Part shown: positions 1 through 64,000 of the stretch, piece by piece
Numbering within the stretch: position 1 is the first letter of the stretch
Layout: the number at the start of each line of letters is the position of its first letter
Virus record (IMG/VR): IMGVR_UViG_3300048928_000639
Span: 4,045 to 68,044 of that record
Strand: one strand, 5' to 3'
From: a virus
Length of the DNA: 64,000 nucleotides
The notes under the pieces: model-generated
The model's database searches: none
Told to the model about the DNA's origin: nothing
What the model saw: the letters and a program-made list of their open reading frames with translations, nothing else
Position numbers and translations under genes: made by a program

Positions 1-154
1 GCCGCGTCAAAGCTCCCCGAAAGAAGAAGTGGTCATGCGTATCTCCATGCGGAATCGACCGCGGGGGGGGTTCCGGGCGGTCATGGTGGTCATCAGGTTT
101 AGATTGGTCGCCCGCGCCCTTCTGGGCTACGCTGGAGCGTCAGAGATCTCTACT

Positions 155-1240
155 CTAGGCTTCTGAATATGCCGTAATGCTAGGAACAGGCTGAGGTACT
201 ATCCTCGTGCCTAGATATCGGAATCGTGACTCTACAAATCGGAAGTTCATATCGCTAAGTACGGCGGTAAATACCAACGCAACAGCGCAGCGAATTAGGA
301 CATTGGAATCCGGAGAAAACTGAACAAACATCTCGCGAGTGAGCATGAACATCGGCATATGCACCAAGTACAAACTATATGATCGCGACCCGACAAATAC
401 CAAGGCGGCTTTGACTGGGCTTTCTCCCATAAAGTAGGACTTGTTATACGATGCGACCCAGACCATGACGGCACTAATGACCGTAACCACACTCAAGCTC
501 CGGGCGAACGGTTGAGACGCCGCCCACGCCAATGCTGCGATGAGAGCCACAGAAAAGATCGGGCGCAGCCAGAAGTGCCGCAGCATCACGGGTTCTATTT
601 TATGATATGTAATAGTTTGAGAAAACATCGAGAGCAGAACACCGAGCGCCAAAGCGTCTGACTTTACCATATTCTCTATCGAGAAACCGGGGGTCCGCAG
701 CCACACCATCTGAGCGGCAACTAGCGCAGACAATACGAACAGAAACCATTTGCGCGGCAAAAATAGAACGATGGGTAGGATGAAATAAAACTGCTCTTCA
801 AGGGACAGAGACCAGTACTGCGGGGCTTCCCCACAGACATACTGTCCACTTCCGCACAAGTGCAGATTGAAGTTTGCAATAAAGAGCAACGCCGCCGCGG
901 CGTCTCGTAAGGTGGGGCCAACTGCGTCTTTTCCAAGGATAGCAACAAGGACCACTGAGATGGCTAGCCACACCCAAGCAGATGGAAGGATCCGCCATGC
1001 TCTCCGTTTCCAGAAACTAGCGAGAACTGTCCAGTCCATGCTGGACTTCAAGAGACCCCGTGAAATGACAAATCCAGAAATGACAAGGAAAAGATCTACG
1101 CCGGACCAGAAAGCAAAGAATGGAATAGCCCAATTATGTGCCGGAGCGACAGCAGTGAAGTGCTGGTACAACGTAAAGAGAATTGCGACCGCTCGCAAAA
1201 CCTCAATGTCATAAATCTTGCCCACTCTTGTGGATCGCAT
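155..1240 (-). CDS. Acyltransferase-3 family (OafA-like) membrane O-acetyltransferase
   Basis: DIEVLRAVAI, GVDLFLVISGF, FWKRRAWRILP, WSLSLEEQFY, SYSLYLVH motifs; many hydrophobic segments; visibly AT-richer. Confidence 0.9.
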   Translation of the reverse strand: MRSTRVGKIYDIEVLRAVAILFTLYQHFTAVAPAHNWAIPFFAFWSGVDLFLVISGFVISRGLLKSSMDWTVLASFWKRRAWRILPSAWVWLAISVVLVAILGKDAVGPTLRDAAAALLFIANFNLHLCGSGQYVCGEAPQYWSLSLEEQFYFILPIVLFLPRKWFLFVLSALVAAQMVWLRTPGFSIENMVKSDALALGVLLSMFSQTITYHKIEPVMLRHFWLRPIFSVALIAALAWAASQPFARSLSVVTVISAVMVWVASYNKSYFMGESPVKAALVFVGSRSYSLYLVHMPMFMLTREMFVQFSPDSNVLIRCAVALVFTAVLSDMNFRFVESRFRYLGTRIVPQPVPSITAYSEA

Positions 1241-1273
1241 TATTTTCCACCAAATAGGACAATAATCGTCCAT

Positions 1274-2435
1274 CTATCTATAATAGGTGATAAGCCCCTG
1301 CAGCACAACCGAGGTTGTTAGCATTTCGACAGTTAGGGACACAGCAGGCGACCCCGTCGCGCTGGTAGAGACCAGCGGCGCAGAGGTAGATCCTGGAGTG
1401 ACAAACCCGCTCAACTGGGTCTGCCCGGCGCCGGCATTAACGCCCTGATAGTTGGTAAGACCGACATAGCCGCGCGTTAATGTTGATGAAGCCGGGAATG
1501 GCAGGCCAGATAAAGACAGCGCTCCTGAGCCCCCGCCGGTCCCCGAAAGGTAAAGATAGAACAGCGCCTGAACGACATGACCGGTTACGGTATAAGAGCC
1601 TTCCTGAATGGCATACGTCGGGGAGCCGCCTCCCGCGCATATCAAAATTGGCGTCCACGGCAAGGGCGCTCCACCTACCTCATTGCCATTAATAAATAGA
1701 GGACCTGGCACTTTCACTGCATGCGTTGAATCGCCAAGTTCGATTGCGTCTTGCGTATCGATTTTAATCAGTGGATGAAGATCGATCCCGTTGGCGCCAA
1801 GGCCCAGTAGCGGGGAATTATTTGGAGCCGTAGCCCAAGCACCCGAAAATGCAGCTTTGTGAAACTCCACACCGTACCGGTGCTGTTCAACACCGCCAAC
1901 TATGGATTTCGCCCCGGAATTATCGTCATAAAATACGGTGTCGAACACTGAGCTTACGCTGAAGACGGAACCGTATAGTGACCCGATACCTTGCGTTCCG
2001 ATGTGCCAAGCATATGCGGCTATTTTATTCGCTCCGCCTGTCGCAAAAACTACGCCATATTGCGCGTTTGAGCTGTTTGGGGGGGCCGGCATCCGCACCG
2101 GAAAAGTTGTTGTTGTTGAACTCGTAGCACGTCAAAAGCCTACGGAATCCTGTGTCTGCTACACAAACAGTATTCCTTCCGTAGATGTTCCCCCCATCCT
2201 TACGCCCGATGACAACGTCAAACCACCCCATGCCGAATACGTTGTAAGGGTCATTTCCGCCGACTGCGTGGTCAACCGCGATCTGCCCGCCGACCGTAGG
2301 CTTCGTCGGGTCGGCTGTCGCAAAAACCGAACTGTACCACATATTTGCGGTGACACTTGCGCCAAACCAGTTGTTAGGGACCGCCGTCGTCGGCGCTCCA
2401 ACTGTCTCTATGGTCTGAGTTTGCATCAGTGACAT
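1274..2435 (-). pseudogene. Tail fibre/spike-like gene split by a one-base frameshift in a C7 run (ORFs 2025-2435 and 1274-2098)
   Basis: Removing one base from G7 at 2079-2085 fuses ...FSGADAGPP to NSSNAQYGVVF...; C-terminal WTPIL...QEGSYTVTGHVV resembles tail-fibre tip domains. Confidence 0.6.
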
Positions 2436-2444
2436 ATACTAACC

Positions 2445-4070
2445 TCACATCATCAGGGTAAAGGTGAGCGTGTTGTCAGCAGTATTATTGAAGGCGTTGG
2501 CGTTGGTTCCATCGCCTATTTCATTCGCCGAAACTATATGAAACCCAAAAGCAGCGACGCTGTAATTTGTCGAGCCGGTAGCTAGAATGGGCACAGTTCC
2601 AGACGAAGAATATGCGGCTATCTTCGTCGATACGACGGCTGCAGTATTATCGTAGCCGATACCGCAGACAGCAGAAGCGTTGGCCGCGCCGCTTGCCACT
2701 GCCGCTGCACTGTAAATGGCGATGAAGGAATCTTCTGCCATTCCGGATACGAACGACACTTGGTTACCAGCGCTGCCTCGCGCTTGCCTAGTTATCGCAG
2801 TCGCGTATCCGTAGGATGCTCCGCTATCTTTTGAGAAAGAGACCGCATGGTGGCGGTTATACATATTCCAGATGCCTAGAAACCCCGCGACACCGCCAGA
2901 ACCAGATCCGCCGATGATCCAGTTGAGCTGGGAAGACGGATCGCTGCGCGTGGTCCCGACGTAGGTGCCGCGGCTCGCCGCAGGGCCGTTTGTGATGCTG
3001 GCGTTGTTCAGGAGAACGCCGTTGACCATGACGAGCGTAGTTCCTGCGGAGCGCGTCGTGTCGTTCGTCCAATCAGGACCGTGAGTCAGTCGCCGCGTTC
3101 CACTGTCGTCCCAGACGAACCAATCGTTGAGCTTGCTAGCACCGATTGCCGCAGGATTCTTGGTGGTGTCGGTTGTTGCTACCGACAACTCCGAGAACGC
3201 AGTCGGAACCATGTTCGTGCCGTCGTAAAGCGGGATCTGGTTTCCGACGTATGGCGTATAATAGATCGCACTTTTTGCGCTCTGCGTCGTCGTCATCACC
3301 GGGACGCCAGTCTGTAGAGTCAATCGCCCCTGTGGTGGCGAAACGAACTGAAGATTCGCGGCTGCCTGTCCACGCTGCGTCGCAGTCAGCGATTGTGCTA
3401 TGTCCGTCCGCACGAAATCCGTATCTGCGCGCACTGCTGCAGTTCCGAGATCACCACGTAGTTTTAATGATTGATAGTTCGTCCCGTCCGACCAGATCAG
3501 CGCGCCCTGGTTTTGTGCCAGCACAAGGGTTGTAACCCCATCGATCGTCGAGGTGGCCGGTGTGATGGTGACGGAACCCGCGCCTTTATTCTTCACCCAG
3601 ACGGCCCAGCCATCCATGAACAGGTTCGACACTGACGCTTGCGCCAGCGACACAGCGATTGCGCTTGCGTTGCTATAGGTGACGACGAAACCGAGATCGC
3701 TATTGTTCAGCGTGTCAGTCGTTCCGGTCACCGCGCGGGTACCGCGCACGCCGTCCATGTCGTCAGCCGCCTCAATGAAACGGACTTGCGCCGTACCGGA
3801 CAGTGTGATGCGTGACGTTCCGAGGGTGCCGCTGATGCGCGAGGCCAATACCGTCGTGCGCGCGAGAGACGTGCCGGACGCAGTGTAGACGCCCTTGCCA
3901 AGCTCCCAGTTGTTGCCGTCCACGATCAGGTAGGTATAGGTCCGCCCATCTATGGCGCCCGCTTCGGACGGAAGCATGAACAGTTGCGAATACGCCGCGC
4001 CGAGCGTGATGGGAGTCGAGTTTCCGGTCGCGCTCGTGAGAACGCGAACAAGATTGACCTTGTGCGACAT
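2445..4070 (-). CDS. Tail fibre protein
   Basis: 541 aa, Thr/Gly/Ser-rich; N-terminal WELGKGVY...LARTTVLAS module, PQGRLTL segment; located in tail-fibre cluster. Confidence 0.75.
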   Translation of the reverse strand: MSHKVNLVRVLTSATGNSTPITLGAAYSQLFMLPSEAGAIDGRTYTYLIVDGNNWELGKGVYTASGTSLARTTVLASRISGTLGTSRITLSGTAQVRFIEAADDMDGVRGTRAVTGTTDTLNNSDLGFVVTYSNASAIAVSLAQASVSNLFMDGWAVWVKNKGAGSVTITPATSTIDGVTTLVLAQNQGALIWSDGTNYQSLKLRGDLGTAAVRADTDFVRTDIAQSLTATQRGQAAANLQFVSPPQGRLTLQTGVPVMTTTQSAKSAIYYTPYVGNQIPLYDGTNMVPTAFSELSVATTDTTKNPAAIGASKLNDWFVWDDSGTRRLTHGPDWTNDTTRSAGTTLVMVNGVLLNNASITNGPAASRGTYVGTTRSDPSSQLNWIIGGSGSGGVAGFLGIWNMYNRHHAVSFSKDSGASYGYATAITRQARGSAGNQVSFVSGMAEDSFIAIYSAAAVASGAANASAVCGIGYDNTAAVVSTKIAAYSSSGTVPILATGSTNYSVAAFGFHIVSANEIGDGTNANAFNNTADNTLTFTLMM

Positions 4071-4086
4071 GATTATTCCTTGGGAG

Positions 4087-4884
4087 TTAGGATGCGATAG
4101 CGAGGATGCGGAGTTTGCGGGTGCGACCGTCGATCTCGGGTCGGTAAGTGACGACCGAGACGGGCGCGTAGGGCGGACTGATCGTCTTGCCGGTGGTGAT
4201 GAATGGTGGCTTGACTGAGACGGCTACTAGAGGGGACATCAGAACGACGCGACTCGATAGCTCCCCTTCACCGATGGAAAATTGACCGATCGAGGATGAA
4301 GCGATTTCGCCATATGGCGTCACCATCGTGATGGTGTTACGTGCGTCGATGTAGTTGCCGCCGAGGATTGATGGCGGACTAGTCGTAACTGCTACCGATA
4401 CCGCTGGCGGGCGATTGTTCGAACTGATGGAAATGCCGGGATTGAACCCCGTCACCATCACATTGGCTGCGGTAGGAGCAACCGACTTTCCCGCAGTGAT
4501 AAACGGTGCACTCTTGGTAACTGCGACCGCAGCCGCCCCGGCCGTTACCAGTTTGCCGGCGGCGACAAGTGGTGCAGCCGTGGATACCGCCACAACAGCA
4601 GCGCTAACCGTGACTGTTGCACTGATCTGAATGCTACCGGCTACAGTCATCACCGTGACTGCGGCAGCGTCTGGTTTGATCGTTGCGCCCGTCAGGATAT
4701 TCGGCGCGACAAGCGCGACTGTGACGGTTCGCCCGCTGGGGGAAACTGAGCCGCCGCCATGGATGACCGGCGCCGCAGTGATCGCTGCAACGGCTATACC
4801 CGCCGGCGCATAGACAATTGCGTCGGCTACGTCGCCTGATAGTTCGCCAATTGCTCCTTGGCCTATCGCGTCGAAGCCGATCAT
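4087..4884 (-). CDS. Putative virion structural protein (Ala/Val/Thr-rich repeats)
   Basis: MIGFDAIGQGAIGE start, repeated P-x-V-x-V-x-x-x-x-P units, tail cluster. Confidence 0.6.
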   Translation of the reverse strand: MIGFDAIGQGAIGELSGDVADAIVYAPAGIAVAAITAAPVIHGGGSVSPSGRTVTVALVAPNILTGATIKPDAAAVTVMTVAGSIQISATVTVSAAVVAVSTAAPLVAAGKLVTAGAAAVAVTKSAPFITAGKSVAPTAANVMVTGFNPGISISSNNRPPAVSVAVTTSPPSILGGNYIDARNTITMVTPYGEIASSSIGQFSIGEGELSSRVVLMSPLVAVSVKPPFITTGKTISPPYAPVSVVTYRPEIDGRTRKLRILAIAS

Positions 4885-4887
4885 GGC

Positions 4888-5322
4888 TTAATAACTGAAC
4901 TTTACGATGCCGTTGGTGGCGTCCCAGACAATCTTGAAGTCAGTGGTGTCGCCCGCCGATTGCGCCTGACCGAAGTCGATATAGACAAGCGGCTTGTTGC
5001 TGGTGCTATCGTAAACCAGGGCCGCGTAGGCCGGGCCGATCGAACCGCCGGACGCGGTCTGCGTGACGTTGTCGGCGGAGAGCACCGCATCGTTGGTGGT
5101 GACCTGCGTGACCGCGACCGTGGTCAGGGTCTTGCCGCCAGATGTCCAGCCGTTGCCCGAGACTTCTTTGGCTCCGGACCCGTCGACCGAAGCTACGGTC
5201 GTCTGCGACGCGGTGAAGCTCGCGGTATTGTCCAGGAGTTTAACCTTCACCGTGGTGTAGGTGACTTCCTTGTTGACGATGAGTTTGACGGTGTGGTCGT
5301 AGAGCGACATGGTGACGGCCAT
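4888..5322 (-). CDS. Putative virion structural protein
   Basis: EVSGNGWTSGG...YIDFG pattern typical of phage tail-associated proteins; RBS-like element upstream. Confidence 0.6.
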   Translation of the reverse strand: MAVTMSLYDHTVKLIVNKEVTYTTVKVKLLDNTASFTASQTTVASVDGSGAKEVSGNGWTSGGKTLTTVAVTQVTTNDAVLSADNVTQTASGGSIGPAYAALVYDSTSNKPLVYIDFGQAQSAGDTTDFKIVWDATNGIVKFSY

Positions 5323-5379
5323 AGGGGAGTCCTTCCGAGCAAGAGCGGTGTCAGTTCAGGGGATGAAGTAGCTTGGGCG

Positions 5380-6324
5380 TTAGCGGTAACCGGTCAGCGT
5401 GATGCCGATGCCAGACAAGGTCGCATCGCGGGGCGTCGGCGCGGCGATGGTGAGAATGTCGCCAGGTGCGAATGCTGTATTGGAGGCGCAAGCCAGCGTC
5501 GCGAAATTGACCCCGATCGCGAACGTGATCGTCGCGAACTGTGTGCCGTTCTTTTTCACCGAGTAAACGGCACTGGCGGTCGATGCGATGGTCGCGTGTG
5601 CGTAGCTCGCAGCGAGCCCGGCGTAGAACGTCGTTGCCTCCGGGCAGATCCACTTGAGGACTGTTTCACCCGTGTCCGGTCTGTCGCTGTCATCCATTGC
5701 CAGATAGACGGTGTCGCCACCGGCGACGATCTGCGTCCACCATGTTGGACTAGTTGACGGAAGGTGATTAAGGTTGCCTGCCTGCAGCGATAGGTACAGT
5801 TTGCCACCAAACGAAACGAGCGCCCGCGCGCCGTAGGTCGTCGCTGCACTATACGGGGTCGAGTCAAACGAGACGGGATTACTGATACCCTGGTAGGCCC
5901 AAAGCCCATCGATCTTCAGCCACTCCTTGCCGGTCGACGGCTGACGAGCGTACTGCCCCTCGTCACCGCGTGACGGGTCCGGTACCAATTCGTCAGGCCC
6001 GACGAACCAAAAGAAACCTTCCTTGTTGAGCGCCGCAACGAGCGTCGAGACATCCTTGGCAGCTTCCACACCAACGACGCGGGACGGAAAGTTCTGGACG
6101 ATAGTGTAAGCGACGTTGGTCAGCGCGCCGACATGCGGGACCGCCATCGTCAGGTGCGTGACGTCGGTGACATCAGTGATCTCGATGCCGGGCAGAAGGT
6201 TGTTCAAATAGATAGTGTCACCAACCTTGACGTTGGTGCCCGACCAAATGGTCCCGACACCAGTGATCATAGCGGAGCCGTCCGACACGGAAACCGTGCC
6301 GGTCGTGTAGGTTTGGACGGTCAT
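5380..6324 (-). CDS. Tail fibre-like protein with CBM5/12-like carbohydrate-binding segment
   Basis: YTTGTVSV...ITGVGTIW N-terminus; YSAATTYGARALVSFGGKLYLS...PTWW. Confidence 0.65.
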   Translation of the reverse strand: MTVQTYTTGTVSVSDGSAMITGVGTIWSGTNVKVGDTIYLNNLLPGIEITDVTDVTHLTMAVPHVGALTNVAYTIVQNFPSRVVGVEAAKDVSTLVAALNKEGFFWFVGPDELVPDPSRGDEGQYARQPSTGKEWLKIDGLWAYQGISNPVSFDSTPYSAATTYGARALVSFGGKLYLSLQAGNLNHLPSTSPTWWTQIVAGGDTVYLAMDDSDRPDTGETVLKWICPEATTFYAGLAASYAHATIASTASAVYSVKKNGTQFATITFAIGVNFATLACASNTAFAPGDILTIAAPTPRDATLSGIGITLTGYR

Positions 6325-6332
6325 GGTGATCC

Positions 6333-6662
6333 TTACGGCGTCGGGATTTCGTCGGGTGTCGTGGCCGCAGCGATTGCCAGCATGAGCTGCTGTCGCTTCA
6401 GTTCGCGCTCGGCGGCATTGTCTGGCTTGCCAGCGACGTCGATAGCAAACGCGATGGTCGACACGCCGCGCATTTCAGCTTCGGCGGTAAACCATGCGGG
6501 AGCCGCGCCGCCAGCAAGCAAAGTCGCTGCAGCGGTTCGTTTAGCGGCGTGAGCCTGGTCGCGATGCACCTCTTTGGTCGCAAGTGCGTTAAAGTGCTCG
6601 TTGATCTTTTCCACCGCAGCGGCGCGGCGCACTGGCATCGAGTCCGGGTTTGTCCGCCTCAT
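6333..6662 (-). CDS. Hypothetical tail-associated protein (possible fibre chaperone)
   Basis: Translationally coupled (ATGA) to 6659-7084; helical; AIAAATTPDEI ending. Confidence 0.5.
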   Translation of the reverse strand: MRRTNPDSMPVRRAAAVEKINEHFNALATKEVHRDQAHAAKRTAAATLLAGGAAPAWFTAEAEMRGVSTIAFAIDVAGKPDNAAERELKRQQLMLAIAAATTPDEIPTP

Positions 6663-7084
6663 GCCGTCGCCTCGATGTCCAGTTTGAACGTCTGGTAGGG
6701 CCATCGATCGATGATGACCTGCATTTTGCAGGGCACCAGAGATGGCACTTCCAGATCGGGGTCGTCGAGGGTTCCGCTATCTATCACGAAGCTGTCTGCC
6801 ATTACTGCAAAGGTTGCCCCGATCGGGCACCCGCGCAGGATCGCTGCATCCACACCGCCGGCCTTGATGATCGTCCTGGACACAACAATGAACATCTGCG
6901 GGCGCTCTTTCAGCGACCCATTTCGAACGTGCCACTGCTCGGGCGACGGCAACGCCATGGTATCTTTCATGACAAATTTGTAGCCTAGGTCGAGCAACTG
7001 CTTGTCGTAGCCATCGGGCTCATAGACCTTGTTGGCTTGGGTGATTCGTTCATCTTCATGGACAGCGAACAGCATCAAATTCAC
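6659..7084 (-). CDS. Hypothetical tail-associated protein
   Basis: Coupled ORF within the tail operon. Confidence 0.55.
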   Translation of the reverse strand: MNLMLFAVHEDERITQANKVYEPDGYDKQLLDLGYKFVMKDTMALPSPEQWHVRNGSLKERPQMFIVVSRTIIKAGGVDAAILRGCPIGATFAVMADSFVIDSGTLDDPDLEVPSLVPCKMQVIIDRWPYQTFKLDIEATA

Positions 7085-7518
7085 CCGATGTTTCTGAAGA
7101 TGCAGAAATTCACATATATCGTGGAGTCGAATATGAGAACGCCGTCGCGATATACGTTGCGTGAAAAATTGATCGCAAAAAACTGGTTGCTTGCGATGAT
7201 GCCGCCGAAGCCCGCATTGCCGGTGTCGTGATAAACCGTTTTCGACACGTCAAATGAGTTGCGACCGCTGACCACAAAGATCGGAGACTGCCCCGCGGGC
7301 GACGCGATCACAGCAGGACCGGGAGTTACCCACGCTGGGGCGAGATTGTCTGGCTCTAAGGGAGTGGCGACTACGTAGCCCGTTCCCCAAATCCGAAGCG
7401 GAGACTGGTTTCCGTCGAACAACAGATCAAACTTGTCCGCAGACCCAGCATCCGTGCTGCCGCCGCTCACCCTGAACGGTGATGCGCTGCTACCTTGCAG
7501 AACAACTCGGCGGCTCAC
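7081..7518 (-). CDS. Minor tail protein (paralogue 3)
   Basis: MSRRVV...FRVS..G.DA...LLFD; ATGA overlap. Confidence 0.6.
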   Translation of the reverse strand: MSRRVVLQGSSASPFRVSGGSTDAGSADKFDLLFDGNQSPLRIWGTGYVVATPLEPDNLAPAWVTPGPAVIASPAGQSPIFVVSGRNSFDVSKTVYHDTGNAGFGGIIASNQFFAINFSRNVYRDGVLIFDSTIYVNFCIFRNIG

Positions 7519-7916
7519 CCAAGCACCTGATTGTATACCGCATATGTCATTTTTGTTGGTCCGCTAAGAGTCATGGACGCGCCACCGCCGTTGATCGTCG
7601 CCGATGAGGCAGCGTGTGTATAACTACCCATTGCGGAGGGAGATGGCCGAAGCGGACCGACATAACTCTCGTATCCGAAGATGCCGTCCATGCTGCTATA
7701 GCTTGTGAGAAACACAATTGGCACTCGCGTCAATCCGAGCGCTACGGTTGTCGATCCGCCGACATACCCGAGCATAAGAAGCTGTGCGACTTTGCTCGAA
7801 ATGTTTAGGATAAGCTGTTCGTCGCTGGCCGTCAGTGCGTCGATCCCAGCGGGGGAAACGAATACGCCCATTTCACCATTGGCTCGCTTTCCAACGACTG
7901 CGCGCCGAACTGTCAT
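7515..7916 (-). CDS. Minor tail protein (paralogue 2)
   Basis: RRAVVGK...GVFVSPAGIDA...EQLILN. Confidence 0.6.
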   Translation of the reverse strand: MTVRRAVVGKRANGEMGVFVSPAGIDALTASDEQLILNISSKVAQLLMLGYVGGSTTVALGLTRVPIVFLTSYSSMDGIFGYESYVGPLRPSPSAMGSYTHAASSATINGGGASMTLSGPTKMTYAVYNQVLG

Positions 7917-8293
7917 TGTACAGGTGCCGGGATGCGCCAGACGAGATACACCAGGCCAAAGGTGCCGCTGGCCGCCTGTGCGACGAACCCGTCCGTAGAA
8001 ATGTTAGACCCGTTGAAGCCAGAGACTGTCGCCGAAATGTAGTCATCATAGACTGTCGTCCCATCGAGCCTGCGTACTTCCATAAATGGCTTGTACCCAA
8101 GGTTCGGGAACGGGATCTTGGAAAAACTGGACGTCGCGATACCAACCTGATGTATCTTTGCGATGTCCGTCCAGTTGGAGTCGAACGACATCTGGTCATC
8201 CGAGCCAAACGCGGCGTCTGCTCCCGGTAGCGAGCAGCGAAGCCCGAACGTGCCGTCGTTGTACTTTCCGAGGATCGCGCGGCGAACTGCCAT
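7913..8293 (-). CDS. Minor tail protein (paralogue 1)
   Basis: RRAILGK...GLRCSLPGADA...DQMSFDS. Confidence 0.6.
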   Translation of the reverse strand: MAVRRAILGKYNDGTFGLRCSLPGADAAFGSDDQMSFDSNWTDIAKIHQVGIATSSFSKIPFPNLGYKPFMEVRRLDGTTVYDDYISATVSGFNGSNISTDGFVAQAASGTFGLVYLVWRIPAPVQ

Positions 8294-10860
8294 CAGGATC
8301 CCCAGATTTCGATACGGTCGTTCGTGAAACTCAGGACGAGGCCGCCTGTGGTACCAGAAATTGTTCCGTCGACAGTCGCGTTGCCAAAGTGAGCAGAGAT
8401 GGCGGTGAGGCTGCCGACACTGATCTTGCTTGCAGTCACCGACCCGTCGAATAGCGCGTCGCCGCGGATTCCGACCTTCGCAACACCGTTGACATTTGCC
8501 ACAGTGAAGATTGGAACGGCGGCACCCCCGCTGACACCCGGAGCCGATACCTGGAACTTGTCCACGGTAACAGTGAACGACGAGATGGTTGACCCGCCAT
8601 TGAACAGTTGAAATCCGGTCGCATAGCCATTGACGTCGAGCGTGACGCCGTAGGCAGCGGCAGCATATCCGTCCAGCGTGGCGATAGCCGTGGACACGCT
8701 GTGTACGCTTGAGAACGACGGCCCAAACGTCGCCGCCACCGTCACCTCATAATTCGCCAGCGCCGTCTGCGTATCGACGGCCACGGTACGGACTTCAGCG
8801 ATTTCAGCTTTGGCGGTGCCGGCCGTAGCGAACAGTTGGGTCCGCACTTCCTTTTTATTGATGTCAGTCCGCGCAGAAGTTTGAGACACAAGTGCCGCGA
8901 TCTGTGCCAGACCGGTGTCGATCTTGTCGTTCAAGTAGTCTTGAACTTCGGTGACTTGCTTCTTAAGAGCGGCATCGAAGTCGACAAGCGAGAGCAGTGC
9001 GTTGGGCGTGGTGACGTCCAGCCAGTCGGACGGGAATACATCGCGCGGCGAACTCGGGATGTATTGACCCTGCGCCTGGTACTGGAAATTCGGCAGCAGG
9101 TTCTGCGAAATGATGATCGCACCAGCGGACAGGAAGTCCGTGCGCCCTTGGTGGACAATCTCGTGATCGGACTTCCGGCGTATCGAAAACGCGACACCGG
9201 ACACGCCCGCAAGACTACCGTCCCATGATAGCCGGATTGCCGGCCGCCGCGACAGTCCATCGTCATCCTTGATCGTGTAGGGCTCGGCAAACCAGTCGAC
9301 GATTCCTTGCGGTGCCGGTCGCGGAAAAACGGTCGGACCTGTCGGAAACCCTTGGAAATCGGTGTTATGGTCCCAATCGTAGTCGGTCGGATCGACCTCG
9401 GTTAGATGCAGGATAACGTCGAGGTTTGCTTTGTCGGTGCCGGCATCGGCGCGAAACAGTTTGTCCGTGTACCCATTGCGGACCGATGTCCAGGTGCCGA
9501 CGTCGCCGGGCTCGACAATCCAATATTGCGGCGGGAATGCCAGAACGTGCGTGCGGGCGCGCTGCGCTTCGTCGAGTGCCGAGCGCATCAGGCGCTGGAC
9601 CTGCGCCGAGTATGGCACCATGTCGAACGACGGATTGGCCAATAGCCGGCGACTGCCATCGCGTGCTTCCAGATCCGACCGATAGTACGGCGGCGCGACC
9701 TTCTGCGCCCATCCTTCGGCAGGGTAGGGGTATGACGCCGTGATGCCGTTGATGCTGTCGGCGAGGCCAAAGAACGGCTTGTAGGTCTGCTCCTCGGTGG
9801 ACAGCAGATCGCCATCGGTCCACGAGAACGTCGGGCTGTCCGGAGCGCCGAGGTGGATCTTGTAGAAGCCGCCGATCTCCGAGACGCGTCCTTGGCAAGC
9901 GGTCAGGAACGCTTCAACTGCGTTGGCAATCTGCGCGTCAACATTGACCTGACCACCGGAACGGTAGGTCGGCTCCATACCGGTCTGGCCTTGAATCGCA
10001 GCGCGGCATTTCGCGATCTGCGTGATCCAGTTGACGGCGGGCAGCCGCGCGCCGACCATCGACTGCAGGCCATAGAGCCAGACGCCGTTGTAGGTGACGC
10101 CGCGCAGGAGATTGTAAATCTGGACAGCAGGGAAGTTGTCGCCGTCACCGCCCCATGTGGACTTGTCCGACCAGCGGTGCGAACCGGACCCGCCATTCGT
10201 GCTATCCTTGCTCGGGTCATAGAGCGGAATACCGGACACGGCGAACTTGTAGGCAGGAAACCCGGTAAACAACGTGTCGTTGACCAGGGCCGTGCAGACG
10301 ACGTAGGCGATGCCAGTGCCAATGCGCGTCGAAGGGTAGGGACGGTCAAAACTGGCGACGCTGGTCTGCAGGAACGAGTCCGCTGTGGTCTGCGTGCCGT
10401 CGTAATACTTGACCCACAGGTGGTCTTTGCCATCCTTGAAATACTGAGTAACCGGTGCGCCGAGATTGCCATCCACCACGGGGCCAAGCGTGCAGAGTTC
10501 GCCGTTGATCCACACTTCCTGCAGCGTGCCACCAGGTAAATCCGACAGGGCGATAACCTGCGTGAAATATGCGTTTGGCGTCTCGCCGTCGTTGCCCCAT
10601 GTGTTCGCGTAGACGAGCGAACCGGCCGTGGCGCTGTAGCCCATGTTGAACGAACGCGGGACCGTGCCGCCGGACTGCAGCGTTCCCTGCAGGGAGAAAT
10701 GGTTCGCGGTCGCGGCTTCGGCCTGACTCGTGTTGCCGGACAGCGCCTTGGCGACGTAGCTGATGCCAATGGACAGCGCGGCGGATAGAGCGAATGACGC
10801 TACCGACGAGACCGTGAAGAACGCCGCAGCGGCTGTTGCTATGGCCGTAAAAAAGGGCAT
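8293..10860 (-). CDS. Tail tip / host-specificity protein (lambda J-like, C-terminal DUF1983-like)
   Basis: 855 aa; coiled segment followed by YGVTLDVNGYATGF...DKF...DGSVTASKI typical of J C-termini. Confidence 0.85.
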   Translation of the reverse strand: MPFFTAIATAAAAFFTVSSVASFALSAALSIGISYVAKALSGNTSQAEAATANHFSLQGTLQSGGTVPRSFNMGYSATAGSLVYANTWGNDGETPNAYFTQVIALSDLPGGTLQEVWINGELCTLGPVVDGNLGAPVTQYFKDGKDHLWVKYYDGTQTTADSFLQTSVASFDRPYPSTRIGTGIAYVVCTALVNDTLFTGFPAYKFAVSGIPLYDPSKDSTNGGSGSHRWSDKSTWGGDGDNFPAVQIYNLLRGVTYNGVWLYGLQSMVGARLPAVNWITQIAKCRAAIQGQTGMEPTYRSGGQVNVDAQIANAVEAFLTACQGRVSEIGGFYKIHLGAPDSPTFSWTDGDLLSTEEQTYKPFFGLADSINGITASYPYPAEGWAQKVAPPYYRSDLEARDGSRRLLANPSFDMVPYSAQVQRLMRSALDEAQRARTHVLAFPPQYWIVEPGDVGTWTSVRNGYTDKLFRADAGTDKANLDVILHLTEVDPTDYDWDHNTDFQGFPTGPTVFPRPAPQGIVDWFAEPYTIKDDDGLSRRPAIRLSWDGSLAGVSGVAFSIRRKSDHEIVHQGRTDFLSAGAIIISQNLLPNFQYQAQGQYIPSSPRDVFPSDWLDVTTPNALLSLVDFDAALKKQVTEVQDYLNDKIDTGLAQIAALVSQTSARTDINKKEVRTQLFATAGTAKAEIAEVRTVAVDTQTALANYEVTVAATFGPSFSSVHSVSTAIATLDGYAAAAYGVTLDVNGYATGFQLFNGGSTISSFTVTVDKFQVSAPGVSGGAAVPIFTVANVNGVAKVGIRGDALFDGSVTASKISVGSLTAISAHFGNATVDGTISGTTGGLVLSFTNDRIEIWGS

Positions 10861-10863
10861 ACG

Positions 10864-11328
10864 TTACAGGCCCTTCAGATAGTGCACTTCAGCGCCGCGA
10901 TAACCGCGTCGTGCGTAGAGTTTGCCAACGGCAGGATCGTCGCCCATGCCCGCCACGCCAGCGAACGCGCAACCTTGACCCCGTGCCCACGTTTCATAGG
11001 CGTCAAGCATTCGAACGGCAGCGGTGCCGCCGCGGTGCGCTGGCTCAATCCACCACAGCGATTCCTTGGCCACGCGCACGGGGCCGTAGGGGTGTTGGAA
11101 AGCCGTCACCATTAGAATGCCTTGCGCCACCCCCTCCACATCGTGGAGGAAGCACGCGGCGTTGCGGGACTTGAGGTGCAGCAGAAACAGCCGCTCCGCG
11201 CAGGCAGCGTCGAATGGAAAGACGAAGCCGGACACACCGGTCGCCGAGTCGAAGCCAGCGCCCTCGCGGCTATTGCGCAGCAGTTCAACGACGCGGGCGG
11301 TATCCGCTGTCGTCGCGCGACGGATCAA
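10864..11328 (-). CDS. GNAT-family acetyltransferase
   Basis: IRRATTAD start (TTG overlapping upstream stop), WWIEPAHRGG acetyl-CoA motif A, LYARRGY. Confidence 0.75.
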   Translation of the reverse strand: MIRRATTADTARVVELLRNSREGAGFDSATGVSGFVFPFDAACAERLFLLHLKSRNAACFLHDVEGVAQGILMVTAFQHPYGPVRVAKESLWWIEPAHRGGTAAVRMLDAYETWARGQGCAFAGVAGMGDDPAVGKLYARRGYRGAEVHYLKGL

Positions 11329-12008
11329 GGCTTGAACGCCATATTGAGCGCCTGTCCGATACCCGGCGGCGCACTGGACACGACGCCACTCGCCTTGCCC
11401 CAAAAGTGCTGCCACTCGCCAACGACCGAGACGTCCGCGTAGAACGTGTCGCCGGGTGCGCGCAGTTGCTGGCTGGCGTCGGAGCGCGTGTCGGAATTCG
11501 ACCGCGTCATTTCCTGCGTATGGCTGGTGCAGGTGAGGGTGACCGCCGCGCCTTCGTCGTTTTCTTTGGGGGTGGTAATTTCGATGTTGTCGATGAAACC
11601 GACGAACCGGGGTGGCGCCGGCGCAACCAGGGTCTGCGTGTCCGGGTCATAGATGCCGCGGAAAATCTGGACCTTGCCGAACTTGCACTCATAGGTGCGA
11701 ATGAGATCGTTGGCGCGATCATCTTCCGGCGACAGCGTGATCGTGACGTTCTGGACCGTGAGGTTCGACACAAGTGGGATGTCGCTGATTTGAATCAGCG
11801 AGCCGGCGCCGAAAAATGTGCGGCTGGTGCTACCCCCGGTCTCGGGGTCAATCACGTCGACCGTGGTGCTACCGACGTCTGACCAATAGCCGTCGTAGAC
11901 GGGCTCGCCAGTGATGCGGTCCTTGACCTCCAGCCAGAGGAAGTCGCGAGCCTCAAGGGCGCGGGCTTGGAGGGCGGCGTAAACTTCAGACGAGACTTCG
12001 CGGGTCAT
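11325..12008 (-). CDS. Minor tail / baseplate hub protein
   Basis: Position after distal tail gene; RSDASQQLRAPGDTF...FWGK ending. Confidence 0.75.
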   Translation of the reverse strand: MTREVSSEVYAALQARALEARDFLWLEVKDRITGEPVYDGYWSDVGSTTVDVIDPETGGSTSRTFFGAGSLIQISDIPLVSNLTVQNVTITLSPEDDRANDLIRTYECKFGKVQIFRGIYDPDTQTLVAPAPPRFVGFIDNIEITTPKENDEGAAVTLTCTSHTQEMTRSNSDTRSDASQQLRAPGDTFYADVSVVGEWQHFWGKASGVVSSAPPGIGQALNMAFKP

Positions 12009-12071
12009 GGAATGGTGACCTCGCGGCTCGGGTAGGGTAGGGTGTGCCGGACGCTAGTCTACGGCTCGCAG

Positions 12072-12123
12072 ACCGTAACAGATTGACTACCCGATGTCAA
12101 ATTATCTTGAGAGGCAAGATTAA
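12072..12123 (-). promoter_or_regulatory. Class II promoter: dyad copy (12101-12123, GANTC lost) directly upstream of TTGACA-17bp-TACGGT
   Basis: Minus strand ttaatcttgcctctcaagataat-TTGACA-tcgggtagtcaatctgt-TACGGT. Confidence 0.7.
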
Positions 12124-12761
12124 ACCGCCTGCACGACCTTGAAGCTGACCAGGCTCGATGTGTTGTCATTCATCCGTGGCGAGATCGACCCCGGCTGGAG
12201 ACAGAACAGCCCCCGTGGCGACTTCAGGCGCACCGCGGCGCCCACCGTCCAGCCCGGTCGGATGAACGGGCGCACCTCGAATTGCGCCGTCGTCCCCGCG
12301 CCGTTGGCGGTTACCGCTTCCATGACCTGGTGCAGCGCGCGGCTACCGGCGTAGTCGAACGACAGGAAGCAGCCGACGGACAGTTGCATGCCGGCATCGA
12401 GCCCTGATAGCGCCAATGCCTTGTTGTTCGCGTTGACCGAAGCGAGCACGCCGGTGTCACCGAATGCGCCGGTCGGATAGGCGCGGGGGTACTGTGCAGC
12501 CGCGCGCATGTCACCAGCCTCGAACAGGTTGGTGACCCCGTCGAGGCTATTCAGCATCGCCTCGTAGGCCAGCGCGTCGGCGTTGGACATCGGGACCGTG
12601 GTGAATTCGCCTGACCAGATGCCGCTGCCCATCGACTTGCCGATCGTGCGCCCGTAGGCGGTGCGGCTGAGTTCTTGCCGCGTCACCAGTTGCAGGGGGA
12701 CGGTTTCCGCTGAGAAGTCGACGGCGGTCATGATGTCGGTGCGCGGGAATGTGAGGGTCAT
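12120..12761 (-). CDS. Distal tail protein-like
   Basis: Directly after tape measure; typical size and composition. Confidence 0.7.
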   Translation of the reverse strand: MTLTFPRTDIMTAVDFSAETVPLQLVTRQELSRTAYGRTIGKSMGSGIWSGEFTTVPMSNADALAYEAMLNSLDGVTNLFEAGDMRAAAQYPRAYPTGAFGDTGVLASVNANNKALALSGLDAGMQLSVGCFLSFDYAGSRALHQVMEAVTANGAGTTAQFEVRPFIRPGWTVGAAVRLKSPRGLFCLQPGSISPRMNDNTSSLVSFKVVQAV

Positions 12762-14956
12762 AGTTGGCGCTGTTTCTTTGCTGTGGCGACTGCGGCGACC
12801 ACTCGCGACGGCAGTTCGGCCTTCAGGGTGTCGAGTTGCTGCTGGACCCGTGCAAGGCCGGCGGGGTCCGCTCCCGTGGCGTCGATAGTGATATAAACCG
12901 GTGCGGAAATGGATCCGCCCGCGCTGCCCACGGCCTTCATCTGACCGGGTGTCAGAACCGACTCGTCCGTACGGATGATCGCTGCACGCTCGCCGGGACC
13001 GATACCAGAATGGAAACGCGGGGCATCGTTGAAGTGTGCCGGATGGACGTAGCGGGTCGGGCCGGGCGCGTCACCGGGACCATAGCCGGTGTGGTTGACG
13101 GTCGGACCGACGAATGCCGGCGTACCGAAACCGGGTAGTTCTCCGCTACTCCCGCCACCAACGCCGAACAGAGACGCAAGACCGCCGCCGGTGGAGCCCC
13201 CAAAGGCTGACTTCCACAGATTTTGCGCGGCCATGTCCATGAGCTTGGACGACAACGCATCGAGCGCTGAGATGCCCGCTTTTTTGAGCGCGTCGAAGAA
13301 CGTCGCGCCCTGTGCCAGTGATTGCCTGAATGTCTGCATCGGTCCGCGCACCAGGTTTTCATAGGCAAACCGCATGTTGTCGGCGTTTTGCGCCGCCTGC
13401 CCAAGTGCCGACGCTTCGCTCTGAATTCGCGCTATCTCACTGGGCTGGAGTGTCCGGCCTGCGCGGCGGGCTTCGTTGATGGCGTTCTGCGCAGCGGCGT
13501 AGGCGTTTGCCGGGCCGATCGCCATGCCGATGGTCGCCGCATCGATATTGGCGGCGTCGGTACTCGCCTTGATCTGGGTGATGCCGAGAGATTGTTCCGA
13601 AGCAAGGCGCTTCAGAACTTCGACCTTTTTTTGGTCGATCGAAACGCCACTCAACCGCGCCTGTGCGACGGATAGTTCGACCTGACGCACAGCGTCGGCA
13701 GCAGAAGCAGTCTGTCCAAGGAGCCCAAGATATTGCTGTTGAAGAGCCAACTGGCGCTGAAGCACTGCGGGGTCAACCGGAGCCTTATTCGCAGCAATGC
13801 TACCGCCGGCGCCGGTGCCTTTGTAGAAGTCATCGACGTTGGAGGTGGCGGTCAATTTACTGGCAGTGCCGTCGCGGGCACCCATCTTCAAGACGGTACC
13901 GAGCGTGAATTCGCGCGTGCCGGACATGGTGGCCAAGGCTTTGACGCCGATGTCGTTCAACTGCATCAGCCAACCGCTTGCGCTCAGTATCGCGCTCTGG
14001 CTGCCTTGTTTGAAACTGATCCAGACACGGCTCCACGCTTCGTCGAACGCACGCGCCTTGGCAATCATCTGCTGTTCGGCGCTTTCGCCAAACTTGGTCG
14101 TCTCATTCATCGCAGCCTTGATTGCGTCCTTGCCTTGCGACAAGAACCGAACCCACTCCATTGTAGCAGGCAGCCCCATTTGTTGCAGAAGTTGCAAACG
14201 CTGTTGATCACTGGTGGCGCGCTTGATCAAGTCCGAAGCATTCAACAGCGACGATTCGAAATCCTTGGCGCTCATGTTGTTAGCGCGGAACACGTCCGCA
14301 AGACCACCCATGTTATTTTTTGCGTCATAGACAGACGCTGCAAACTTGCTCATCGCCGTCTGGAATTCGGTGACGTCGATACCCTTGAACTCCGCGACCG
14401 TTTGCAGGGCACGCAGTGCACCAGTGGATGTACCGGCAGCGCGAGCAACATCGTCGAGCGCGAGTGTCGATTGCTTAAACGACGAATAGATCAGGTAGCC
14501 TGCCGCACTGACTGCAGTAATGCCGCCAACTAGAAGCCGCATTGGTGTGATGACGCTCGCGATGCCGCTACCAATCTGCTTAATTGCTCCTCCGACGGTG
14601 GCCGTCTTGGATGACGAGAACACGTCGAAAATTTGCGAACCCTGTTGCAGCAGCACGGTAAAGATCGATTGGTTGGGCAGCGATACGGCAATATCCTGCG
14701 CCTGCCGACCGAGGTTGATCAGTTCGTAGCTGGCGAGCTTGCCGCTCTTGGCAATCGCATCAGTGCCTTTAACCGCAGCAGATGCGGCGCCGCCGATTCC
14801 GGTCGTAGCCTTCGACGCGCTGGCGACCGCCTTTTCCAGAGCGGAGGCATTGGTCGCAGCGCCTTTGCCAGCAGCGGCGAATTTGTCGAGTGCCGATGTT
14901 GCCGCAACAGTTTGACCACTGTCGATCTTGATGCCAAGTGTCGCGATATCAGTCAT
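12758..14956 (-). CDS. Tail tape measure protein
   Basis: MTDIATLGIKIDS start, NLGRQAQDIAVSL...LLQQGSQI, Ala-rich helical body, PRFHSG..GERAAI C-terminus. Confidence 0.92.
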   Translation of the reverse strand: MTDIATLGIKIDSGQTVAATSALDKFAAAGKGAATNASALEKAVASASKATTGIGGAASAAVKGTDAIAKSGKLASYELINLGRQAQDIAVSLPNQSIFTVLLQQGSQIFDVFSSSKTATVGGAIKQIGSGIASVITPMRLLVGGITAVSAAGYLIYSSFKQSTLALDDVARAAGTSTGALRALQTVAEFKGIDVTEFQTAMSKFAASVYDAKNNMGGLADVFRANNMSAKDFESSLLNASDLIKRATSDQQRLQLLQQMGLPATMEWVRFLSQGKDAIKAAMNETTKFGESAEQQMIAKARAFDEAWSRVWISFKQGSQSAILSASGWLMQLNDIGVKALATMSGTREFTLGTVLKMGARDGTASKLTATSNVDDFYKGTGAGGSIAANKAPVDPAVLQRQLALQQQYLGLLGQTASAADAVRQVELSVAQARLSGVSIDQKKVEVLKRLASEQSLGITQIKASTDAANIDAATIGMAIGPANAYAAAQNAINEARRAGRTLQPSEIARIQSEASALGQAAQNADNMRFAYENLVRGPMQTFRQSLAQGATFFDALKKAGISALDALSSKLMDMAAQNLWKSAFGGSTGGGLASLFGVGGGSSGELPGFGTPAFVGPTVNHTGYGPGDAPGPTRYVHPAHFNDAPRFHSGIGPGERAAIIRTDESVLTPGQMKAVGSAGGSISAPVYITIDATGADPAGLARVQQQLDTLKAELPSRVVAAVATAKKQRQL

Positions 14957-14959
14957 GGA

Positions 14960-15223
14960 CTATCCCTTCGGTGCAGCAGCGCGGCGGAATGCGGCCATGA
15001 TGTCGGCGGAGGCGGGCGGGGGCGGCGGTTCGGGTGACTCGACGCCGACGGCTGCAGCAAACTGACCAGCTTGCACAAGGCGGCGCATTTCGATATGTGC
15101 GTCGAGGGCGCCTTCAAGCGCAGGGATCGACGTGTTGAGCGTTTGCTGCTCGGTGTAACCGAGCCACCCCATCCCCGTGTGGAGCAGCCGGTCGTAGTGC
15201 TCCGACCAGCCTATCCGTTTCCC
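14960..15223 (-). CDS. Tail assembly chaperone C-terminal extension (gpGT-like, by -1 frameshift)
   Basis: Slippery G-GGA-AAC at 15217-15223; -1 frame is open into ORF 14960-15172. Confidence 0.8.
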   Translation of the reverse strand, partial: GKRIGWSEHYDRLLHTGMGWLGYTEQQTLNTSIPALEGALDAHIEMRRLVQAGQFAAAVGVESPEPPPPPASADIMAAFRRAAAPKG

Positions 15224-15540
15224 AAGTCGTCCTTGGGCTCGGTCTGCGCCACGTAGTCGCGACCGCCATTGGCCAGCCAGTTGACGTAGACCTTCACCGA
15301 CTCGTACAGGTCGAGCATACCGGCCTTGAACACCGCATCCTCGACGTCCTTGACGGGCTTGCCGAGCGCGGCGGCGATGACGAAGGTGATTGAGTCCTGA
15401 TCGATATCCGCAAGGCGCTCATTCGCGGCGCGAAAGCTGCCGAAGTGGCGATTAATCTTCTTGGATGCGTCCAGCGTAAACCGGAGCAGGGTGGGCTCTC
15501 CGTCGAGGGTGATCTCGACGCCGTCCGTGGATACGTTCAT
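15211..15540 (-). CDS. Tail assembly chaperone (gpG-like)
   Basis: Between tail tube and tape measure, ends at slippery heptamer. Confidence 0.8.
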   Translation of the reverse strand: MNVSTDGVEITLDGEPTLLRFTLDASKKINRHFGSFRAANERLADIDQDSITFVIAAALGKPVKDVEDAVFKAGMLDLYESVKVYVNWLANGGRDYVAQTEPKDDLGNG

Positions 15541-15582
15541 GCTGACTCCGGTGCAAAAATTGGCTGACGCACCGTAGCGAAA

Positions 15583-15605
15583 TTAATCATGAGAGTCAAC
15601 ATTAA
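15583..15605 (-). promoter_or_regulatory. 23-bp dyad promoter/operator copy
   Basis: ttaatcatgagagtcaacattaa; minus strand TTGACT-17-TACGGT. Confidence 0.8.
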
Positions 15606-15622
15606 AGGAGGTTGCGAGGGCC

Positions 15623-15896
15623 ATGATTGCCCGCTATTTTGCCGAAATGCGCATGTTGATCGTCATAATCGTGGTTTTGGGGGGTAGGTGGGCTCATCTA
15701 TACCCGCATCCCTGTCCCCGCCGCACCGGCACCCCCAGTCAGCGAAGTCGATCGGATCCACGCGGCCTGTGCTGAACAATTCGCCCCGGATGCGGAGCGG
15801 GTAACGGATTGCAGAATGGCCGCCGCCTTGCGTGCCCGAGGTGCTGCGGAGCGCGAGCGCATCGTTCAGGAGTACAAGGCGGCGAACGGTCTCTGA
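15623..15896 (+). pseudogene. Counter-oriented small membrane-anchored protein gene, frameshifted at G6
   Basis: AAAGGAGG RBS; deleting one G at 15679-15684 gives 90 aa MIARYFAEMRMLIVIIVVLGVGGLIY...KAANGL. Confidence 0.55.
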
Positions 15897-15899
15897 CCC

Positions 15900-16622
15900 T
15901 TACGGCAGGTGCGGGGTCTCGACGATCGATCCCGATTTGATCGACAGCATGAACTTGGTCATCGTGATGTTGTCCACGCCGCTGTAGTTCGTCGGCGCCG
16001 ACATGACCTTTGCCTTCATCAACTGGTTCGTCGGGGCCGGGACGGTCGTCATGGTGTTGCCGACGCCAGCCGAACCGGTGGTCGCGATGCCGGTGCCGGC
16101 CGCCGCGTTGGTCAGGCTGGTCGCGACGGCAAACGTATTGGTCAGGAGCGTCGCGCCGGCGCAGATGTAATAGGTCGTGCCGGCAGTGATGCCGGTCGGC
16201 AGCGTACCAGCACCGGCGGCGAACTTGACGCCAGTCAGGGCGGGCAGACCGTGCGCTGTCGACGAAACCAGACCGGGCGTCGCGATGGAAATGCCGACGG
16301 TGCTGACGGCGGCCGGCACAGCATCGTTCGCGATGATCTTGAAGTTGTAGTCGAAGTCGGTGTTGAGCGCAGCAAGAACGGCCTGCTGACCGGCGTCGCC
16401 GGAGCTTTTCGCACCTTCGATGGTGGTGCTGCCGTCATCATAAGAGCCCTTGAACTTCTCCGTCCCGCGCGTCTTGAGCGGGTTGAAGGTGATCTCCTTA
16501 TATACGCGACCAAACTCGGGGATCGTCGTGATCTCAGCGATTTCCACGTAGGTGTCGGTCGTCGGGTCCGACTGCGTGGTGCCGATGAGGATGGTCGTGC
16601 CGGCAGAGGTATTCGCGCCCAT
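15900..16622 (-). CDS. Major tail tube protein with an inserted domain
   Basis: EIAEITTIPEFG...KFKGSYDDG tube motif; central ISIATPG...HGL...LPTGITAGTTYY insertion. Confidence 0.85.
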   Translation of the reverse strand: MGANTSAGTTILIGTTQSDPTTDTYVEIAEITTIPEFGRVYKEITFNPLKTRGTEKFKGSYDDGSTTIEGAKSSGDAGQQAVLAALNTDFDYNFKIIANDAVPAAVSTVGISIATPGLVSSTAHGLPALTGVKFAAGAGTLPTGITAGTTYYICAGATLLTNTFAVATSLTNAAAGTGIATTGSAGVGNTMTTVPAPTNQLMKAKVMSAPTNYSGVDNITMTKFMLSIKSGSIVETPHLP

Positions 16623-16634
16623 GTCTGATAGTCC

Positions 16635-17084
16635 TTACGTGATGATGAGGTAGGAGATGCTCACTGGAAACCGAACCCACGGGGCATCCTTGACCGCGGC
16701 GGCAATAACGGGAAGCTTCTGAAACTGAAGTTGGTACGGCGCCGCGGGGAGCACGAGGCCGATCGGGAAACGCGCGGCGACCAACGCGGCGATTCGCAAC
16801 AGCGCGGCTTCACCGGCGCCATCGGGACCAACCGCGTCCACCTGGAAAATGCCGCGATTGAATGTGCTGGCCTTGGCGGCGGTGAAAGACATGCCAGGAC
16901 GATCCGGCTCGGCGCGCAGGATGTTGCGAGCATCGAGGTAAGCTTTGCCGGCTGTCGGGGTGTAGGTGGTGCTCGGGCTGGCGACGGGCAGCGCGGCAAA
17001 TGGCGTCACCGGAGACAAGAGCGCCGGGCTGGTCAACTGCGCCATCAACGCATTGAGGACGAGGACGTCAACGGGTTCGGTCAT
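16635..17084 (-). CDS. Tail terminator-like protein
   Basis: GIFQVD...ARFP...PVSISY; position before tail tube. Confidence 0.75.
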   Translation of the reverse strand: MTEPVDVLVLNALMAQLTSPALLSPVTPFAALPVASPSTTYTPTAGKAYLDARNILRAEPDRPGMSFTAAKASTFNRGIFQVDAVGPDGAGEAALLRIAALVAARFPIGLVLPAAPYQLQFQKLPVIAAAVKDAPWVRFPVSISYLIIT

Positions 17085-17960
17085 TTACGCTGCCTGTCTT
17101 TCACCTTGGAGAAATTCGGCAAGCTGCGCAGCGTTGTTGTCGCCATAGCCAAAACGTTTATGGAATGCGAGGTGGCAGGTTTCGCAAAGCGTGATGCCGT
17201 TGCTGACTTCCCATCGAAGGGTCCGGTTTGCGTTGTAACTTTCAATATGGTGACCGTTCAGATTGCCCCCATCGGCGTCTTTACAAGACTGACAAGTAAA
17301 CCGATCCCGCTTGAACACCTCATTCCGCCATGCGACTTGCTTTGCGTTATCGCGACGATTCAAACGTTCTTCGTCCGTAAGGTCGTCTCGCCAGTTCGGG
17401 TTTGCCGGACCGTTGCGGGTGTCTCCGATAACCTGGGAAAGCGTTTTGTGCGGAACACCATGGGTATCTAGGATTCGAGTGATAGCCGAAGTACATGTAC
17501 CGCCAAGACGCGCCAACTCTTTAATGGAGAGATGGGGACGCGTTTTATACGCCATCACTATCGCGATGTCTGAAACTGCCGGCTTGGCCCGTAGCGGCGA
17601 CACTGCGCCGCGTTTGGTATCATTACACGCTCGAATACTAACGTTTGCACGACGTAAACGTGTGGCGACAGTGGGTCCAGAGCACCCAAATCTTTCAGCG
17701 ATGCGCTCAATCGACCACATTTTAACGAGGTATAATTCAGTAATTTCGATAATCGGTAGACCCACACGCGGGGGCTTAGGGCGAACGCAATTCCCGACTT
17801 TTCGAACCGGGATGCCAGCCTCTTTCATTGCCGCGAAAACAGGTGGGGGAGTGCAGTCGAAGTGCGAAGCGATCTGGGCTGCAGACCAAAGTTCGTCGAT
17901 GTAAAGTCGTCGCAGTTCATCTACAGGGAGAAAAATTCGCTTTTTATTCCCCCGAGCCAT
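17085..17960 (-). CDS. HNH endonuclease with N-terminal HTH repeats
   Basis: VFKRDRFTCQSC...HHIE...NGITLCETCH..FH; three LY/WS..IA HTH-like repeats. Confidence 0.85.
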   Translation of the reverse strand: MARGNKKRIFLPVDELRRLYIDELWSAAQIASHFDCTPPPVFAAMKEAGIPVRKVGNCVRPKPPRVGLPIIEITELYLVKMWSIERIAERFGCSGPTVATRLRRANVSIRACNDTKRGAVSPLRAKPAVSDIAIVMAYKTRPHLSIKELARLGGTCTSAITRILDTHGVPHKTLSQVIGDTRNGPANPNWRDDLTDEERLNRRDNAKQVAWRNEVFKRDRFTCQSCKDADGGNLNGHHIESYNANRTLRWEVSNGITLCETCHLAFHKRFGYGDNNAAQLAEFLQGERQAA

Positions 17961-17977
17961 GCGCGCATATTACGGAA

Positions 17978-18000
17978 TTTATCGTGAGAGTCAAGATTTA
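17978..18000 (-). promoter_or_regulatory. 23-bp dyad promoter/operator copy
   Basis: tttatcgtgagagtcaagattta; TTGACT-16-TAATAT ahead of HNH gene. Confidence 0.8.
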
Positions 18001-18405
18001 CTTCGGCGCCTCCGCGGCGGCCTTTGCGACCACCTGCGGGAATTCAGCGACGGTGATGCGCACGACGCCGCTCGGCGCTTGTTTGGAGTGTCCATACTCC
18101 AATTTTCTGGAGTAGGCGAGCGACGAAGTCATCGCGATATAGTCACCAGCTTTCATGCCAGCGACGGCCATGTTTAGCCGTGCAAAAGATGGCGCCCCGC
18201 TCTTATCGATCGTGCCGGGGACGCCTTCCGGGATTGCGTTAAGCGACACCAACCAGGAAGACTTGAAACGCCCTTCGTCGACAGGCGATTTCTGGATCAC
18301 GCGACTTAACAGGTCCAAAGAAGTACGCCTGACCACTAACGTCGCATTACCCTTCGCCTTTTCAACAAACCGTGCGATGTCCAGCTCAAACGACCCGAGC
18401 GCCAT
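17998..18405 (-). CDS. HK97 gp10-like tail completion protein
   Basis: SPVDEGRFKSSW...Y..KLEYGHSKQAP.G.VR. Confidence 0.85.
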   Translation of the reverse strand: MALGSFELDIARFVEKAKGNATLVVRRTSLDLLSRVIQKSPVDEGRFKSSWLVSLNAIPEGVPGTIDKSGAPSFARLNMAVAGMKAGDYIAMTSSLAYSRKLEYGHSKQAPSGVVRITVAEFPQVVAKAAAEAPK

Positions 18406-18409
18406 GCCC

Positions 18410-18781
18410 CTACACTCGACACTGACAGTCGAACATCACGACCGTTCCCGCAGGCTGCAGCGGATCCGCCTTGACCACGGGGTAGTCGACACCGCCGACC
18501 GTCACGCTGTCCGGCGCTGTAACGGACGTAACGCCCTGCAGCGCGAGCGGACCCGCCGCGACCAACCAGCGCTGGTCCGTCGCGAGCACCGAGTCACCCT
18601 GCAACTGCTTCCAGGTGAATTCGACACGCACCGCAAATGTCGCGTAAGCAACGGGTGTCAACGTCTGGTCCCACGCCGGGCCGGTCGTCACCTGCTTGGT
18701 CACGGCAGCGGGACCGCCGAAGTCCGCGATCAGTTCGTCGGCGTCGTCGCGGCTCTCCAGATAGTCGAAGGGGTCGCTCAA
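18410..18781 (-). CDS. Head-closure / head-tail joining protein
   Basis: ADELIADFG start, P.QPAGT..MFDCQCR end; synteny. Confidence 0.7.
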   Translation of the reverse strand: MSDPFDYLESRDDADELIADFGGPAAVTKQVTTGPAWDQTLTPVAYATFAVRVEFTWKQLQGDSVLATDQRWLVAAGPLALQGVTSVTAPDSVTVGGVDYPVVKADPLQPAGTVVMFDCQCRV

Positions 18782-19335
18782 GACCGCACCAAGCGCACGT
18801 TGCCGCTTGTCGCACCCGGCGAACTGGTCACCAACCCGCGCAGCAGGCCGTCAATGGCGATGTAGCGGTCCACCGCGGGCGCGCCGTCCATGTAGACGAT
18901 GTCCTTGCGCAGCGGTCCGACCGACTTGCCGATGCTCTTAATCATGCCACCGCGCACCAGCGTCGGCTCCAGCTTCGTCCCTGCGAAGGCAAGAAGTGAC
19001 GCTTCGCACTGTGCATTTTTGATCTGCACGGGTATCGCATCGATGGCGATCTGGAACCCCTCGCCATCCACAAGCGGGTACGTGTAGCTGCGCCACAGTG
19101 TGCGATAGCCATCAACGCGCGGCCATGCGAGCGCCTGAGTCTGCGTTGCTGCGATGCCAACCCATCGTCCGCGATAGGCGTTTTCAAGGTATGCGACGCC
19201 CTTGTGTAAGACGACTCCCAACTCATCGTCGGTACCGCTCACGCCGCGACCAGTCTTATCGCAATACGCATTGAATTCCTGTAGCGTAATGTAGCTGTCT
19301 GCGTCGGCCGAGCCGGGAGTCGTGACGATGGTCAT
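18778..19335 (-). CDS. Head-tail adaptor (DnaT-like family)
   Basis: ADSYIT...QALAWPR...IPVQIKNAQCE. Confidence 0.8.
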   Translation of the reverse strand: MTIVTTPGSADADSYITLQEFNAYCDKTGRGVSGTDDELGVVLHKGVAYLENAYRGRWVGIAATQTQALAWPRVDGYRTLWRSYTYPLVDGEGFQIAIDAIPVQIKNAQCEASLLAFAGTKLEPTLVRGGMIKSIGKSVGPLRKDIVYMDGAPAVDRYIAIDGLLRGLVTSSPGATSGNVRLVRS

Positions 19336-19345
19336 CTGAAATCCT

Positions 19346-19714
19346 TCAATAGAATACCATCACGTCCCAGCCGTGGACGTCGCACACTTCAGCGGCAAGG
19401 CGCCGGAATGCGCCGTTGTGCGTGTTAGCTGTGCCGCGCCGATCCATGCCGAGTTCTTCAAGGTGCAGATGGATCAACTCATGGGCCATCTTTCGGAACA
19501 ACGTGTCCGTGTGGCCAATTGCATTTTTCGAAGCGGTGATCGTGTGCTGCCTGCCGTCCCACTGGTAATGCGCGCAGTGAGACCTGAATCGCCCGACTTT
19601 GAACGCTACATCTTCGCCGTCGGGCATTCCCCAGCGACTGAACGGCGGCGTCAGCACCAGATAGTCATAGACGGCACGAAGGGTCTCGGGTGTGAATTCA
19701 AGACCCTTCGCCAT
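19346..19714 (-). CDS. SprT-like zinc metallopeptidase
   Basis: AHELIHL (HExxH) followed by H-N-G-A-F. Confidence 0.65.
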   Translation of the reverse strand: MAKGLEFTPETLRAVYDYLVLTPPFSRWGMPDGEDVAFKVGRFRSHCAHYQWDGRQHTITASKNAIGHTDTLFRKMAHELIHLHLEELGMDRRGTANTHNGAFRRLAAEVCDVHGWDVMVFY

Positions 19715-19724
19715 TGTCGGACCT

Positions 19725-20042
19725 TTACTTCGCTGCGAGCGCCGCTTCGATCACGGCGACGGCCTGGTCCTTGTTCTCGACTGCGCGGCCGGTGATCGCC
19801 GCAGCAATCGCCTTCAGTTCGGCGACGTCGCCGTCCCGCCAATCTTCTTTCAGCGCATCGAGCGGGCTCGGCGGTACGGCAGGCGGGGGCGGCACGGGCG
19901 GACCCGGCGGCGGCATCAGCGGCGGAATGAACAGTTCGAACTTGGACGGATCGGCATCATATTCGGACTGGTTGACGTCAACGAAGTCCCCCTGGTTTTC
20001 GCCCCAGGATTTTACTTTCACGGTCGGGCAGGAATAGCTCAT
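19725..20042 (-). CDS. Small proline-rich head-associated protein
   Basis: CPTVKV...VNQSEYD, polyproline linker, C-terminal HeH-like helices; after capsid. Confidence 0.65.
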   Translation of the reverse strand: MSYSCPTVKVKSWGENQGDFVDVNQSEYDADPSKFELFIPPLMPPPGPPVPPPPAVPPSPLDALKEDWRDGDVAELKAIAAAITGRAVENKDQAVAVIEAALAAK

Positions 20043-20120
20043 GTGGGTCTTTCTGCGTGGTGGATACTATGAGGGGCACCGCTTCGGCTGCGATGCCCCC
20101 TTACTATCCGCGCGCGGCGT

Positions 20121-21287
20121 TTAACCGAGCAGGAGGCCACAATAGCGCGGGGCGATCATCTTGACGCCCCATGCGAGGTTGACTTCGTAGCGAACCTGAC
20201 GCTTCTGCTTATAGACGCAGAATTCGTAGGCGATGCCGGACACGGGATCCTGCACCACCATCACGTCGTCCGCGTCGTCGCCGCCTTCCGGCATCGCCGG
20301 CGCGCGGGTGGCCAACTGAATGGCCGAACGCTGGAAGAACATGTTGCGGGTAGCCGCCGCGACCACGGTGATCGCCTTGGTAGCCGCCGACATGGCGACC
20401 TTGATGCCGGGCTCGGCGATAACCAGGGTGCCACCGTTCGAGATATCGGCATCACCGCTGACCACGACGTACTGGTTGGTGTCGCCGGCGAAGGTGATGA
20501 TGTCACCGGCGATCAGCGTACCGGTGCCAGCCGAGGCGAGGGTGAACGTGGTCGAACCGACCGCGTAACCCGTGTTGTCCGTGGTGGCAGAGGCGCCGGT
20601 ACCCGCGGTGACGGCGCGCGCCACCTTGTCGGAGTTGTGGACCATGAAGTTTTCCACGGTGCCGATGGCACCGGTGCGGAGCAGGGCGTCGCTGCCCGCT
20701 TCGTTCACCTTGAACAGGCCGGACTGCTTACCGCGGATCTTGGCGATGGCCGCCGAGCCGAGAACCATGTGCCAGTCCGACTTCGGAGCGCCGTTGTCCT
20801 CTAGAACCTGCGCCGAGTTGGCGAAGTCCGACAGGTCGGCAGCGGTGCCGAACGGCGTAGTGCCGGCGGTACCGACTGCGCGGCTGGCCTTGAGGTGCAG
20901 AGCCGCGAGGTCGGTCTCGACTTCATTGCTCAGAGTGCGTAGCGCCTGCGCGATACGGTCCCGGTTGATCTGACCGAGCGTGCCGGCATTCTGCAGACCC
21001 TTGGTCTCCTCGCCGGTGATGCCGAACGGAACGGAGCGCGCCTTGGTGATCTGCATGTCGACGTAGTTGATGGTCTGCGCCGGAGCGGAGGCCGCAACGT
21101 TGGTGACAGTCAGGTCTTCCGCCGCCATGGCGCCGACGACGGGCGAACGGATGTTTTCGTTGATGGCAGCGCGGACGGCCGACGCGTCGCGCGAAACAGC
21201 CGGGATGAAGCCGATCTGTTCGCGAGCCACGACGTCCATCGCGGCATAAATGTCGGGCACGAGCCCGGTGAGAGTGAGAATAGCCAT
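20121..21287 (-). CDS. Major capsid protein (P22 coat family)
   Basis: LTGLVPDIYAAMDVVAREQIGFIP...ATRAP...YEVNLAWGVK. Confidence 0.9.
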   Translation of the reverse strand: MAILTLTGLVPDIYAAMDVVAREQIGFIPAVSRDASAVRAAINENIRSPVVGAMAAEDLTVTNVAASAPAQTINYVDMQITKARSVPFGITGEETKGLQNAGTLGQINRDRIAQALRTLSNEVETDLAALHLKASRAVGTAGTTPFGTAADLSDFANSAQVLEDNGAPKSDWHMVLGSAAIAKIRGKQSGLFKVNEAGSDALLRTGAIGTVENFMVHNSDKVARAVTAGTGASATTDNTGYAVGSTTFTLASAGTGTLIAGDIITFAGDTNQYVVVSGDADISNGGTLVIAEPGIKVAMSAATKAITVVAAATRNMFFQRSAIQLATRAPAMPEGGDDADDVMVVQDPVSGIAYEFCVYKQKRQVRYEVNLAWGVKMIAPRYCGLLLG

Positions 21288-21337
21288 GTGTCGTAGTGCC
21301 TTTCAGGGGTGATGCGGGCTGTTCAGCGCGCGGGTTG

Positions 21338-22108
21338 TCAGTCGATGACTTTGAAACCCTCTTTGATCTTTGCGGCTCGCGTGTAGACGTCGAGCGCATC
21401 GAACTCGGAACGGGTCAGAGTCTTTCCACCGGCATCCCGCCGCTGGCCTTTCGGGTCCGAACCGGACCCGCCGCCCGCACCTTCGAAAAGGCTCGGGAAT
21501 TCCTTGATGGTGTCCTTGACCAGGTCATCGAAGGTCGCAAGACCGCCGGGACCGCTGCCGACCATCGGCGTGACGCCGTCGGCTTCCATGATCGAAGAAT
21601 TGGCGCGACCGTTGTCGTCAAATTCGATCTTGACGCGGTCGCCGATGAGGCGCGGCAGCGCGGCCATACCCTCGGCGGAAGCCTTCGCCTTGGTCAGCGC
21701 CGTGGCGAGACTCGTGTTGACGATTGCGGACTTGGCGATGCTCAGTGCGGATGCTTCGCGTTTGGCGGCGGCGCCGACAGCTTCGTCGCGCTCCTTCTTG
21801 GCGTTGCCGAGATGTGTCGCAAGCACTTCGTCGAACTTGCCGGCCTTCTTGAGCGCGTCCTCCGCCTTGACACGTTCGGCTTCCAGGCGCTGCTCGATTT
21901 CGTCCGGCGACACGCCGAGACGTTCCCAAGCTGCGACCTTGTCCTTCGCGGCCTTGTTCAGGCTGCGTTCGGAGGCGAGGGCAGTCTTGAGACCGGCAAC
22001 ATCGGGCACTTCGAAGTCGAGGACGAACTTGCCGTCCTTCTCGACGTAAGCGCCGCGGGCGGCTTCGGGAACGGAATCGAGGGTGTCGACAGTCTGGGCC
22101 AAGGCCAT
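21338..22108 (-). CDS. Capsid scaffolding protein
   Basis: LDSVPE...YVEKDGKFVLD...GLKTALASER, coiled coil, PSLFEGAGGGSG. Confidence 0.8.
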   Translation of the reverse strand: MALAQTVDTLDSVPEAARGAYVEKDGKFVLDFEVPDVAGLKTALASERSLNKAAKDKVAAWERLGVSPDEIEQRLEAERVKAEDALKKAGKFDEVLATHLGNAKKERDEAVGAAAKREASALSIAKSAIVNTSLATALTKAKASAEGMAALPRLIGDRVKIEFDDNGRANSSIMEADGVTPMVGSGPGGLATFDDLVKDTIKEFPSLFEGAGGGSGSDPKGQRRDAGGKTLTRSEFDALDVYTRAAKIKEGFKVID

Positions 22109-22165
22109 TGCAGAATCTCTCTGGTGGGGTGGTGGCCAAGATCCCCTTGGCCGTGGGTTGGTTGG

Positions 22166-23284
22166 TTACTTGCGCTCGGCTTTCGCGCGCAATTGTTCTG
22201 TGGTCAGCGGTCGGCCGTTCTGGTCGAGCAGATCGCGGAAACCGATCTTGCCGTCGCGCCAGAGTTGCGCCTTGCCGACGCCGAGGACGGTGTCTTGTCG
22301 CTGTTCCGATTGTTTCTTCAGCCACTGCTCAAACGATTGCTGCGCGGGGACTTGACCATCCATCGAAGCCCGCGTCGTGTGCGGGATTTCTTCCATGTCA
22401 ATGCCGAGGTCTTTCCAGCTTTTCAGTATTGGAATACTGGTCGATCGGCAGCCACGGTGCAGTTTGCCTGGACCTTCCAACCACGCCGGCCCGCCGTCCT
22501 TCGGCTTGTGCGCGTCGTCGTTGCTGTAATGGTGCCCGTCGCGCGTGATGCACCAAAGCGACGTGCGCGTGTCCAGGGTCGCATGCCATTGCAGCGAGAC
22601 AATCAGGTCGTCGTTCTCGGCGTACATCGCCTCGCGGCCGACGTTTGCAGCGGTCTGCACCGACGAGCGCACCAGGCTTTCCGCCGAACGCCGCGAGATA
22701 TCCGTGATGCCGGGTTGGGTCGCCGTGCCGCGGACGCGCTCAATCAGTTTCGAATTCGGTTCGCCCATCGCGACACCGGTTCGCATCTGGTCGGCGAATG
22801 CATTGGCCAGTCCGCCGGCCTGCCGCGACCACCACTCCTTGGTTGGCGCCTTGTCGATCAACACGTCGCTCAAGAGGTTGGTTAGCGCGGCGCGGGTCAG
22901 ACCCGATTCGGAAAAGGTCGCATGCACCGAAGCGTTGATCGCGTTGCCGGTCCAGGTTGCCTCGGCGTCGATGATCTCGCGAATCTCGCGACCCATCAGC
23001 GTCGACACGTCGCGGTATGTGCCGCGGATCGTGTCTTGAACTTCCTTCAGCAGCGCGGAGAGCCGCTTGCGTTGTGCTGCGATCTGTCCGACACCGGTTG
23101 GGTCGATCTTGGCGACAGCGGCGATCAGTTCCTTTTCCAGTTCGGCGAGGAACACGAGAACCTTGTCACGGGTACCGGCCTCCAGCCGCAACAAATCGAT
23201 TGCCCGCTCCATGTACAAGTCGACTATCGCTTCGTTGCTGGTCAGGCTAGTCGGTTGCGGATCGACCTTGGTGGGGAGCGTCAC
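22166..23284 (-). CDS. Minor head morphogenesis protein (Mu gpF / SPP1 gp7 family)
   Basis: WHATLDTRTS..C...DG...P..H.GCRS. Confidence 0.88.
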   Translation of the reverse strand: MTLPTKVDPQPTSLTSNEAIVDLYMERAIDLLRLEAGTRDKVLVFLAELEKELIAAVAKIDPTGVGQIAAQRKRLSALLKEVQDTIRGTYRDVSTLMGREIREIIDAEATWTGNAINASVHATFSESGLTRAALTNLLSDVLIDKAPTKEWWSRQAGGLANAFADQMRTGVAMGEPNSKLIERVRGTATQPGITDISRRSAESLVRSSVQTAANVGREAMYAENDDLIVSLQWHATLDTRTSLWCITRDGHHYSNDDAHKPKDGGPAWLEGPGKLHRGCRSTSIPILKSWKDLGIDMEEIPHTTRASMDGQVPAQQSFEQWLKKQSEQRQDTVLGVGKAQLWRDGKIGFRDLLDQNGRPLTTEQLRAKAERK

Positions 23285-24681
23285 GCGTCAGGTCCGAGTG
23301 GCATCGGCGGACCATTGAGCACCACGCTATCCGCCTTGATGCGGTCCAACGTAACTTCGACGTCCGTGGTCTCAGGCAACACGCCGCGGCGGATAAGCGC
23401 CTCGATGTAAGTCTGATTGTCGATCTTGCCGGCAATGACGGCCTGCGTGAGCGGGGCCAGATCGCCGCGCATGGCAGAGACCCCAAAGTCAGTATTGACC
23501 TCGACCTCGCCACCGGCGTCCTCACCAAGCCCCTGGTACTCTGCCATATAGCCCAGTGACTGCTCCAGCGCATCGCCGAGCGATCGGGCCATCATGGCGA
23601 GCGGAGAATTCTCTTTGTCGTTGTCGCGTATTTCACCAGTCGCCGACTGACCGCCGGGGCCGTCAATCAGAAGCTGCAGGCCGACCGCAGCCATCTGGCG
23701 TTCGAGATTGTCCAGATCCTTGTCGCCCGAACTGATGGCGGCACCGCTGTGTTCGACGTAACCGAGTTTGGCATTCACGTCCGAATTTCGGATCGCGCTA
23801 CCCGCTCCGATGACGATCTTATCGTCAGCGCCGCAGCCCGCATAGAACAGGATCGGCACCCGCGCGACATGGAGGATATTGCGCTGGTCGGACTGCGACT
23901 GCCAGTGTGCGGCGTTGATTTCCGCCAGCTTCTCCAGTGGCGGCTCGAACGTCATGAACCCGGTGCGGTTGATATAGAACGGCACCAGTGTGATTTTGGG
24001 CAGGCGAGATGTGCCAGCATCGAACAACTGCCACTCGCCCTTGGCATCCTTGCGCCACGTTTCCCACGCGCCGGGGGTGATCACCTTGATCTGTTCGACT
24101 TCCGACTCGTTGAAGTCGCCGTCTGGAACGGTGATGCACTCCTTGACGCGGATCTGCGTCAGGGTTTCGGCGCCGTCAATCATCGTCGATTTCCAGCCCA
24201 GCAAATTTTCGAGCGGGATGTAAACGAGAAAAGGACGAAGGCCTGCGTTCTTCTCGTCAGCGATCGTGGCGGGGGCGCCGTCCTCGCGCACGACAGACGG
24301 CGGCAGGTCCACCAGGATGTAGCCGCCGCCGGTGACCATGCCGTCGAGAAACACGTCGCGGGCGAACACATTGAGATGCCGACCGGTCAAGTCGATATCC
24401 TCGGCGAAATCCACCAGTTCCGGCGGCACATCGTCCTTGAGAACGACCGGCTTGGTGAACACCTTGCCGGTCATGTCGCCGACGGTCTTGGCGAACGCGT
24501 TGAACAGCGTGGAACGCCGCAGACGCGCCTGATAGGCGTCGTCCGACTCGGCGTACTCTTTCGGCAGGTACTTCTCGCCGGCCTTGCGCATCGCCCGCGT
24601 GCCGCCCATGAGCGTGCGCGGCAACTCGGCGCAGTCAATCATGTGCTGCTGCGATTTGATTACCGTGGAGACATCAGCCAT
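23281..24681 (-). CDS. Portal protein (DUF4055-type)
   Basis: LMGGTRAMRKAGEKYLP...Y.ARL; HWQSQSDQRNILHVARVP. Confidence 0.9.
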   Translation of the reverse strand: MADVSTVIKSQQHMIDCAELPRTLMGGTRAMRKAGEKYLPKEYAESDDAYQARLRRSTLFNAFAKTVGDMTGKVFTKPVVLKDDVPPELVDFAEDIDLTGRHLNVFARDVFLDGMVTGGGYILVDLPPSVVREDGAPATIADEKNAGLRPFLVYIPLENLLGWKSTMIDGAETLTQIRVKECITVPDGDFNESEVEQIKVITPGAWETWRKDAKGEWQLFDAGTSRLPKITLVPFYINRTGFMTFEPPLEKLAEINAAHWQSQSDQRNILHVARVPILFYAGCGADDKIVIGAGSAIRNSDVNAKLGYVEHSGAAISSGDKDLDNLERQMAAVGLQLLIDGPGGQSATGEIRDNDKENSPLAMMARSLGDALEQSLGYMAEYQGLGEDAGGEVEVNTDFGVSAMRGDLAPLTQAVIAGKIDNQTYIEALIRRGVLPETTDVEVTLDRIKADSVVLNGPPMPLGPDA

Positions 24682-25937
24682 TAAATGCGAAGCTCCTGGC
24701 TGGACGTCGTGCGAGCGCGGCGGACTGATTCGATTTTGTAGCGAATTCCATCGATGCAGTGATTGTTCTTGTCTTCAAGCTCACTCGTGATAAGGCCCGT
24801 TTTCTTGTCGACCTTGTACGAATAGAGCTTGAGTTCATCGATGGTGTGGAAGCAGTCCGGATGCACAACGATGTCGTATGACTGCAGGAACGTGACGCCT
24901 TCTTCGACCGAACCGGGTCCCTTGATGGCCGCGGTCATCTGCGGAAAGCCGTTCCGCTTCATGTAGCTGATGGTCTCGGGTCGCGCGCTGTCCGCTACAA
25001 ACGGAACTGTCTGCGCAAGCGATCTCCAGCTGGGATCGCGAGCCTTCGCCTCTGACCAATCGGGGTCGAGCTTCTTAAACAGCGCCGGCGTGCGATCGAT
25101 CTCACAGCCGATCTGCCAAACTTCTCGCCAGATATAGAGCGTTCGCCCGCGAATAAAGCCGAGCGTGGCCACCGTCGGATCAACCGAGAAGCCCCAGTCG
25201 CCGCCGCCAAGGATGACGTCACCGGGCTGACGCTCAAACCGTTCCACTTTCCAGTTGCGAAAGACCTGCGCCTCGGAATTCTGCCGATAGCCACCGCGCC
25301 ACACCCAGTTATATTTGTCGGCGTCGCGGAGCTTGTCGCGCTCCATGTCCCGGCGCAGATCCTCGGGAAACCAGGGGTTGTCCTCGAAATTGACCGTGAC
25401 CAGTGCGAAATCGGGATCGTTCGCCGCGATGTTGTCGTTGAAGAACTTGTCGACCGGGTCCGTTGCGAATTCGGGGTTCCAAGAGAACCACTGTTCGGTG
25501 CCTGGTGTGCGGAAAGTGGGGATGGCCAGATCAAGCGAACGTTGGGTGAGCGTCTGCGACTCTTCGTACCAAACCCGGTTAAAGCCCTCTAGCGACTTGA
25601 TGCTAGCGGCCGTGTGGTTCTGCAGCCCACGAAACACGAACAGCGAATCGTTCGGGCCGGTGATCTCGCGTTCCGTGATCTTGAAATGCCCACGGACATC
25701 GTGCTTGTTGATCTTGTCCTCAAGCAATTGCTTGACTGAGTCCTTGATCGAATTCTGTACTTCGCGGACGCAGGCGCCGCGCACATGGCCACGAAAACAA
25801 TCCCGAACAAATCGCTCGGCGAAATAGTGGCTCTTGGCACCGCCGCGCCCGCCTTTAGCGCCCTTGAATCGCCGTGGGGCCGTAAGTGGGACGAACGCGC
25901 GGGGCGTCGAAAGCCGGAATGCTGTATCTGCGATCAT
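24681..25937 (-). CDS. terL: Terminase large subunit (PBSX family)
   Basis: KGGRGGAKSH Walker A, REVQNSI, WYEE, DWGF..DP, NNHCIDGIRY. Confidence 0.95.
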   Translation of the reverse strand: MIADTAFRLSTPRAFVPLTAPRRFKGAKGGRGGAKSHYFAERFVRDCFRGHVRGACVREVQNSIKDSVKQLLEDKINKHDVRGHFKITEREITGPNDSLFVFRGLQNHTAASIKSLEGFNRVWYEESQTLTQRSLDLAIPTFRTPGTEQWFSWNPEFATDPVDKFFNDNIAANDPDFALVTVNFEDNPWFPEDLRRDMERDKLRDADKYNWVWRGGYRQNSEAQVFRNWKVERFERQPGDVILGGGDWGFSVDPTVATLGFIRGRTLYIWREVWQIGCEIDRTPALFKKLDPDWSEAKARDPSWRSLAQTVPFVADSARPETISYMKRNGFPQMTAAIKGPGSVEEGVTFLQSYDIVVHPDCFHTIDELKLYSYKVDKKTGLITSELEDKNNHCIDGIRYKIESVRRARTTSSQELRI

Positions 25938-26365
25938 GAGGCGACCGGTGCAGCGGGGTCGATGATCGTTTCAATGATCTCGGTTATCTCGCGGGGTTTG
26001 TCCGAACCGGGTTTGGTGCTCACCGCACCCTTCGGCGCATAGGCCCCCGCCATCTCCTTGGCGATCTGCTCCAGGTACTGCGCGCACGGCGCGCCGCGGT
26101 CCCGCTCCTTGACGTACATACGGTTCAGTTCGGCGACGCGCACTTCCAGCTTGGCGGTCGGCGCGTCCAGGAACTTGGCCAGTTCAGCGTCAGCGTAGGC
26201 GATCCAATCCGGCGGTAGCTTGTCGCGCTCGCAACCCGCCACGTCGTCCAAGGTGATCTTCTCGCCGTTAAACCGGCGCGGGAAGGCGGCGACGATGGCA
26301 TCAGGGGTGATGAAGGTGGCGCGCTGGCTGACAATGAATGCGTACTGGTCGCGGGTCAGAGCCAT
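25934..26365 (-). CDS. terS: Terminase small subunit (DUF2280-like)
   Basis: FIV..RATFITP..IV...F; LEQIAKEMAGAY; overlaps terL start. Confidence 0.75.
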   Translation of the reverse strand: MALTRDQYAFIVSQRATFITPDAIVAAFPRRFNGEKITLDDVAGCERDKLPPDWIAYADAELAKFLDAPTAKLEVRVAELNRMYVKERDRGAPCAQYLEQIAKEMAGAYAPKGAVSTKPGSDKPREITEIIETIIDPAAPVAS

Positions 26366-26579
26366 GGACAACGCTACAAGGCATCCCGCCCTGTCCTTCC
26401 TCCGCCCGCCAGCAGCCTGCGGCGGCAATCGTAACGCGGCGCGACGCCCCGCAGGCTCGTTCGCAATAGTTCCCCTTTCGACCTCGTCCGCTGCACGCGT
26501 GACTCAAACGGTCGTCGGCGACTTACCACGGGGATCCCCGCCGATTGGCTGTACGTTTATGCTCCGCCGAGACCGCGAC

Positions 26580-26601
26580 TCGGGATGGCATGCCATCCCG
26601 A
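26580..26601. repeat. Perfect 22-bp palindrome TCGGGATGGCATGCCATCCCGA
   Basis: Read directly; a 12-bp palindrome CGGGGATCCCCG lies at 26529-26540. Confidence 0.85.
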
Positions 26602-26770
26602 ATTGGAAAAACACTCTCGAACGCCGCCGGACGCTGCGGACGCGGCACCCTGAAATACGATTTGGCGGTGGGCCGTCTTGGTGCGGCGGCGCACGGGAGT
26701 GCTCAAAGGAAAAGGCCGCACCGGAGTGCAGCCCTTTGGGTCATTTTGACGGGATTCCACGAGTGACATG

Positions 26771-26822
26771 TTTTTATCATACGGCTACCCGCTTGTCAAC
26801 TGATCGTGAGAGACAAGATTAA
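26771..26822 (-). promoter_or_regulatory. Class II (late-operon) promoter: dyad copy (26800-26822, GANTC lost) directly upstream of TTGACA-17bp-TAAAAA
   Basis: Minus strand ttaatcttgtctctcacgatcag-TTGACA-agcgggtagccgtatga-TAAAAA. Confidence 0.65.
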
Positions 26823-27199
26823 TTAGCGGGGTTACGCATCTCCAGGCCGTACCGGATGCCCTCGCGGATCGTTTCGACCTTGTCGAGATCGATCTGCTTC
26901 AGCCCCGATGCGCGCTGATCGGCGACCCAGAGACCGACAAGGAATTCTTCGTCGAATTCGCTGGTGTCCACGGGCTCCACCAACGCCGCCACGTTGTAGG
27001 AATCGTCGAGCCACTTCGCGGGCGCCGGCATGAACGGGCATTCGCCATCGGCGCCAGAGGCAGTGTGCAGCGCCAGAATCAGGCCATTGGCGTAGCCGTG
27101 GAGATACGGATTGGCGTTGAAATTGCCGGGCGACTTGGACACGTCAACCATGTTCTGGAGATCGGTGACGACTTTGGCGAGGCGTTCTTTCGGGGTCAT
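26819..27199 (-). CDS. Hypothetical protein
   Basis: MTPKERL start with RBS; GNFNANPYLHGYANGLILA. Confidence 0.6.
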   Translation of the reverse strand: MTPKERLAKVVTDLQNMVDVSKSPGNFNANPYLHGYANGLILALHTASGADGECPFMPAPAKWLDDSYNVAALVEPVDTSEFDEEFLVGLWVADQRASGLKQIDLDKVETIREGIRYGLEMRNPAN

Positions 27200-27768
27200 A
27201 TCGTCTGTTCCTTCTTGAGGTCGGTTATGGACTTGGTCGGGTCGAATGTCCACGCATGGGCGCCGCGAGGCACCGAGCCGCGCAGCATGGCGAAGTGGCG
27301 GATGCCCGCCACGAAGTGGATCTTGGCGGTGCCGGCGCGCCAGTGGCCGCTGGCGTCCAGTTCCGACAGCGGCGTCTCGGCGAACAGGACCGCCTTGACG
27401 ATGCGCAGCGGGATGGTGTCGCAGAGGTCCGCGCGCCACGACTGGTACGCCTTGACCAGGTCGGAGGCGTGGGCCGCGATGTAGTCGGCGGTGTCGGGTC
27501 GGCGCGGACCGGTCGGCATGTCCGGTTCGGAGTCGCGCTGCACTGGCGTACCCATGGAGAAGTGATAGGCGGCGAGCAGGTCATCCGCCGCAGTCTCCTC
27601 GTAGACGTTCAGGGTGCCGGACCGCTTGATCTTGGCGTAGGGCGGCTCGCGCATGCGGCTTGGGGCGGGGCGGCCATTGGCACGCACTTCGGCGGCCCAT
27701 TTCTGATAGGCGCGCTTCTGCTTGCGCTCCTGCTTGGTCTTTTCGGCGGCGAGGCGGGGGTTATACAA
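27196..27768 (-). CDS. Putative late transcriptional regulator (DUF6456-like)
   Basis: PY..IKRSGTL...E.AA..L...IV.AV...L.E...W..G.AK...G...FA..RG pattern; upstream of packaging genes; TTG start assumed. Confidence 0.5.
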   Translation of the reverse strand: MYNPRLAAEKTKQERKQKRAYQKWAAEVRANGRPAPSRMREPPYAKIKRSGTLNVYEETAADDLLAAYHFSMGTPVQRDSEPDMPTGPRRPDTADYIAAHASDLVKAYQSWRADLCDTIPLRIVKAVLFAETPLSELDASGHWRAGTAKIHFVAGIRHFAMLRGSVPRGAHAWTFDPTKSITDLKKEQTI

Positions 27769-28024
27769 GGGGCACCTCGCCGTTAGCCACGCGCGCGAAC
27801 GCATCGCCGCGTGCAATTGACTTAACACGGCTTGACCAGTGCGGACGGTCGCGCGGAACATTGCGGAACGCCTGTCGCTCGGCGTCGTCCCAGTTGCGGG
27901 CTTGAACGACCACCACGACATCGCGACTCGGATGGTCAAGGCTGCTGTCCTTGAGGTACGGGTGACGACCGCTCAGATGCATCGTTACGCTGAATGGATA
28001 TCGCTTGCGCTGGAACAGGCTCAC
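27761..28024 (-). CDS. Hypothetical protein
   Basis: Coupled ORF in operon. Confidence 0.5.
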   Translation of the reverse strand: MSLFQRKRYPFSVTMHLSGRHPYLKDSSLDHPSRDVVVVVQARNWDDAERQAFRNVPRDRPHWSSRVKSIARGDAFARVANGEVPLV

Positions 28025-28344
28025 TCGCCACCGCCTTGCCTAAGCGCATCCACCACCGCACCGACAATCGTCCCCGGCACGCCCGACGAATCGCGCGTCA
28101 GGGTCTTGGCGATCGTCTCCATCGGAGTGCCGTATTGCAGCGCCAGGGACAGCAACACCGCACCGTCTCGGGCGATGCTCTCGACCTGTTCACCGCTTTT
28201 GCCGCCATTGATGAACACTTCACCTATGCGACCGTCCGGATAGTAGCCGGCGGTGATCGTGTGGTTGCGATTGAACCCGCCGAACTCGACGTCGAACGTC
28301 TCGCAGTAACGGCGGTTGGGTAGGGCTTCGCGGCGGGAGGTCAT
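28021..28344 (-). CDS. Stand-alone TSCPD-like (RNR C-terminal) domain protein
   Basis: RREALPNRR..ETF...YYPDGRIGEVFI...AVLLSLALQYG. Confidence 0.7.
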   Translation of the reverse strand: MTSRREALPNRRYCETFDVEFGGFNRNHTITAGYYPDGRIGEVFINGGKSGEQVESIARDGAVLLSLALQYGTPMETIAKTLTRDSSGVPGTIVGAVVDALRQGGGE

Positions 28345-28721
28345 GGCGACACCGGCGGCGTGGGCAGAGGCATCCAGTGCGATGCATGGTGCACCCGGCA
28401 CTTTTCGCCGTTCTGCCATTCACCAAGGTTGTATCGGGCGACATCGGCGCACGAAAACTTCGTGTTGACGCCTGTGTTTTCCCAAACGAGAACCCACGTA
28501 CCGTCCTTCGGCGCCGTCTCGATCGGCTGCCATTTCGGGTCTCGACGCATCGCCAGTGCGTGCCAATCGCGCGCCAGTTTCACAAAGACAAACCCGCCGC
28601 AATTGATGCTGATGGCGCCGCTTACGGTGACGTGAACTGAATCGGCATAGGCTGCCCCAGCACCTTCATCGGGACCACGCCATAGTTCGCGGTCAGTGTT
28701 CTGGGCTGCTTGGTCGCTCAT
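28341..28721 (-). CDS. DUF551-like phage protein
   Basis: WQPIETAPKDG...SHWMPLPTPP. Confidence 0.7.
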   Translation of the reverse strand: MSDQAAQNTDRELWRGPDEGAGAAYADSVHVTVSGAISINCGGFVFVKLARDWHALAMRRDPKWQPIETAPKDGTWVLVWENTGVNTKFSCADVARYNLGEWQNGEKCRVHHASHWMPLPTPPVSP

Positions 28722-28945
28722 GACGCCACCCGCGCGCCCGGCGGCACACCGCCGACCATATTGCTCCGAACGCCATACGAGCCGCCGACCGTGCCGGGCA
28801 GTTCGTACCGCTCAACCCGCACCTTGGCGTAGCCGCGCTTGACCCAGTAGTCGGTCAGGTGGCGGCAGAGCGCGTCGGCGCCGCTGCGGGTGGTGAGGTC
28901 GGCACCGGCGAGGGGGTGCTTGCGGTCGCGTTTGAATTTGGTCAC
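28718..28945 (-). CDS. Hypothetical protein
   Basis: RBS; YW.KRGY...YGVRSNMVGGVP. Confidence 0.6.
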   Translation of the reverse strand: MTKFKRDRKHPLAGADLTTRSGADALCRHLTDYWVKRGYAKVRVERYELPGTVGGSYGVRSNMVGGVPPGARVAS

Positions 28946-28980
28946 GGGCGCTCCTGATTGCTGGAGCGACGGTGCCTTAA

Positions 28981-29003
28981 TTAATCTTGAGAGTCAAGAT
29001 AAA
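28981..29003 (-). promoter_or_regulatory. 23-bp dyad promoter/operator copy
   Basis: ttaatcttgagagtcaagataaa. Confidence 0.8.
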
Positions 29004-29012
29004 AGTGCAGGG

Positions 29013-29303
29013 CTAGTAGGGAGGCGGCGGTACCACCACGGCCCGCTCCGCCCTCAACCTATACACGTACTGCGCCGAACAGCCCACCAGCATCGCGACC
29101 GTCCCCGCATCATACGCCGCCAGTTCCTGCACGCGCCGGCGCACCTTACTGCTCCGGGTACGCGGCGCCCTGGAGCGGCCGGGGCGGTGCTGGCGCAGCG
29201 CGGCGTAGACCGTGGATAGGCTAGTGGCGAGGTGGGTCGCTATGGCGGCAGGCGTGTTGCCGGCGTCGTGTAGGGATAGGATTTGGGGCAGGTGGGGTGT
29301 CAC
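29013..29303 (-). CDS. Small double-HTH protein ending VPPPPY
   Basis: AAIATHLATSLSTVY and GTVAMLVGCSAQYVYR HTH-like segments. Confidence 0.65.
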   Translation of the reverse strand: MTPHLPQILSLHDAGNTPAAIATHLATSLSTVYAALRQHRPGRSRAPRTRSSKVRRRVQELAAYDAGTVAMLVGCSAQYVYRLRAERAVVVPPPPY

Positions 29304-29470
29304 TCCGCCACCGCCTTTCGCTTCACGGGGCGAACCAAGATGTTTTTGCTGTTCATCGAACGAGCGATCTTCATGGCTTCTGTCTTGGAGACACCAGTCA
29401 GCACAACATCGTCACCTTTCGGGGCGAGGGTGTTGTAAACTTCGTACTTCTGGGTGCTGCTGCGGGTCAT
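29300..29470 (-). CDS. Small hypothetical protein (56 aa)
   Basis: MTRSSTQKYEVYN...KAVAE, follows dyad promoter, GTGA-coupled to next ORF. Confidence 0.55.
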   Translation of the reverse strand: MTRSSTQKYEVYNTLAPKGDDVVLTGVSKTEAMKIARSMNSKNILVRPVKRKAVAE

Positions 29471-29515
29471 TTGCGTCGTCCGGTTCGGCGTTTCGATGTA
29501 CTCACCCTAATGACT

Positions 29516-29538
29516 GGAATCATGAGAGTCAACATTAA
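29516..29538 (-). promoter_or_regulatory. 23-bp dyad promoter/operator copy
   Basis: ggaatcatgagagtcaacattaa; TTGACT-17-TAGGGT. Confidence 0.75.
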
Positions 29539-29562
29539 TTCGCAACTGTCGTGCAAACTAAT

Positions 29563-31179
29563 TCACACCACCAGGCTCGGCATCGGCACCACCATACTAC
29601 GCCCGTCAACACCAACTTGTAACACTGAAGTCCGCGACAGCCCATTCGGGATCAAAATGCCCACCACCTCGCCGTCCACCACCCGCAGCCACTTCGCCTT
29701 GTCCGCGAACGGCAGCAGCGTCGCCGGCAAGCTGTGCCGCTCTGAGGCTGTGTCCACCTCGCCGGTGCTGTAGCCCTTGCGCACAGCCGCCCAGCCGCCC
29801 TCACGATCGACGTTCTTGGCGAAGCTGCTGATGAGGGCCGCACCAGATGGGGTTTCCAGCAGCGCCTGTGGCTTGCGTTCCGTATCGCCCCCACCGGTGC
29901 GCATGTCGTAATTACACGAGGGACAGTCCAGCACGCCCTTCTGCACCGGTTCGAGACAGGCGGGGCAGAGTTTGGTCATCGGTTCGTCGCAGGACCAGCA
30001 GCGCATGGCTGCGACGGGCACGCGGGCGGAGCAGTCGCACGAGACGAACGCGACCTTGGATTCCTTCGGGCGAATAAAATCAAGAGGACCAAATTCTTCA
30101 CAGTTCCCAGAAAAATCAAGTAGCAAGCCGTCTGCTTTACCGCGGCGAATCGATTCCTCAATGTTGCCGCCGACTGTGCGCAAAAGACGACCGACGATCT
30201 GTATCCACAAACTCAGCGACTTCGTTCGACGTCGACATACAAGCATGTCGATTTCCTGGACGTCGAACCCCGTGGTCAAGCATTCCACATTCACGATTGC
30301 GCGAATCCTGCCGCTGCGCAGCGCCTCGACGGTGTTGTAGCGATTCAGCGCGTCTGCTTTGGTGCGGTCACCGAGCACCAACCCGGTCGGAATACCCCAC
30401 TCGTTCATGCGCTTGTGCATGGCGATGGCTGCCTTACGACTTGCCTCGAACACGAGCCACGACCTGCGTTCACGACCATAGTGCAGCATCTGTGGTATGT
30501 GCTGGTCAATCGCCGCGATCATCTGTTTATCTTGCGATGCGCCTGTGTAGTCGCCCTGAACGACAGCCAGCTTCGATGCGTCCATGGTGTCGTCGAGCGT
30601 CGCGGAGTAGGGGGCTACCAAGTAGCCATCGCGAATGCCGTCGACAATACCGTAGCGGTAGACGATCCTGTCATAGGGTGCGCCTTCGCCGTCGACTATT
30701 GGCCCGCCTTGTGTTCGCCAGGGGGTGCCTGTGCCGCCGTTGATTCGGATATCGCCGAGTCCGCGACGTAATGTCTGCAGCATGCCAGAAGACCCGAACT
30801 GACTCAGATGCGCCTCATCCTCCTGGAGAAGCGTGATCGGACCAAATGAGTTTGCAAAGTTATAAACGCTCTGGATCGATGCTGAGATCATCGGGCCGCG
30901 CCACGTTCGCTCGCCAAGGGCTGCGGAGTTGATACCTACGGTGATGCCGAGTTCGGTCCCTGCCTTGGCAATTTGTCCAACGAGTTCACGAGTAGGAGCA
31001 ACAGTCAGAACGCGACCGCCGCGCTCAATCTCCCGTTTGCCGATCAGACCGTAGGTGTGCGACTTGCCAGAACCCACACACATATCCATGACAGTTCGTT
31101 TGATACCAGACTGCCATGCGGCCTCGACAGCGTCGGCGGCTTCGACTTGATGGGGGCGGTAGTTGAATTCTTTTATCAT
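29563..31179 (-). CDS. Superfamily II DEAH helicase with C-terminal zinc ribbons (RadD/YejH-like)
   Basis: GSGKS, DEAH, TGTP, LTTGFD, QIVGRLLR, CxxC clusters. Confidence 0.92.
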   Translation of the reverse strand: MIKEFNYRPHQVEAADAVEAAWQSGIKRTVMDMCVGSGKSHTYGLIGKREIERGGRVLTVAPTRELVGQIAKAGTELGITVGINSAALGERTWRGPMISASIQSVYNFANSFGPITLLQEDEAHLSQFGSSGMLQTLRRGLGDIRINGGTGTPWRTQGGPIVDGEGAPYDRIVYRYGIVDGIRDGYLVAPYSATLDDTMDASKLAVVQGDYTGASQDKQMIAAIDQHIPQMLHYGRERRSWLVFEASRKAAIAMHKRMNEWGIPTGLVLGDRTKADALNRYNTVEALRSGRIRAIVNVECLTTGFDVQEIDMLVCRRRTKSLSLWIQIVGRLLRTVGGNIEESIRRGKADGLLLDFSGNCEEFGPLDFIRPKESKVAFVSCDCSARVPVAAMRCWSCDEPMTKLCPACLEPVQKGVLDCPSCNYDMRTGGGDTERKPQALLETPSGAALISSFAKNVDREGGWAAVRKGYSTGEVDTASERHSLPATLLPFADKAKWLRVVDGEVVGILIPNGLSRTSVLQVGVDGRSMVVPMPSLVV

Positions 31180-32129
31180 GCGACACGCGAGTAGGTTTCG
31201 CCTGCCAACAGTCGGCGAATCTGCGACAGGTTTCGAGCGCCGACCTTCTCTGCAATAGCCGCCGCGTCATGCCCCATTGACGACAAGAACCGAGCGTCAC
31301 GAATTTGCTGTGGCTTCAGGCGGTCCTCGGCAGCGCACATGACGCGCTCGGCATAGCTGGCGTCTAGCCAATTCGCGGCAGCCATCGGGTTCGGTAGCCC
31401 TTTGCGGGTTACGCGCTCAAAGAAGCGATTGATGATCGCCTGCCTGTCGTCCGGTACAACCCGTTCATTCTTGCTGATTGCGCCGATGCTGCGGAGATAC
31501 GCAAGCCCCTTGTTTCCGCCTGGGACCATGTTCAACCCGAGTGGGTAGAGCGAATCGCTCGCGACGTAGGCTTCCTCCATGTCCAAGGCTGTCTGCTCCG
31601 TCAAACCACATGCGACGATCAGATGATGCGACATGATATTCGCGGCGCCATGGTACTGGCGAATGGCTCGGTGAAAGCGATAATGTGACCCTGAATCGGC
31701 ACCGCGCAGATGCTCGCCCCATCGTGTCCGCCATCCGCGTTTAGTGATGCCGGTATAGATCGCACCTTCGATGGGCGTGGCATCGCCGATCGTGACGAAC
31801 TGATGTTGGTAGAGTTGATAGCAGCCCGAGCGGTCTTGCGTACCCGTCAAAACCATCCACAGCGGTAACGCCGTCACTTCCACGAAGTCAGCCTGCTTGA
31901 CGAAAATGCTAAGCGTAATTTGATCGGACGGTCTCACCTCGGGAGAGGGGATAAACGTTGCGCAGAACTCCTGCGTGTTATCGTCGATGCGGACCTGCAG
32001 GTTGCCAGTTGGCATTGGCTCGTCAGGGCGCAAATCCCAGTTGTTGAGAACGTGATCGATAAATCCGACGTAACCGCGCCCGAGGCCGGTAACATGGCGG
32101 AATAGGTCGCGGTCTACGCTTCGCATCAT
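31176..32129 (-). CDS. GIY-YIG-like nuclease domain protein
   Basis: YTGIT.R....RW.EH...FHRAIRQY...E...GLNM..GG. Confidence 0.6.
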   Translation of the reverse strand: MMRSVDRDLFRHVTGLGRGYVGFIDHVLNNWDLRPDEPMPTGNLQVRIDDNTQEFCATFIPSPEVRPSDQITLSIFVKQADFVEVTALPLWMVLTGTQDRSGCYQLYQHQFVTIGDATPIEGAIYTGITKRGWRTRWGEHLRGADSGSHYRFHRAIRQYHGAANIMSHHLIVACGLTEQTALDMEEAYVASDSLYPLGLNMVPGGNKGLAYLRSIGAISKNERVVPDDRQAIINRFFERVTRKGLPNPMAAANWLDASYAERVMCAAEDRLKPQQIRDARFLSSMGHDAAAIAEKVGARNLSQIRRLLAGETYSRVA

Positions 32130-32159
32130 CGCTCTCCTGCTGCCCGCACAATGGCGAAT

Positions 32160-32182
32160 GCAACCGTGAGAGTCAACATTAA
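32160..32182 (-). promoter_or_regulatory. 23-bp dyad promoter/operator copy
   Basis: gcaaccgtgagagtcaacattaa. Confidence 0.75.
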
Positions 32183-32317
32183 TTAGTAAGGAGGCGGTGG
32201 CACCTCAGCAGCCAACAACTCCACCAATATCTCCAACTGCTCCGCGGTCAGCAGATAGTGCGGGGGATCGCCGAGCACCGTGGCGCCGGCCTCGATTGCG
32301 GCTTGGTCAATGGTCAC
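32183..32317 (-). CDS. Small protein ending VPPPPY (start uncertain, up to 32383)
   Basis: ORF track; GTG at 32317 overlaps end of upstream ORF. Confidence 0.5.
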   Translation of the reverse strand: MTIDQAAIEAGATVLGDPPHYLLTAEQLEILVELLAAEVPPPPY

Positions 32318-32459
32318 GGTGACAATCCGCGACCGCCGCAGCGGTCCAGCCCCAGTGCGGCTTGGCGCAACCTGCGACGTCACTGGTACGAACCGCGGGG
32401 TCGTCGCAGGAGCAGAGCAGGAGGGCGGCGAGGGTGAGTAACGTGGCCAGTTTGATCAC
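32307..32459 (-). CDS. Small putative lipoprotein (50 aa)
   Basis: MIKLATLLTLAALLLCS-CDD: signal peptide with lipobox-like Cys. Confidence 0.5.
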   Translation of the reverse strand: MIKLATLLTLAALLLCSCDDPAVRTSDVAGCAKPHWGWTAAAVADCHRDH

Positions 32460-32779
32460 GCCGCAATCCTTTCCTGTACTGAGACATTAACCAACATCGC
32501 CGCGGTTGGCTTCACCCGCCCCAACGCAACGGCAGCCTCTTTGCGCCGCACCTCGGATCGCATAGCGAAGTCGATATGCAACTTGAACCGCTGCATCTTC
32601 TGCCCGAACCCCTTGGGCATCGGTCCGACCCAACTGGACTTCGGCAGCCACTGGTCGCCGTTGACCGCGACAGGGCGCCAGCGAAACGTCTTGGTCACGC
32701 GACCCGCCTTGACGCGGACGATCACATGCCATTCGTGTGCATCCAGGATGATACTTGGGGAGCGGTAGAGGGTTGTCAT
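32456..32779 (-). CDS. Hypothetical protein
   Basis: MTTLYRSP start coupled to upstream ORF. Confidence 0.55.
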   Translation of the reverse strand: MTTLYRSPSIILDAHEWHVIVRVKAGRVTKTFRWRPVAVNGDQWLPKSSWVGPMPKGFGQKMQRFKLHIDFAMRSEVRRKEAAVALGRVKPTAAMLVNVSVQERIAA

Positions 32780-33173
32780 GACTTCGGCTCCGCGCGTACC
32801 GCAAAAGCTCGGACTGAACCGAACACCACCGCGGTAGGTGGCGTCATGGTTGAATGGCATCGACGCGGGTCGCACCAAGTTTGCGTGCCAATGTAGTCGA
32901 TAAACTCTCGATGCTTTTGCGGGACTGGTGCGCCTTCGGGAAGAATACTCCAAGGCAATCCAGCGTTCGGCCCAAAACGATCAGGCTTCGGCGGGTCGAT
33001 GCGAACCCCCGCGTCAGTGAAACCGTAACGCTTCGTGGCACTCACTTGCCCAACTCCCGTGCCACTTGATCCGCTTCCGCCCACGCGACACCGGCACCGA
33101 GCAGCAGGGTCAACAGATATTGATAGGTGCGAGGCATCGTGGGCTCCCGTTTAGTTGCTGCTACCGTATCGAA

Positions 33174-33196
33174 TTAATCATGAGAGTCAAGATAAA
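33174..33196 (-). promoter_or_regulatory. 23-bp dyad promoter/operator copy
   Basis: ttaatcatgagagtcaagataaa; TTGACT-16-TACGGT. Confidence 0.8.
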
Positions 33197-33350
33197 TAAT
33201 CAGGAGCGAGAGCCGAAACGTACCCCTCGACCTCATCGGGCACCAACTCCACCTCGCGCGGGCAGACCTGCTCGTCATCGGCGTCCCAGACGCGCCGGCA
33301 TGCGACGCAACGGATCTGATTGTCGCGGGTGGGGCGGGCTTGGCAGGTCA

Positions 33351-33791
33351 TCACCAGCCGACCTTGAGCGACATGACGCGCCCGTATGTGCCATCGTTGT
33401 GCAGCATCGACGCTTTGATCGCGTCTTTCGGATGAGCACCTACGAACATAGCGCCGAGCGCGACTTCGCGACCAGATCCGATCGCATGATACGGTGCCTT
33501 AACCACGTAATCGCGGGTGTGCCCCTTGTGGCTTTCATACAGTGTCACCTTGCGCCTGCTGGTGATCACCATGGCACAACTGAACGCTGTCTCTGGCGGA
33601 ATATGCGGCTGTTCACCTCCGTTTTTGAACCACTCCAAGAACGCCACGATCCACCACGCAGCGCCCGCGGCACCAGCGACCGCACCGTCCTCGCGTTTGG
33701 CAATCTTCTCGATTTGGGCGTCACGCAGACCGTTGTCAGTCAGGCCAGTGTCGGCTGCGATGATGCCCGAACGATAGGCGATCGTGGTCAT
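33351..33791 (-). CDS. Proteasome-beta/HslV-like Ntn peptidase
   Basis: M-TTI N-terminal Thr nucleophile, AADT, EKI, AIGSG...ALGAM. Confidence 0.75.
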   Translation of the reverse strand: MTTIAYRSGIIAADTGLTDNGLRDAQIEKIAKREDGAVAGAAGAAWWIVAFLEWFKNGGEQPHIPPETAFSCAMVITSRRKVTLYESHKGHTRDYVVKAPYHAIGSGREVALGAMFVGAHPKDAIKASMLHNDGTYGRVMSLKVGW

Positions 33792-34318
33792 GCTGCATGC
33801 GCCTTTGCCAAAACCGCCAATGCAGCATTCGCAGCCCGCGTCTGCGCGAGCGCGTCGTTCAGCGCTACATGCGGTGGTGGGACTGCATATTCCTTCGGGT
33901 TGATGCCGGCGAGGTCATACAGCGTCCTTGTGTCGCGCAGGTTCCAGAACTTCCATGGGGGTTCGCGGCCGGTCGCATCGTAGAGCGCGGTCAGCATCGG
34001 GCCGTCAAACGACGCGCCGTGCGCCCAGATCAGCGGATCCGCGCCGCCGCTGGCCCAATTGATCCAACTGGAGAGGTAGTCGAGCGCGGTGCCGACGGGC
34101 AGGGGATTAGACGTCGCGGCGGCCCATGCGGCGCGATCCTGTTGTGCCCACCACGCTTCGGTCTTGGGGGCGATCGTCAACCCGAGCGCCTGCTGCTCCG
34201 AAATGTTGAGGTTGATGGAGCAATGCGCCTCGTCACTGAAGCGGACCAGTGCAACGGACATCACGACGCCGCCGGGGCGGGTCGATAGCGTTTCGCTGTC
34301 GAGCATCAGGTGGGTCAT
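33788..34318 (-). CDS. DEDDh 3'-5' exonuclease (Rv2179c-like)
   Basis: HLMLDSETL, GASFD, RDTRT, H.ALNDA..Q. Confidence 0.85.
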   Translation of the reverse strand: MTHLMLDSETLSTRPGGVVMSVALVRFSDEAHCSINLNISEQQALGLTIAPKTEAWWAQQDRAAWAAATSNPLPVGTALDYLSSWINWASGGADPLIWAHGASFDGPMLTALYDATGREPPWKFWNLRDTRTLYDLAGINPKEYAVPPPHVALNDALAQTRAANAALAVLAKAHAA

Positions 34319-34592
34319 TTGGTATCCTCTGGCACTGCGCCGAATTGATTGAGCACGCGCGCCATGTGCTCGCCGGTTGTCGGCTCACTGGTGAAGCCGT
34401 CTTGCAGACTAGCCAAGATGAATTTGCCCGGCGCGCTGCTCATGCGCCCGATCAAGTTGCGCTCGCCATGACGTGTTGGCATGATCGCGATACAACCGGG
34501 CCGAATGTCGGCAGCTGTCCAGTTATAGGTCATCTCAAACACTCCTCTATGCGTCGCAGAACGGCGCGCGGGTCAGTCATGGGTCGGTGGTG

Positions 34593-35024
34593 CTAGTTGT
34601 CGAACCAGAACACGATCCGATATTCGGACAGATCACCTTCGTCGTCCTCGACATCGAACCAATACGAGGCCGGATACTTGGCCTGATAGCTCTCGATGTC
34701 GAGTGGCGCTTCTTGCGCATATCGAACCGTGTTGTAGAGCTTCGCGGCCTCGTCGAGCGCCATCCACGAATGCGAATGTCCGTCACCGTTCCAATCCGCG
34801 ACGTGATACTTGGTCAGCGCACTACAGTCGTCGGGCAGCCCTTTGGGCGACGGTCCCGGACCACGGACGCCAGCCATTGCCGCGAAGCGGAGATAGTGAC
34901 GTTCGGTTACGGCGGGGTAGCTGCGAGTGTCTTTGTAGCCGGACTGATGCCCGCGGAAGCTGTTGAGACCGAGCCAACCGTCGGCGGTCTTGCGCTCCAA
35001 TACCATGTGAATATCGCAACTCAT
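34593..35024 (-). CDS. Conserved-looking phage hypothetical protein
   Basis: MSCDIH...R.Y..FA..AGVR...GLP.D...HSHSW...RIVFWFDN. Confidence 0.75.
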   Translation of the reverse strand: MSCDIHMVLERKTADGWLGLNSFRGHQSGYKDTRSYPAVTERHYLRFAAMAGVRGPGPSPKGLPDDCSALTKYHVADWNGDGHSHSWMALDEAAKLYNTVRYAQEAPLDIESYQAKYPASYWFDVEDDEGDLSEYRIVFWFDN

Positions 35025-35059
35025 GTCGCTCTCCTTTGATCTGTCGCCACCGTATCGAA

Positions 35060-35082
35060 CTAATCGTGAGAGTCAACAATAA
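35060..35082 (-). promoter_or_regulatory. 23-bp dyad promoter/operator copy
   Basis: ctaatcgtgagagtcaacaataa; TTGACT-16-TACGGT. Confidence 0.8.
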
Positions 35083-35291
35083 TCAGCGCGAAGGTAGCTT
35101 TGGTCGCGAATAGTGCCAACCCGTCGCTTTTGACCCTGCCTTCTCCAACCACCGCGCGTGGTCTTTCGCCCACACATCGGCACCGGTGACGTCGTTCCAT
35201 TCGATTCGACTGATCGCTTTGGCTGCCGCCGCTGTTGCCATGATAGCGTACAGGTTCTTGATTGCCTCATCGACGGCTTTGCTGCGTGTGG

Positions 35292-35681
35292 TCATACTGT
35301 CTCCTCGCACTTTGCCCCTGAGGTAGAACCCGCCATCCACGCATCCAGCGTCTCGAACACCTCGACCGTTGGCCAGTGGTGAAAGACGTTCTCCCGATAT
35401 CCGATGACAATCAGGCGCTTGCCACGGGCGAGACCGTAACCGAACTCGACATGCCGCCCGCCACCTGTGCTCGGTGTGCCACGCGGGAACGTGAACGACA
35501 CCACAGTGTCTGCGGCATCCACATCATCAAGATCGAGCACCGCGATCTGTTCGCGCGTCAGACCTTCCTCGCCGCCGAACACCCATCGCGCCGTAATGTC
35601 GTGGCCCGCTGCGATTAGCCGTTTAGCCACAGCCTCCATCTTCTCGCGGTCGCCGAACGGTGCGGCCAGATAGATTTTCAT
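35292..35681 (-). CDS. Nucleoside 2'-deoxyribosyltransferase family protein
   Basis: KIYLAAPF...DLDDVDAAD...G.HVEFGY.LA.GK. Confidence 0.8.
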   Translation of the reverse strand: MKIYLAAPFGDREKMEAVAKRLIAAGHDITARWVFGGEEGLTREQIAVLDLDDVDAADTVVSFTFPRGTPSTGGGRHVEFGYGLARGKRLIVIGYRENVFHHWPTVEVFETLDAWMAGSTSGAKCEETV

Positions 35682-38600
35682 ATCGCATCGCCTTCGCTGT
35701 TGATGGTTGTGCCATAGAGGCGGTTGGGAACGTCGAACAGCCGCGCCCAAAGGGCGGGCTCGTCGAGGGTGGGTGCGGGGCGTATCAACCTGTCCCACTC
35801 GGACCAGTTGAAGTCGTTGGGAATGATGACCTTGCCACTTTGCATCCTACCAACTCCAAATCGCAATTGCGGTTGCTACGATCAGCACCGCTCCAATTGT
35901 CGCGAGGCGCAGCGCATGCCACGTCTGCAGATCACGGGTCAGACGCATTGCAGCCCTGCCGCGGTCAAACACACCTGCTGACCATGCCCCCACCGCATCA
36001 GCCCCTGATCGACCAACTCCTGCAGCGCATCGCGCCAGATGGTCGCGGTCTCGCCGGCATCGGTGTAGGCGCGCAGTTGCGTGTCCATGAAGTGCCACTG
36101 CCACCTGGTCACGCTGCCGGCCGGGCTGTGGAGGCGGAGGAAACGCAGTTGTTCGACGGTGGGCGCCCAAAGGGCCAACGGCGACGCTGCGACCGCTGGC
36201 GTCTCACAGTTGCATTCGGGACGATGCTCGTGGCAAACGCAGGCGCGGACTTTGTGGAACGTCATGTGACAGATCATCGGCGAACCGCGCCGTCGTAGCT
36301 AACGCAGCGATGATCGTTGCTGGTCATCCCCGACGCGACCCAGTTGGTCGCTTTCAGTTCTGCATAGACGCGTTCGCATTCGGACTGCGAACCAATCCCC
36401 GACACGGTGCCGTAGCTGTGCCCCGCTAGAAAGATGAGTAGCCAAACGGTCGTCATCAGTATTTCTCCCCCACCAGTATCAATCCGATCTGCGTGTCGGT
36501 CAGGACCGCTTCGTGCGGCCATCGTTGCCCCAAATAGTCGTGACAGGCTCGTGTAGTGCAGCAACTGTACGCCCACGACCTGCGCTGCATGTAGCGATGG
36601 CGCAGCTTTTGCGACGGTGTGAACGCGTCGAAATTGGCTTGGGCGCGCTTGACCAGTGCGTCGAGGTCAAGGCGCGGCGGGCATGGTTTGCTGCGGAGAG
36701 TCATGTCAGTATCAACCCAATTGCAGCCACATCGACCACGACGCACATAAGCAGCAACACCGCAGCGGCAGGGGCGTAATCAAACCCGTCGTTCGCCTTG
36801 CAGAACCGCACGAACAGGTACGTCACGTTCCTGACCCCGCCACAAAACACAACACCCGGTCATTCAGCACGCACAGATGCGACCGACCATCCGGACTGTC
36901 GCGCTCCTGCTCGACCTTCTCGGCGGGGATGACAAACCACTTGCCGTCCGACTCGCGCTGCGCGTGCCAAGTGCCGGTGGGATCCTGCGTCGCTTTCAGT
37001 GCAGGGGCGCAGTCATCCATGTTGCAACAACTAATCCAAGGCGCATCGGGCATCTTCCAGGTGGCGTAGAACTCGCCGGCGACGTCGAGCGCGGCGTGAT
37101 CGTGCGCCGATACGCGCGCCCCTGTGGCGAACAGCGCGAGGCAGATGAGAACGGCGACACCGCGAAGGTTCAGCATGATGCAAAGCTCCGAAGGAATGGG
37201 TCTGTGCTGCAATCGTAGTTGATTAGGAACAGGTGGGATGGATCGATCGGCTTCGGTTCGACGCGGCGACCCATCTTGACGCGCACGATCGGCTTGAACT
37301 GACTTCGGTAGCCTTGAATGACCCAGTGCGACATCTCGACTATGACCCGGTCACCACTTGTGCGGAGAACGACACCTTCGTCCCCGAGACGCACCACACC
37401 CTCGACTTCTCGCACACAGCGCACGCGCGTCCCTGCGGGCCATTCGATCCGTTGGGCTGCTGTGGTCATATCGTCCACCCAGCGCCCATTGCGAGTGCGC
37501 GCCAGTAGAGATGTCCTTCAGAAGTGTCGCACCAATAGAATAGGTCGGCGAGGGTTTCTCCTGCGTTGCCGATGGGCGCAGCGCGTTGCAGTGTGAGAAG
37601 TGGGCCAATTCCACCCTCATCATACGTAGCCTCCGCAATCCGCTGGCAGTGGAGCGGGAAGGCCGCTGCGATCTGTTCGAACCGGGTTGTCATCGGCGGG
37701 TCTCCAGCGCTACGGCGATACGCACGAGCGCCGCTTCGATGCGGTTGAATCGCTCAAAGCCCGGTATGGTGATAAAGATCAGGAACAGCCACAGACAGGG
37801 CCAGAAATAGCCGGGGTGCTCTTTCACAGCGACACCAGCCCATTCGCCGCGCGCAGGGTCGCACCAGACTGCGCCCCATCCCACCCAAGGTCTCCGCCAG
37901 CCTCGATCTGCCGCAGCCGACGCGCGACGGCCCGCTTGCCGTTCAGTCCGGCCTGCGCGTACTGGATAGATTTGGTCTCGCGCTTCGCAGCACGGGCCTG
38001 CTTCTTGCGCACCAACGCAGCGGCAGCTTCCAACTGGCGCAGGAGGAAGTCGGGGATCATCGGACCCCATTCGAGCTTGATAATGCTGAGCACGTCGCCG
38101 CCGAGGTCGTACATTTGATGGTCCCCTATTCCTACTGACACTCACCGTATCTAATTAATCTTGAGAGTCAAGATAAATCGGCACGAAAAGACGCAGCCGC
38201 TGCATTCCCGGCCAGGTTGCCAATCAGACACAGGTAGACCGGGATTCCTTCAACCGTGATCCAATCCTCGCCATCAGGCCCCTCGGCGCAGCCCACGTCG
38301 CTCTCCAGGCAATCGCACTCACGCGCCACCTCACGCGCCACCCATGCCCACGGGGCACTGGCGTCGCCGGGGACGAAGCGGGCCTTTGCCCATGGGCGCC
38401 CGTCGAGATGCGTGATGTGGACTGGCGTGAGCGTCGGGTGGGGCAGTACGTTGTTGCGGGCTGCCACGCGGGTCACGGCGGCGCGCTGCATGCGAGAGAT
38501 ATCGATCAGGTTGTCTATCGCGTCGTAGGTCATGACAAAGCCTCCACCAGTTTGCGCAGCATGATGCCCGTGCCACGGTGGCCCATCTCGTCGTATTCGT

Positions 38601-38969
38601 TCGCCACGCTCTCGATCGCCTTCAGCAATTCATAGCGCGACACCGGTGCATCAAGGCGTGCTGCCGCTTCCCTTGCGGCCCGTTCGCGGTCCCGCTGGTC
38701 CTCGCGTTGCGCTTGCGCCGTTTGTTCAATGGCGCCGAACATTTGCTTGGTGGTGCGGTGGGTCATGACTGCGGATACTCACCCTCGACATAGGCGCGAG
38801 CTTCATCGGTCAGGCGACCGGCCTTAAGCATCAGGCGAGCGAGCAACACGTCCGCTTTATTCTTCTTTGCAGCGTTCAAACCTGCTCGCACCTGTTCCAT
38901 GGTGCGCAGCGGGAGACCAAGTCGTTCTGCATCGGCTTGCAGCATAGAGGCGATGGTGGGGTGGGTCAT
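35678..38969 (-). other. Cluster of about 14 small, mostly translationally coupled hypothetical early genes (e.g. 35939-36277, 36274-36456, 36456-36704, 36823-37176, 37170-37469, 37466-37693, 37824-38114, 38168-38533, 38530-38766, 38763-38969)
   Basis: Chained ATGA/GTGA overlaps on the minus strand downstream of dyad promoters; several with signal peptides. Confidence 0.6.
38155..38177 (-). promoter_or_regulatory. 23-bp dyad promoter/operator copy
   Basis: ttaatcttgagagtcaagataaa; TTGACT-16-TACGGT. Confidence 0.8.
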
Positions 38970-39003
38970 TGTTCGCTCCTGTTGGTGCAATGACCATAGC
39001 AAT

Positions 39004-39026
39004 CGAATCGTGAGAGTCAACATTAA
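39004..39026 (-). promoter_or_regulatory. 23-bp dyad promoter/operator copy
   Basis: cgaatcgtgagagtcaacattaa; TTGACT-16-TATGGT. Confidence 0.8.
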
Positions 39027-39082
39027 TTTGTGACCGAGGCTGCAGGTGCTGCGATTTGGTGTTGAGTGGTGCGGGATTACCT

Positions 39083-39360
39083 TGGACCAGTGGACCAGCG
39101 CCGTGGTCCGTTCATGTTCCATTTTGCCATTGTTTTTGTTGTGTTATTTCTATTTTAGACTCTGGACCAAGGAATATTGAAAAGACTACTGCCAGAATTG
39201 GGAAATCCCATTCAACACGTAATAGCAAATACACGTACTAACGCGCACTCGCAGAGACCCCCGAAAAGCACCCCGGCTGTCCTATTGCAAAACCCGTGTT
39301 CCACTGGTCCAAGAGTCTAAATCGAAAATACGTCAATGATTTCAACGGAAAAATGGACCA
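39083..39360. repeat. AT-rich non-coding region with TGGACCA repeats and a long imperfect inverted repeat; putative replication origin
   Basis: TGGACCA/TGGTCC(A) at 39083, 39091, 39104, 39163, 39305, 39354; arms about 39115-39169 and 39305-39360. Confidence 0.55.
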
Positions 39361-39466
39361 GCCCATTTCGCGCATTTGATGTAGTTGTATCGTCTGCAAC
39401 TTACAGTAACCTGCGATTACGTGTTGAGCACTTGACCGCACCATTCCGGCTCAACATCTATTCGCA

Positions 39467-39751
39467 ATGACCAGTACAGCACAGACGATCTCTCAACTCG
39501 AAATCGCAGGCTTCACGCACCTCCAGCGCTCGTGCGAAGCGCCAGGATGCCCGCCGCTCATGTCGGAAATATCGTTCGCTAGGATGCGGGAGATGCGCGC
39601 TGACGCCGGTGACATGACGCTCGAACAGGTGCGGGCCAAGATGCCGTGTAAGCGATGTGGCGCGCGGATGATGTGGTTGTCACCGGTGGACCTGCGGGAA
39701 CAGGAGGCGCGGTTGAAGGCGCACTCGTACCCGGATTGGAGTCGTCGTTAG
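39467..39751 (+). CDS. Small counter-oriented Zn-binding protein
   Basis: CEAPGC and CKRCG; plus-strand ORF within the minus-strand arm. Confidence 0.6.
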   Translation: MTSTAQTISQLEIAGFTHLQRSCEAPGCPPLMSEISFARMREMRADAGDMTLEQVRAKMPCKRCGARMMWLSPVDLREQEARLKAHSYPDWSRR

Positions 39752-41358
39752 GTGCGAGGCATGAACCGAGCGATGCGCTCGCCGACCCACCTGAATTTGG
39801 GCACAGCCCACGAGTTGCCGAGCACCTTGTAGCGCGGACCATCTGGACACTGGTCAGCGCCCTTGCCGCGCCACGGGATCGCTGTGTAGTCGGGCGACCA
39901 CCAACGACCAGCATGATCCAGCCACGCGCCAGGGTAGGTGGAGTCGCACTGCCACTGGAAACCCTGCAGGCGCTCGCACTCACGCGGGGTGAGCCGACGG
40001 ACGGCACTGGTCAGGACATGCGGCTTGTCACCGCCGCCACTGCTGGCGCGCAGTGCCGTAGCGACATCGCCGCCGAGTTCGGCTGTCGCGCCACCCTCCC
40101 GACCACGCAGGGCAACTGGGTAGGCGATGGCGGGCATGACACCGGCGTTCGCATGGCTGCCGCTGTGACCGCCTGCGCGTAGCGTTGGCGAAAGCTCATA
40201 GGTGGCGTCGGCGCCGTAGTCCTTGGCGCTGAAACAGATGATCGGCGTGCCTCGACCGGTCCCGTCCTCGCTCGCGTCCGCACCTTCGGCTTTGAGCGCA
40301 TGACTGATCGGACCAGTGACGCTGACCGCCATCAACATTCCGCACTCGGCGTCTTGCTGTGTGGCGCTACCTGCGGCTTTGCCGTTCGCCTGGAGCGTTC
40401 CTGTGATCTGCGGCACATAGGTCTGTAGGGTATGGTCGCAGCTGTCGTTTGGCTTGCCGAGCAGCGAGCGCGACAACGCAGGCACCAGTCCGCCGTTCAG
40501 GTCGAAGTCGGTCCCAAGTCCGCCACTGCCTTCAGGGCGCGAGCTAAGGGTTCCGGTAACGCCTTGCCCCGCTTCTCGGCTCGGCGGAGAATTCCGGCGC
40601 ACGCCTTCCGGCTCAAAAAGTACTGCGGCGGGATCGGCCCCGTTTCCAAAATCTGCGATAACGATGACACGCTCGCGTCGTTGTGCCAGGCCAAAAAATT
40701 GTGCGTCCTTGACAGCCCAGGCGGCGCGTCCTTTGGGTCCAGTGACCACCCCGTACCGTGGCCATTTGATGTAGTGGGCGCGCTCCTTGGCGCTCCATCC
40801 CCATGCTCGATTGAACTTGCCGACGACAGGCCGCGGAGTGGCAGGAAGGAAGGGACCGTCTGCTCCGACAAGTCCCGCCAAAAAACATCCGAAGGCGTTG
40901 TCTTTGGTGCTGAGAACGCCGGGGACGTTCTCCCATACGACGTTGCGGAGACCATTGCCTTCAGCGAGTTCATGCGCCAGTCCTACGAATGCGAGGGTGA
41001 GATTGCCGCGGGCGTCGTCCAGCGAGTTGCGCGCACCGGCGATGGAGAAGGCTTGGCATGGCGTACCGCCGCACAGGATGTCCACGCGACCGAGCCACTT
41101 GGTTTTGACCTTGGTGAAGTCGCCATGATTCGGGACGCCGGGGTAATGGTGTGCCAGCGTGGCGCTCGGAAACTTCTCAATCTCGGCGACACCAACGCAC
41201 TTCCAGCCGAGCGGCGTCCAGGCAACGCTCGCCGCCTCGATGCCCGAGCACACTGAAAAGAACGTCAACTCGTCGGGTTGGAGCGCAAGCGCGGCCGCTG
41301 CGAACGACGGACCGGCATAGATGACGTTGCCGTCGCGGCGCAGGGTGAAGTGGGTCAT
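39748..41358 (-). CDS. DNA cytosine-5 methyltransferase with expanded variable region
   Basis: SVCSGIEA, GGTPCQ, WENVPG, QRRERV, RRLTPRECERLQGF, LGNS. Confidence 0.93.
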   Translation of the reverse strand: MTHFTLRRDGNVIYAGPSFAAAALALQPDELTFFSVCSGIEAASVAWTPLGWKCVGVAEIEKFPSATLAHHYPGVPNHGDFTKVKTKWLGRVDILCGGTPCQAFSIAGARNSLDDARGNLTLAFVGLAHELAEGNGLRNVVWENVPGVLSTKDNAFGCFLAGLVGADGPFLPATPRPVVGKFNRAWGWSAKERAHYIKWPRYGVVTGPKGRAAWAVKDAQFFGLAQRRERVIVIADFGNGADPAAVLFEPEGVRRNSPPSREAGQGVTGTLSSRPEGSGGLGTDFDLNGGLVPALSRSLLGKPNDSCDHTLQTYVPQITGTLQANGKAAGSATQQDAECGMLMAVSVTGPISHALKAEGADASEDGTGRGTPIICFSAKDYGADATYELSPTLRAGGHSGSHANAGVMPAIAYPVALRGREGGATAELGGDVATALRASSGGGDKPHVLTSAVRRLTPRECERLQGFQWQCDSTYPGAWLDHAGRWWSPDYTAIPWRGKGADQCPDGPRYKVLGNSWAVPKFRWVGERIARFMPRT

Positions 41359-41376
41359 CCGCTCACACTGCAAGAA

Positions 41377-41399
41377 TTAATCGTGAGAGTCAACATAAA
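41377..41399 (-). promoter_or_regulatory. 23-bp dyad promoter/operator copy
   Basis: ttaatcgtgagagtcaacataaa. Confidence 0.8.
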
Positions 41400-41402
41400 A
41401 GG

Positions 41403-43571
41403 TCAGTAAGGAGGCGGGCTGGGCGGCAATACCACGCCCGGTGACGTTGGCAGCGGCACCGCGTTCCCGCCACGGATGATGACGCGCGGCCGGTTGTCGG
41501 CGGTCTTGCTGACCAGGTAGCGCACGACGTGCTCAATGTGCTTTGGCAGTATCTCGGGGCCGCGGTACCAACCACGCGTCCGCGTGCCACCGATGTACGG
41601 CTGGACTCGACGAAACCCCATCTTCTTGAGGATCGCGTCGCGGGCACCGTGGACATTGCGCCAGTTTGAATAGTCGCAAAGGTCGACGATATCGTCGACC
41701 GACACGAACGCCTGCTTAGTGTGCTCGGTCTCGCCGAACCATGACCATAGCCGGCTTTCCATATCGCTGACCGAGCGGGCAGCCTCCTGGTGCGTCGCAG
41801 CGATCGCCCACACTTCACGCGGGATGTCAAAACTTTCCCCGCGCGTATGGCGCGCTGCCGCCTCACCGACCAACTGAAACACGGCGCTGCGCAGGCCGGG
41901 CAGGTCTACCTCCTGGTCGATTCTGATAGGTAAAAATCGGCGATTGCCGGATGGATCCTCCAGCGGCGTGTCGTCGTTGGTCGAGCCGCAGAAGATGTTT
42001 CGCCGCGGTCGCTCGGTCACGGCGCGGGCATAGGCCGTGCGTCCGGCGTCGGTGGTGCGGGAAATCATCGCCTTGACATGGTTCACATTGGTATTGCCGC
42101 GCATGCCCATTTCGCTGATCTCAACCAGCATCTTGCCGGCCAGCGACAGGACCAGTTCCTTGGACGCATCACCGAGCAGGATTGAGTCAGTAAAGTATTC
42201 CGGTCGCAACGCCAGCACCGCGAGCATTGTCGACTTACCGGTGCCTTGCGGACCGAAGAAAATTGGCATCGTGTCGAACTTCACGCCAGGCGAACGAACC
42301 CGCGAGACCATGCCGCCGACCAGGCTACGCCCGACCGCGCTGTGGTACTGGTCGTTGGGGCAGGAACAATACCGGGATAGCCAAGAGTCGAGCCTTGCAG
42401 TCCCGTCCCAGTCCTTCTCCAGCGTCGCCAGCAGTTCGACGGCGGGATCGACCGGGTTGGCGTGGGCAATCGCCAACAACGTCTCCCACAGGAACTCCTT
42501 GCCGGGCCGAAAGCGCGTCTTGGTCCGGTTGGCGCGGGTGCGGAGCTTGGCCACGACAGTGTCGTCAATGTAGGTCCAGTCCGTCCAGCGCAGGTCGAGG
42601 TCGATGCCGCCCTGGATTTCCATGCGTTCCAGCCATGCGTTCCAGCGCAGCGACAGTCCGAGGATGCCGAGCAGGACGGTCACGTTGTCGCTGTTGTCCG
42701 ACTGCGGTTCCTGATTCTTGTCGTACTCCCACTTGTCGTGCGTAACGGTGATGCGCTCGACCTTTTCCTGCAGGTTCGCCGCGGCCAGCTTGATCTTACT
42801 GGTCGGCAGCGGATGCCCGGACAGGGTGATACGCCGGCACACGGCATCGAACACGTCGGCGTGCAGCAGGTTCAGCACGGCGAGCACGTCCACCACGGCG
42901 GCCGGCTTGAACTTCTGCGGCGGCTCGGACAGCGCGATCACGCGCGAGATGCATTCCAGCATGTCGGCGTACAGGCCGTGCCCGGACATGGCGGCGGGCA
43001 GCGTGGGGAATTCATCGGCGGCGGGCCGCGCCGGCGCGTTGGTCGGTGCTGCGAGGAAGTCGCGGAGGACAGGCGCGGCGAGACGCGTCAGTTCCTCCTG
43101 CCCGGCGAGCATCGGCATGCCGCCTTGCAGCGTAGCACCAGCAGCAGCCGCGATCGCCGCAACGCCTTTGAACATATCGACGCCAACTTTTCGCAGCGAC
43201 CCTTTCCAGCCAAGGTCGTGAGCGCGTTTGAACAGCGTCCCCATCGTCTGGGAATTTTCGGTCGCCTCACTGGCGAAGGTATCCCATTTAGAAAGGGCGG
43301 TGTCATCTACGGTCTGATCATGACAGATGACCGCCCACAGATCCAAGCCGTTGTCGCCGAACTCGACTTTCGCGATCATGCCAGCCGATACCCAGTCCAT
43401 ATAGCTGGGGAAGCCGTCATTATCGAACAGCCATTGATATAACGCCTTGGCTTCGTCGATATCGTAGACGCCGACCTTACCAGCCACTGCAGCGCTACGC
43501 GTGGTTGAGCGAATACAATGCGCAACGAGCGCCGCCGGTGCCGGATAACTGTGTGTCGTCACGTCAACCAT
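41403..43571 (-). CDS. PriCT-2 + VapE/VirE-like helicase; ends PPSPPPY
   Basis: Y.DWV.AGM...KW.TF...GTLF..A...GW; PG.KFD, GPQGTGKST, EISEM, R.AY.R, GNRRFLP. Confidence 0.88.
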   Translation of the reverse strand: MVDVTTHSYPAPAALVAHCIRSTTRSAAVAGKVGVYDIDEAKALYQWLFDNDGFPSYMDWVSAGMIAKVEFGDNGLDLWAVICHDQTVDDTALSKWDTFASEATENSQTMGTLFKRAHDLGWKGSLRKVGVDMFKGVAAIAAAAGATLQGGMPMLAGQEELTRLAAPVLRDFLAAPTNAPARPAADEFPTLPAAMSGHGLYADMLECISRVIALSEPPQKFKPAAVVDVLAVLNLLHADVFDAVCRRITLSGHPLPTSKIKLAAANLQEKVERITVTHDKWEYDKNQEPQSDNSDNVTVLLGILGLSLRWNAWLERMEIQGGIDLDLRWTDWTYIDDTVVAKLRTRANRTKTRFRPGKEFLWETLLAIAHANPVDPAVELLATLEKDWDGTARLDSWLSRYCSCPNDQYHSAVGRSLVGGMVSRVRSPGVKFDTMPIFFGPQGTGKSTMLAVLALRPEYFTDSILLGDASKELVLSLAGKMLVEISEMGMRGNTNVNHVKAMISRTTDAGRTAYARAVTERPRRNIFCGSTNDDTPLEDPSGNRRFLPIRIDQEVDLPGLRSAVFQLVGEAAARHTRGESFDIPREVWAIAATHQEAARSVSDMESRLWSWFGETEHTKQAFVSVDDIVDLCDYSNWRNVHGARDAILKKMGFRRVQPYIGGTRTRGWYRGPEILPKHIEHVVRYLVSKTADNRPRVIIRGGNAVPLPTSPGVVLPPSPPPY

Positions 43572-44029
43572 GCGTAGGCATTTCCTTCAACATGGGACGG
43601 AGGAATCAGAACGAAGCCATTGCCTGCGCGGATGTCGATGATGCCGGGCACCAGCGGCGGCTGCTTCAACAGCGCGGCGTCTGTGTCCGTGGGAACGTCA
43701 AAGTACAGATGCCAGCCGGTGGATGGTGTTTGCACATGGGGCGCATAGATCGGCTGCCCGGCGGCGGTGCACCAGTCGCTCCAAGCCTTCCAGCCAGCTT
43801 CGCGGCCGACTTTCTTGACGTCAATATCCACTACTATTTTATTGCTTGGTCCGGCGACCATAATCCAGTTGCAGCCGGGAAACTGCGCGGCCCACTCCGC
43901 CCACCGCTTGGGGTCGCGTGACCAATCGTGCGCGAAACTGGCGATCAGGCCAACAGGCGATTTTCCGCCGGCGGGAATCGGACAGAGGGCGGCACCCATG
44001 TCGGCATAACGGGCAAGCGGCTCAAACAT
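43559..44029 (-). CDS. Bifunctional DNA primase/polymerase (Prim-Pol) domain
   Basis: VVDIDVK, TPSTGWHLYF, IDIRAGNGFVLIPPS. Confidence 0.88.
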   Translation of the reverse strand: MFEPLARYADMGAALCPIPAGGKSPVGLIASFAHDWSRDPKRWAEWAAQFPGCNWIMVAGPSNKIVVDIDVKKVGREAGWKAWSDWCTAAGQPIYAPHVQTPSTGWHLYFDVPTDTDAALLKQPPLVPGIIDIRAGNGFVLIPPSHVEGNAYAWLT

Positions 44030-45602
44030 GGGCCAACCGAGCCTGGAGCGCCTGCGCGGCGGGGAGCAGGGCGGCGGCGGTCCGGAAGGCTGACAGGTTT
44101 AACCGAACGGGACCGAACCGAGCGCGGATGTCAGCGACGTATTCCGCCTCGCGCTCGCACAGCACAACACAGAAGCCGCGGTTGGTCGCTGCGACGGCAG
44201 TGGTGCCAGATCCGCCAAAGGGGTCCAGGATCGTCCCGCCGGGCGGCGTGATGAGCGTGCACAGCCACTCCATGAGGCTGATCTTCTTGACGGTCGGGTG
44301 CTTGCTGCCGTTGCGGTCTGCCTTGGAGGCTTTTGCGCTGTAGAAGAATCGGGCGGCGGAGCCGGAGTCGTTGCGGGCGGCGTGTGACAACGGCGCGGCC
44401 ATGTCGCCGTAGCACGTTTTGCTCGGGCGGGAGCGACCAGTCGCGTTTAGGTCACCCTGCTGTCCTTTGCTATCAGGAAACGCCCCGACCACTTCATCCG
44501 AGCCGTCATGCACCACGTTGGCGGGCCAGCGGCCTTGCACTGTCACTTCCGCACCAGGCATTCCAACGCGATCCTCTGCAACGCGGATCATGCTTGCGTT
44601 CGTGGTCGTTCCTTTGGGAGCGTACGTGCGTTCGTCTGTTCCTACTCTGCTCGCATCAATATTCAGCGCGCCGGTGCGCCAGCGCAGCACATTGGCTGCG
44701 ACCGTGCCTTCCGACAGCGGCTTGCGCGCCAGAACGATCGGCTCGAATGCGGGCTTGAGCGCAGTGCCCCATCCTTCCCATTCCGCTGCTTCGGGGGTGG
44801 CGGGTGCGGTGATGTCCACAACACGGCGAGCCGAAGCGTCGTAATCATCAGCATGCGCCGTAACCGCGAGACGAACTTCGGAGGTGTCGCGCATTTCCTT
44901 GCTGCCGACGACTTCGCGCTCAGCGGCCTCGAATGACTCGTCGAATTTGTCGCCAATTTTGAGTGCTGCTTTGATGCGCGGCCATTCATCTCGCGTGGGC
45001 ATACGACCGGTTTCGAACCACATGAAGCCACCGCCGCCAAGTGACTCGGTTGCGCCAATCAACCCGACTCGACGAGCGGCTTCGGTTTGTGAAATGGCTA
45101 ATTTGGTGCGCGCTGCTTTGATTGCGGCACCAAGCAATTCAAGCGATTTCCAGTCTTTACGCTTATCAATCGCCTTGCTGACATCGAGCGACTTGGGAAA
45201 ACCCGTCCCATAAAGCCACATCAAGGAGTCACGGATTTCGAACCCGGCGTCCTCGATCGCGCAGGCCATGCGGTGATAGCCGCGCGACGAGCCGAAAGCG
45301 ACGACGTGGCCGCCGGGTTTCAAGACGCGCAGCACTTCCGCCCACAACGCAGGCTGGAAAGCGATGTCGCCGCCATCCCACGCTTTGCCCATGAAGCCCG
45401 TCGAGATACGCGAGCGGCCCGCCGGCGAATTGAGGTTGAGCGATGCCGCGCCGGTGCCGCCTTTCTTGTCCGTGGTTAAATGGTACGGCGGATCGGTGAC
45501 CACACTGTCCACGGAATTGTCGGGCATGGCGCGGAGGGCGTCGCGGCAATCGGCGTGAAAAAGGGTCGCCGTGGGGGACAGGGTGATACGCATGCTGATC
45601 AA
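44022..45602 (-). CDS. N6-A/N4-C DNA methyltransferase with inserted XRE-type HTH
   Basis: VTDPPY, HPTVK, ILDPFGGSGTT; insertion IKAARTKLAISQTEAARRVG...FETGRMP. Confidence 0.9.
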   Translation of the reverse strand: MISMRITLSPTATLFHADCRDALRAMPDNSVDSVVTDPPYHLTTDKKGGTGAASLNLNSPAGRSRISTGFMGKAWDGGDIAFQPALWAEVLRVLKPGGHVVAFGSSRGYHRMACAIEDAGFEIRDSLMWLYGTGFPKSLDVSKAIDKRKDWKSLELLGAAIKAARTKLAISQTEAARRVGLIGATESLGGGGFMWFETGRMPTRDEWPRIKAALKIGDKFDESFEAAEREVVGSKEMRDTSEVRLAVTAHADDYDASARRVVDITAPATPEAAEWEGWGTALKPAFEPIVLARKPLSEGTVAANVLRWRTGALNIDASRVGTDERTYAPKGTTTNASMIRVAEDRVGMPGAEVTVQGRWPANVVHDGSDEVVGAFPDSKGQQGDLNATGRSRPSKTCYGDMAAPLSHAARNDSGSAARFFYSAKASKADRNGSKHPTVKKISLMEWLCTLITPPGGTILDPFGGSGTTAVAATNRGFCVVLCEREAEYVADIRARFGPVRLNLSAFRTAAALLPAAQALQARLAHV

Positions 45603-45814
45603 TACGGCGGCGGTGCGATACGAGGTGCCAACACCCTCGCCACAGCCTCATCCGGTCCCGCACACACCGGACCATCCCGCCACGATCCGCGCGCTTCCTC
45701 GACGCTGGCGATCCAGCCGCCCTCCGCCTTGGTGACGACAAGGCCGACCGCACCGGCCGCCTCCATGAGGGCCGCAAGGGACGGTGGCGACGGTGGGGGT
45801 GCGAGGTGCTGCAT
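45599..45814 (-). CDS. Small protein ending IAPPPY
   Basis: First ORF after the perfect dyad promoter; coupled to MTase start. Confidence 0.55.
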   Translation of the reverse strand: MQHLAPPPSPPSLAALMEAAGAVGLVVTKAEGGWIASVEEARGSWRDGPVCAGPDEAVARVLAPRIAPPPY

Positions 45815-45834
45815 GGCGGCCAATATAGGCCGCA

Positions 45835-45857
45835 TTAATCTTGAGAGTCAAGATTAA
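45835..45857 (-). promoter_or_regulatory. Perfect copy of the dyad TTAATCTTGA-GAG-TCAAGATTAA
   Basis: 10-bp perfect arms around a 3-bp spacer. Confidence 0.85.
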
Positions 45858-45949
45858 AAACAAAGGGCGGCACTGCGCTGGTGCGGCCGCACTGGGTAAT
45901 TACTAGGTCTAGTGGCGCAAAGGCTGCGCAACCTACAAGTGGGCCGGAA

Positions 45950-46375
45950 TTAGCGCTTCTTGGGCGCGAGCTTCGGTGGCGACAGGGCAGGAGTCCACAT
46001 GGTGCCATCACGGTCCAGTTCAGCATAAAGACGCAAATGCATTCCATCGCGGACATCGACGCCTTTTTCGCCAAGTTCTTTGACGATGCGAGCGCGTTCA
46101 CGCGCGTGGTCAAGGGTGCAATATTCCGGACCAGGTGTTGCGGTGCCGATTTTCATTTCGGGTTTCTGATCGGTCAACGCCAGTTTGTAGGTTACGCGAT
46201 ACGCAATCTCGCCCGTCTTATGAATGACGAAACGCAGTCCGAACACCCGGTCATCCGAGTAGGTGACCTTGGTCGTAGGGTTCCGTGATGTCTGCAAATC
46301 TTCTAGGGTCTTAAACAGGAATGCTTCGGAGAAATGGGATTCTTCACTTGGCGGGAGTTTCTTACGTCGAGCCAT
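45950..46375 (-). CDS. Stand-alone integrase arm-type DNA-binding domain protein (DUF4102-like)
   Basis: SDDRVFGLRFVI.KTG..AY..TY...MKIG...TL..ARERAR...G.DV; no catalytic domain; GGAGG RBS. Confidence 0.7.
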   Translation of the reverse strand: MARRKKLPPSEESHFSEAFLFKTLEDLQTSRNPTTKVTYSDDRVFGLRFVIHKTGEIAYRVTYKLALTDQKPEMKIGTATPGPEYCTLDHARERARIVKELGEKGVDVRDGMHLRLYAELDRDGTMWTPALSPPKLAPKKR

Positions 46376-46423
46376 CTTGGCCTCCAATACTATATGGGTT
46401 CTGCTGTGGTACCTAGATGGCTA

Positions 46424-46446
46424 AAAACCTTGACTGTCAACATAAA
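46424..46446. promoter_or_regulatory. Variant dyad copy (CTG spacer) upstream of arm-domain gene
   Basis: aaaaccttgactgtcaacataaa. Confidence 0.55.
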
Positions 46447-46520
46447 GTTTAGTGCAGTGCGATTTATAGTTGACATATACCCGAGTACCGAGCGCTGATT
46501 CGTTTGCTGCTCGCGGTGAA

Positions 46521-46554
46521 TTATTCTTGACTCTCATAATTACATCGGTAGGGT
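46521..46554 (+). promoter_or_regulatory. Dyad promoter/operator copy driving right arm
   Basis: ttattcTTGACTctcataattacatcggTAGGGT. Confidence 0.8.
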
Positions 46555-46599
46555 GACCCTCGTTGCAACAAGCCCGGACGGGCAGATGAGGGACTACAC

Positions 46600-47325
46600 A
46601 TGACATTCAAGTGGAAGATTATTCGTCCGACGCCGACCGCTGCCGCGGGCGAGTTGGGAGTGACCGGTGTCGGCATCGAATGCGAGACCGGCCAGATGGG
46701 CGCGGCGGACTTCGTCGAAGCGATCCAGCGCGAGAACAATGCGTTCGTTACCATCTTCGGCTCGGCGATTCTCGCCGGTGTGATCGAAACGGCATCGGAA
46801 GGCTCGGACGATGAGCCCGAAGTGGCGGCAGCGCCGGGTGAGCCGGAAAAGCCGAAGCGAACGCGCGGCCCGAACAAGTCCAAGCAGGTGGAAGCGGTCG
46901 CACCGGCGCCGATGCCGGTCCCCGAAGCGGCTCCGCCCGCTGCTCCAGTAGTCGACGATGGTATCCCCGAGGCGCTGCGGCGCATCGCTCCCCCGGCGCC
47001 TGTCGCCCCCGCTGCGGCTGCACCGCTCCCGCCACCTTTGATGCCCGCCGCTCCGCCGATCGCTCCCACCGCGCCGACGCCGCCTCCAGCCCCTCCTGCC
47101 GCACCGCCGACCGGCGTGCTCGCGGAGAAGATCATCGCCGACCTGAACGTCCGCAAGAGCAACCCGCTCGTGACCGACGGCGGGCAGGCCCTGGTCGACT
47201 GGCTCGCAGCGCCGCCGCTGTCGCTGGTGGTCAAGGGCGCGACCTACGATCAGGCGATGGACGTGCTGCGCATGACCACAGACGACAAGCTGGCGGCTGC
47301 CGCGGCGGTGTTGAAGATCACGTAA
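46600..47325 (+). CDS. Pro/Ala-rich hypothetical protein
   Basis: RBS; first gene of right arm; long PAAPP low-complexity linker. Confidence 0.7.
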   Translation: MTFKWKIIRPTPTAAAGELGVTGVGIECETGQMGAADFVEAIQRENNAFVTIFGSAILAGVIETASEGSDDEPEVAAAPGEPEKPKRTRGPNKSKQVEAVAPAPMPVPEAAPPAAPVVDDGIPEALRRIAPPAPVAPAAAAPLPPPLMPAAPPIAPTAPTPPPAPPAAPPTGVLAEKIIADLNVRKSNPLVTDGGQALVDWLAAPPLSLVVKGATYDQAMDVLRMTTDDKLAAAAAVLKIT

Positions 47326-47381
47326 CGGTCGCGGCAAAGGCGCTCGGAATGGGCCGGGCGCCGGCAATAGGAGCCACACCA

Positions 47382-47612
47382 ATGCTGATCACGGTCGTAG
47401 CTGTCCTCTGCACGCTCTCATCCGGAATGTGTGTCGAGGAAATCGTCACGGACTCCAACATGGACCCGGACGTCACCATGCAGGGCTGCCAGATCGGCGG
47501 GCAGGCCGGCATCGCAAAATGGATGGGAGAGCATCCGCTGTATCACGCGAAGTGGCGACTGGACCGGTGGAAGTGCGTATCTGGAGTCTACAACATTCGG
47601 GGGCGGGTATGA
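47382..47612 (+). CDS. Small Cys-containing, probably exported protein
   Basis: AGGAG RBS; hydrophobic N-terminus, four Cys. Confidence 0.6.
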   Translation: MLITVVAVLCTLSSGMCVEEIVTDSNMDPDVTMQGCQIGGQAGIAKWMGEHPLYHAKWRLDRWKCVSGVYNIRGRV

Positions 47613-48091
47613 TGGACAAGCAGCGCGTCATCTTGACGGTCGGATGCCCCGGCGCGGGAAAGACAACCTTCGCACGGGAGTCGTATCCGGATTGGGTAGT
47701 TCTCTCACTGGACGATTTCCGGTCATCGCTCTTTCGGGACAAGCAAGTGTACCACGAGCAGTGCGTCACGAAACCGCGAATGCGGGCACTTCTGAACGAC
47801 GCCTACGAAGATACGCTGCGAACCACTCTCGGTTACGGTTTCAACGCGATCCTCGCCAATATGCACATCTATCCAAATTCGTTTGCGAGCACCATGACGC
47901 TTCTGAAACGGTTCGACATCGCACCGGAGGTCTACGTTTTTCATGTGCCGCTCGACGAATTGCTTCGACGCAATTTGTCGCGACCGATCTCGGATCGCGT
48001 TCCGGAAGAATTTCTCCGTAAGGCGTTCGCGGACATGTGCTCGCCCGACGTGTGGTGGCGCTCCTACGACGGCACCGTTCGACATCTTTAA
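47609..48091 (+). CDS. P-loop kinase (polynucleotide kinase-like)
   Basis: GCPGAGKTT, SLDDFR, RRN..R....VPE. Confidence 0.85.
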   Translation: MMDKQRVILTVGCPGAGKTTFARESYPDWVVLSLDDFRSSLFRDKQVYHEQCVTKPRMRALLNDAYEDTLRTTLGYGFNAILANMHIYPNSFASTMTLLKRFDIAPEVYVFHVPLDELLRRNLSRPISDRVPEEFLRKAFADMCSPDVWWRSYDGTVRHL

Positions 48092-48128
48092 TCAACAACA
48101 GCGGCCACGCCGCAGAACAGTAGCGACT

Positions 48129-48518
48129 ATGACAGAAGCGATTCAACTGGCGGAGCGGGCAGGGTTAGTCCTCATTGGAAGACTCAACAGCCAACCTGTG
48201 TACTCGTGCACTGAACCCCAAGTCGAAACCCTGGTGCGCTTGGCCACTCGGCAAGGCCGCGCCGAGGCGATGCAGTTGCTGCGGGCGGAGATGAACAACC
48301 CGCTGAATGGCGCACCTGCGCGGAGTGTTGCACATGGCGTGTTCGGGGCGCTCAAGAAGCGCAACGATGCGTTCGATGCGGAGTTGGCGGCGACGAAGGC
48401 GGTAGCGGAGCCCTGCGACTACTGCGGTCCCGGCAAACGTACCGGGCTGCCGAGCAACGCCTGTGAGAATTGTCTGAACACCGGGCTGAAGAACCCGACT
48501 GCGGAGAATTTGCGATGA
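48129..48518 (+). CDS. Hypothetical protein with C-terminal Zn finger
   Basis: CDYC...CENCLNTG. Confidence 0.55.
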   Translation: MTEAIQLAERAGLVLIGRLNSQPVYSCTEPQVETLVRLATRQGRAEAMQLLRAEMNNPLNGAPARSVAHGVFGALKKRNDAFDAELAATKAVAEPCDYCGPGKRTGLPSNACENCLNTGLKNPTAENLR

Positions 48519-49630
48519 CCGCCGAAACACACTCTGACCGCAGCCATGCGATCTACGCGCCATCAATGACCAGGTGGTCAAAGGAGGGCGGCTGCACCGC
48601 GGCGCCGTTTGCTATTGCGCAGATGCCGCAGCAGGAGGAAAGCGAAGCGTCGCGCGCTGGCACCGAGGCGCACGAGGAAATCGAGCGCTGCTTCGGAAAG
48701 CTGAACGGCGAATTCGTCACGCCGGCGACAATGGACATCAAGCCGGTCGACCCCGATCATCCGGCGGCATACGGCATCGCGCTCATGGTGTCATACATTC
48801 GCCAGTTGCCGCCGGGGCGTCTCTGGATCGAGAAGCACGTCCAGTTGACCAAAGATATCCACGGTACTCCCGACGTCCGCCACTGGGAGGAGACGACCGG
48901 CGTTCTCACCGTGCCGGACTTCAAGAATGGGTTCGTGGGCGTCGATGCGGACACCGAGCAGTTGAAAATATACGCTGCGGCGTCGGTCTACACCGATAAT
49001 CTCGCGCTGAAATGGGCACGCCTGGTCATAGTTCAACCGAATGATTTTCGGCCCGTCCCGCGGGTGAAACAGCACGTAATGTCGGCGGCAGAACTGTTCG
49101 AGTTCGCGCAGCGCGTGGCAGCAATTCCATCGGGGCCGAAGGTGTTCAAGGCCGGCGAACACTGCGTCTATTGCCCCGTATTCGGCAAGTGCGAAGCCAC
49201 GCGCGATCTGCTATCACAATTCGGCGTGCTCATGCAGCATTCGGCGGCTGACCTGCGCCCGGATCAGGTTGCGCTCGTTCTCGCAATCAAAAAGCCCGTG
49301 ACTGATTGGTTCGCCGGCGTCGAGAAGCTGTGGACCAAGACCGCGCTGACCGGATCTCCACCCGATGGGATGGGGCTTTTCACCAGTGTGAAGCACCGCG
49401 TCTGGATCGACCCTGATAAGGCTCGTGCGGCGATCGTTGCAGCCAAGGGCATCGAGGCGCTGGAGCCACCGACCCCCGCGCAGGCAGAGAAGCTGGGCGT
49501 CGATATCACCGGTCTGACCGAGACACCCGAGGGTGCGCCAGTCCTCGCTTTCCTCAACGACAAGCGCAAACCGTGGGCGCCTAAGTCGGCTGAAGCGATG
49601 TTTGCCAACATACCTGGAGTGACGTCATGA
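48515..49630 (+). CDS. DUF2800 Cas4-like PD-(D/E)xK nuclease
   Basis: HAIYAPS..RW...C, GTEAHE, GTPD, DFKNG, QLKIYA, IVQP, GEHC.YCP...C. Confidence 0.88.
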   Translation: MTAETHSDRSHAIYAPSMTRWSKEGGCTAAPFAIAQMPQQEESEASRAGTEAHEEIERCFGKLNGEFVTPATMDIKPVDPDHPAAYGIALMVSYIRQLPPGRLWIEKHVQLTKDIHGTPDVRHWEETTGVLTVPDFKNGFVGVDADTEQLKIYAAASVYTDNLALKWARLVIVQPNDFRPVPRVKQHVMSAAELFEFAQRVAAIPSGPKVFKAGEHCVYCPVFGKCEATRDLLSQFGVLMQHSAADLRPDQVALVLAIKKPVTDWFAGVEKLWTKTALTGSPPDGMGLFTSVKHRVWIDPDKARAAIVAAKGIEALEPPTPAQAEKLGVDITGLTETPEGAPVLAFLNDKRKPWAPKSAEAMFANIPGVTS

Positions 49631-50013
49631 GCGGCGGGTATGGCTACGGCGAGCAGCAGCCGACCGAGAAGTGTCCGTACTGTCAGACGCCGTGCGACGC
49701 CGATTTCGTGGACATCGGGGTTGGATATCAGCAGTGCGGCCCCTTCTATTGCCAGCGGTGTGAGGCATCGGAGATCGGTCCGTGTGACCAACCCCGCGCA
49801 TTGTCAGAAACCGAGAAGGCGACAGGCTGGTACGCGCCCGGTAAAGAACCCGGTTCGTCGGCCAACGTGATCGGCGGCAAAGTCGTCTCGCATCGCGTAA
49901 TGGAAACTGCCTATCGGGATAAATTCACTGGTAACGCGTTGTATGAGTTGCCCGGCGAGGTCGAAAAATGGTTCGCGGAAACGCGCAGTGCAACCGCAGG
50001 AGTGACGTCATGA
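49616..50013 (+). repeat. 15-bp direct repeat GGAGTGACGTCATGA (49616-49630, 49999-50013) flanking one gene
   Basis: Exact match read from sequence. Confidence 0.85.
49627..50013 (+). CDS. Zn-finger hypothetical protein
   Basis: CPYC...ADFVDIGVG..QCGPF.C..C. Confidence 0.7.
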   Translation: MSGGYGYGEQQPTEKCPYCQTPCDADFVDIGVGYQQCGPFYCQRCEASEIGPCDQPRALSETEKATGWYAPGKEPGSSANVIGGKVVSHRVMETAYRDKFTGNALYELPGEVEKWFAETRSATAGVTS

Positions 50014-50597
50014 CCAAAAAGATCGACTTCAAATCACTGACCAGCGCCGAGGTTGAGCGCATCGTGGACAAGGGGCTTCGCCATCGCAGCGGCAAGACCC
50101 CCAGCGACTATCTCGACCACTTCCTCTACATCGCGCGCCATTTCGCGTTCGCCACGCACGATGATAGTTGGGGCGAGTTCGAGAAGGAATTCGCGATCAT
50201 CATTAGCCGATTGGTTCGCGCCGAAACACTGCGGCGCACATTCCAGTCCCGCGTCGTGCCATGGATGCTGCTCTGTTTCGGACCTGTCATCCCCATGAAC
50301 AAGACGGAGCGCAACCATCGGTTTTTCGAGGAAGCGACCGAACTGGTGCAGTCGCTCGACATGAGCCGCGAAGATGCGCACCGCCTAGTGGACTACGTCT
50401 ATGGCCGTCCGATTGGCGAGCCGGCGCAGGAAGTCGGCGGCGTGATGGTGACCCTTGCTGCGCTCTGCCACGCGAACGATTTGGACATGGCGGAAGCGGG
50501 CGAGACCGAACTGGCGCGCATCAACGAGCCCGCCGTGGTCGAGAGGATTCGACTGAAGCAGGCGACGAAGCCGAAACATGGGCCGTTGCCGGTATGA
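50010..50597 (+). CDS. MazG-like/NTP-pyrophosphatase-fold protein
   Basis: RFFEEATELVQ...QEVGGV.VTLAALC. Confidence 0.55.
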   Translation: MTKKIDFKSLTSAEVERIVDKGLRHRSGKTPSDYLDHFLYIARHFAFATHDDSWGEFEKEFAIIISRLVRAETLRRTFQSRVVPWMLLCFGPVIPMNKTERNHRFFEEATELVQSLDMSREDAHRLVDYVYGRPIGEPAQEVGGVMVTLAALCHANDLDMAEAGETELARINEPAVVERIRLKQATKPKHGPLPV

Positions 50598-50917
50598 CCC
50601 ATCCGCACCAAGCCCTCGTCGACCAGGGCGTCATCACCATCGCCGACGGCGTGGTGCGTCTCACGCGACAGGCTTGGGCGTTTGCCACGGACTGCACCTG
50701 CTACGCCGAGCGGCACGACGTCGTCCACTTCGTCGGGTTCAAGGACGATCGTTGGTGGAACGCAGTCAGGACGTTCGGTCGGCCGGACTTCGTGCATCGA
50801 CGATGGGACGCGCGGGCCGTGGTTGAAGTGATGCCGGGCGACTTGGTCGTGTTCGCCACGGGTGACGAGACGCAGCCGGTCGATCCGTTTGCATACGATG
50901 ACAGTGCTTATTTTTGA
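50594..50917 (+). CDS. Hypothetical protein
   Basis: HFVGFKDD...AVRTFG.PDFVH..WD.RA; ATGA coupling. Confidence 0.6.
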   Translation: MTHPHQALVDQGVITIADGVVRLTRQAWAFATDCTCYAERHDVVHFVGFKDDRWWNAVRTFGRPDFVHRRWDARAVVEVMPGDLVVFATGDETQPVDPFAYDDSAYF

Positions 50918-50937
50918 CTCCAGACAAGGACAGCGAA

Positions 50938-51645
50938 ATGACAGACGCAATTTCGGTACTCGACCACGGCTTCGTCCGACTGGTCGACTCGATGGGCGGC
51001 GACCTTTCCGTGGCGCGAGCCGCCCGCGTCTCATATGACGCCGCGTGGCGGGCAGGGGAGGATGCAGGCAGCGACGCGAAGCTGATCAACTATCTCTGGA
51101 AAAACCGTCACACCACGCCGTTCGAGGCGGTGACGTTCACATTCGAAATCAAGGCGCCAATCTTCGTCTTTCGCCAATGGCACCGGCATCGCACCTGGTC
51201 CTTCAATGAACTGTCGGCGCGCTATCGCGAACTGCCCGAGGAATTTTACGTGCCGGCGCCTGAAGCAATCGGCGTCCAGTCCAAGGACAACAAGCAGGGG
51301 CGGGACGTGAGCGGCGAGGTCCGCGACATGCTGGTACCCTCCATGATCGACGCGTCGTGTCGCGCCGCCTTCGCAGCCTACCGAACCTTATTGGAGCATG
51401 ACGTTCCTCGTGAACTGGCACGGTCGGTGCTGCCCGTGGCAACCTACAGCCACATGTTCGCAACGGTCGATCTGCTGAACCTGCTCAAGTTCCTGACCTT
51501 GCGCTGCGATAGCCATGCCCAGATGGAAATCCGGGTCTACGCCGACGCGATGCGCGACTTGATCCGCCCCGTGGTGCCGGTCTGTCTGGCCGCTTGGTCC
51601 GCTTCTGTCGGAATTAATGTTGACTCTCACGATTCGAAAGCGTAG
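50938..51645 (+). CDS. thyX: Flavin-dependent thymidylate synthase
   Basis: AARVSY, HTTPFE, RQWHRHRTWSFNELSARY, ELARSVLP, HAQMEIR. Confidence 0.96.
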   Translation: MTDAISVLDHGFVRLVDSMGGDLSVARAARVSYDAAWRAGEDAGSDAKLINYLWKNRHTTPFEAVTFTFEIKAPIFVFRQWHRHRTWSFNELSARYRELPEEFYVPAPEAIGVQSKDNKQGRDVSGEVRDMLVPSMIDASCRAAFAAYRTLLEHDVPRELARSVLPVATYSHMFATVDLLNLLKFLTLRCDSHAQMEIRVYADAMRDLIRPVVPVCLAAWSASVGINVDSHDSKA

Positions 51646-51648
51646 GGT
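51614..51648 (+). promoter_or_regulatory. Dyad promoter/operator copy upstream of SSB
   Basis: ttaatgTTGACTctcacgattcgaaagcgTAGGGT. Confidence 0.8.
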
Positions 51649-51688
51649 CCATCCGTCACCTTTGCAGCATTCTTAACCGGAGTATCCA

Positions 51689-52525
51689 ATGACCACCGAG
51701 AAGCACAAATCCCAGCGCAGTGAGACGGCCCTGATCGGCGAAGCTCGTATCGCATTCCCTTTCCATCACGAGAAGCGCACCAAATCGGCCGGCGGTAAGC
51801 CGCTCGACAAGCCGCGTCACGATGCGGTGGTCCTGTTGCCCAAGCTCGGCGCCGCCGACGTCTGCCCGAACTACGCCAAACTTGCCGCGCTCGCCATGGA
51901 ATCCGCCCGCAAGGCGTGGCCGACCAGCGTCGATGCGAACAAAAACTGGACATGGCCCGCCGGCGGCAAATGGCCGATTCAGGATGGCGACATTCCCCAC
52001 GTCTCCAAACCCAAACCCGGCGTCGTCGCCAAGACGCCCGAACAGATCGCGGCGTCCAACGCGTGGCGTCAGGGATCATGGGTCATCGAAGTCTCCACCA
52101 ACCTCGAACCCGGCCCGCGTGTTTGCGTGATGCAGAACGGCGTGGCGCAGGAAATTCCGGCCAAGGTCGGCCCGAACGGCGTGCAGTATTACAAGTCCGG
52201 TGACTACGGCTACGTTTCGCTCAACGCCTACTCGTTCCAGAACGAAACCTGGGGGGTCAACTACGGCTACGAGGGGGTGCTATACACACGTCCCGGCGAG
52301 GCGATCGGCAGCAGCGGCCCGCGTTCGGCATCGCAGATGTTCGGTTCTGTCGCAGGCTCGGTCGGTGCCGCTCCACCCGCTCCGCCCACCGCCCCAGGCG
52401 CACCCCCAGCACCGCCCGCACCGCCCGTCGCAACCGCCCCGCCACTGGCCCCTGCTGCTCCGCCCGCGCCGCCGGCTCCTCCGCTGCCGCCCGGTCTGCC
52501 CGCGTTCCCGCAGCCGGCGCAGTAG
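51689..52525 (+). CDS. DUF2815-type ssDNA-binding protein with polyproline tail
   Basis: ARIAFP, PIQDGD, YSGDYG-like, NAY...GV..G...V...GE.IG...SASQMF; between DUF2800 and PolA. Confidence 0.8.
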   Translation: MTTEKHKSQRSETALIGEARIAFPFHHEKRTKSAGGKPLDKPRHDAVVLLPKLGAADVCPNYAKLAALAMESARKAWPTSVDANKNWTWPAGGKWPIQDGDIPHVSKPKPGVVAKTPEQIAASNAWRQGSWVIEVSTNLEPGPRVCVMQNGVAQEIPAKVGPNGVQYYKSGDYGYVSLNAYSFQNETWGVNYGYEGVLYTRPGEAIGSSGPRSASQMFGSVAGSVGAAPPAPPTAPGAPPAPPAPPVATAPPLAPAAPPAPPAPPLPPGLPAFPQPAQ

Positions 52526-52534
52526 GTCACTAAT

Positions 52535-53097
52535 ACGGCGACTGGCTTGGTTTTGCGTACCAGTCGCCGTTCCACTAAAGCTTGAGCGATCGGGGCTTTG
52601 ATCTGGTCAACGAAACGCAGTCACGGAGCAAAGAGCGCAGCGGCAGTAAAGTGGAGACACCGACCGTTCCCTTTCGAGGGGAGACACGGACACGACGTCA
52701 CACGGGCCAAGCAACATCCGGAAATCGCGACATCTGATCATCGCCCGGCGCTGCGCAATTTGCCACCAAACTCAACGGTCGTGCTCCACATATCAGGGGA
52801 CTACGTCTTACGGTGCTCCGCCCAACGCAACACTCATTTCCACGCGAGAGGGTACGCCGCCCCTTCACACCAAGCGGCGTTTATAATTCCCCGTGCGACG
52901 GGGCGAATGTAGCGCAGGAGGCGAACATGAAGCTGTAGCAACCGTCTGACATACCGATCGATTGATCGGCAGCATGCACCAACCCATACCAGGGAGTCGG
53001 CACCTGACTTGGAAGTCCGGACAGGCGTAGCGGGAAAAGGCCCCCGTAATCATAGGGCAAGGCGTGTGGGCACCGAGCGCAATGCTACATCGGTGCC
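52535..53097 (+). ncRNA. Putative structured non-coding RNA
   Basis: No convincing ORF; at least 8 complementary segment pairs including long-range crossing helices. Confidence 0.45.
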
Positions 53098-53118
53098 AAC
53101 CAATTCAAGGAGACCGCC

Positions 53119-53313
53119 ATGCGCCGCGTGAAAACCGTATCCGCCAGTCTGCCGCACGGTGACGTCGAAATCACCATTCGCATCAAAAACACTTGCGGAT
53201 TGACCATGAGCGAGGTCGAGACGTCTATGTCTGTGCTGACTGACGACGCTATGCGTTCGCTTTCCGCGGTTCGATATTTCTCCACGCCGCTGTCCGCGAT
53301 CAAGGTGAAGTAG
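53119..53313 (+). CDS. Hypothetical protein
   Basis: AAGGAG RBS, 64 aa. Confidence 0.6.
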   Translation: MRRVKTVSASLPHGDVEITIRIKNTCGLTMSEVETSMSVLTDDAMRSLSAVRYFSTPLSAIKVK

Positions 53314-53452
53314 TCGTGGACCTGATCGTCGATCTCATTGACCAGTTGGTGGACGCCCGCGTCAAGCACGCGCGCGGGCTGGAACACGACGTCGAGATCG
53401 CCAAGATTAAGGAACGGCTGCGCCTCGTGCTGGTCGAGAACCTGGGTCGCAA

Positions 53453-53536
53453 ATGAACCGCGTCCTCGTCTGTGGCGGTCGTGACTTCATGGACCAGGCG
53501 CGCGTCTACGCGGTGCAGTCCGGGCGTTTGCGATGA
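53453..53536 (+). pseudogene. Truncated DUF2493/SLOG-family remnant
   Basis: MNRVLVCGGRDFMD... stops after 27 aa at the polymerase start. Confidence 0.55.
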
Positions 53537-61269: not shown

Positions 61270-62010
61270 ATGCCCCCGAATAGAGCCGCGCGAAGACATC
61301 TTGCACACGAACAACTACTCGCCAGTCTCGGAGATTGGTTCGAGCAAACGTTGATCGTAAAGAGCTACACTGGAAAACCTCCCCAGAAAGTAGTGGTTCG
61401 GTGTAGAGAGGGTGACCGCACGCTATATCTTGAGCACCCTAGTGCATCGTACCAGCGAGGTTGCAGCGCGCACCCTGTCGCCGTGTATGGAAACATTCGA
61501 GCCAACCGACTGTTCGCGCACTTGTCGGACGATCAGATCGTCGATGTGTTTGATGACTTAAACAACACGCGTGGTGCGGACTATTGGGCCTACTGTGATC
61601 ACGTAAAGTCAACGTGGGATGACATGCCTCGATTCAACGAAGATGCATGCCTTCAGCATCTCGCCTGGGAGCACGGACTGCACTGTAGTCGGTGCGAAAA
61701 AGCCGGAAAACTCGAAGACCTTATCAACTTTACGGAAGGCGTACCGCGTTCTGACAATCTTCGCCACTGGCGGGACCACGGAGTCTGTTCGGATTGCGCA
61801 GTGTCTGAACGTGTCGCCGGTTGGAAAGCGATTCAGCAGACGCGAGACGCCGCAGCCTTCGCCCGTCGAATAGACGAGAACTACGAGCGCAAAAAGCAAG
61901 CCGATGCGGATGCCCGCGCCGCTGCTAAGAAGCGTCGCCTGATCGAAAAGGCCGCGTACGATTTTCTAGCCGAGACCGGCTTACTCGCATCATTGGAGGC
62001 TACGATATGA
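61270..62010 (+). CDS. Hypothetical protein
   Basis: AGGAG RBS; CxxC pairs. Confidence 0.6.
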   Translation: MPPNRAARRHLAHEQLLASLGDWFEQTLIVKSYTGKPPQKVVVRCREGDRTLYLEHPSASYQRGCSAHPVAVYGNIRANRLFAHLSDDQIVDVFDDLNNTRGADYWAYCDHVKSTWDDMPRFNEDACLQHLAWEHGLHCSRCEKAGKLEDLINFTEGVPRSDNLRHWRDHGVCSDCAVSERVAGWKAIQQTRDAAAFARRIDENYERKKQADADARAAAKKRRLIEKAAYDFLAETGLLASLEATI

Positions 62011-62525
62011 CAACCCCCGGAATCTACGGTGCGAAGCGCCAGTCTTGGTACGGCAAGAACCCGCGCGACGTTTTGCACCGCATCTTGCTCGAATCGCCAC
62101 GAGGTTCTGAAAAAGAACACTTCGACCGTATCTGTGACATCGTCGCGGATGATCCAGCGTATTTCGGCGCGATGATCGAATACTGGTTTGCCAACAACTA
62201 CCGCAGCATGAAGGTGGTTGAGGTTTCCCCTGACGACGTATCGGTCGTCCCTCGTCAAGAAGAACGAGCGGCGTCGGCGCGGCGCGATGAAGCGACAGTC
62301 GTTCGTATGAAAGAAAAGCTCTATTCGGCATTGACCATGGGGTTCATGATGCCGAACGGAGAGCGTCTCAAGGATTGCAGTTTCGGGTACGTCAGCCAGA
62401 TGGGCGGCGTGTTCGCGGCTATGGCCAAAGGGCGGAAGGCAAATGAAGTGGTCGGCAAGCACCTGACCGACGCTGATCTGCTGAACTTGCAGAAACGACT
62501 TGTCAGGAATGCGGTAGCGGCGTGA
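62007..62525 (+). CDS. Hypothetical protein
   Basis: Coupled ORF; MPNG..L.DC.F motif. Confidence 0.65.
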   Translation: MTTPGIYGAKRQSWYGKNPRDVLHRILLESPRGSEKEHFDRICDIVADDPAYFGAMIEYWFANNYRSMKVVEVSPDDVSVVPRQEERAASARRDEATVVRMKEKLYSALTMGFMMPNGERLKDCSFGYVSQMGGVFAAMAKGRKANEVVGKHLTDADLLNLQKRLVRNAVAA

Positions 62526-62707
62526 ATCCCAAGTACCTCACCGGACCCGCAGTGCAGAAACGATACTCGATATCGGACACTACGTTGTGGCGCTGGGTCA
62601 GGTCCGAAGCACTGGGATTTCCCAAGCCGATGGTCACCAATGGTCGCAACTACTTCAATGTCGAAGAACTGGACGCGTGGGATGCCGAGCGGGAGGCTGA
62701 ACGATGA
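62522..62707 (+). CDS. AlpA-family HTH regulator/excisionase
   Basis: V.KRYSIS.TTLWRW.....FPKP...GR.Y...EL.AW. Confidence 0.85.
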   Translation: MNPKYLTGPAVQKRYSISDTTLWRWVRSEALGFPKPMVTNGRNYFNVEELDAWDAEREAER

Positions 62708-62946
62708 CCGATGCCCGCCTCATGTCAGGATCCGCCGCAGCCGCCTATCTTGGCCTGACGCCGGCATCGTTCGCCAAGTGGGTCGCGGATGGTCGCGCGC
62801 CTAGACCGCTGCCCGGCACGCGCCGTTGGGATCGCAAGGCGATCGACCAAATACTGGACAAAACCAGTGGGATTGCGGCACCGTCGATTGTGCCGACCGA
62901 GGACCCCTACGAGACGTGGAAGCGTCAACAATATGCGACGAAATAG
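62704..62946 (+). CDS. Excisionase-like HTH protein
   Basis: AAAYLGL...F..WV..G..P.PL.GTRRWDR.AID. Confidence 0.8.
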   Translation: MTDARLMSGSAAAAYLGLTPASFAKWVADGRAPRPLPGTRRWDRKAIDQILDKTSGIAAPSIVPTEDPYETWKRQQYATK

Positions 62947-64000
62947 CAAACGGCTGCCGGGTTTGGCCACTGCCAGCAAGACTCTTGCGGACGGTTCCAC
63001 GCGGAAATATTTCTATGCATGGCGCGGCGGGCCGATGCTCAAGGGTGCGGATGGTACCCCGCTGACCCCGGCTGACCCGCAGTTTTTCGTTGCGTACACA
63101 GACGCGCATTCTGCTCGCAAGAAGCCGGTTCAGGGTACGCTGTTCACGCTGATTTCCGCCTTCAAAGGGTCAAGCGATTTCACCAGTCTGGCGCCACGTA
63201 CCCAGAAGGATTATCTCCGGTTCCTGGGGATGATCGAACAGAAGTTCGGCAGCATGCCGCTGACTGTTGTCCAGGATATCCGGTCGCGAGGGGATTTCAA
63301 GGATTGGCGCGACAAGATCGCGACTGCCGGCGGTAACCGCCAAGCCGATTACGCTTGGGGAATGCTCGCTCGCGTACTGGCGGTCGCCAAGGACCGCGGC
63401 ACGATCGCCACCAACGTCTGCGAGCGCGGCGGCAAGCTTTACAGCGTCGACCGCGCCGAGATCATCTGGCAGCCGGCCCACGTTGCTGCATTCAACGCGG
63501 TCGCCAGTGAGCCGCTGCAGTTCGCGCTGATGCTGGCCCTTTGGACCGCGCAGCGGCAGGGTGACCTGATCAAGCTCACCTGGTCGCAATATGACGGCAC
63601 TCACATCCGCCTGAAGCAGGGCAAGACGGGCGCGCGCGTCGCGGTGAACGTCGGCACCGACCTGAAGGCTGCGCTCGACAGGCGGCGCCCTACACCCGCT
63701 GACGGCCCTATCCTGCGCAATAGCCGCGGCAAGCCATGGACGGAGGACGGGTTTCGTACATCATGGGGGAAAGCCAGCACCAAGGCCGGGCTCGACGCTG
63801 CTGACCTGCGTTTCCACGATCTGCGCGGCACTGCCGTGACAGTGCTGTCGACCGCCGGCTGTACTAACCAGGAGATCGCGGCGGTTACCGGGCACAGCGA
63901 AAAGGACGTCGATCGCATCCTGAAGGCATACCGGGGCGGCCGGATCGAACTGTCGGACCAGGCGATGGCAAAGCGCGAAGCGAACCTTAATAGAACGTAA
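62933..64000 (+). CDS. int: Tyrosine recombinase/integrase
   Basis: TAQRQGDL (R), KTG (K), FHDLRGT (HxxR), TGH, AY (Y). Confidence 0.95.
   Translation: MRRNSKRLPGLATASKTLADGSTRKYFYAWRGGPMLKGADGTPLTPADPQFFVAYTDAHSARKKPVQGTLFTLISAFKGSSDFTSLAPRTQKDYLRFLGMIEQKFGSMPLTVVQDIRSRGDFKDWRDKIATAGGNRQADYAWGMLARVLAVAKDRGTIATNVCERGGKLYSVDRAEIIWQPAHVAAFNAVASEPLQFALMLALWTAQRQGDLIKLTWSQYDGTHIRLKQGKTGARVAVNVGTDLKAALDRRRPTPADGPILRNSRGKPWTEDGFRTSWGKASTKAGLDAADLRFHDLRGTAVTVLSTAGCTNQEIAAVTGHSEKDVDRILKAYRGGRIELSDQAMAKREANLNRT

Follow-up and report, generated by a model that had tools for sequence, protein, structure and literature searches.

Several early proteins of a prophage end in the same Pro-Pro-Pro-Tyr, as do proteins of a few related phages, and it is with slightly better than even confidence that these PPPY ends are regarded as a C-terminal docking motif by which one shared receptor would bind several phage proteins, a function read from the pattern of the tails alone. 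The tag would be a portable short linear motif (consensus [L/V/I]-P-P-[P/L]-P-Y-COOH) appended to otherwise different proteins, its shape probably that of a polyproline-II stretch with a terminal tyrosine cap and a free carboxylate. Through one common receptor for all of the tagged proteins it may recruit DNA-transaction proteins to a single hub of the replication or DNA machinery. The tag is found on a primase-helicase, on DNA methyltransferases and HTH proteins, on a terminase-small-subunit-like protein, and in two small-protein families. The PPPY dialect is strictly C-terminal, and the tails have the general features of C-terminal short linear motifs, being short and non-globular, found on unrelated proteins, and retained as a peptide where the flanking sequence has changed.

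The window analyzed (64,000 nt of a 68,044-b provirus record) contains four tagged ORFs, all on the minus strand, and inspection of the DNA bore out the ends given for them in an earlier sequence-only reading. The first (29013..29303) encodes a 96-aa HTH_23 DNA-binding protein (Pfam HTH_23, E 5e-6) that ends VVVPPPPY-TAG, with the tag and stop at 29013-29030. The second (32183..32383) encodes a small protein, designated family A, that ends EVPPPPY-TAA (tag and stop, 32183-32200) and has 44 aa from the start at 32317, the start chosen in the earlier reading and in agreement with the 44-aa gene call P0274. A VapE-type primase-helicase of 722 aa (PriCT_2 and VapE; Pfam VapE-like_dom, E 1e-56) is encoded at 41403..43571 and ends LPPSPPPY-TGA (tag and stop, 41403-41417). 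The fourth ORF (45599..45835) encodes a small family B protein of 55-78 aa, depending on the start, that ends RIAPPPY-TGA (tag and stop, 45599-45613); the database gene call, P0121, has 55 aa, and the start at 45814 preferred in the earlier reading is likewise possible. This ORF lies directly upstream of the methyltransferase/Prim-Pol/VapE genes, and its stop at 45599 overlaps the start region of the adjoining N6/N4 methyltransferase gene.

An AlphaFold2 model of the 55-aa form of the family B protein (mean pLDDT, 91.6) consists of three strands and a helix, followed by the tail, which has no regular secondary structure after the folded core. The model had no match at E ≤ 0.001 in a fold search of the PDB, all scores against the ESM Atlas were below 0.9, and family B belongs to no Pfam family, the 70 members scanned returning two BFN_dom and two DUF3156 matches, all weak. 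The four proteins had been described as unrelated, which is correct as regards their folds and families, one being HTH_23, one VapE/PriCT_2, and the other two without a Pfam match. As a caveat, when the four sequences were compared without correction for composition, the ORF at 32183 gave a weak alignment (34% over 67 aa, E 1e-4) to the HTH protein, in its C-terminal half.

When the complete 68,044-b record was translated in six frames, PPPY occurred exactly four times, always immediately ahead of a stop, and PPY occurred 14 times. After mononucleotide shuffling (300 shuffles), the mean number of PPPY-stop occurrences was 0.04 (maximum, 1) compared to the four observed, and PPPY at any position had a mean of 2.1. 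The excess of PPPY-stop in the window is genuine and far above chance.

A count of C-terminal PPPY in related phages, proposed as a check in the earlier reading, returned 2-6 proteins with PPPY-type tails per genome in each of five other phage records, in keeping with a shared C-terminal tag. PPPY stood directly before the stop in all instances in G000 (4/4), G001 (4/4), G002 (2/2), and G003 (3/3), and in none in G004 (0/2) and G005 (0/2). In wider scans the tails were clustered in a few loci. Amongst 82 loci scanned (80 from IMG/VR and two genome loci), P-P-x-Y or P-x-P-Y tails were found in L009 (five), L010 (one), L022 (three), L024 (five, one on the opposite strand), and L047 (one stray), and 77 of the 82 had none. 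In the metagenome set (80 loci, 867 kb, 11,119 ORFs ≥40 aa), such tails were present on five ORFs from two loci, with none in the other 78. Single-protein scans of IMG/VR with the VapE and HTH proteins recovered no close relatives, which required alignment-based scans to be found, and an alignment scan with family A refound only G001, G002, and G004, the family B alignment having diverged too far to serve as a DNA pattern. A scan of GTDB genomes yielded only two loci, both distant, and a megablast of positions 29000-46000 against GenBank phages yielded a single match of 147 nt.

The tail was kept in orthologues of three of the four window proteins. The HTH orthologue in G001 ends LPPPPY, and three of the four HTH orthologues (G002, G004, and G005) are without a tail. 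For family A, the ends are PPPPPY in G001, PAPPY in G002, PPLPY followed by SLP in G004, and CPVPLPK in L023 and L103; for family B, they are PPPY in G001, G002, G003, and L102, PPPPC in L013 and L021, and CPVPLR/T in L018 and L019. In P0122, a protein 81% identical to the window family B protein, the linker has diverged and PPPY has been retained. VapE ends in PPY in G000-G003 and L110 and carries CPVPLP in L023, a C5 methyltransferase ends in IPPPPY in L022 and in CPVPLPG in L104, and the terminase-small-subunit-like protein carries the tail in G002. In the CPVPLP dialect, the motif lies up to about 11 residues before the end. Where orthologues of other lineages lack PPPY, its place is taken by further discrete types, namely PPPPC, CPVPLP(K), and, in one small-protein family (family B), an acidic-hydrophobic …[GSD][VI]F[DG], and the larger searches confirmed discrete classes of tail for family A, family B, and VapE. 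Either PPPY or CPVPLP may be found on the same kinds of protein. An alternative frame of the C5 methyltransferase gene in the window was considered as a conserved protein and was rejected after pairwise comparison.

Across the wider families the PY tail was a minority state. The 71 family A matches listed, including the query's own call, consisted of 26 with P(x)PY, three with PY plus 1-4 residues, five with PPPPC, 27 with CPVxL near the end, and 10 others, such that 45 of the 71 lacked the PY tail. For family B, a profile search returned 181 relatives at E ≤ 1e-3, of which 150 were listed and the 144 of ≤160 aa were classified; 37 ended in P(x)PY, 63 had an acidic-hydrophobic end (…[GSD][VI]F[DG]), and 107 in all were without the PY tail. 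Amongst the 120 VapE proteins listed (the window protein included), 20 ended in P(x)PY, 44 had proline-rich ends of another kind (e.g., LPPLPPR), and 56 had neither, leaving 100 without the PY tail. As the tail is missing in most homologues, the tag is dispensable for core functions. On a tree of 126 tips, the tail state of VapE changed 12 times or more, compared to 19-23 changes after label shuffling (the five of 200 shuffles listed), which shows that the state is labile; the tree gives no reason for the changes. The pooled PY tails (n = 83) had the consensus [LVI]-P-P-[PL]-P-Y, with PPLPY in 20 of the 83.

The sequence-only reading had taken variation in the proline, tyrosine, and stop codons as a mark of selection on the peptide. 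Within the window this is only partly correct, as one tail (CCGCCGCCGTATTGA) differs and the other three have in common the 13-nt string CCGCCTCCYTACT; part of their identity therefore reflects recent DNA copying, not independent convergence, within this genome. In the relatives the tail codons truly differ, and orthologues retain the tail with differing codons. The 24 PPY-stop tails of the six records varied freely, following background usage for proline (CCG, 44; CCA, 16; CCT, 12; CCC, 5) and tyrosine (TAT, 14; TAC, 10; p = 0.12 against background), with a mild over-use of TGA (TGA, 16; TAG, 6; TAA, 2; p = 0.02) amongst the stops. These data show selection at the level of the peptide.

Three of the window tails are followed by a promoter-like repeat with the core TTGACTCTCA, located on the minus strand at 28988..28997 after the 29013 stop (exact-copy search) and, as aligned with the other copies, at 32167-32176 after the 32183 stop and at 41384-41393 after the 41403 stop. 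The window holds 15 exact copies of TTGACTCTCA, compared to 2.6 expected for matches with at most one mismatch, and the repeat presumably acts as a promoter, though a generic sigma-70 scan of positions 28000-46600 scored only two of the copies there. The placement of these three stops within 10 bp of a promoter copy, as originally reported, is correct when counted from the TT(A/T)AT flank (0-8 nt); counted to the TTGACT hexamer, the distances are 15, 6, and 9 nt.

Two explanations would place the function in the nucleic acid or in translation. The tail-coding DNA could itself be the signal, either as a recombining cassette or, in the mRNA, as a CCUCC resembling an anti-Shine-Dalgarno, with the peptide as a by-product, and in its favor the string shared by three window tails includes CCTCC and the last 38 nt of two adjacent L102 genes are identical at 37 positions. 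Tail-coding DNA is copied from gene to gene, which upholds the element of recombination in the earlier reading; the cassette of PPPY plus promoter that it envisaged is not supported, as most tags in relatives have no repeat after them, the distance to the repeat varies, and the codons differ. In addition, CCTCC is not conserved amongst the 24 tails, whose codons follow the background, and in G000-G003 PPPY occurs in no frame except directly before a stop, and this explanation, largely refuted by the codon data, is given the smallest probability of those considered. On the plus strand opposite three of the tails, the sequence reads (A/G)GGAGG, and an antisense Shine-Dalgarno was rejected on reading the sequences by eye, there being no start codon at a usable distance. 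Polyproline stalling depends on EF-P, and the window tails resemble such stalling motifs in having PPP or PPPP, such that the tail could act in cis by stalling the ribosome at the gene end and timing or coupling downstream expression. Each of the four window tails includes a stretch of three or four prolines, the promoter-like repeat follows three of them, and the mild excess of TGA stops (16/24) would also be compatible. However, PPP is not conserved in orthologous tails, as PPLPY, PAPPY, and CPVPLP all lack three prolines in succession; what lies downstream varies, some tails being followed by the promoter repeat, some by an overlapping start, and some by neither; and L022 has two overlapping frames, each with its own PPPPY-stop, 20 nt apart. 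The pausing device suggested in the earlier reading is not supported and is regarded as highly improbable.

Two further explanations retain the peptide as the functional unit and differ in the partner. As a C-terminal degron, the tail would be recognized by a host AAA+ protease or adaptor, or by a phage protease, and would give the early proteins a short common lifetime. The strictly terminal position of the tail would be in keeping with this. So would the proteins that bear it, as early regulators, methyltransferases, and replication helicases are kinds of protein that are often kept short-lived, and so would the HslV-family (Ntn) peptidase encoded in the window (phrog_1040, E 4e-27), which the earlier reading had named, at 33351, as an example of a shared partner or protease. 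That peptidase was found only in the window and in L018 and L019, which use another tail type, and it had no match in G001-G005, although G001 and G002 are rated 100% complete and each carry 5-6 tags; it is not supported as the shared partner. Known bacterial C-terminal degrons are non-polar (such as …LAA) and are not known to be polyproline, and a CPVPLP motif up to about 11 residues inside is unlike a terminal degron. A degron is itself also a docking peptide, and sequence alone does not part the two readings; degradation as the function is considered unlikely, if well ahead of the other alternatives. Alternatively, a structural protein could bind the tagged proteins and load them into the virion, to be injected with the DNA, and C-terminal targeting peptides do exist for capsid-like shells. 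The only genuine families shared by all three complete PPPY genomes and missing from the other five are encoded in the tail-fibre region (window 2445-4070 and 4888-5322), but a shared host range explains this exclusivity equally, the comparison is one of three genomes against five, and no structural protein carries the tail except the terminase-small-subunit-like protein in G002. Loading into the virion is considered very improbable.

Under the docking explanation, the receptor could be encoded by the phage or by the host. No phage protein in the early region tracked the tail type by presence or similarity, and outside the tail-fibre region, whose exclusivity would fit a shared host, no phage family tracked the dialect amongst eight near-complete records (three PPPY, five others). 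No WW or SH3 Pfam family was found amongst the ~50 window proteins scanned. A 102-aa ORF (37170-37478), whose match to Cul7/CPH was faint (E 0.17), was considered as a general receptor and rejected, being present only in G001 and L023. The integrase was rejected as a marker of a shared host, as it occurs in two PPPY records (G001 and L110) and in the CPVPLP record G008, and G002 lacks it. A host-encoded receptor is somewhat favored over a phage-encoded one, by a weak argument from three tagged and five untagged genomes. Still more tentatively, and with the balance of probability against it, the host group may possess a novel receptor for proline-rich C-terminal peptides on a DNA or replication hub, a counterpart of WW and SH3 domains. 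Temperate phages would then address sets of proteins to it via a host-specific postcode (PPPY-COOH in the present phages, PPPPC or CPVPLP in others) that passes between genes by copying and co-evolves with the host.

The replication module of the window holds another proline-rich tail. A gp2.5-like ssDNA-binding protein (51689..52525, plus strand; phrog_7011, E 6e-11; Pfam Enc34_ssDNA-bd) has a long Pro/Ala-rich, non-acidic C-terminal tail ending …LPPGLPAFPQPAQ, and all nine homologues found (G001, G002, G005, L014, L018, L021, L023, L102, and L105) end in LPxFP/LPPLP-type sequences. The SSB and the primase-helicase thus both have proline-rich tails, with motifs that differ (LPAFPQPAQ vs PPSPPPY), and the SSB tail is a second lineage-wide proline-rich type in the same module, not a PPPY tag. 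The window also encodes a family A polymerase, an ORF without a match in G001, G002, and G005 in ORF comparisons.

Literature searches found no description of a shared proline-rich, tyrosine-capped tail, nor of such a tail used together on methyltransferases, on regulators, and on tiny proteins of the same phage, in discrete variants that differ by lineage. A receptor, if found, would represent a new bacterial peptide-recognition module together with a readable code for which phage proteins go there, and would provide a function for two families of very small but widespread phage proteins (at least 71 proteins for family A, the query included, and, at E ≤ 1e-3, 181 relatives for family B). A tail of this length can be tested directly with peptides.

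Amongst known systems, one close in arrangement is phage T7, in which the gp4 primase-helicase bears a tail similar to that of the SSB, gp2.5. In both T7 and the present phages, a short C-terminal tail with an aromatic end is common to different replication proteins, in T7 docking on one partner, and here a gp2.5-like SSB and a primase-helicase both have conserved tails. An excerpt of PMC5686142 assigns the T7-type SSB tail a role in the contacts made with both polymerase and primase-helicase. The tails described here differ in being proline-rich and uncharged, not acidic, and in occurring also on methyltransferases, HTH proteins, and tiny proteins; they have no Asp/Glu run, with a single acidic residue in the last eight of the four window tails (the E of …AAEVPPPPY) and a Pro/Ala-rich tail on the SSB.

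Sliding-clamp-binding tails, carried in T4 by gp43, gp33, and gp55, are likewise short terminal peptides on unrelated proteins (a polymerase and transcription factors) that meet at one DNA-bound hub. In Mu, an N-terminal clamp-binding motif on MuC and Mor is described in an excerpt of bioRxiv 10.1101/2025.01.04.631326. Unlike the clamp motif QL[SD]LF, the pooled consensus of the 83 PY tails contains no Q and no L-x-L-F, while the …[GSD][VI]F[DG] ends of family B resemble, in sequence, its [SD]-L-F end.

WW ligands are PPxY or PPLP and SH3 class II ligands are PxxPx+, viral late domains included, and the likeness extends to PPPY, PPLPY, the LPPLPPR of many VapE homologues, and PVPLPK, with all four window tails (PPPY) containing the group I WW-ligand core P-P-x-Y. 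The setting here is bacterial and PPPY is strictly terminal, which is not required of those ligands, and the eukaryotic parallel is offered as an analogy only. The tip of bacterial SSB (…DDDIPF) is an interaction hub in which a terminal Pro-aromatic-COOH peptide fits a pocket, as is envisaged for PPPY, though there one tail serves many partners and here many proteins carry one tail, and the PPPY dialect is without acidic residues. Shared terminal docking peptides wire the replisomes of T7 and T4 as well as the clamp and SSB hubs of bacteria.

Four open reading frames (ORFs) in the window, all on the minus strand, ended in PPPY directly before the stop codon, as the sequence-only reading had held. 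They encode a 96-aa HTH_23 protein (29013-29303), a 44-66-aa member of a small protein family (family A, 32183-32383), the 722-aa PriCT_2/VapE primase-helicase (41403-43571), and a 55-78-aa member of a second small family (family B, 45599-45835), the last lying directly upstream of an N6/N4 methyltransferase, the Prim-Pol ORF, and VapE. The Prim-Pol domain forms a separate 156-aa ORF (43559-44029), in another frame and with a 13-nt overlap with VapE; homologues are mostly fused proteins (~880 aa), with unfused forms of ~720 aa also present (P0003, P0004, P0026). The family B model consisted of three strands and a helix, predicted with confidence (pLDDT 91.6), with the tail trailing behind the fold, and no relative was found in the PDB (fold search of the model) or in Pfam (members scanned). 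Across a six-frame translation of the whole record, a 68,044-b IMG/VR provirus of which bases 4045-68044 were studied, PPPY occurred four times and always directly before a stop, while 300 shuffles yielded PPPY-stop at a mean of 0.04 and a maximum of one. PPPY was the sole recurrent C-terminal tetrapeptide in an unbiased per-record listing over ORFs, bar repeat translations (DSHD and DFPH are the promoter-like repeat read in non-coding frames) and scattered coincidences of two or three copies; it recurred in the window's record (G000) and in the related records and loci G001, G002, G003, L102, and L110. A stop followed 13 of 13 PPPY in G000-G003 and 0 of 4 in G004 and G005.

Genes switch strand at ~46.4 kb, minus to the left and plus to the right, and the 15 exact core copies of the promoter-like repeat (ttaatg-TTGACTCTCA-cgATTAATTcgaTACGGTg, ~40 nt with TTAAT/ATTAA flanks; window 15590-61232, for example 28988-28997 and 46527-46536) change strand at the same point. 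The repeat precedes groups of genes, minus-strand ones left of 46 kb and plus-strand ones beyond 46.5 kb, and G001 has a related repeat, gTTGACTCTCCGTAT. The rightward operon includes a ThyX thymidylate synthase (50914-51645) and a DNA polymerase of polymerase family A (53533-55584), the latter without a match in G001, G002, or G005 in ORF comparisons. Another window gene (56609-57604) codes for a response regulator of the OmpR type (Response_reg and Trans_reg_C), a feature of alphaproteobacterial phages.

Relatives were collected by alignment of VapE homologues (80 IMG/VR loci, 2 genome loci, and 80 metagenome loci). Tails of the form P-P-x-Y or P-x-P-Y were concentrated in few records, with five in G001 (L009), five in the G002 locus (L024; one on the opposite strand, and six PPY-stop in the whole record), three in G003 (L022; four PPY-stop with VapE included), one in G004 (L010), two in L102, and three in L110; none occurred in 77 of the 82 IMG/VR and genome loci scanned or in 78 of the 80 metagenome loci (867 kb, 11,119 ORFs). 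The 24 PPY-stop tails used all four proline codons in approximately background proportions; tyrosine was encoded by TAT in 14 and by TAC in 10, and each of the three stop codons occurred. The codon variation noted from the window alone is thus upheld in relatives, but less so in the window, where the tails are partly identical as DNA, three of the four having CCGCCTCCYTACT in common. Two neighbouring genes of L102 are identical at 37 of their final 38 nt, and DNA copying spreads the tail between genes. A recombining cassette of PPPY plus promoter, offered earlier as an alternative, is not supported, since codons vary and the promoter repeat does not follow most tags in relatives; an RNA or DNA signal is largely ruled out by the same codon data. 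It is the relatives that settle the question, their sequences pointing to the peptide end as the object under selection, as had been proposed.

The tag is retained in a minority of homologues, the others possessing a different discrete tail or none; the homologues with a named source are from Bradyrhizobium and Rhodoplanes. Family A ends in PPPPY (window), PPPPPY (G001), PAPPY (G002), PPLPY followed by SLP (G004), and CPVPLPK(ELS) (L023, L103), with no such tail in L020; the 71 proteins listed, including the window's gene call, comprised 26 PY, 3 PY plus 1-4 residues, 5 PPPPC, 27 with CPVxL near the end, and 10 other. Family B ends in PPPY in the window, P0122, G001, G002, G003, and L102, in PPPPC in L013/L021, and in CPVPLR/T in L018/L019. 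Among the matches listed (144 proteins of 160 aa or less out of 150), there were 37 PY, 2 PY+, 5 PPPPC, 9 CPVxL, 9 other proline-rich, 63 acidic-hydrophobic (consensus [DE]x[GSD][VI]F[DG]), and 19 other ends. The acidic-hydrophobic ends (...EDIFG, ...GVFD, ...SVFD, ...EDLI), which stand in place of a proline-rich one in these 63 among homologues P0155-P0271, resemble the ends of clamp-binding or SSB-tip peptides. VapE (120 among the matches listed, including the window's) had 20 PY, 44 other proline-rich (LPPLPPR etc.), and 56 with neither, and the HTH protein kept its tail only in G001. The consensus of 83 pooled PY tails was [L/V/I]-P-P-[P/L]-P-Y. In each complete genome of the CPVPLP type, 2-3 proteins have that motif close to their C-terminus; in these lineages a single tail or protein often contains it twice, as in LPACPVALPACPVPLR (L018 6600-6848, L019 6135-6404, L023 9189-9458).

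Outside the window, L102 has a tagged Dam-like methyltransferase (its Pfam match is weak, at 23.7 bits under the cut-off) and L022 a tagged C5 methyltransferase, whose L104 orthologue has the end CPVPLPG. The tail also occurs on a terminase-small-subunit-like protein of G002 and on several proteins without a family. Two overlapping frames in L022 each have their own PPPPY-stop, 20 nt apart, and other loci conserve the protein sequence of both frames. Downstream of VapE, the C5 methyltransferase gene contains a second same-strand open frame of ~280-460 codons (L022 7891-9303, L013 4495-5730, L020 1881-2870, L009 4018-5199, L023 11827-13080, L104 3708-4820, L011 8607-9521), which ends ...WLMGFPPEW... 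in several loci. At the protein level the second frame is conserved between loci (40% over 403 aa, L022 vs L013), unlike the middle of the methyltransferase frame. The second frame may represent either a long gene in overlap or a methyltransferase that is frameshifted or split.

No phage family in the early region was found to track tail type by presence or similarity; similarity of VapE and SSB cuts across tail types, and a 126-tip tree required at least 12 changes of VapE tail state. The HslV-family (Ntn) peptidase (33351-33791; 146 aa, beginning MTTI; phrog_1040, E 4e-27), suggested earlier as the shared partner, lost its candidacy with no match found in G001 or G002; among relatives, only L018 and L019 yielded a match. 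In eight near-complete records, the real families present in 3/3 PPPY genomes and 0/5 others adjoin tail-fibre genes only. In this small sample that would fit phages with a host in common, and with it a receptor encoded by the host, though the integrase does not track tail type.

The pausing device of the sequence-only reading, as a conserved polyproline stall, is not supported because PPLPY and CPVPLP stand in for PPPY. The main rival is that the tail is a degron, although a degron is likewise a docking peptide. PPPY-COOH is most likely a docking peptide, by analogy with the SSB tail of T7-type systems and the clamp-binding peptide of phage Mu; docking would bring DNA-transaction proteins to one hub, which the two small tagged proteins would also reach by PPPY-COOH, as adaptors or competitors. 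The gp2.5-like SSB of the replication module (51689-52525) bears a long tail that is rich in Pro/Ala, non-acidic, and terminated by LPAFPQPAQ; this tail is proline-rich and not acidic in every lineage examined, and all nine SSB homologues found end in LPxFP/LPPLP-type tails. Full-text literature searches turned up no account of tails of this kind in phages. Shared terminal docking tails are a known principle; the motif, the range of tagged proteins, and the concerted lineage-specific variants are not known from that literature. Among known systems, the Enc34 paper describes acidic tails as a characteristic shared by all SSBs of prokaryotes and phages; PMC5686142 places the SSB tail of T7-type systems in contact with the polymerase and primase-helicase, and bioRxiv 10.1101/2025.01.04.631326 describes the use of a terminal clamp-binding peptide by regulators of phage Mu.
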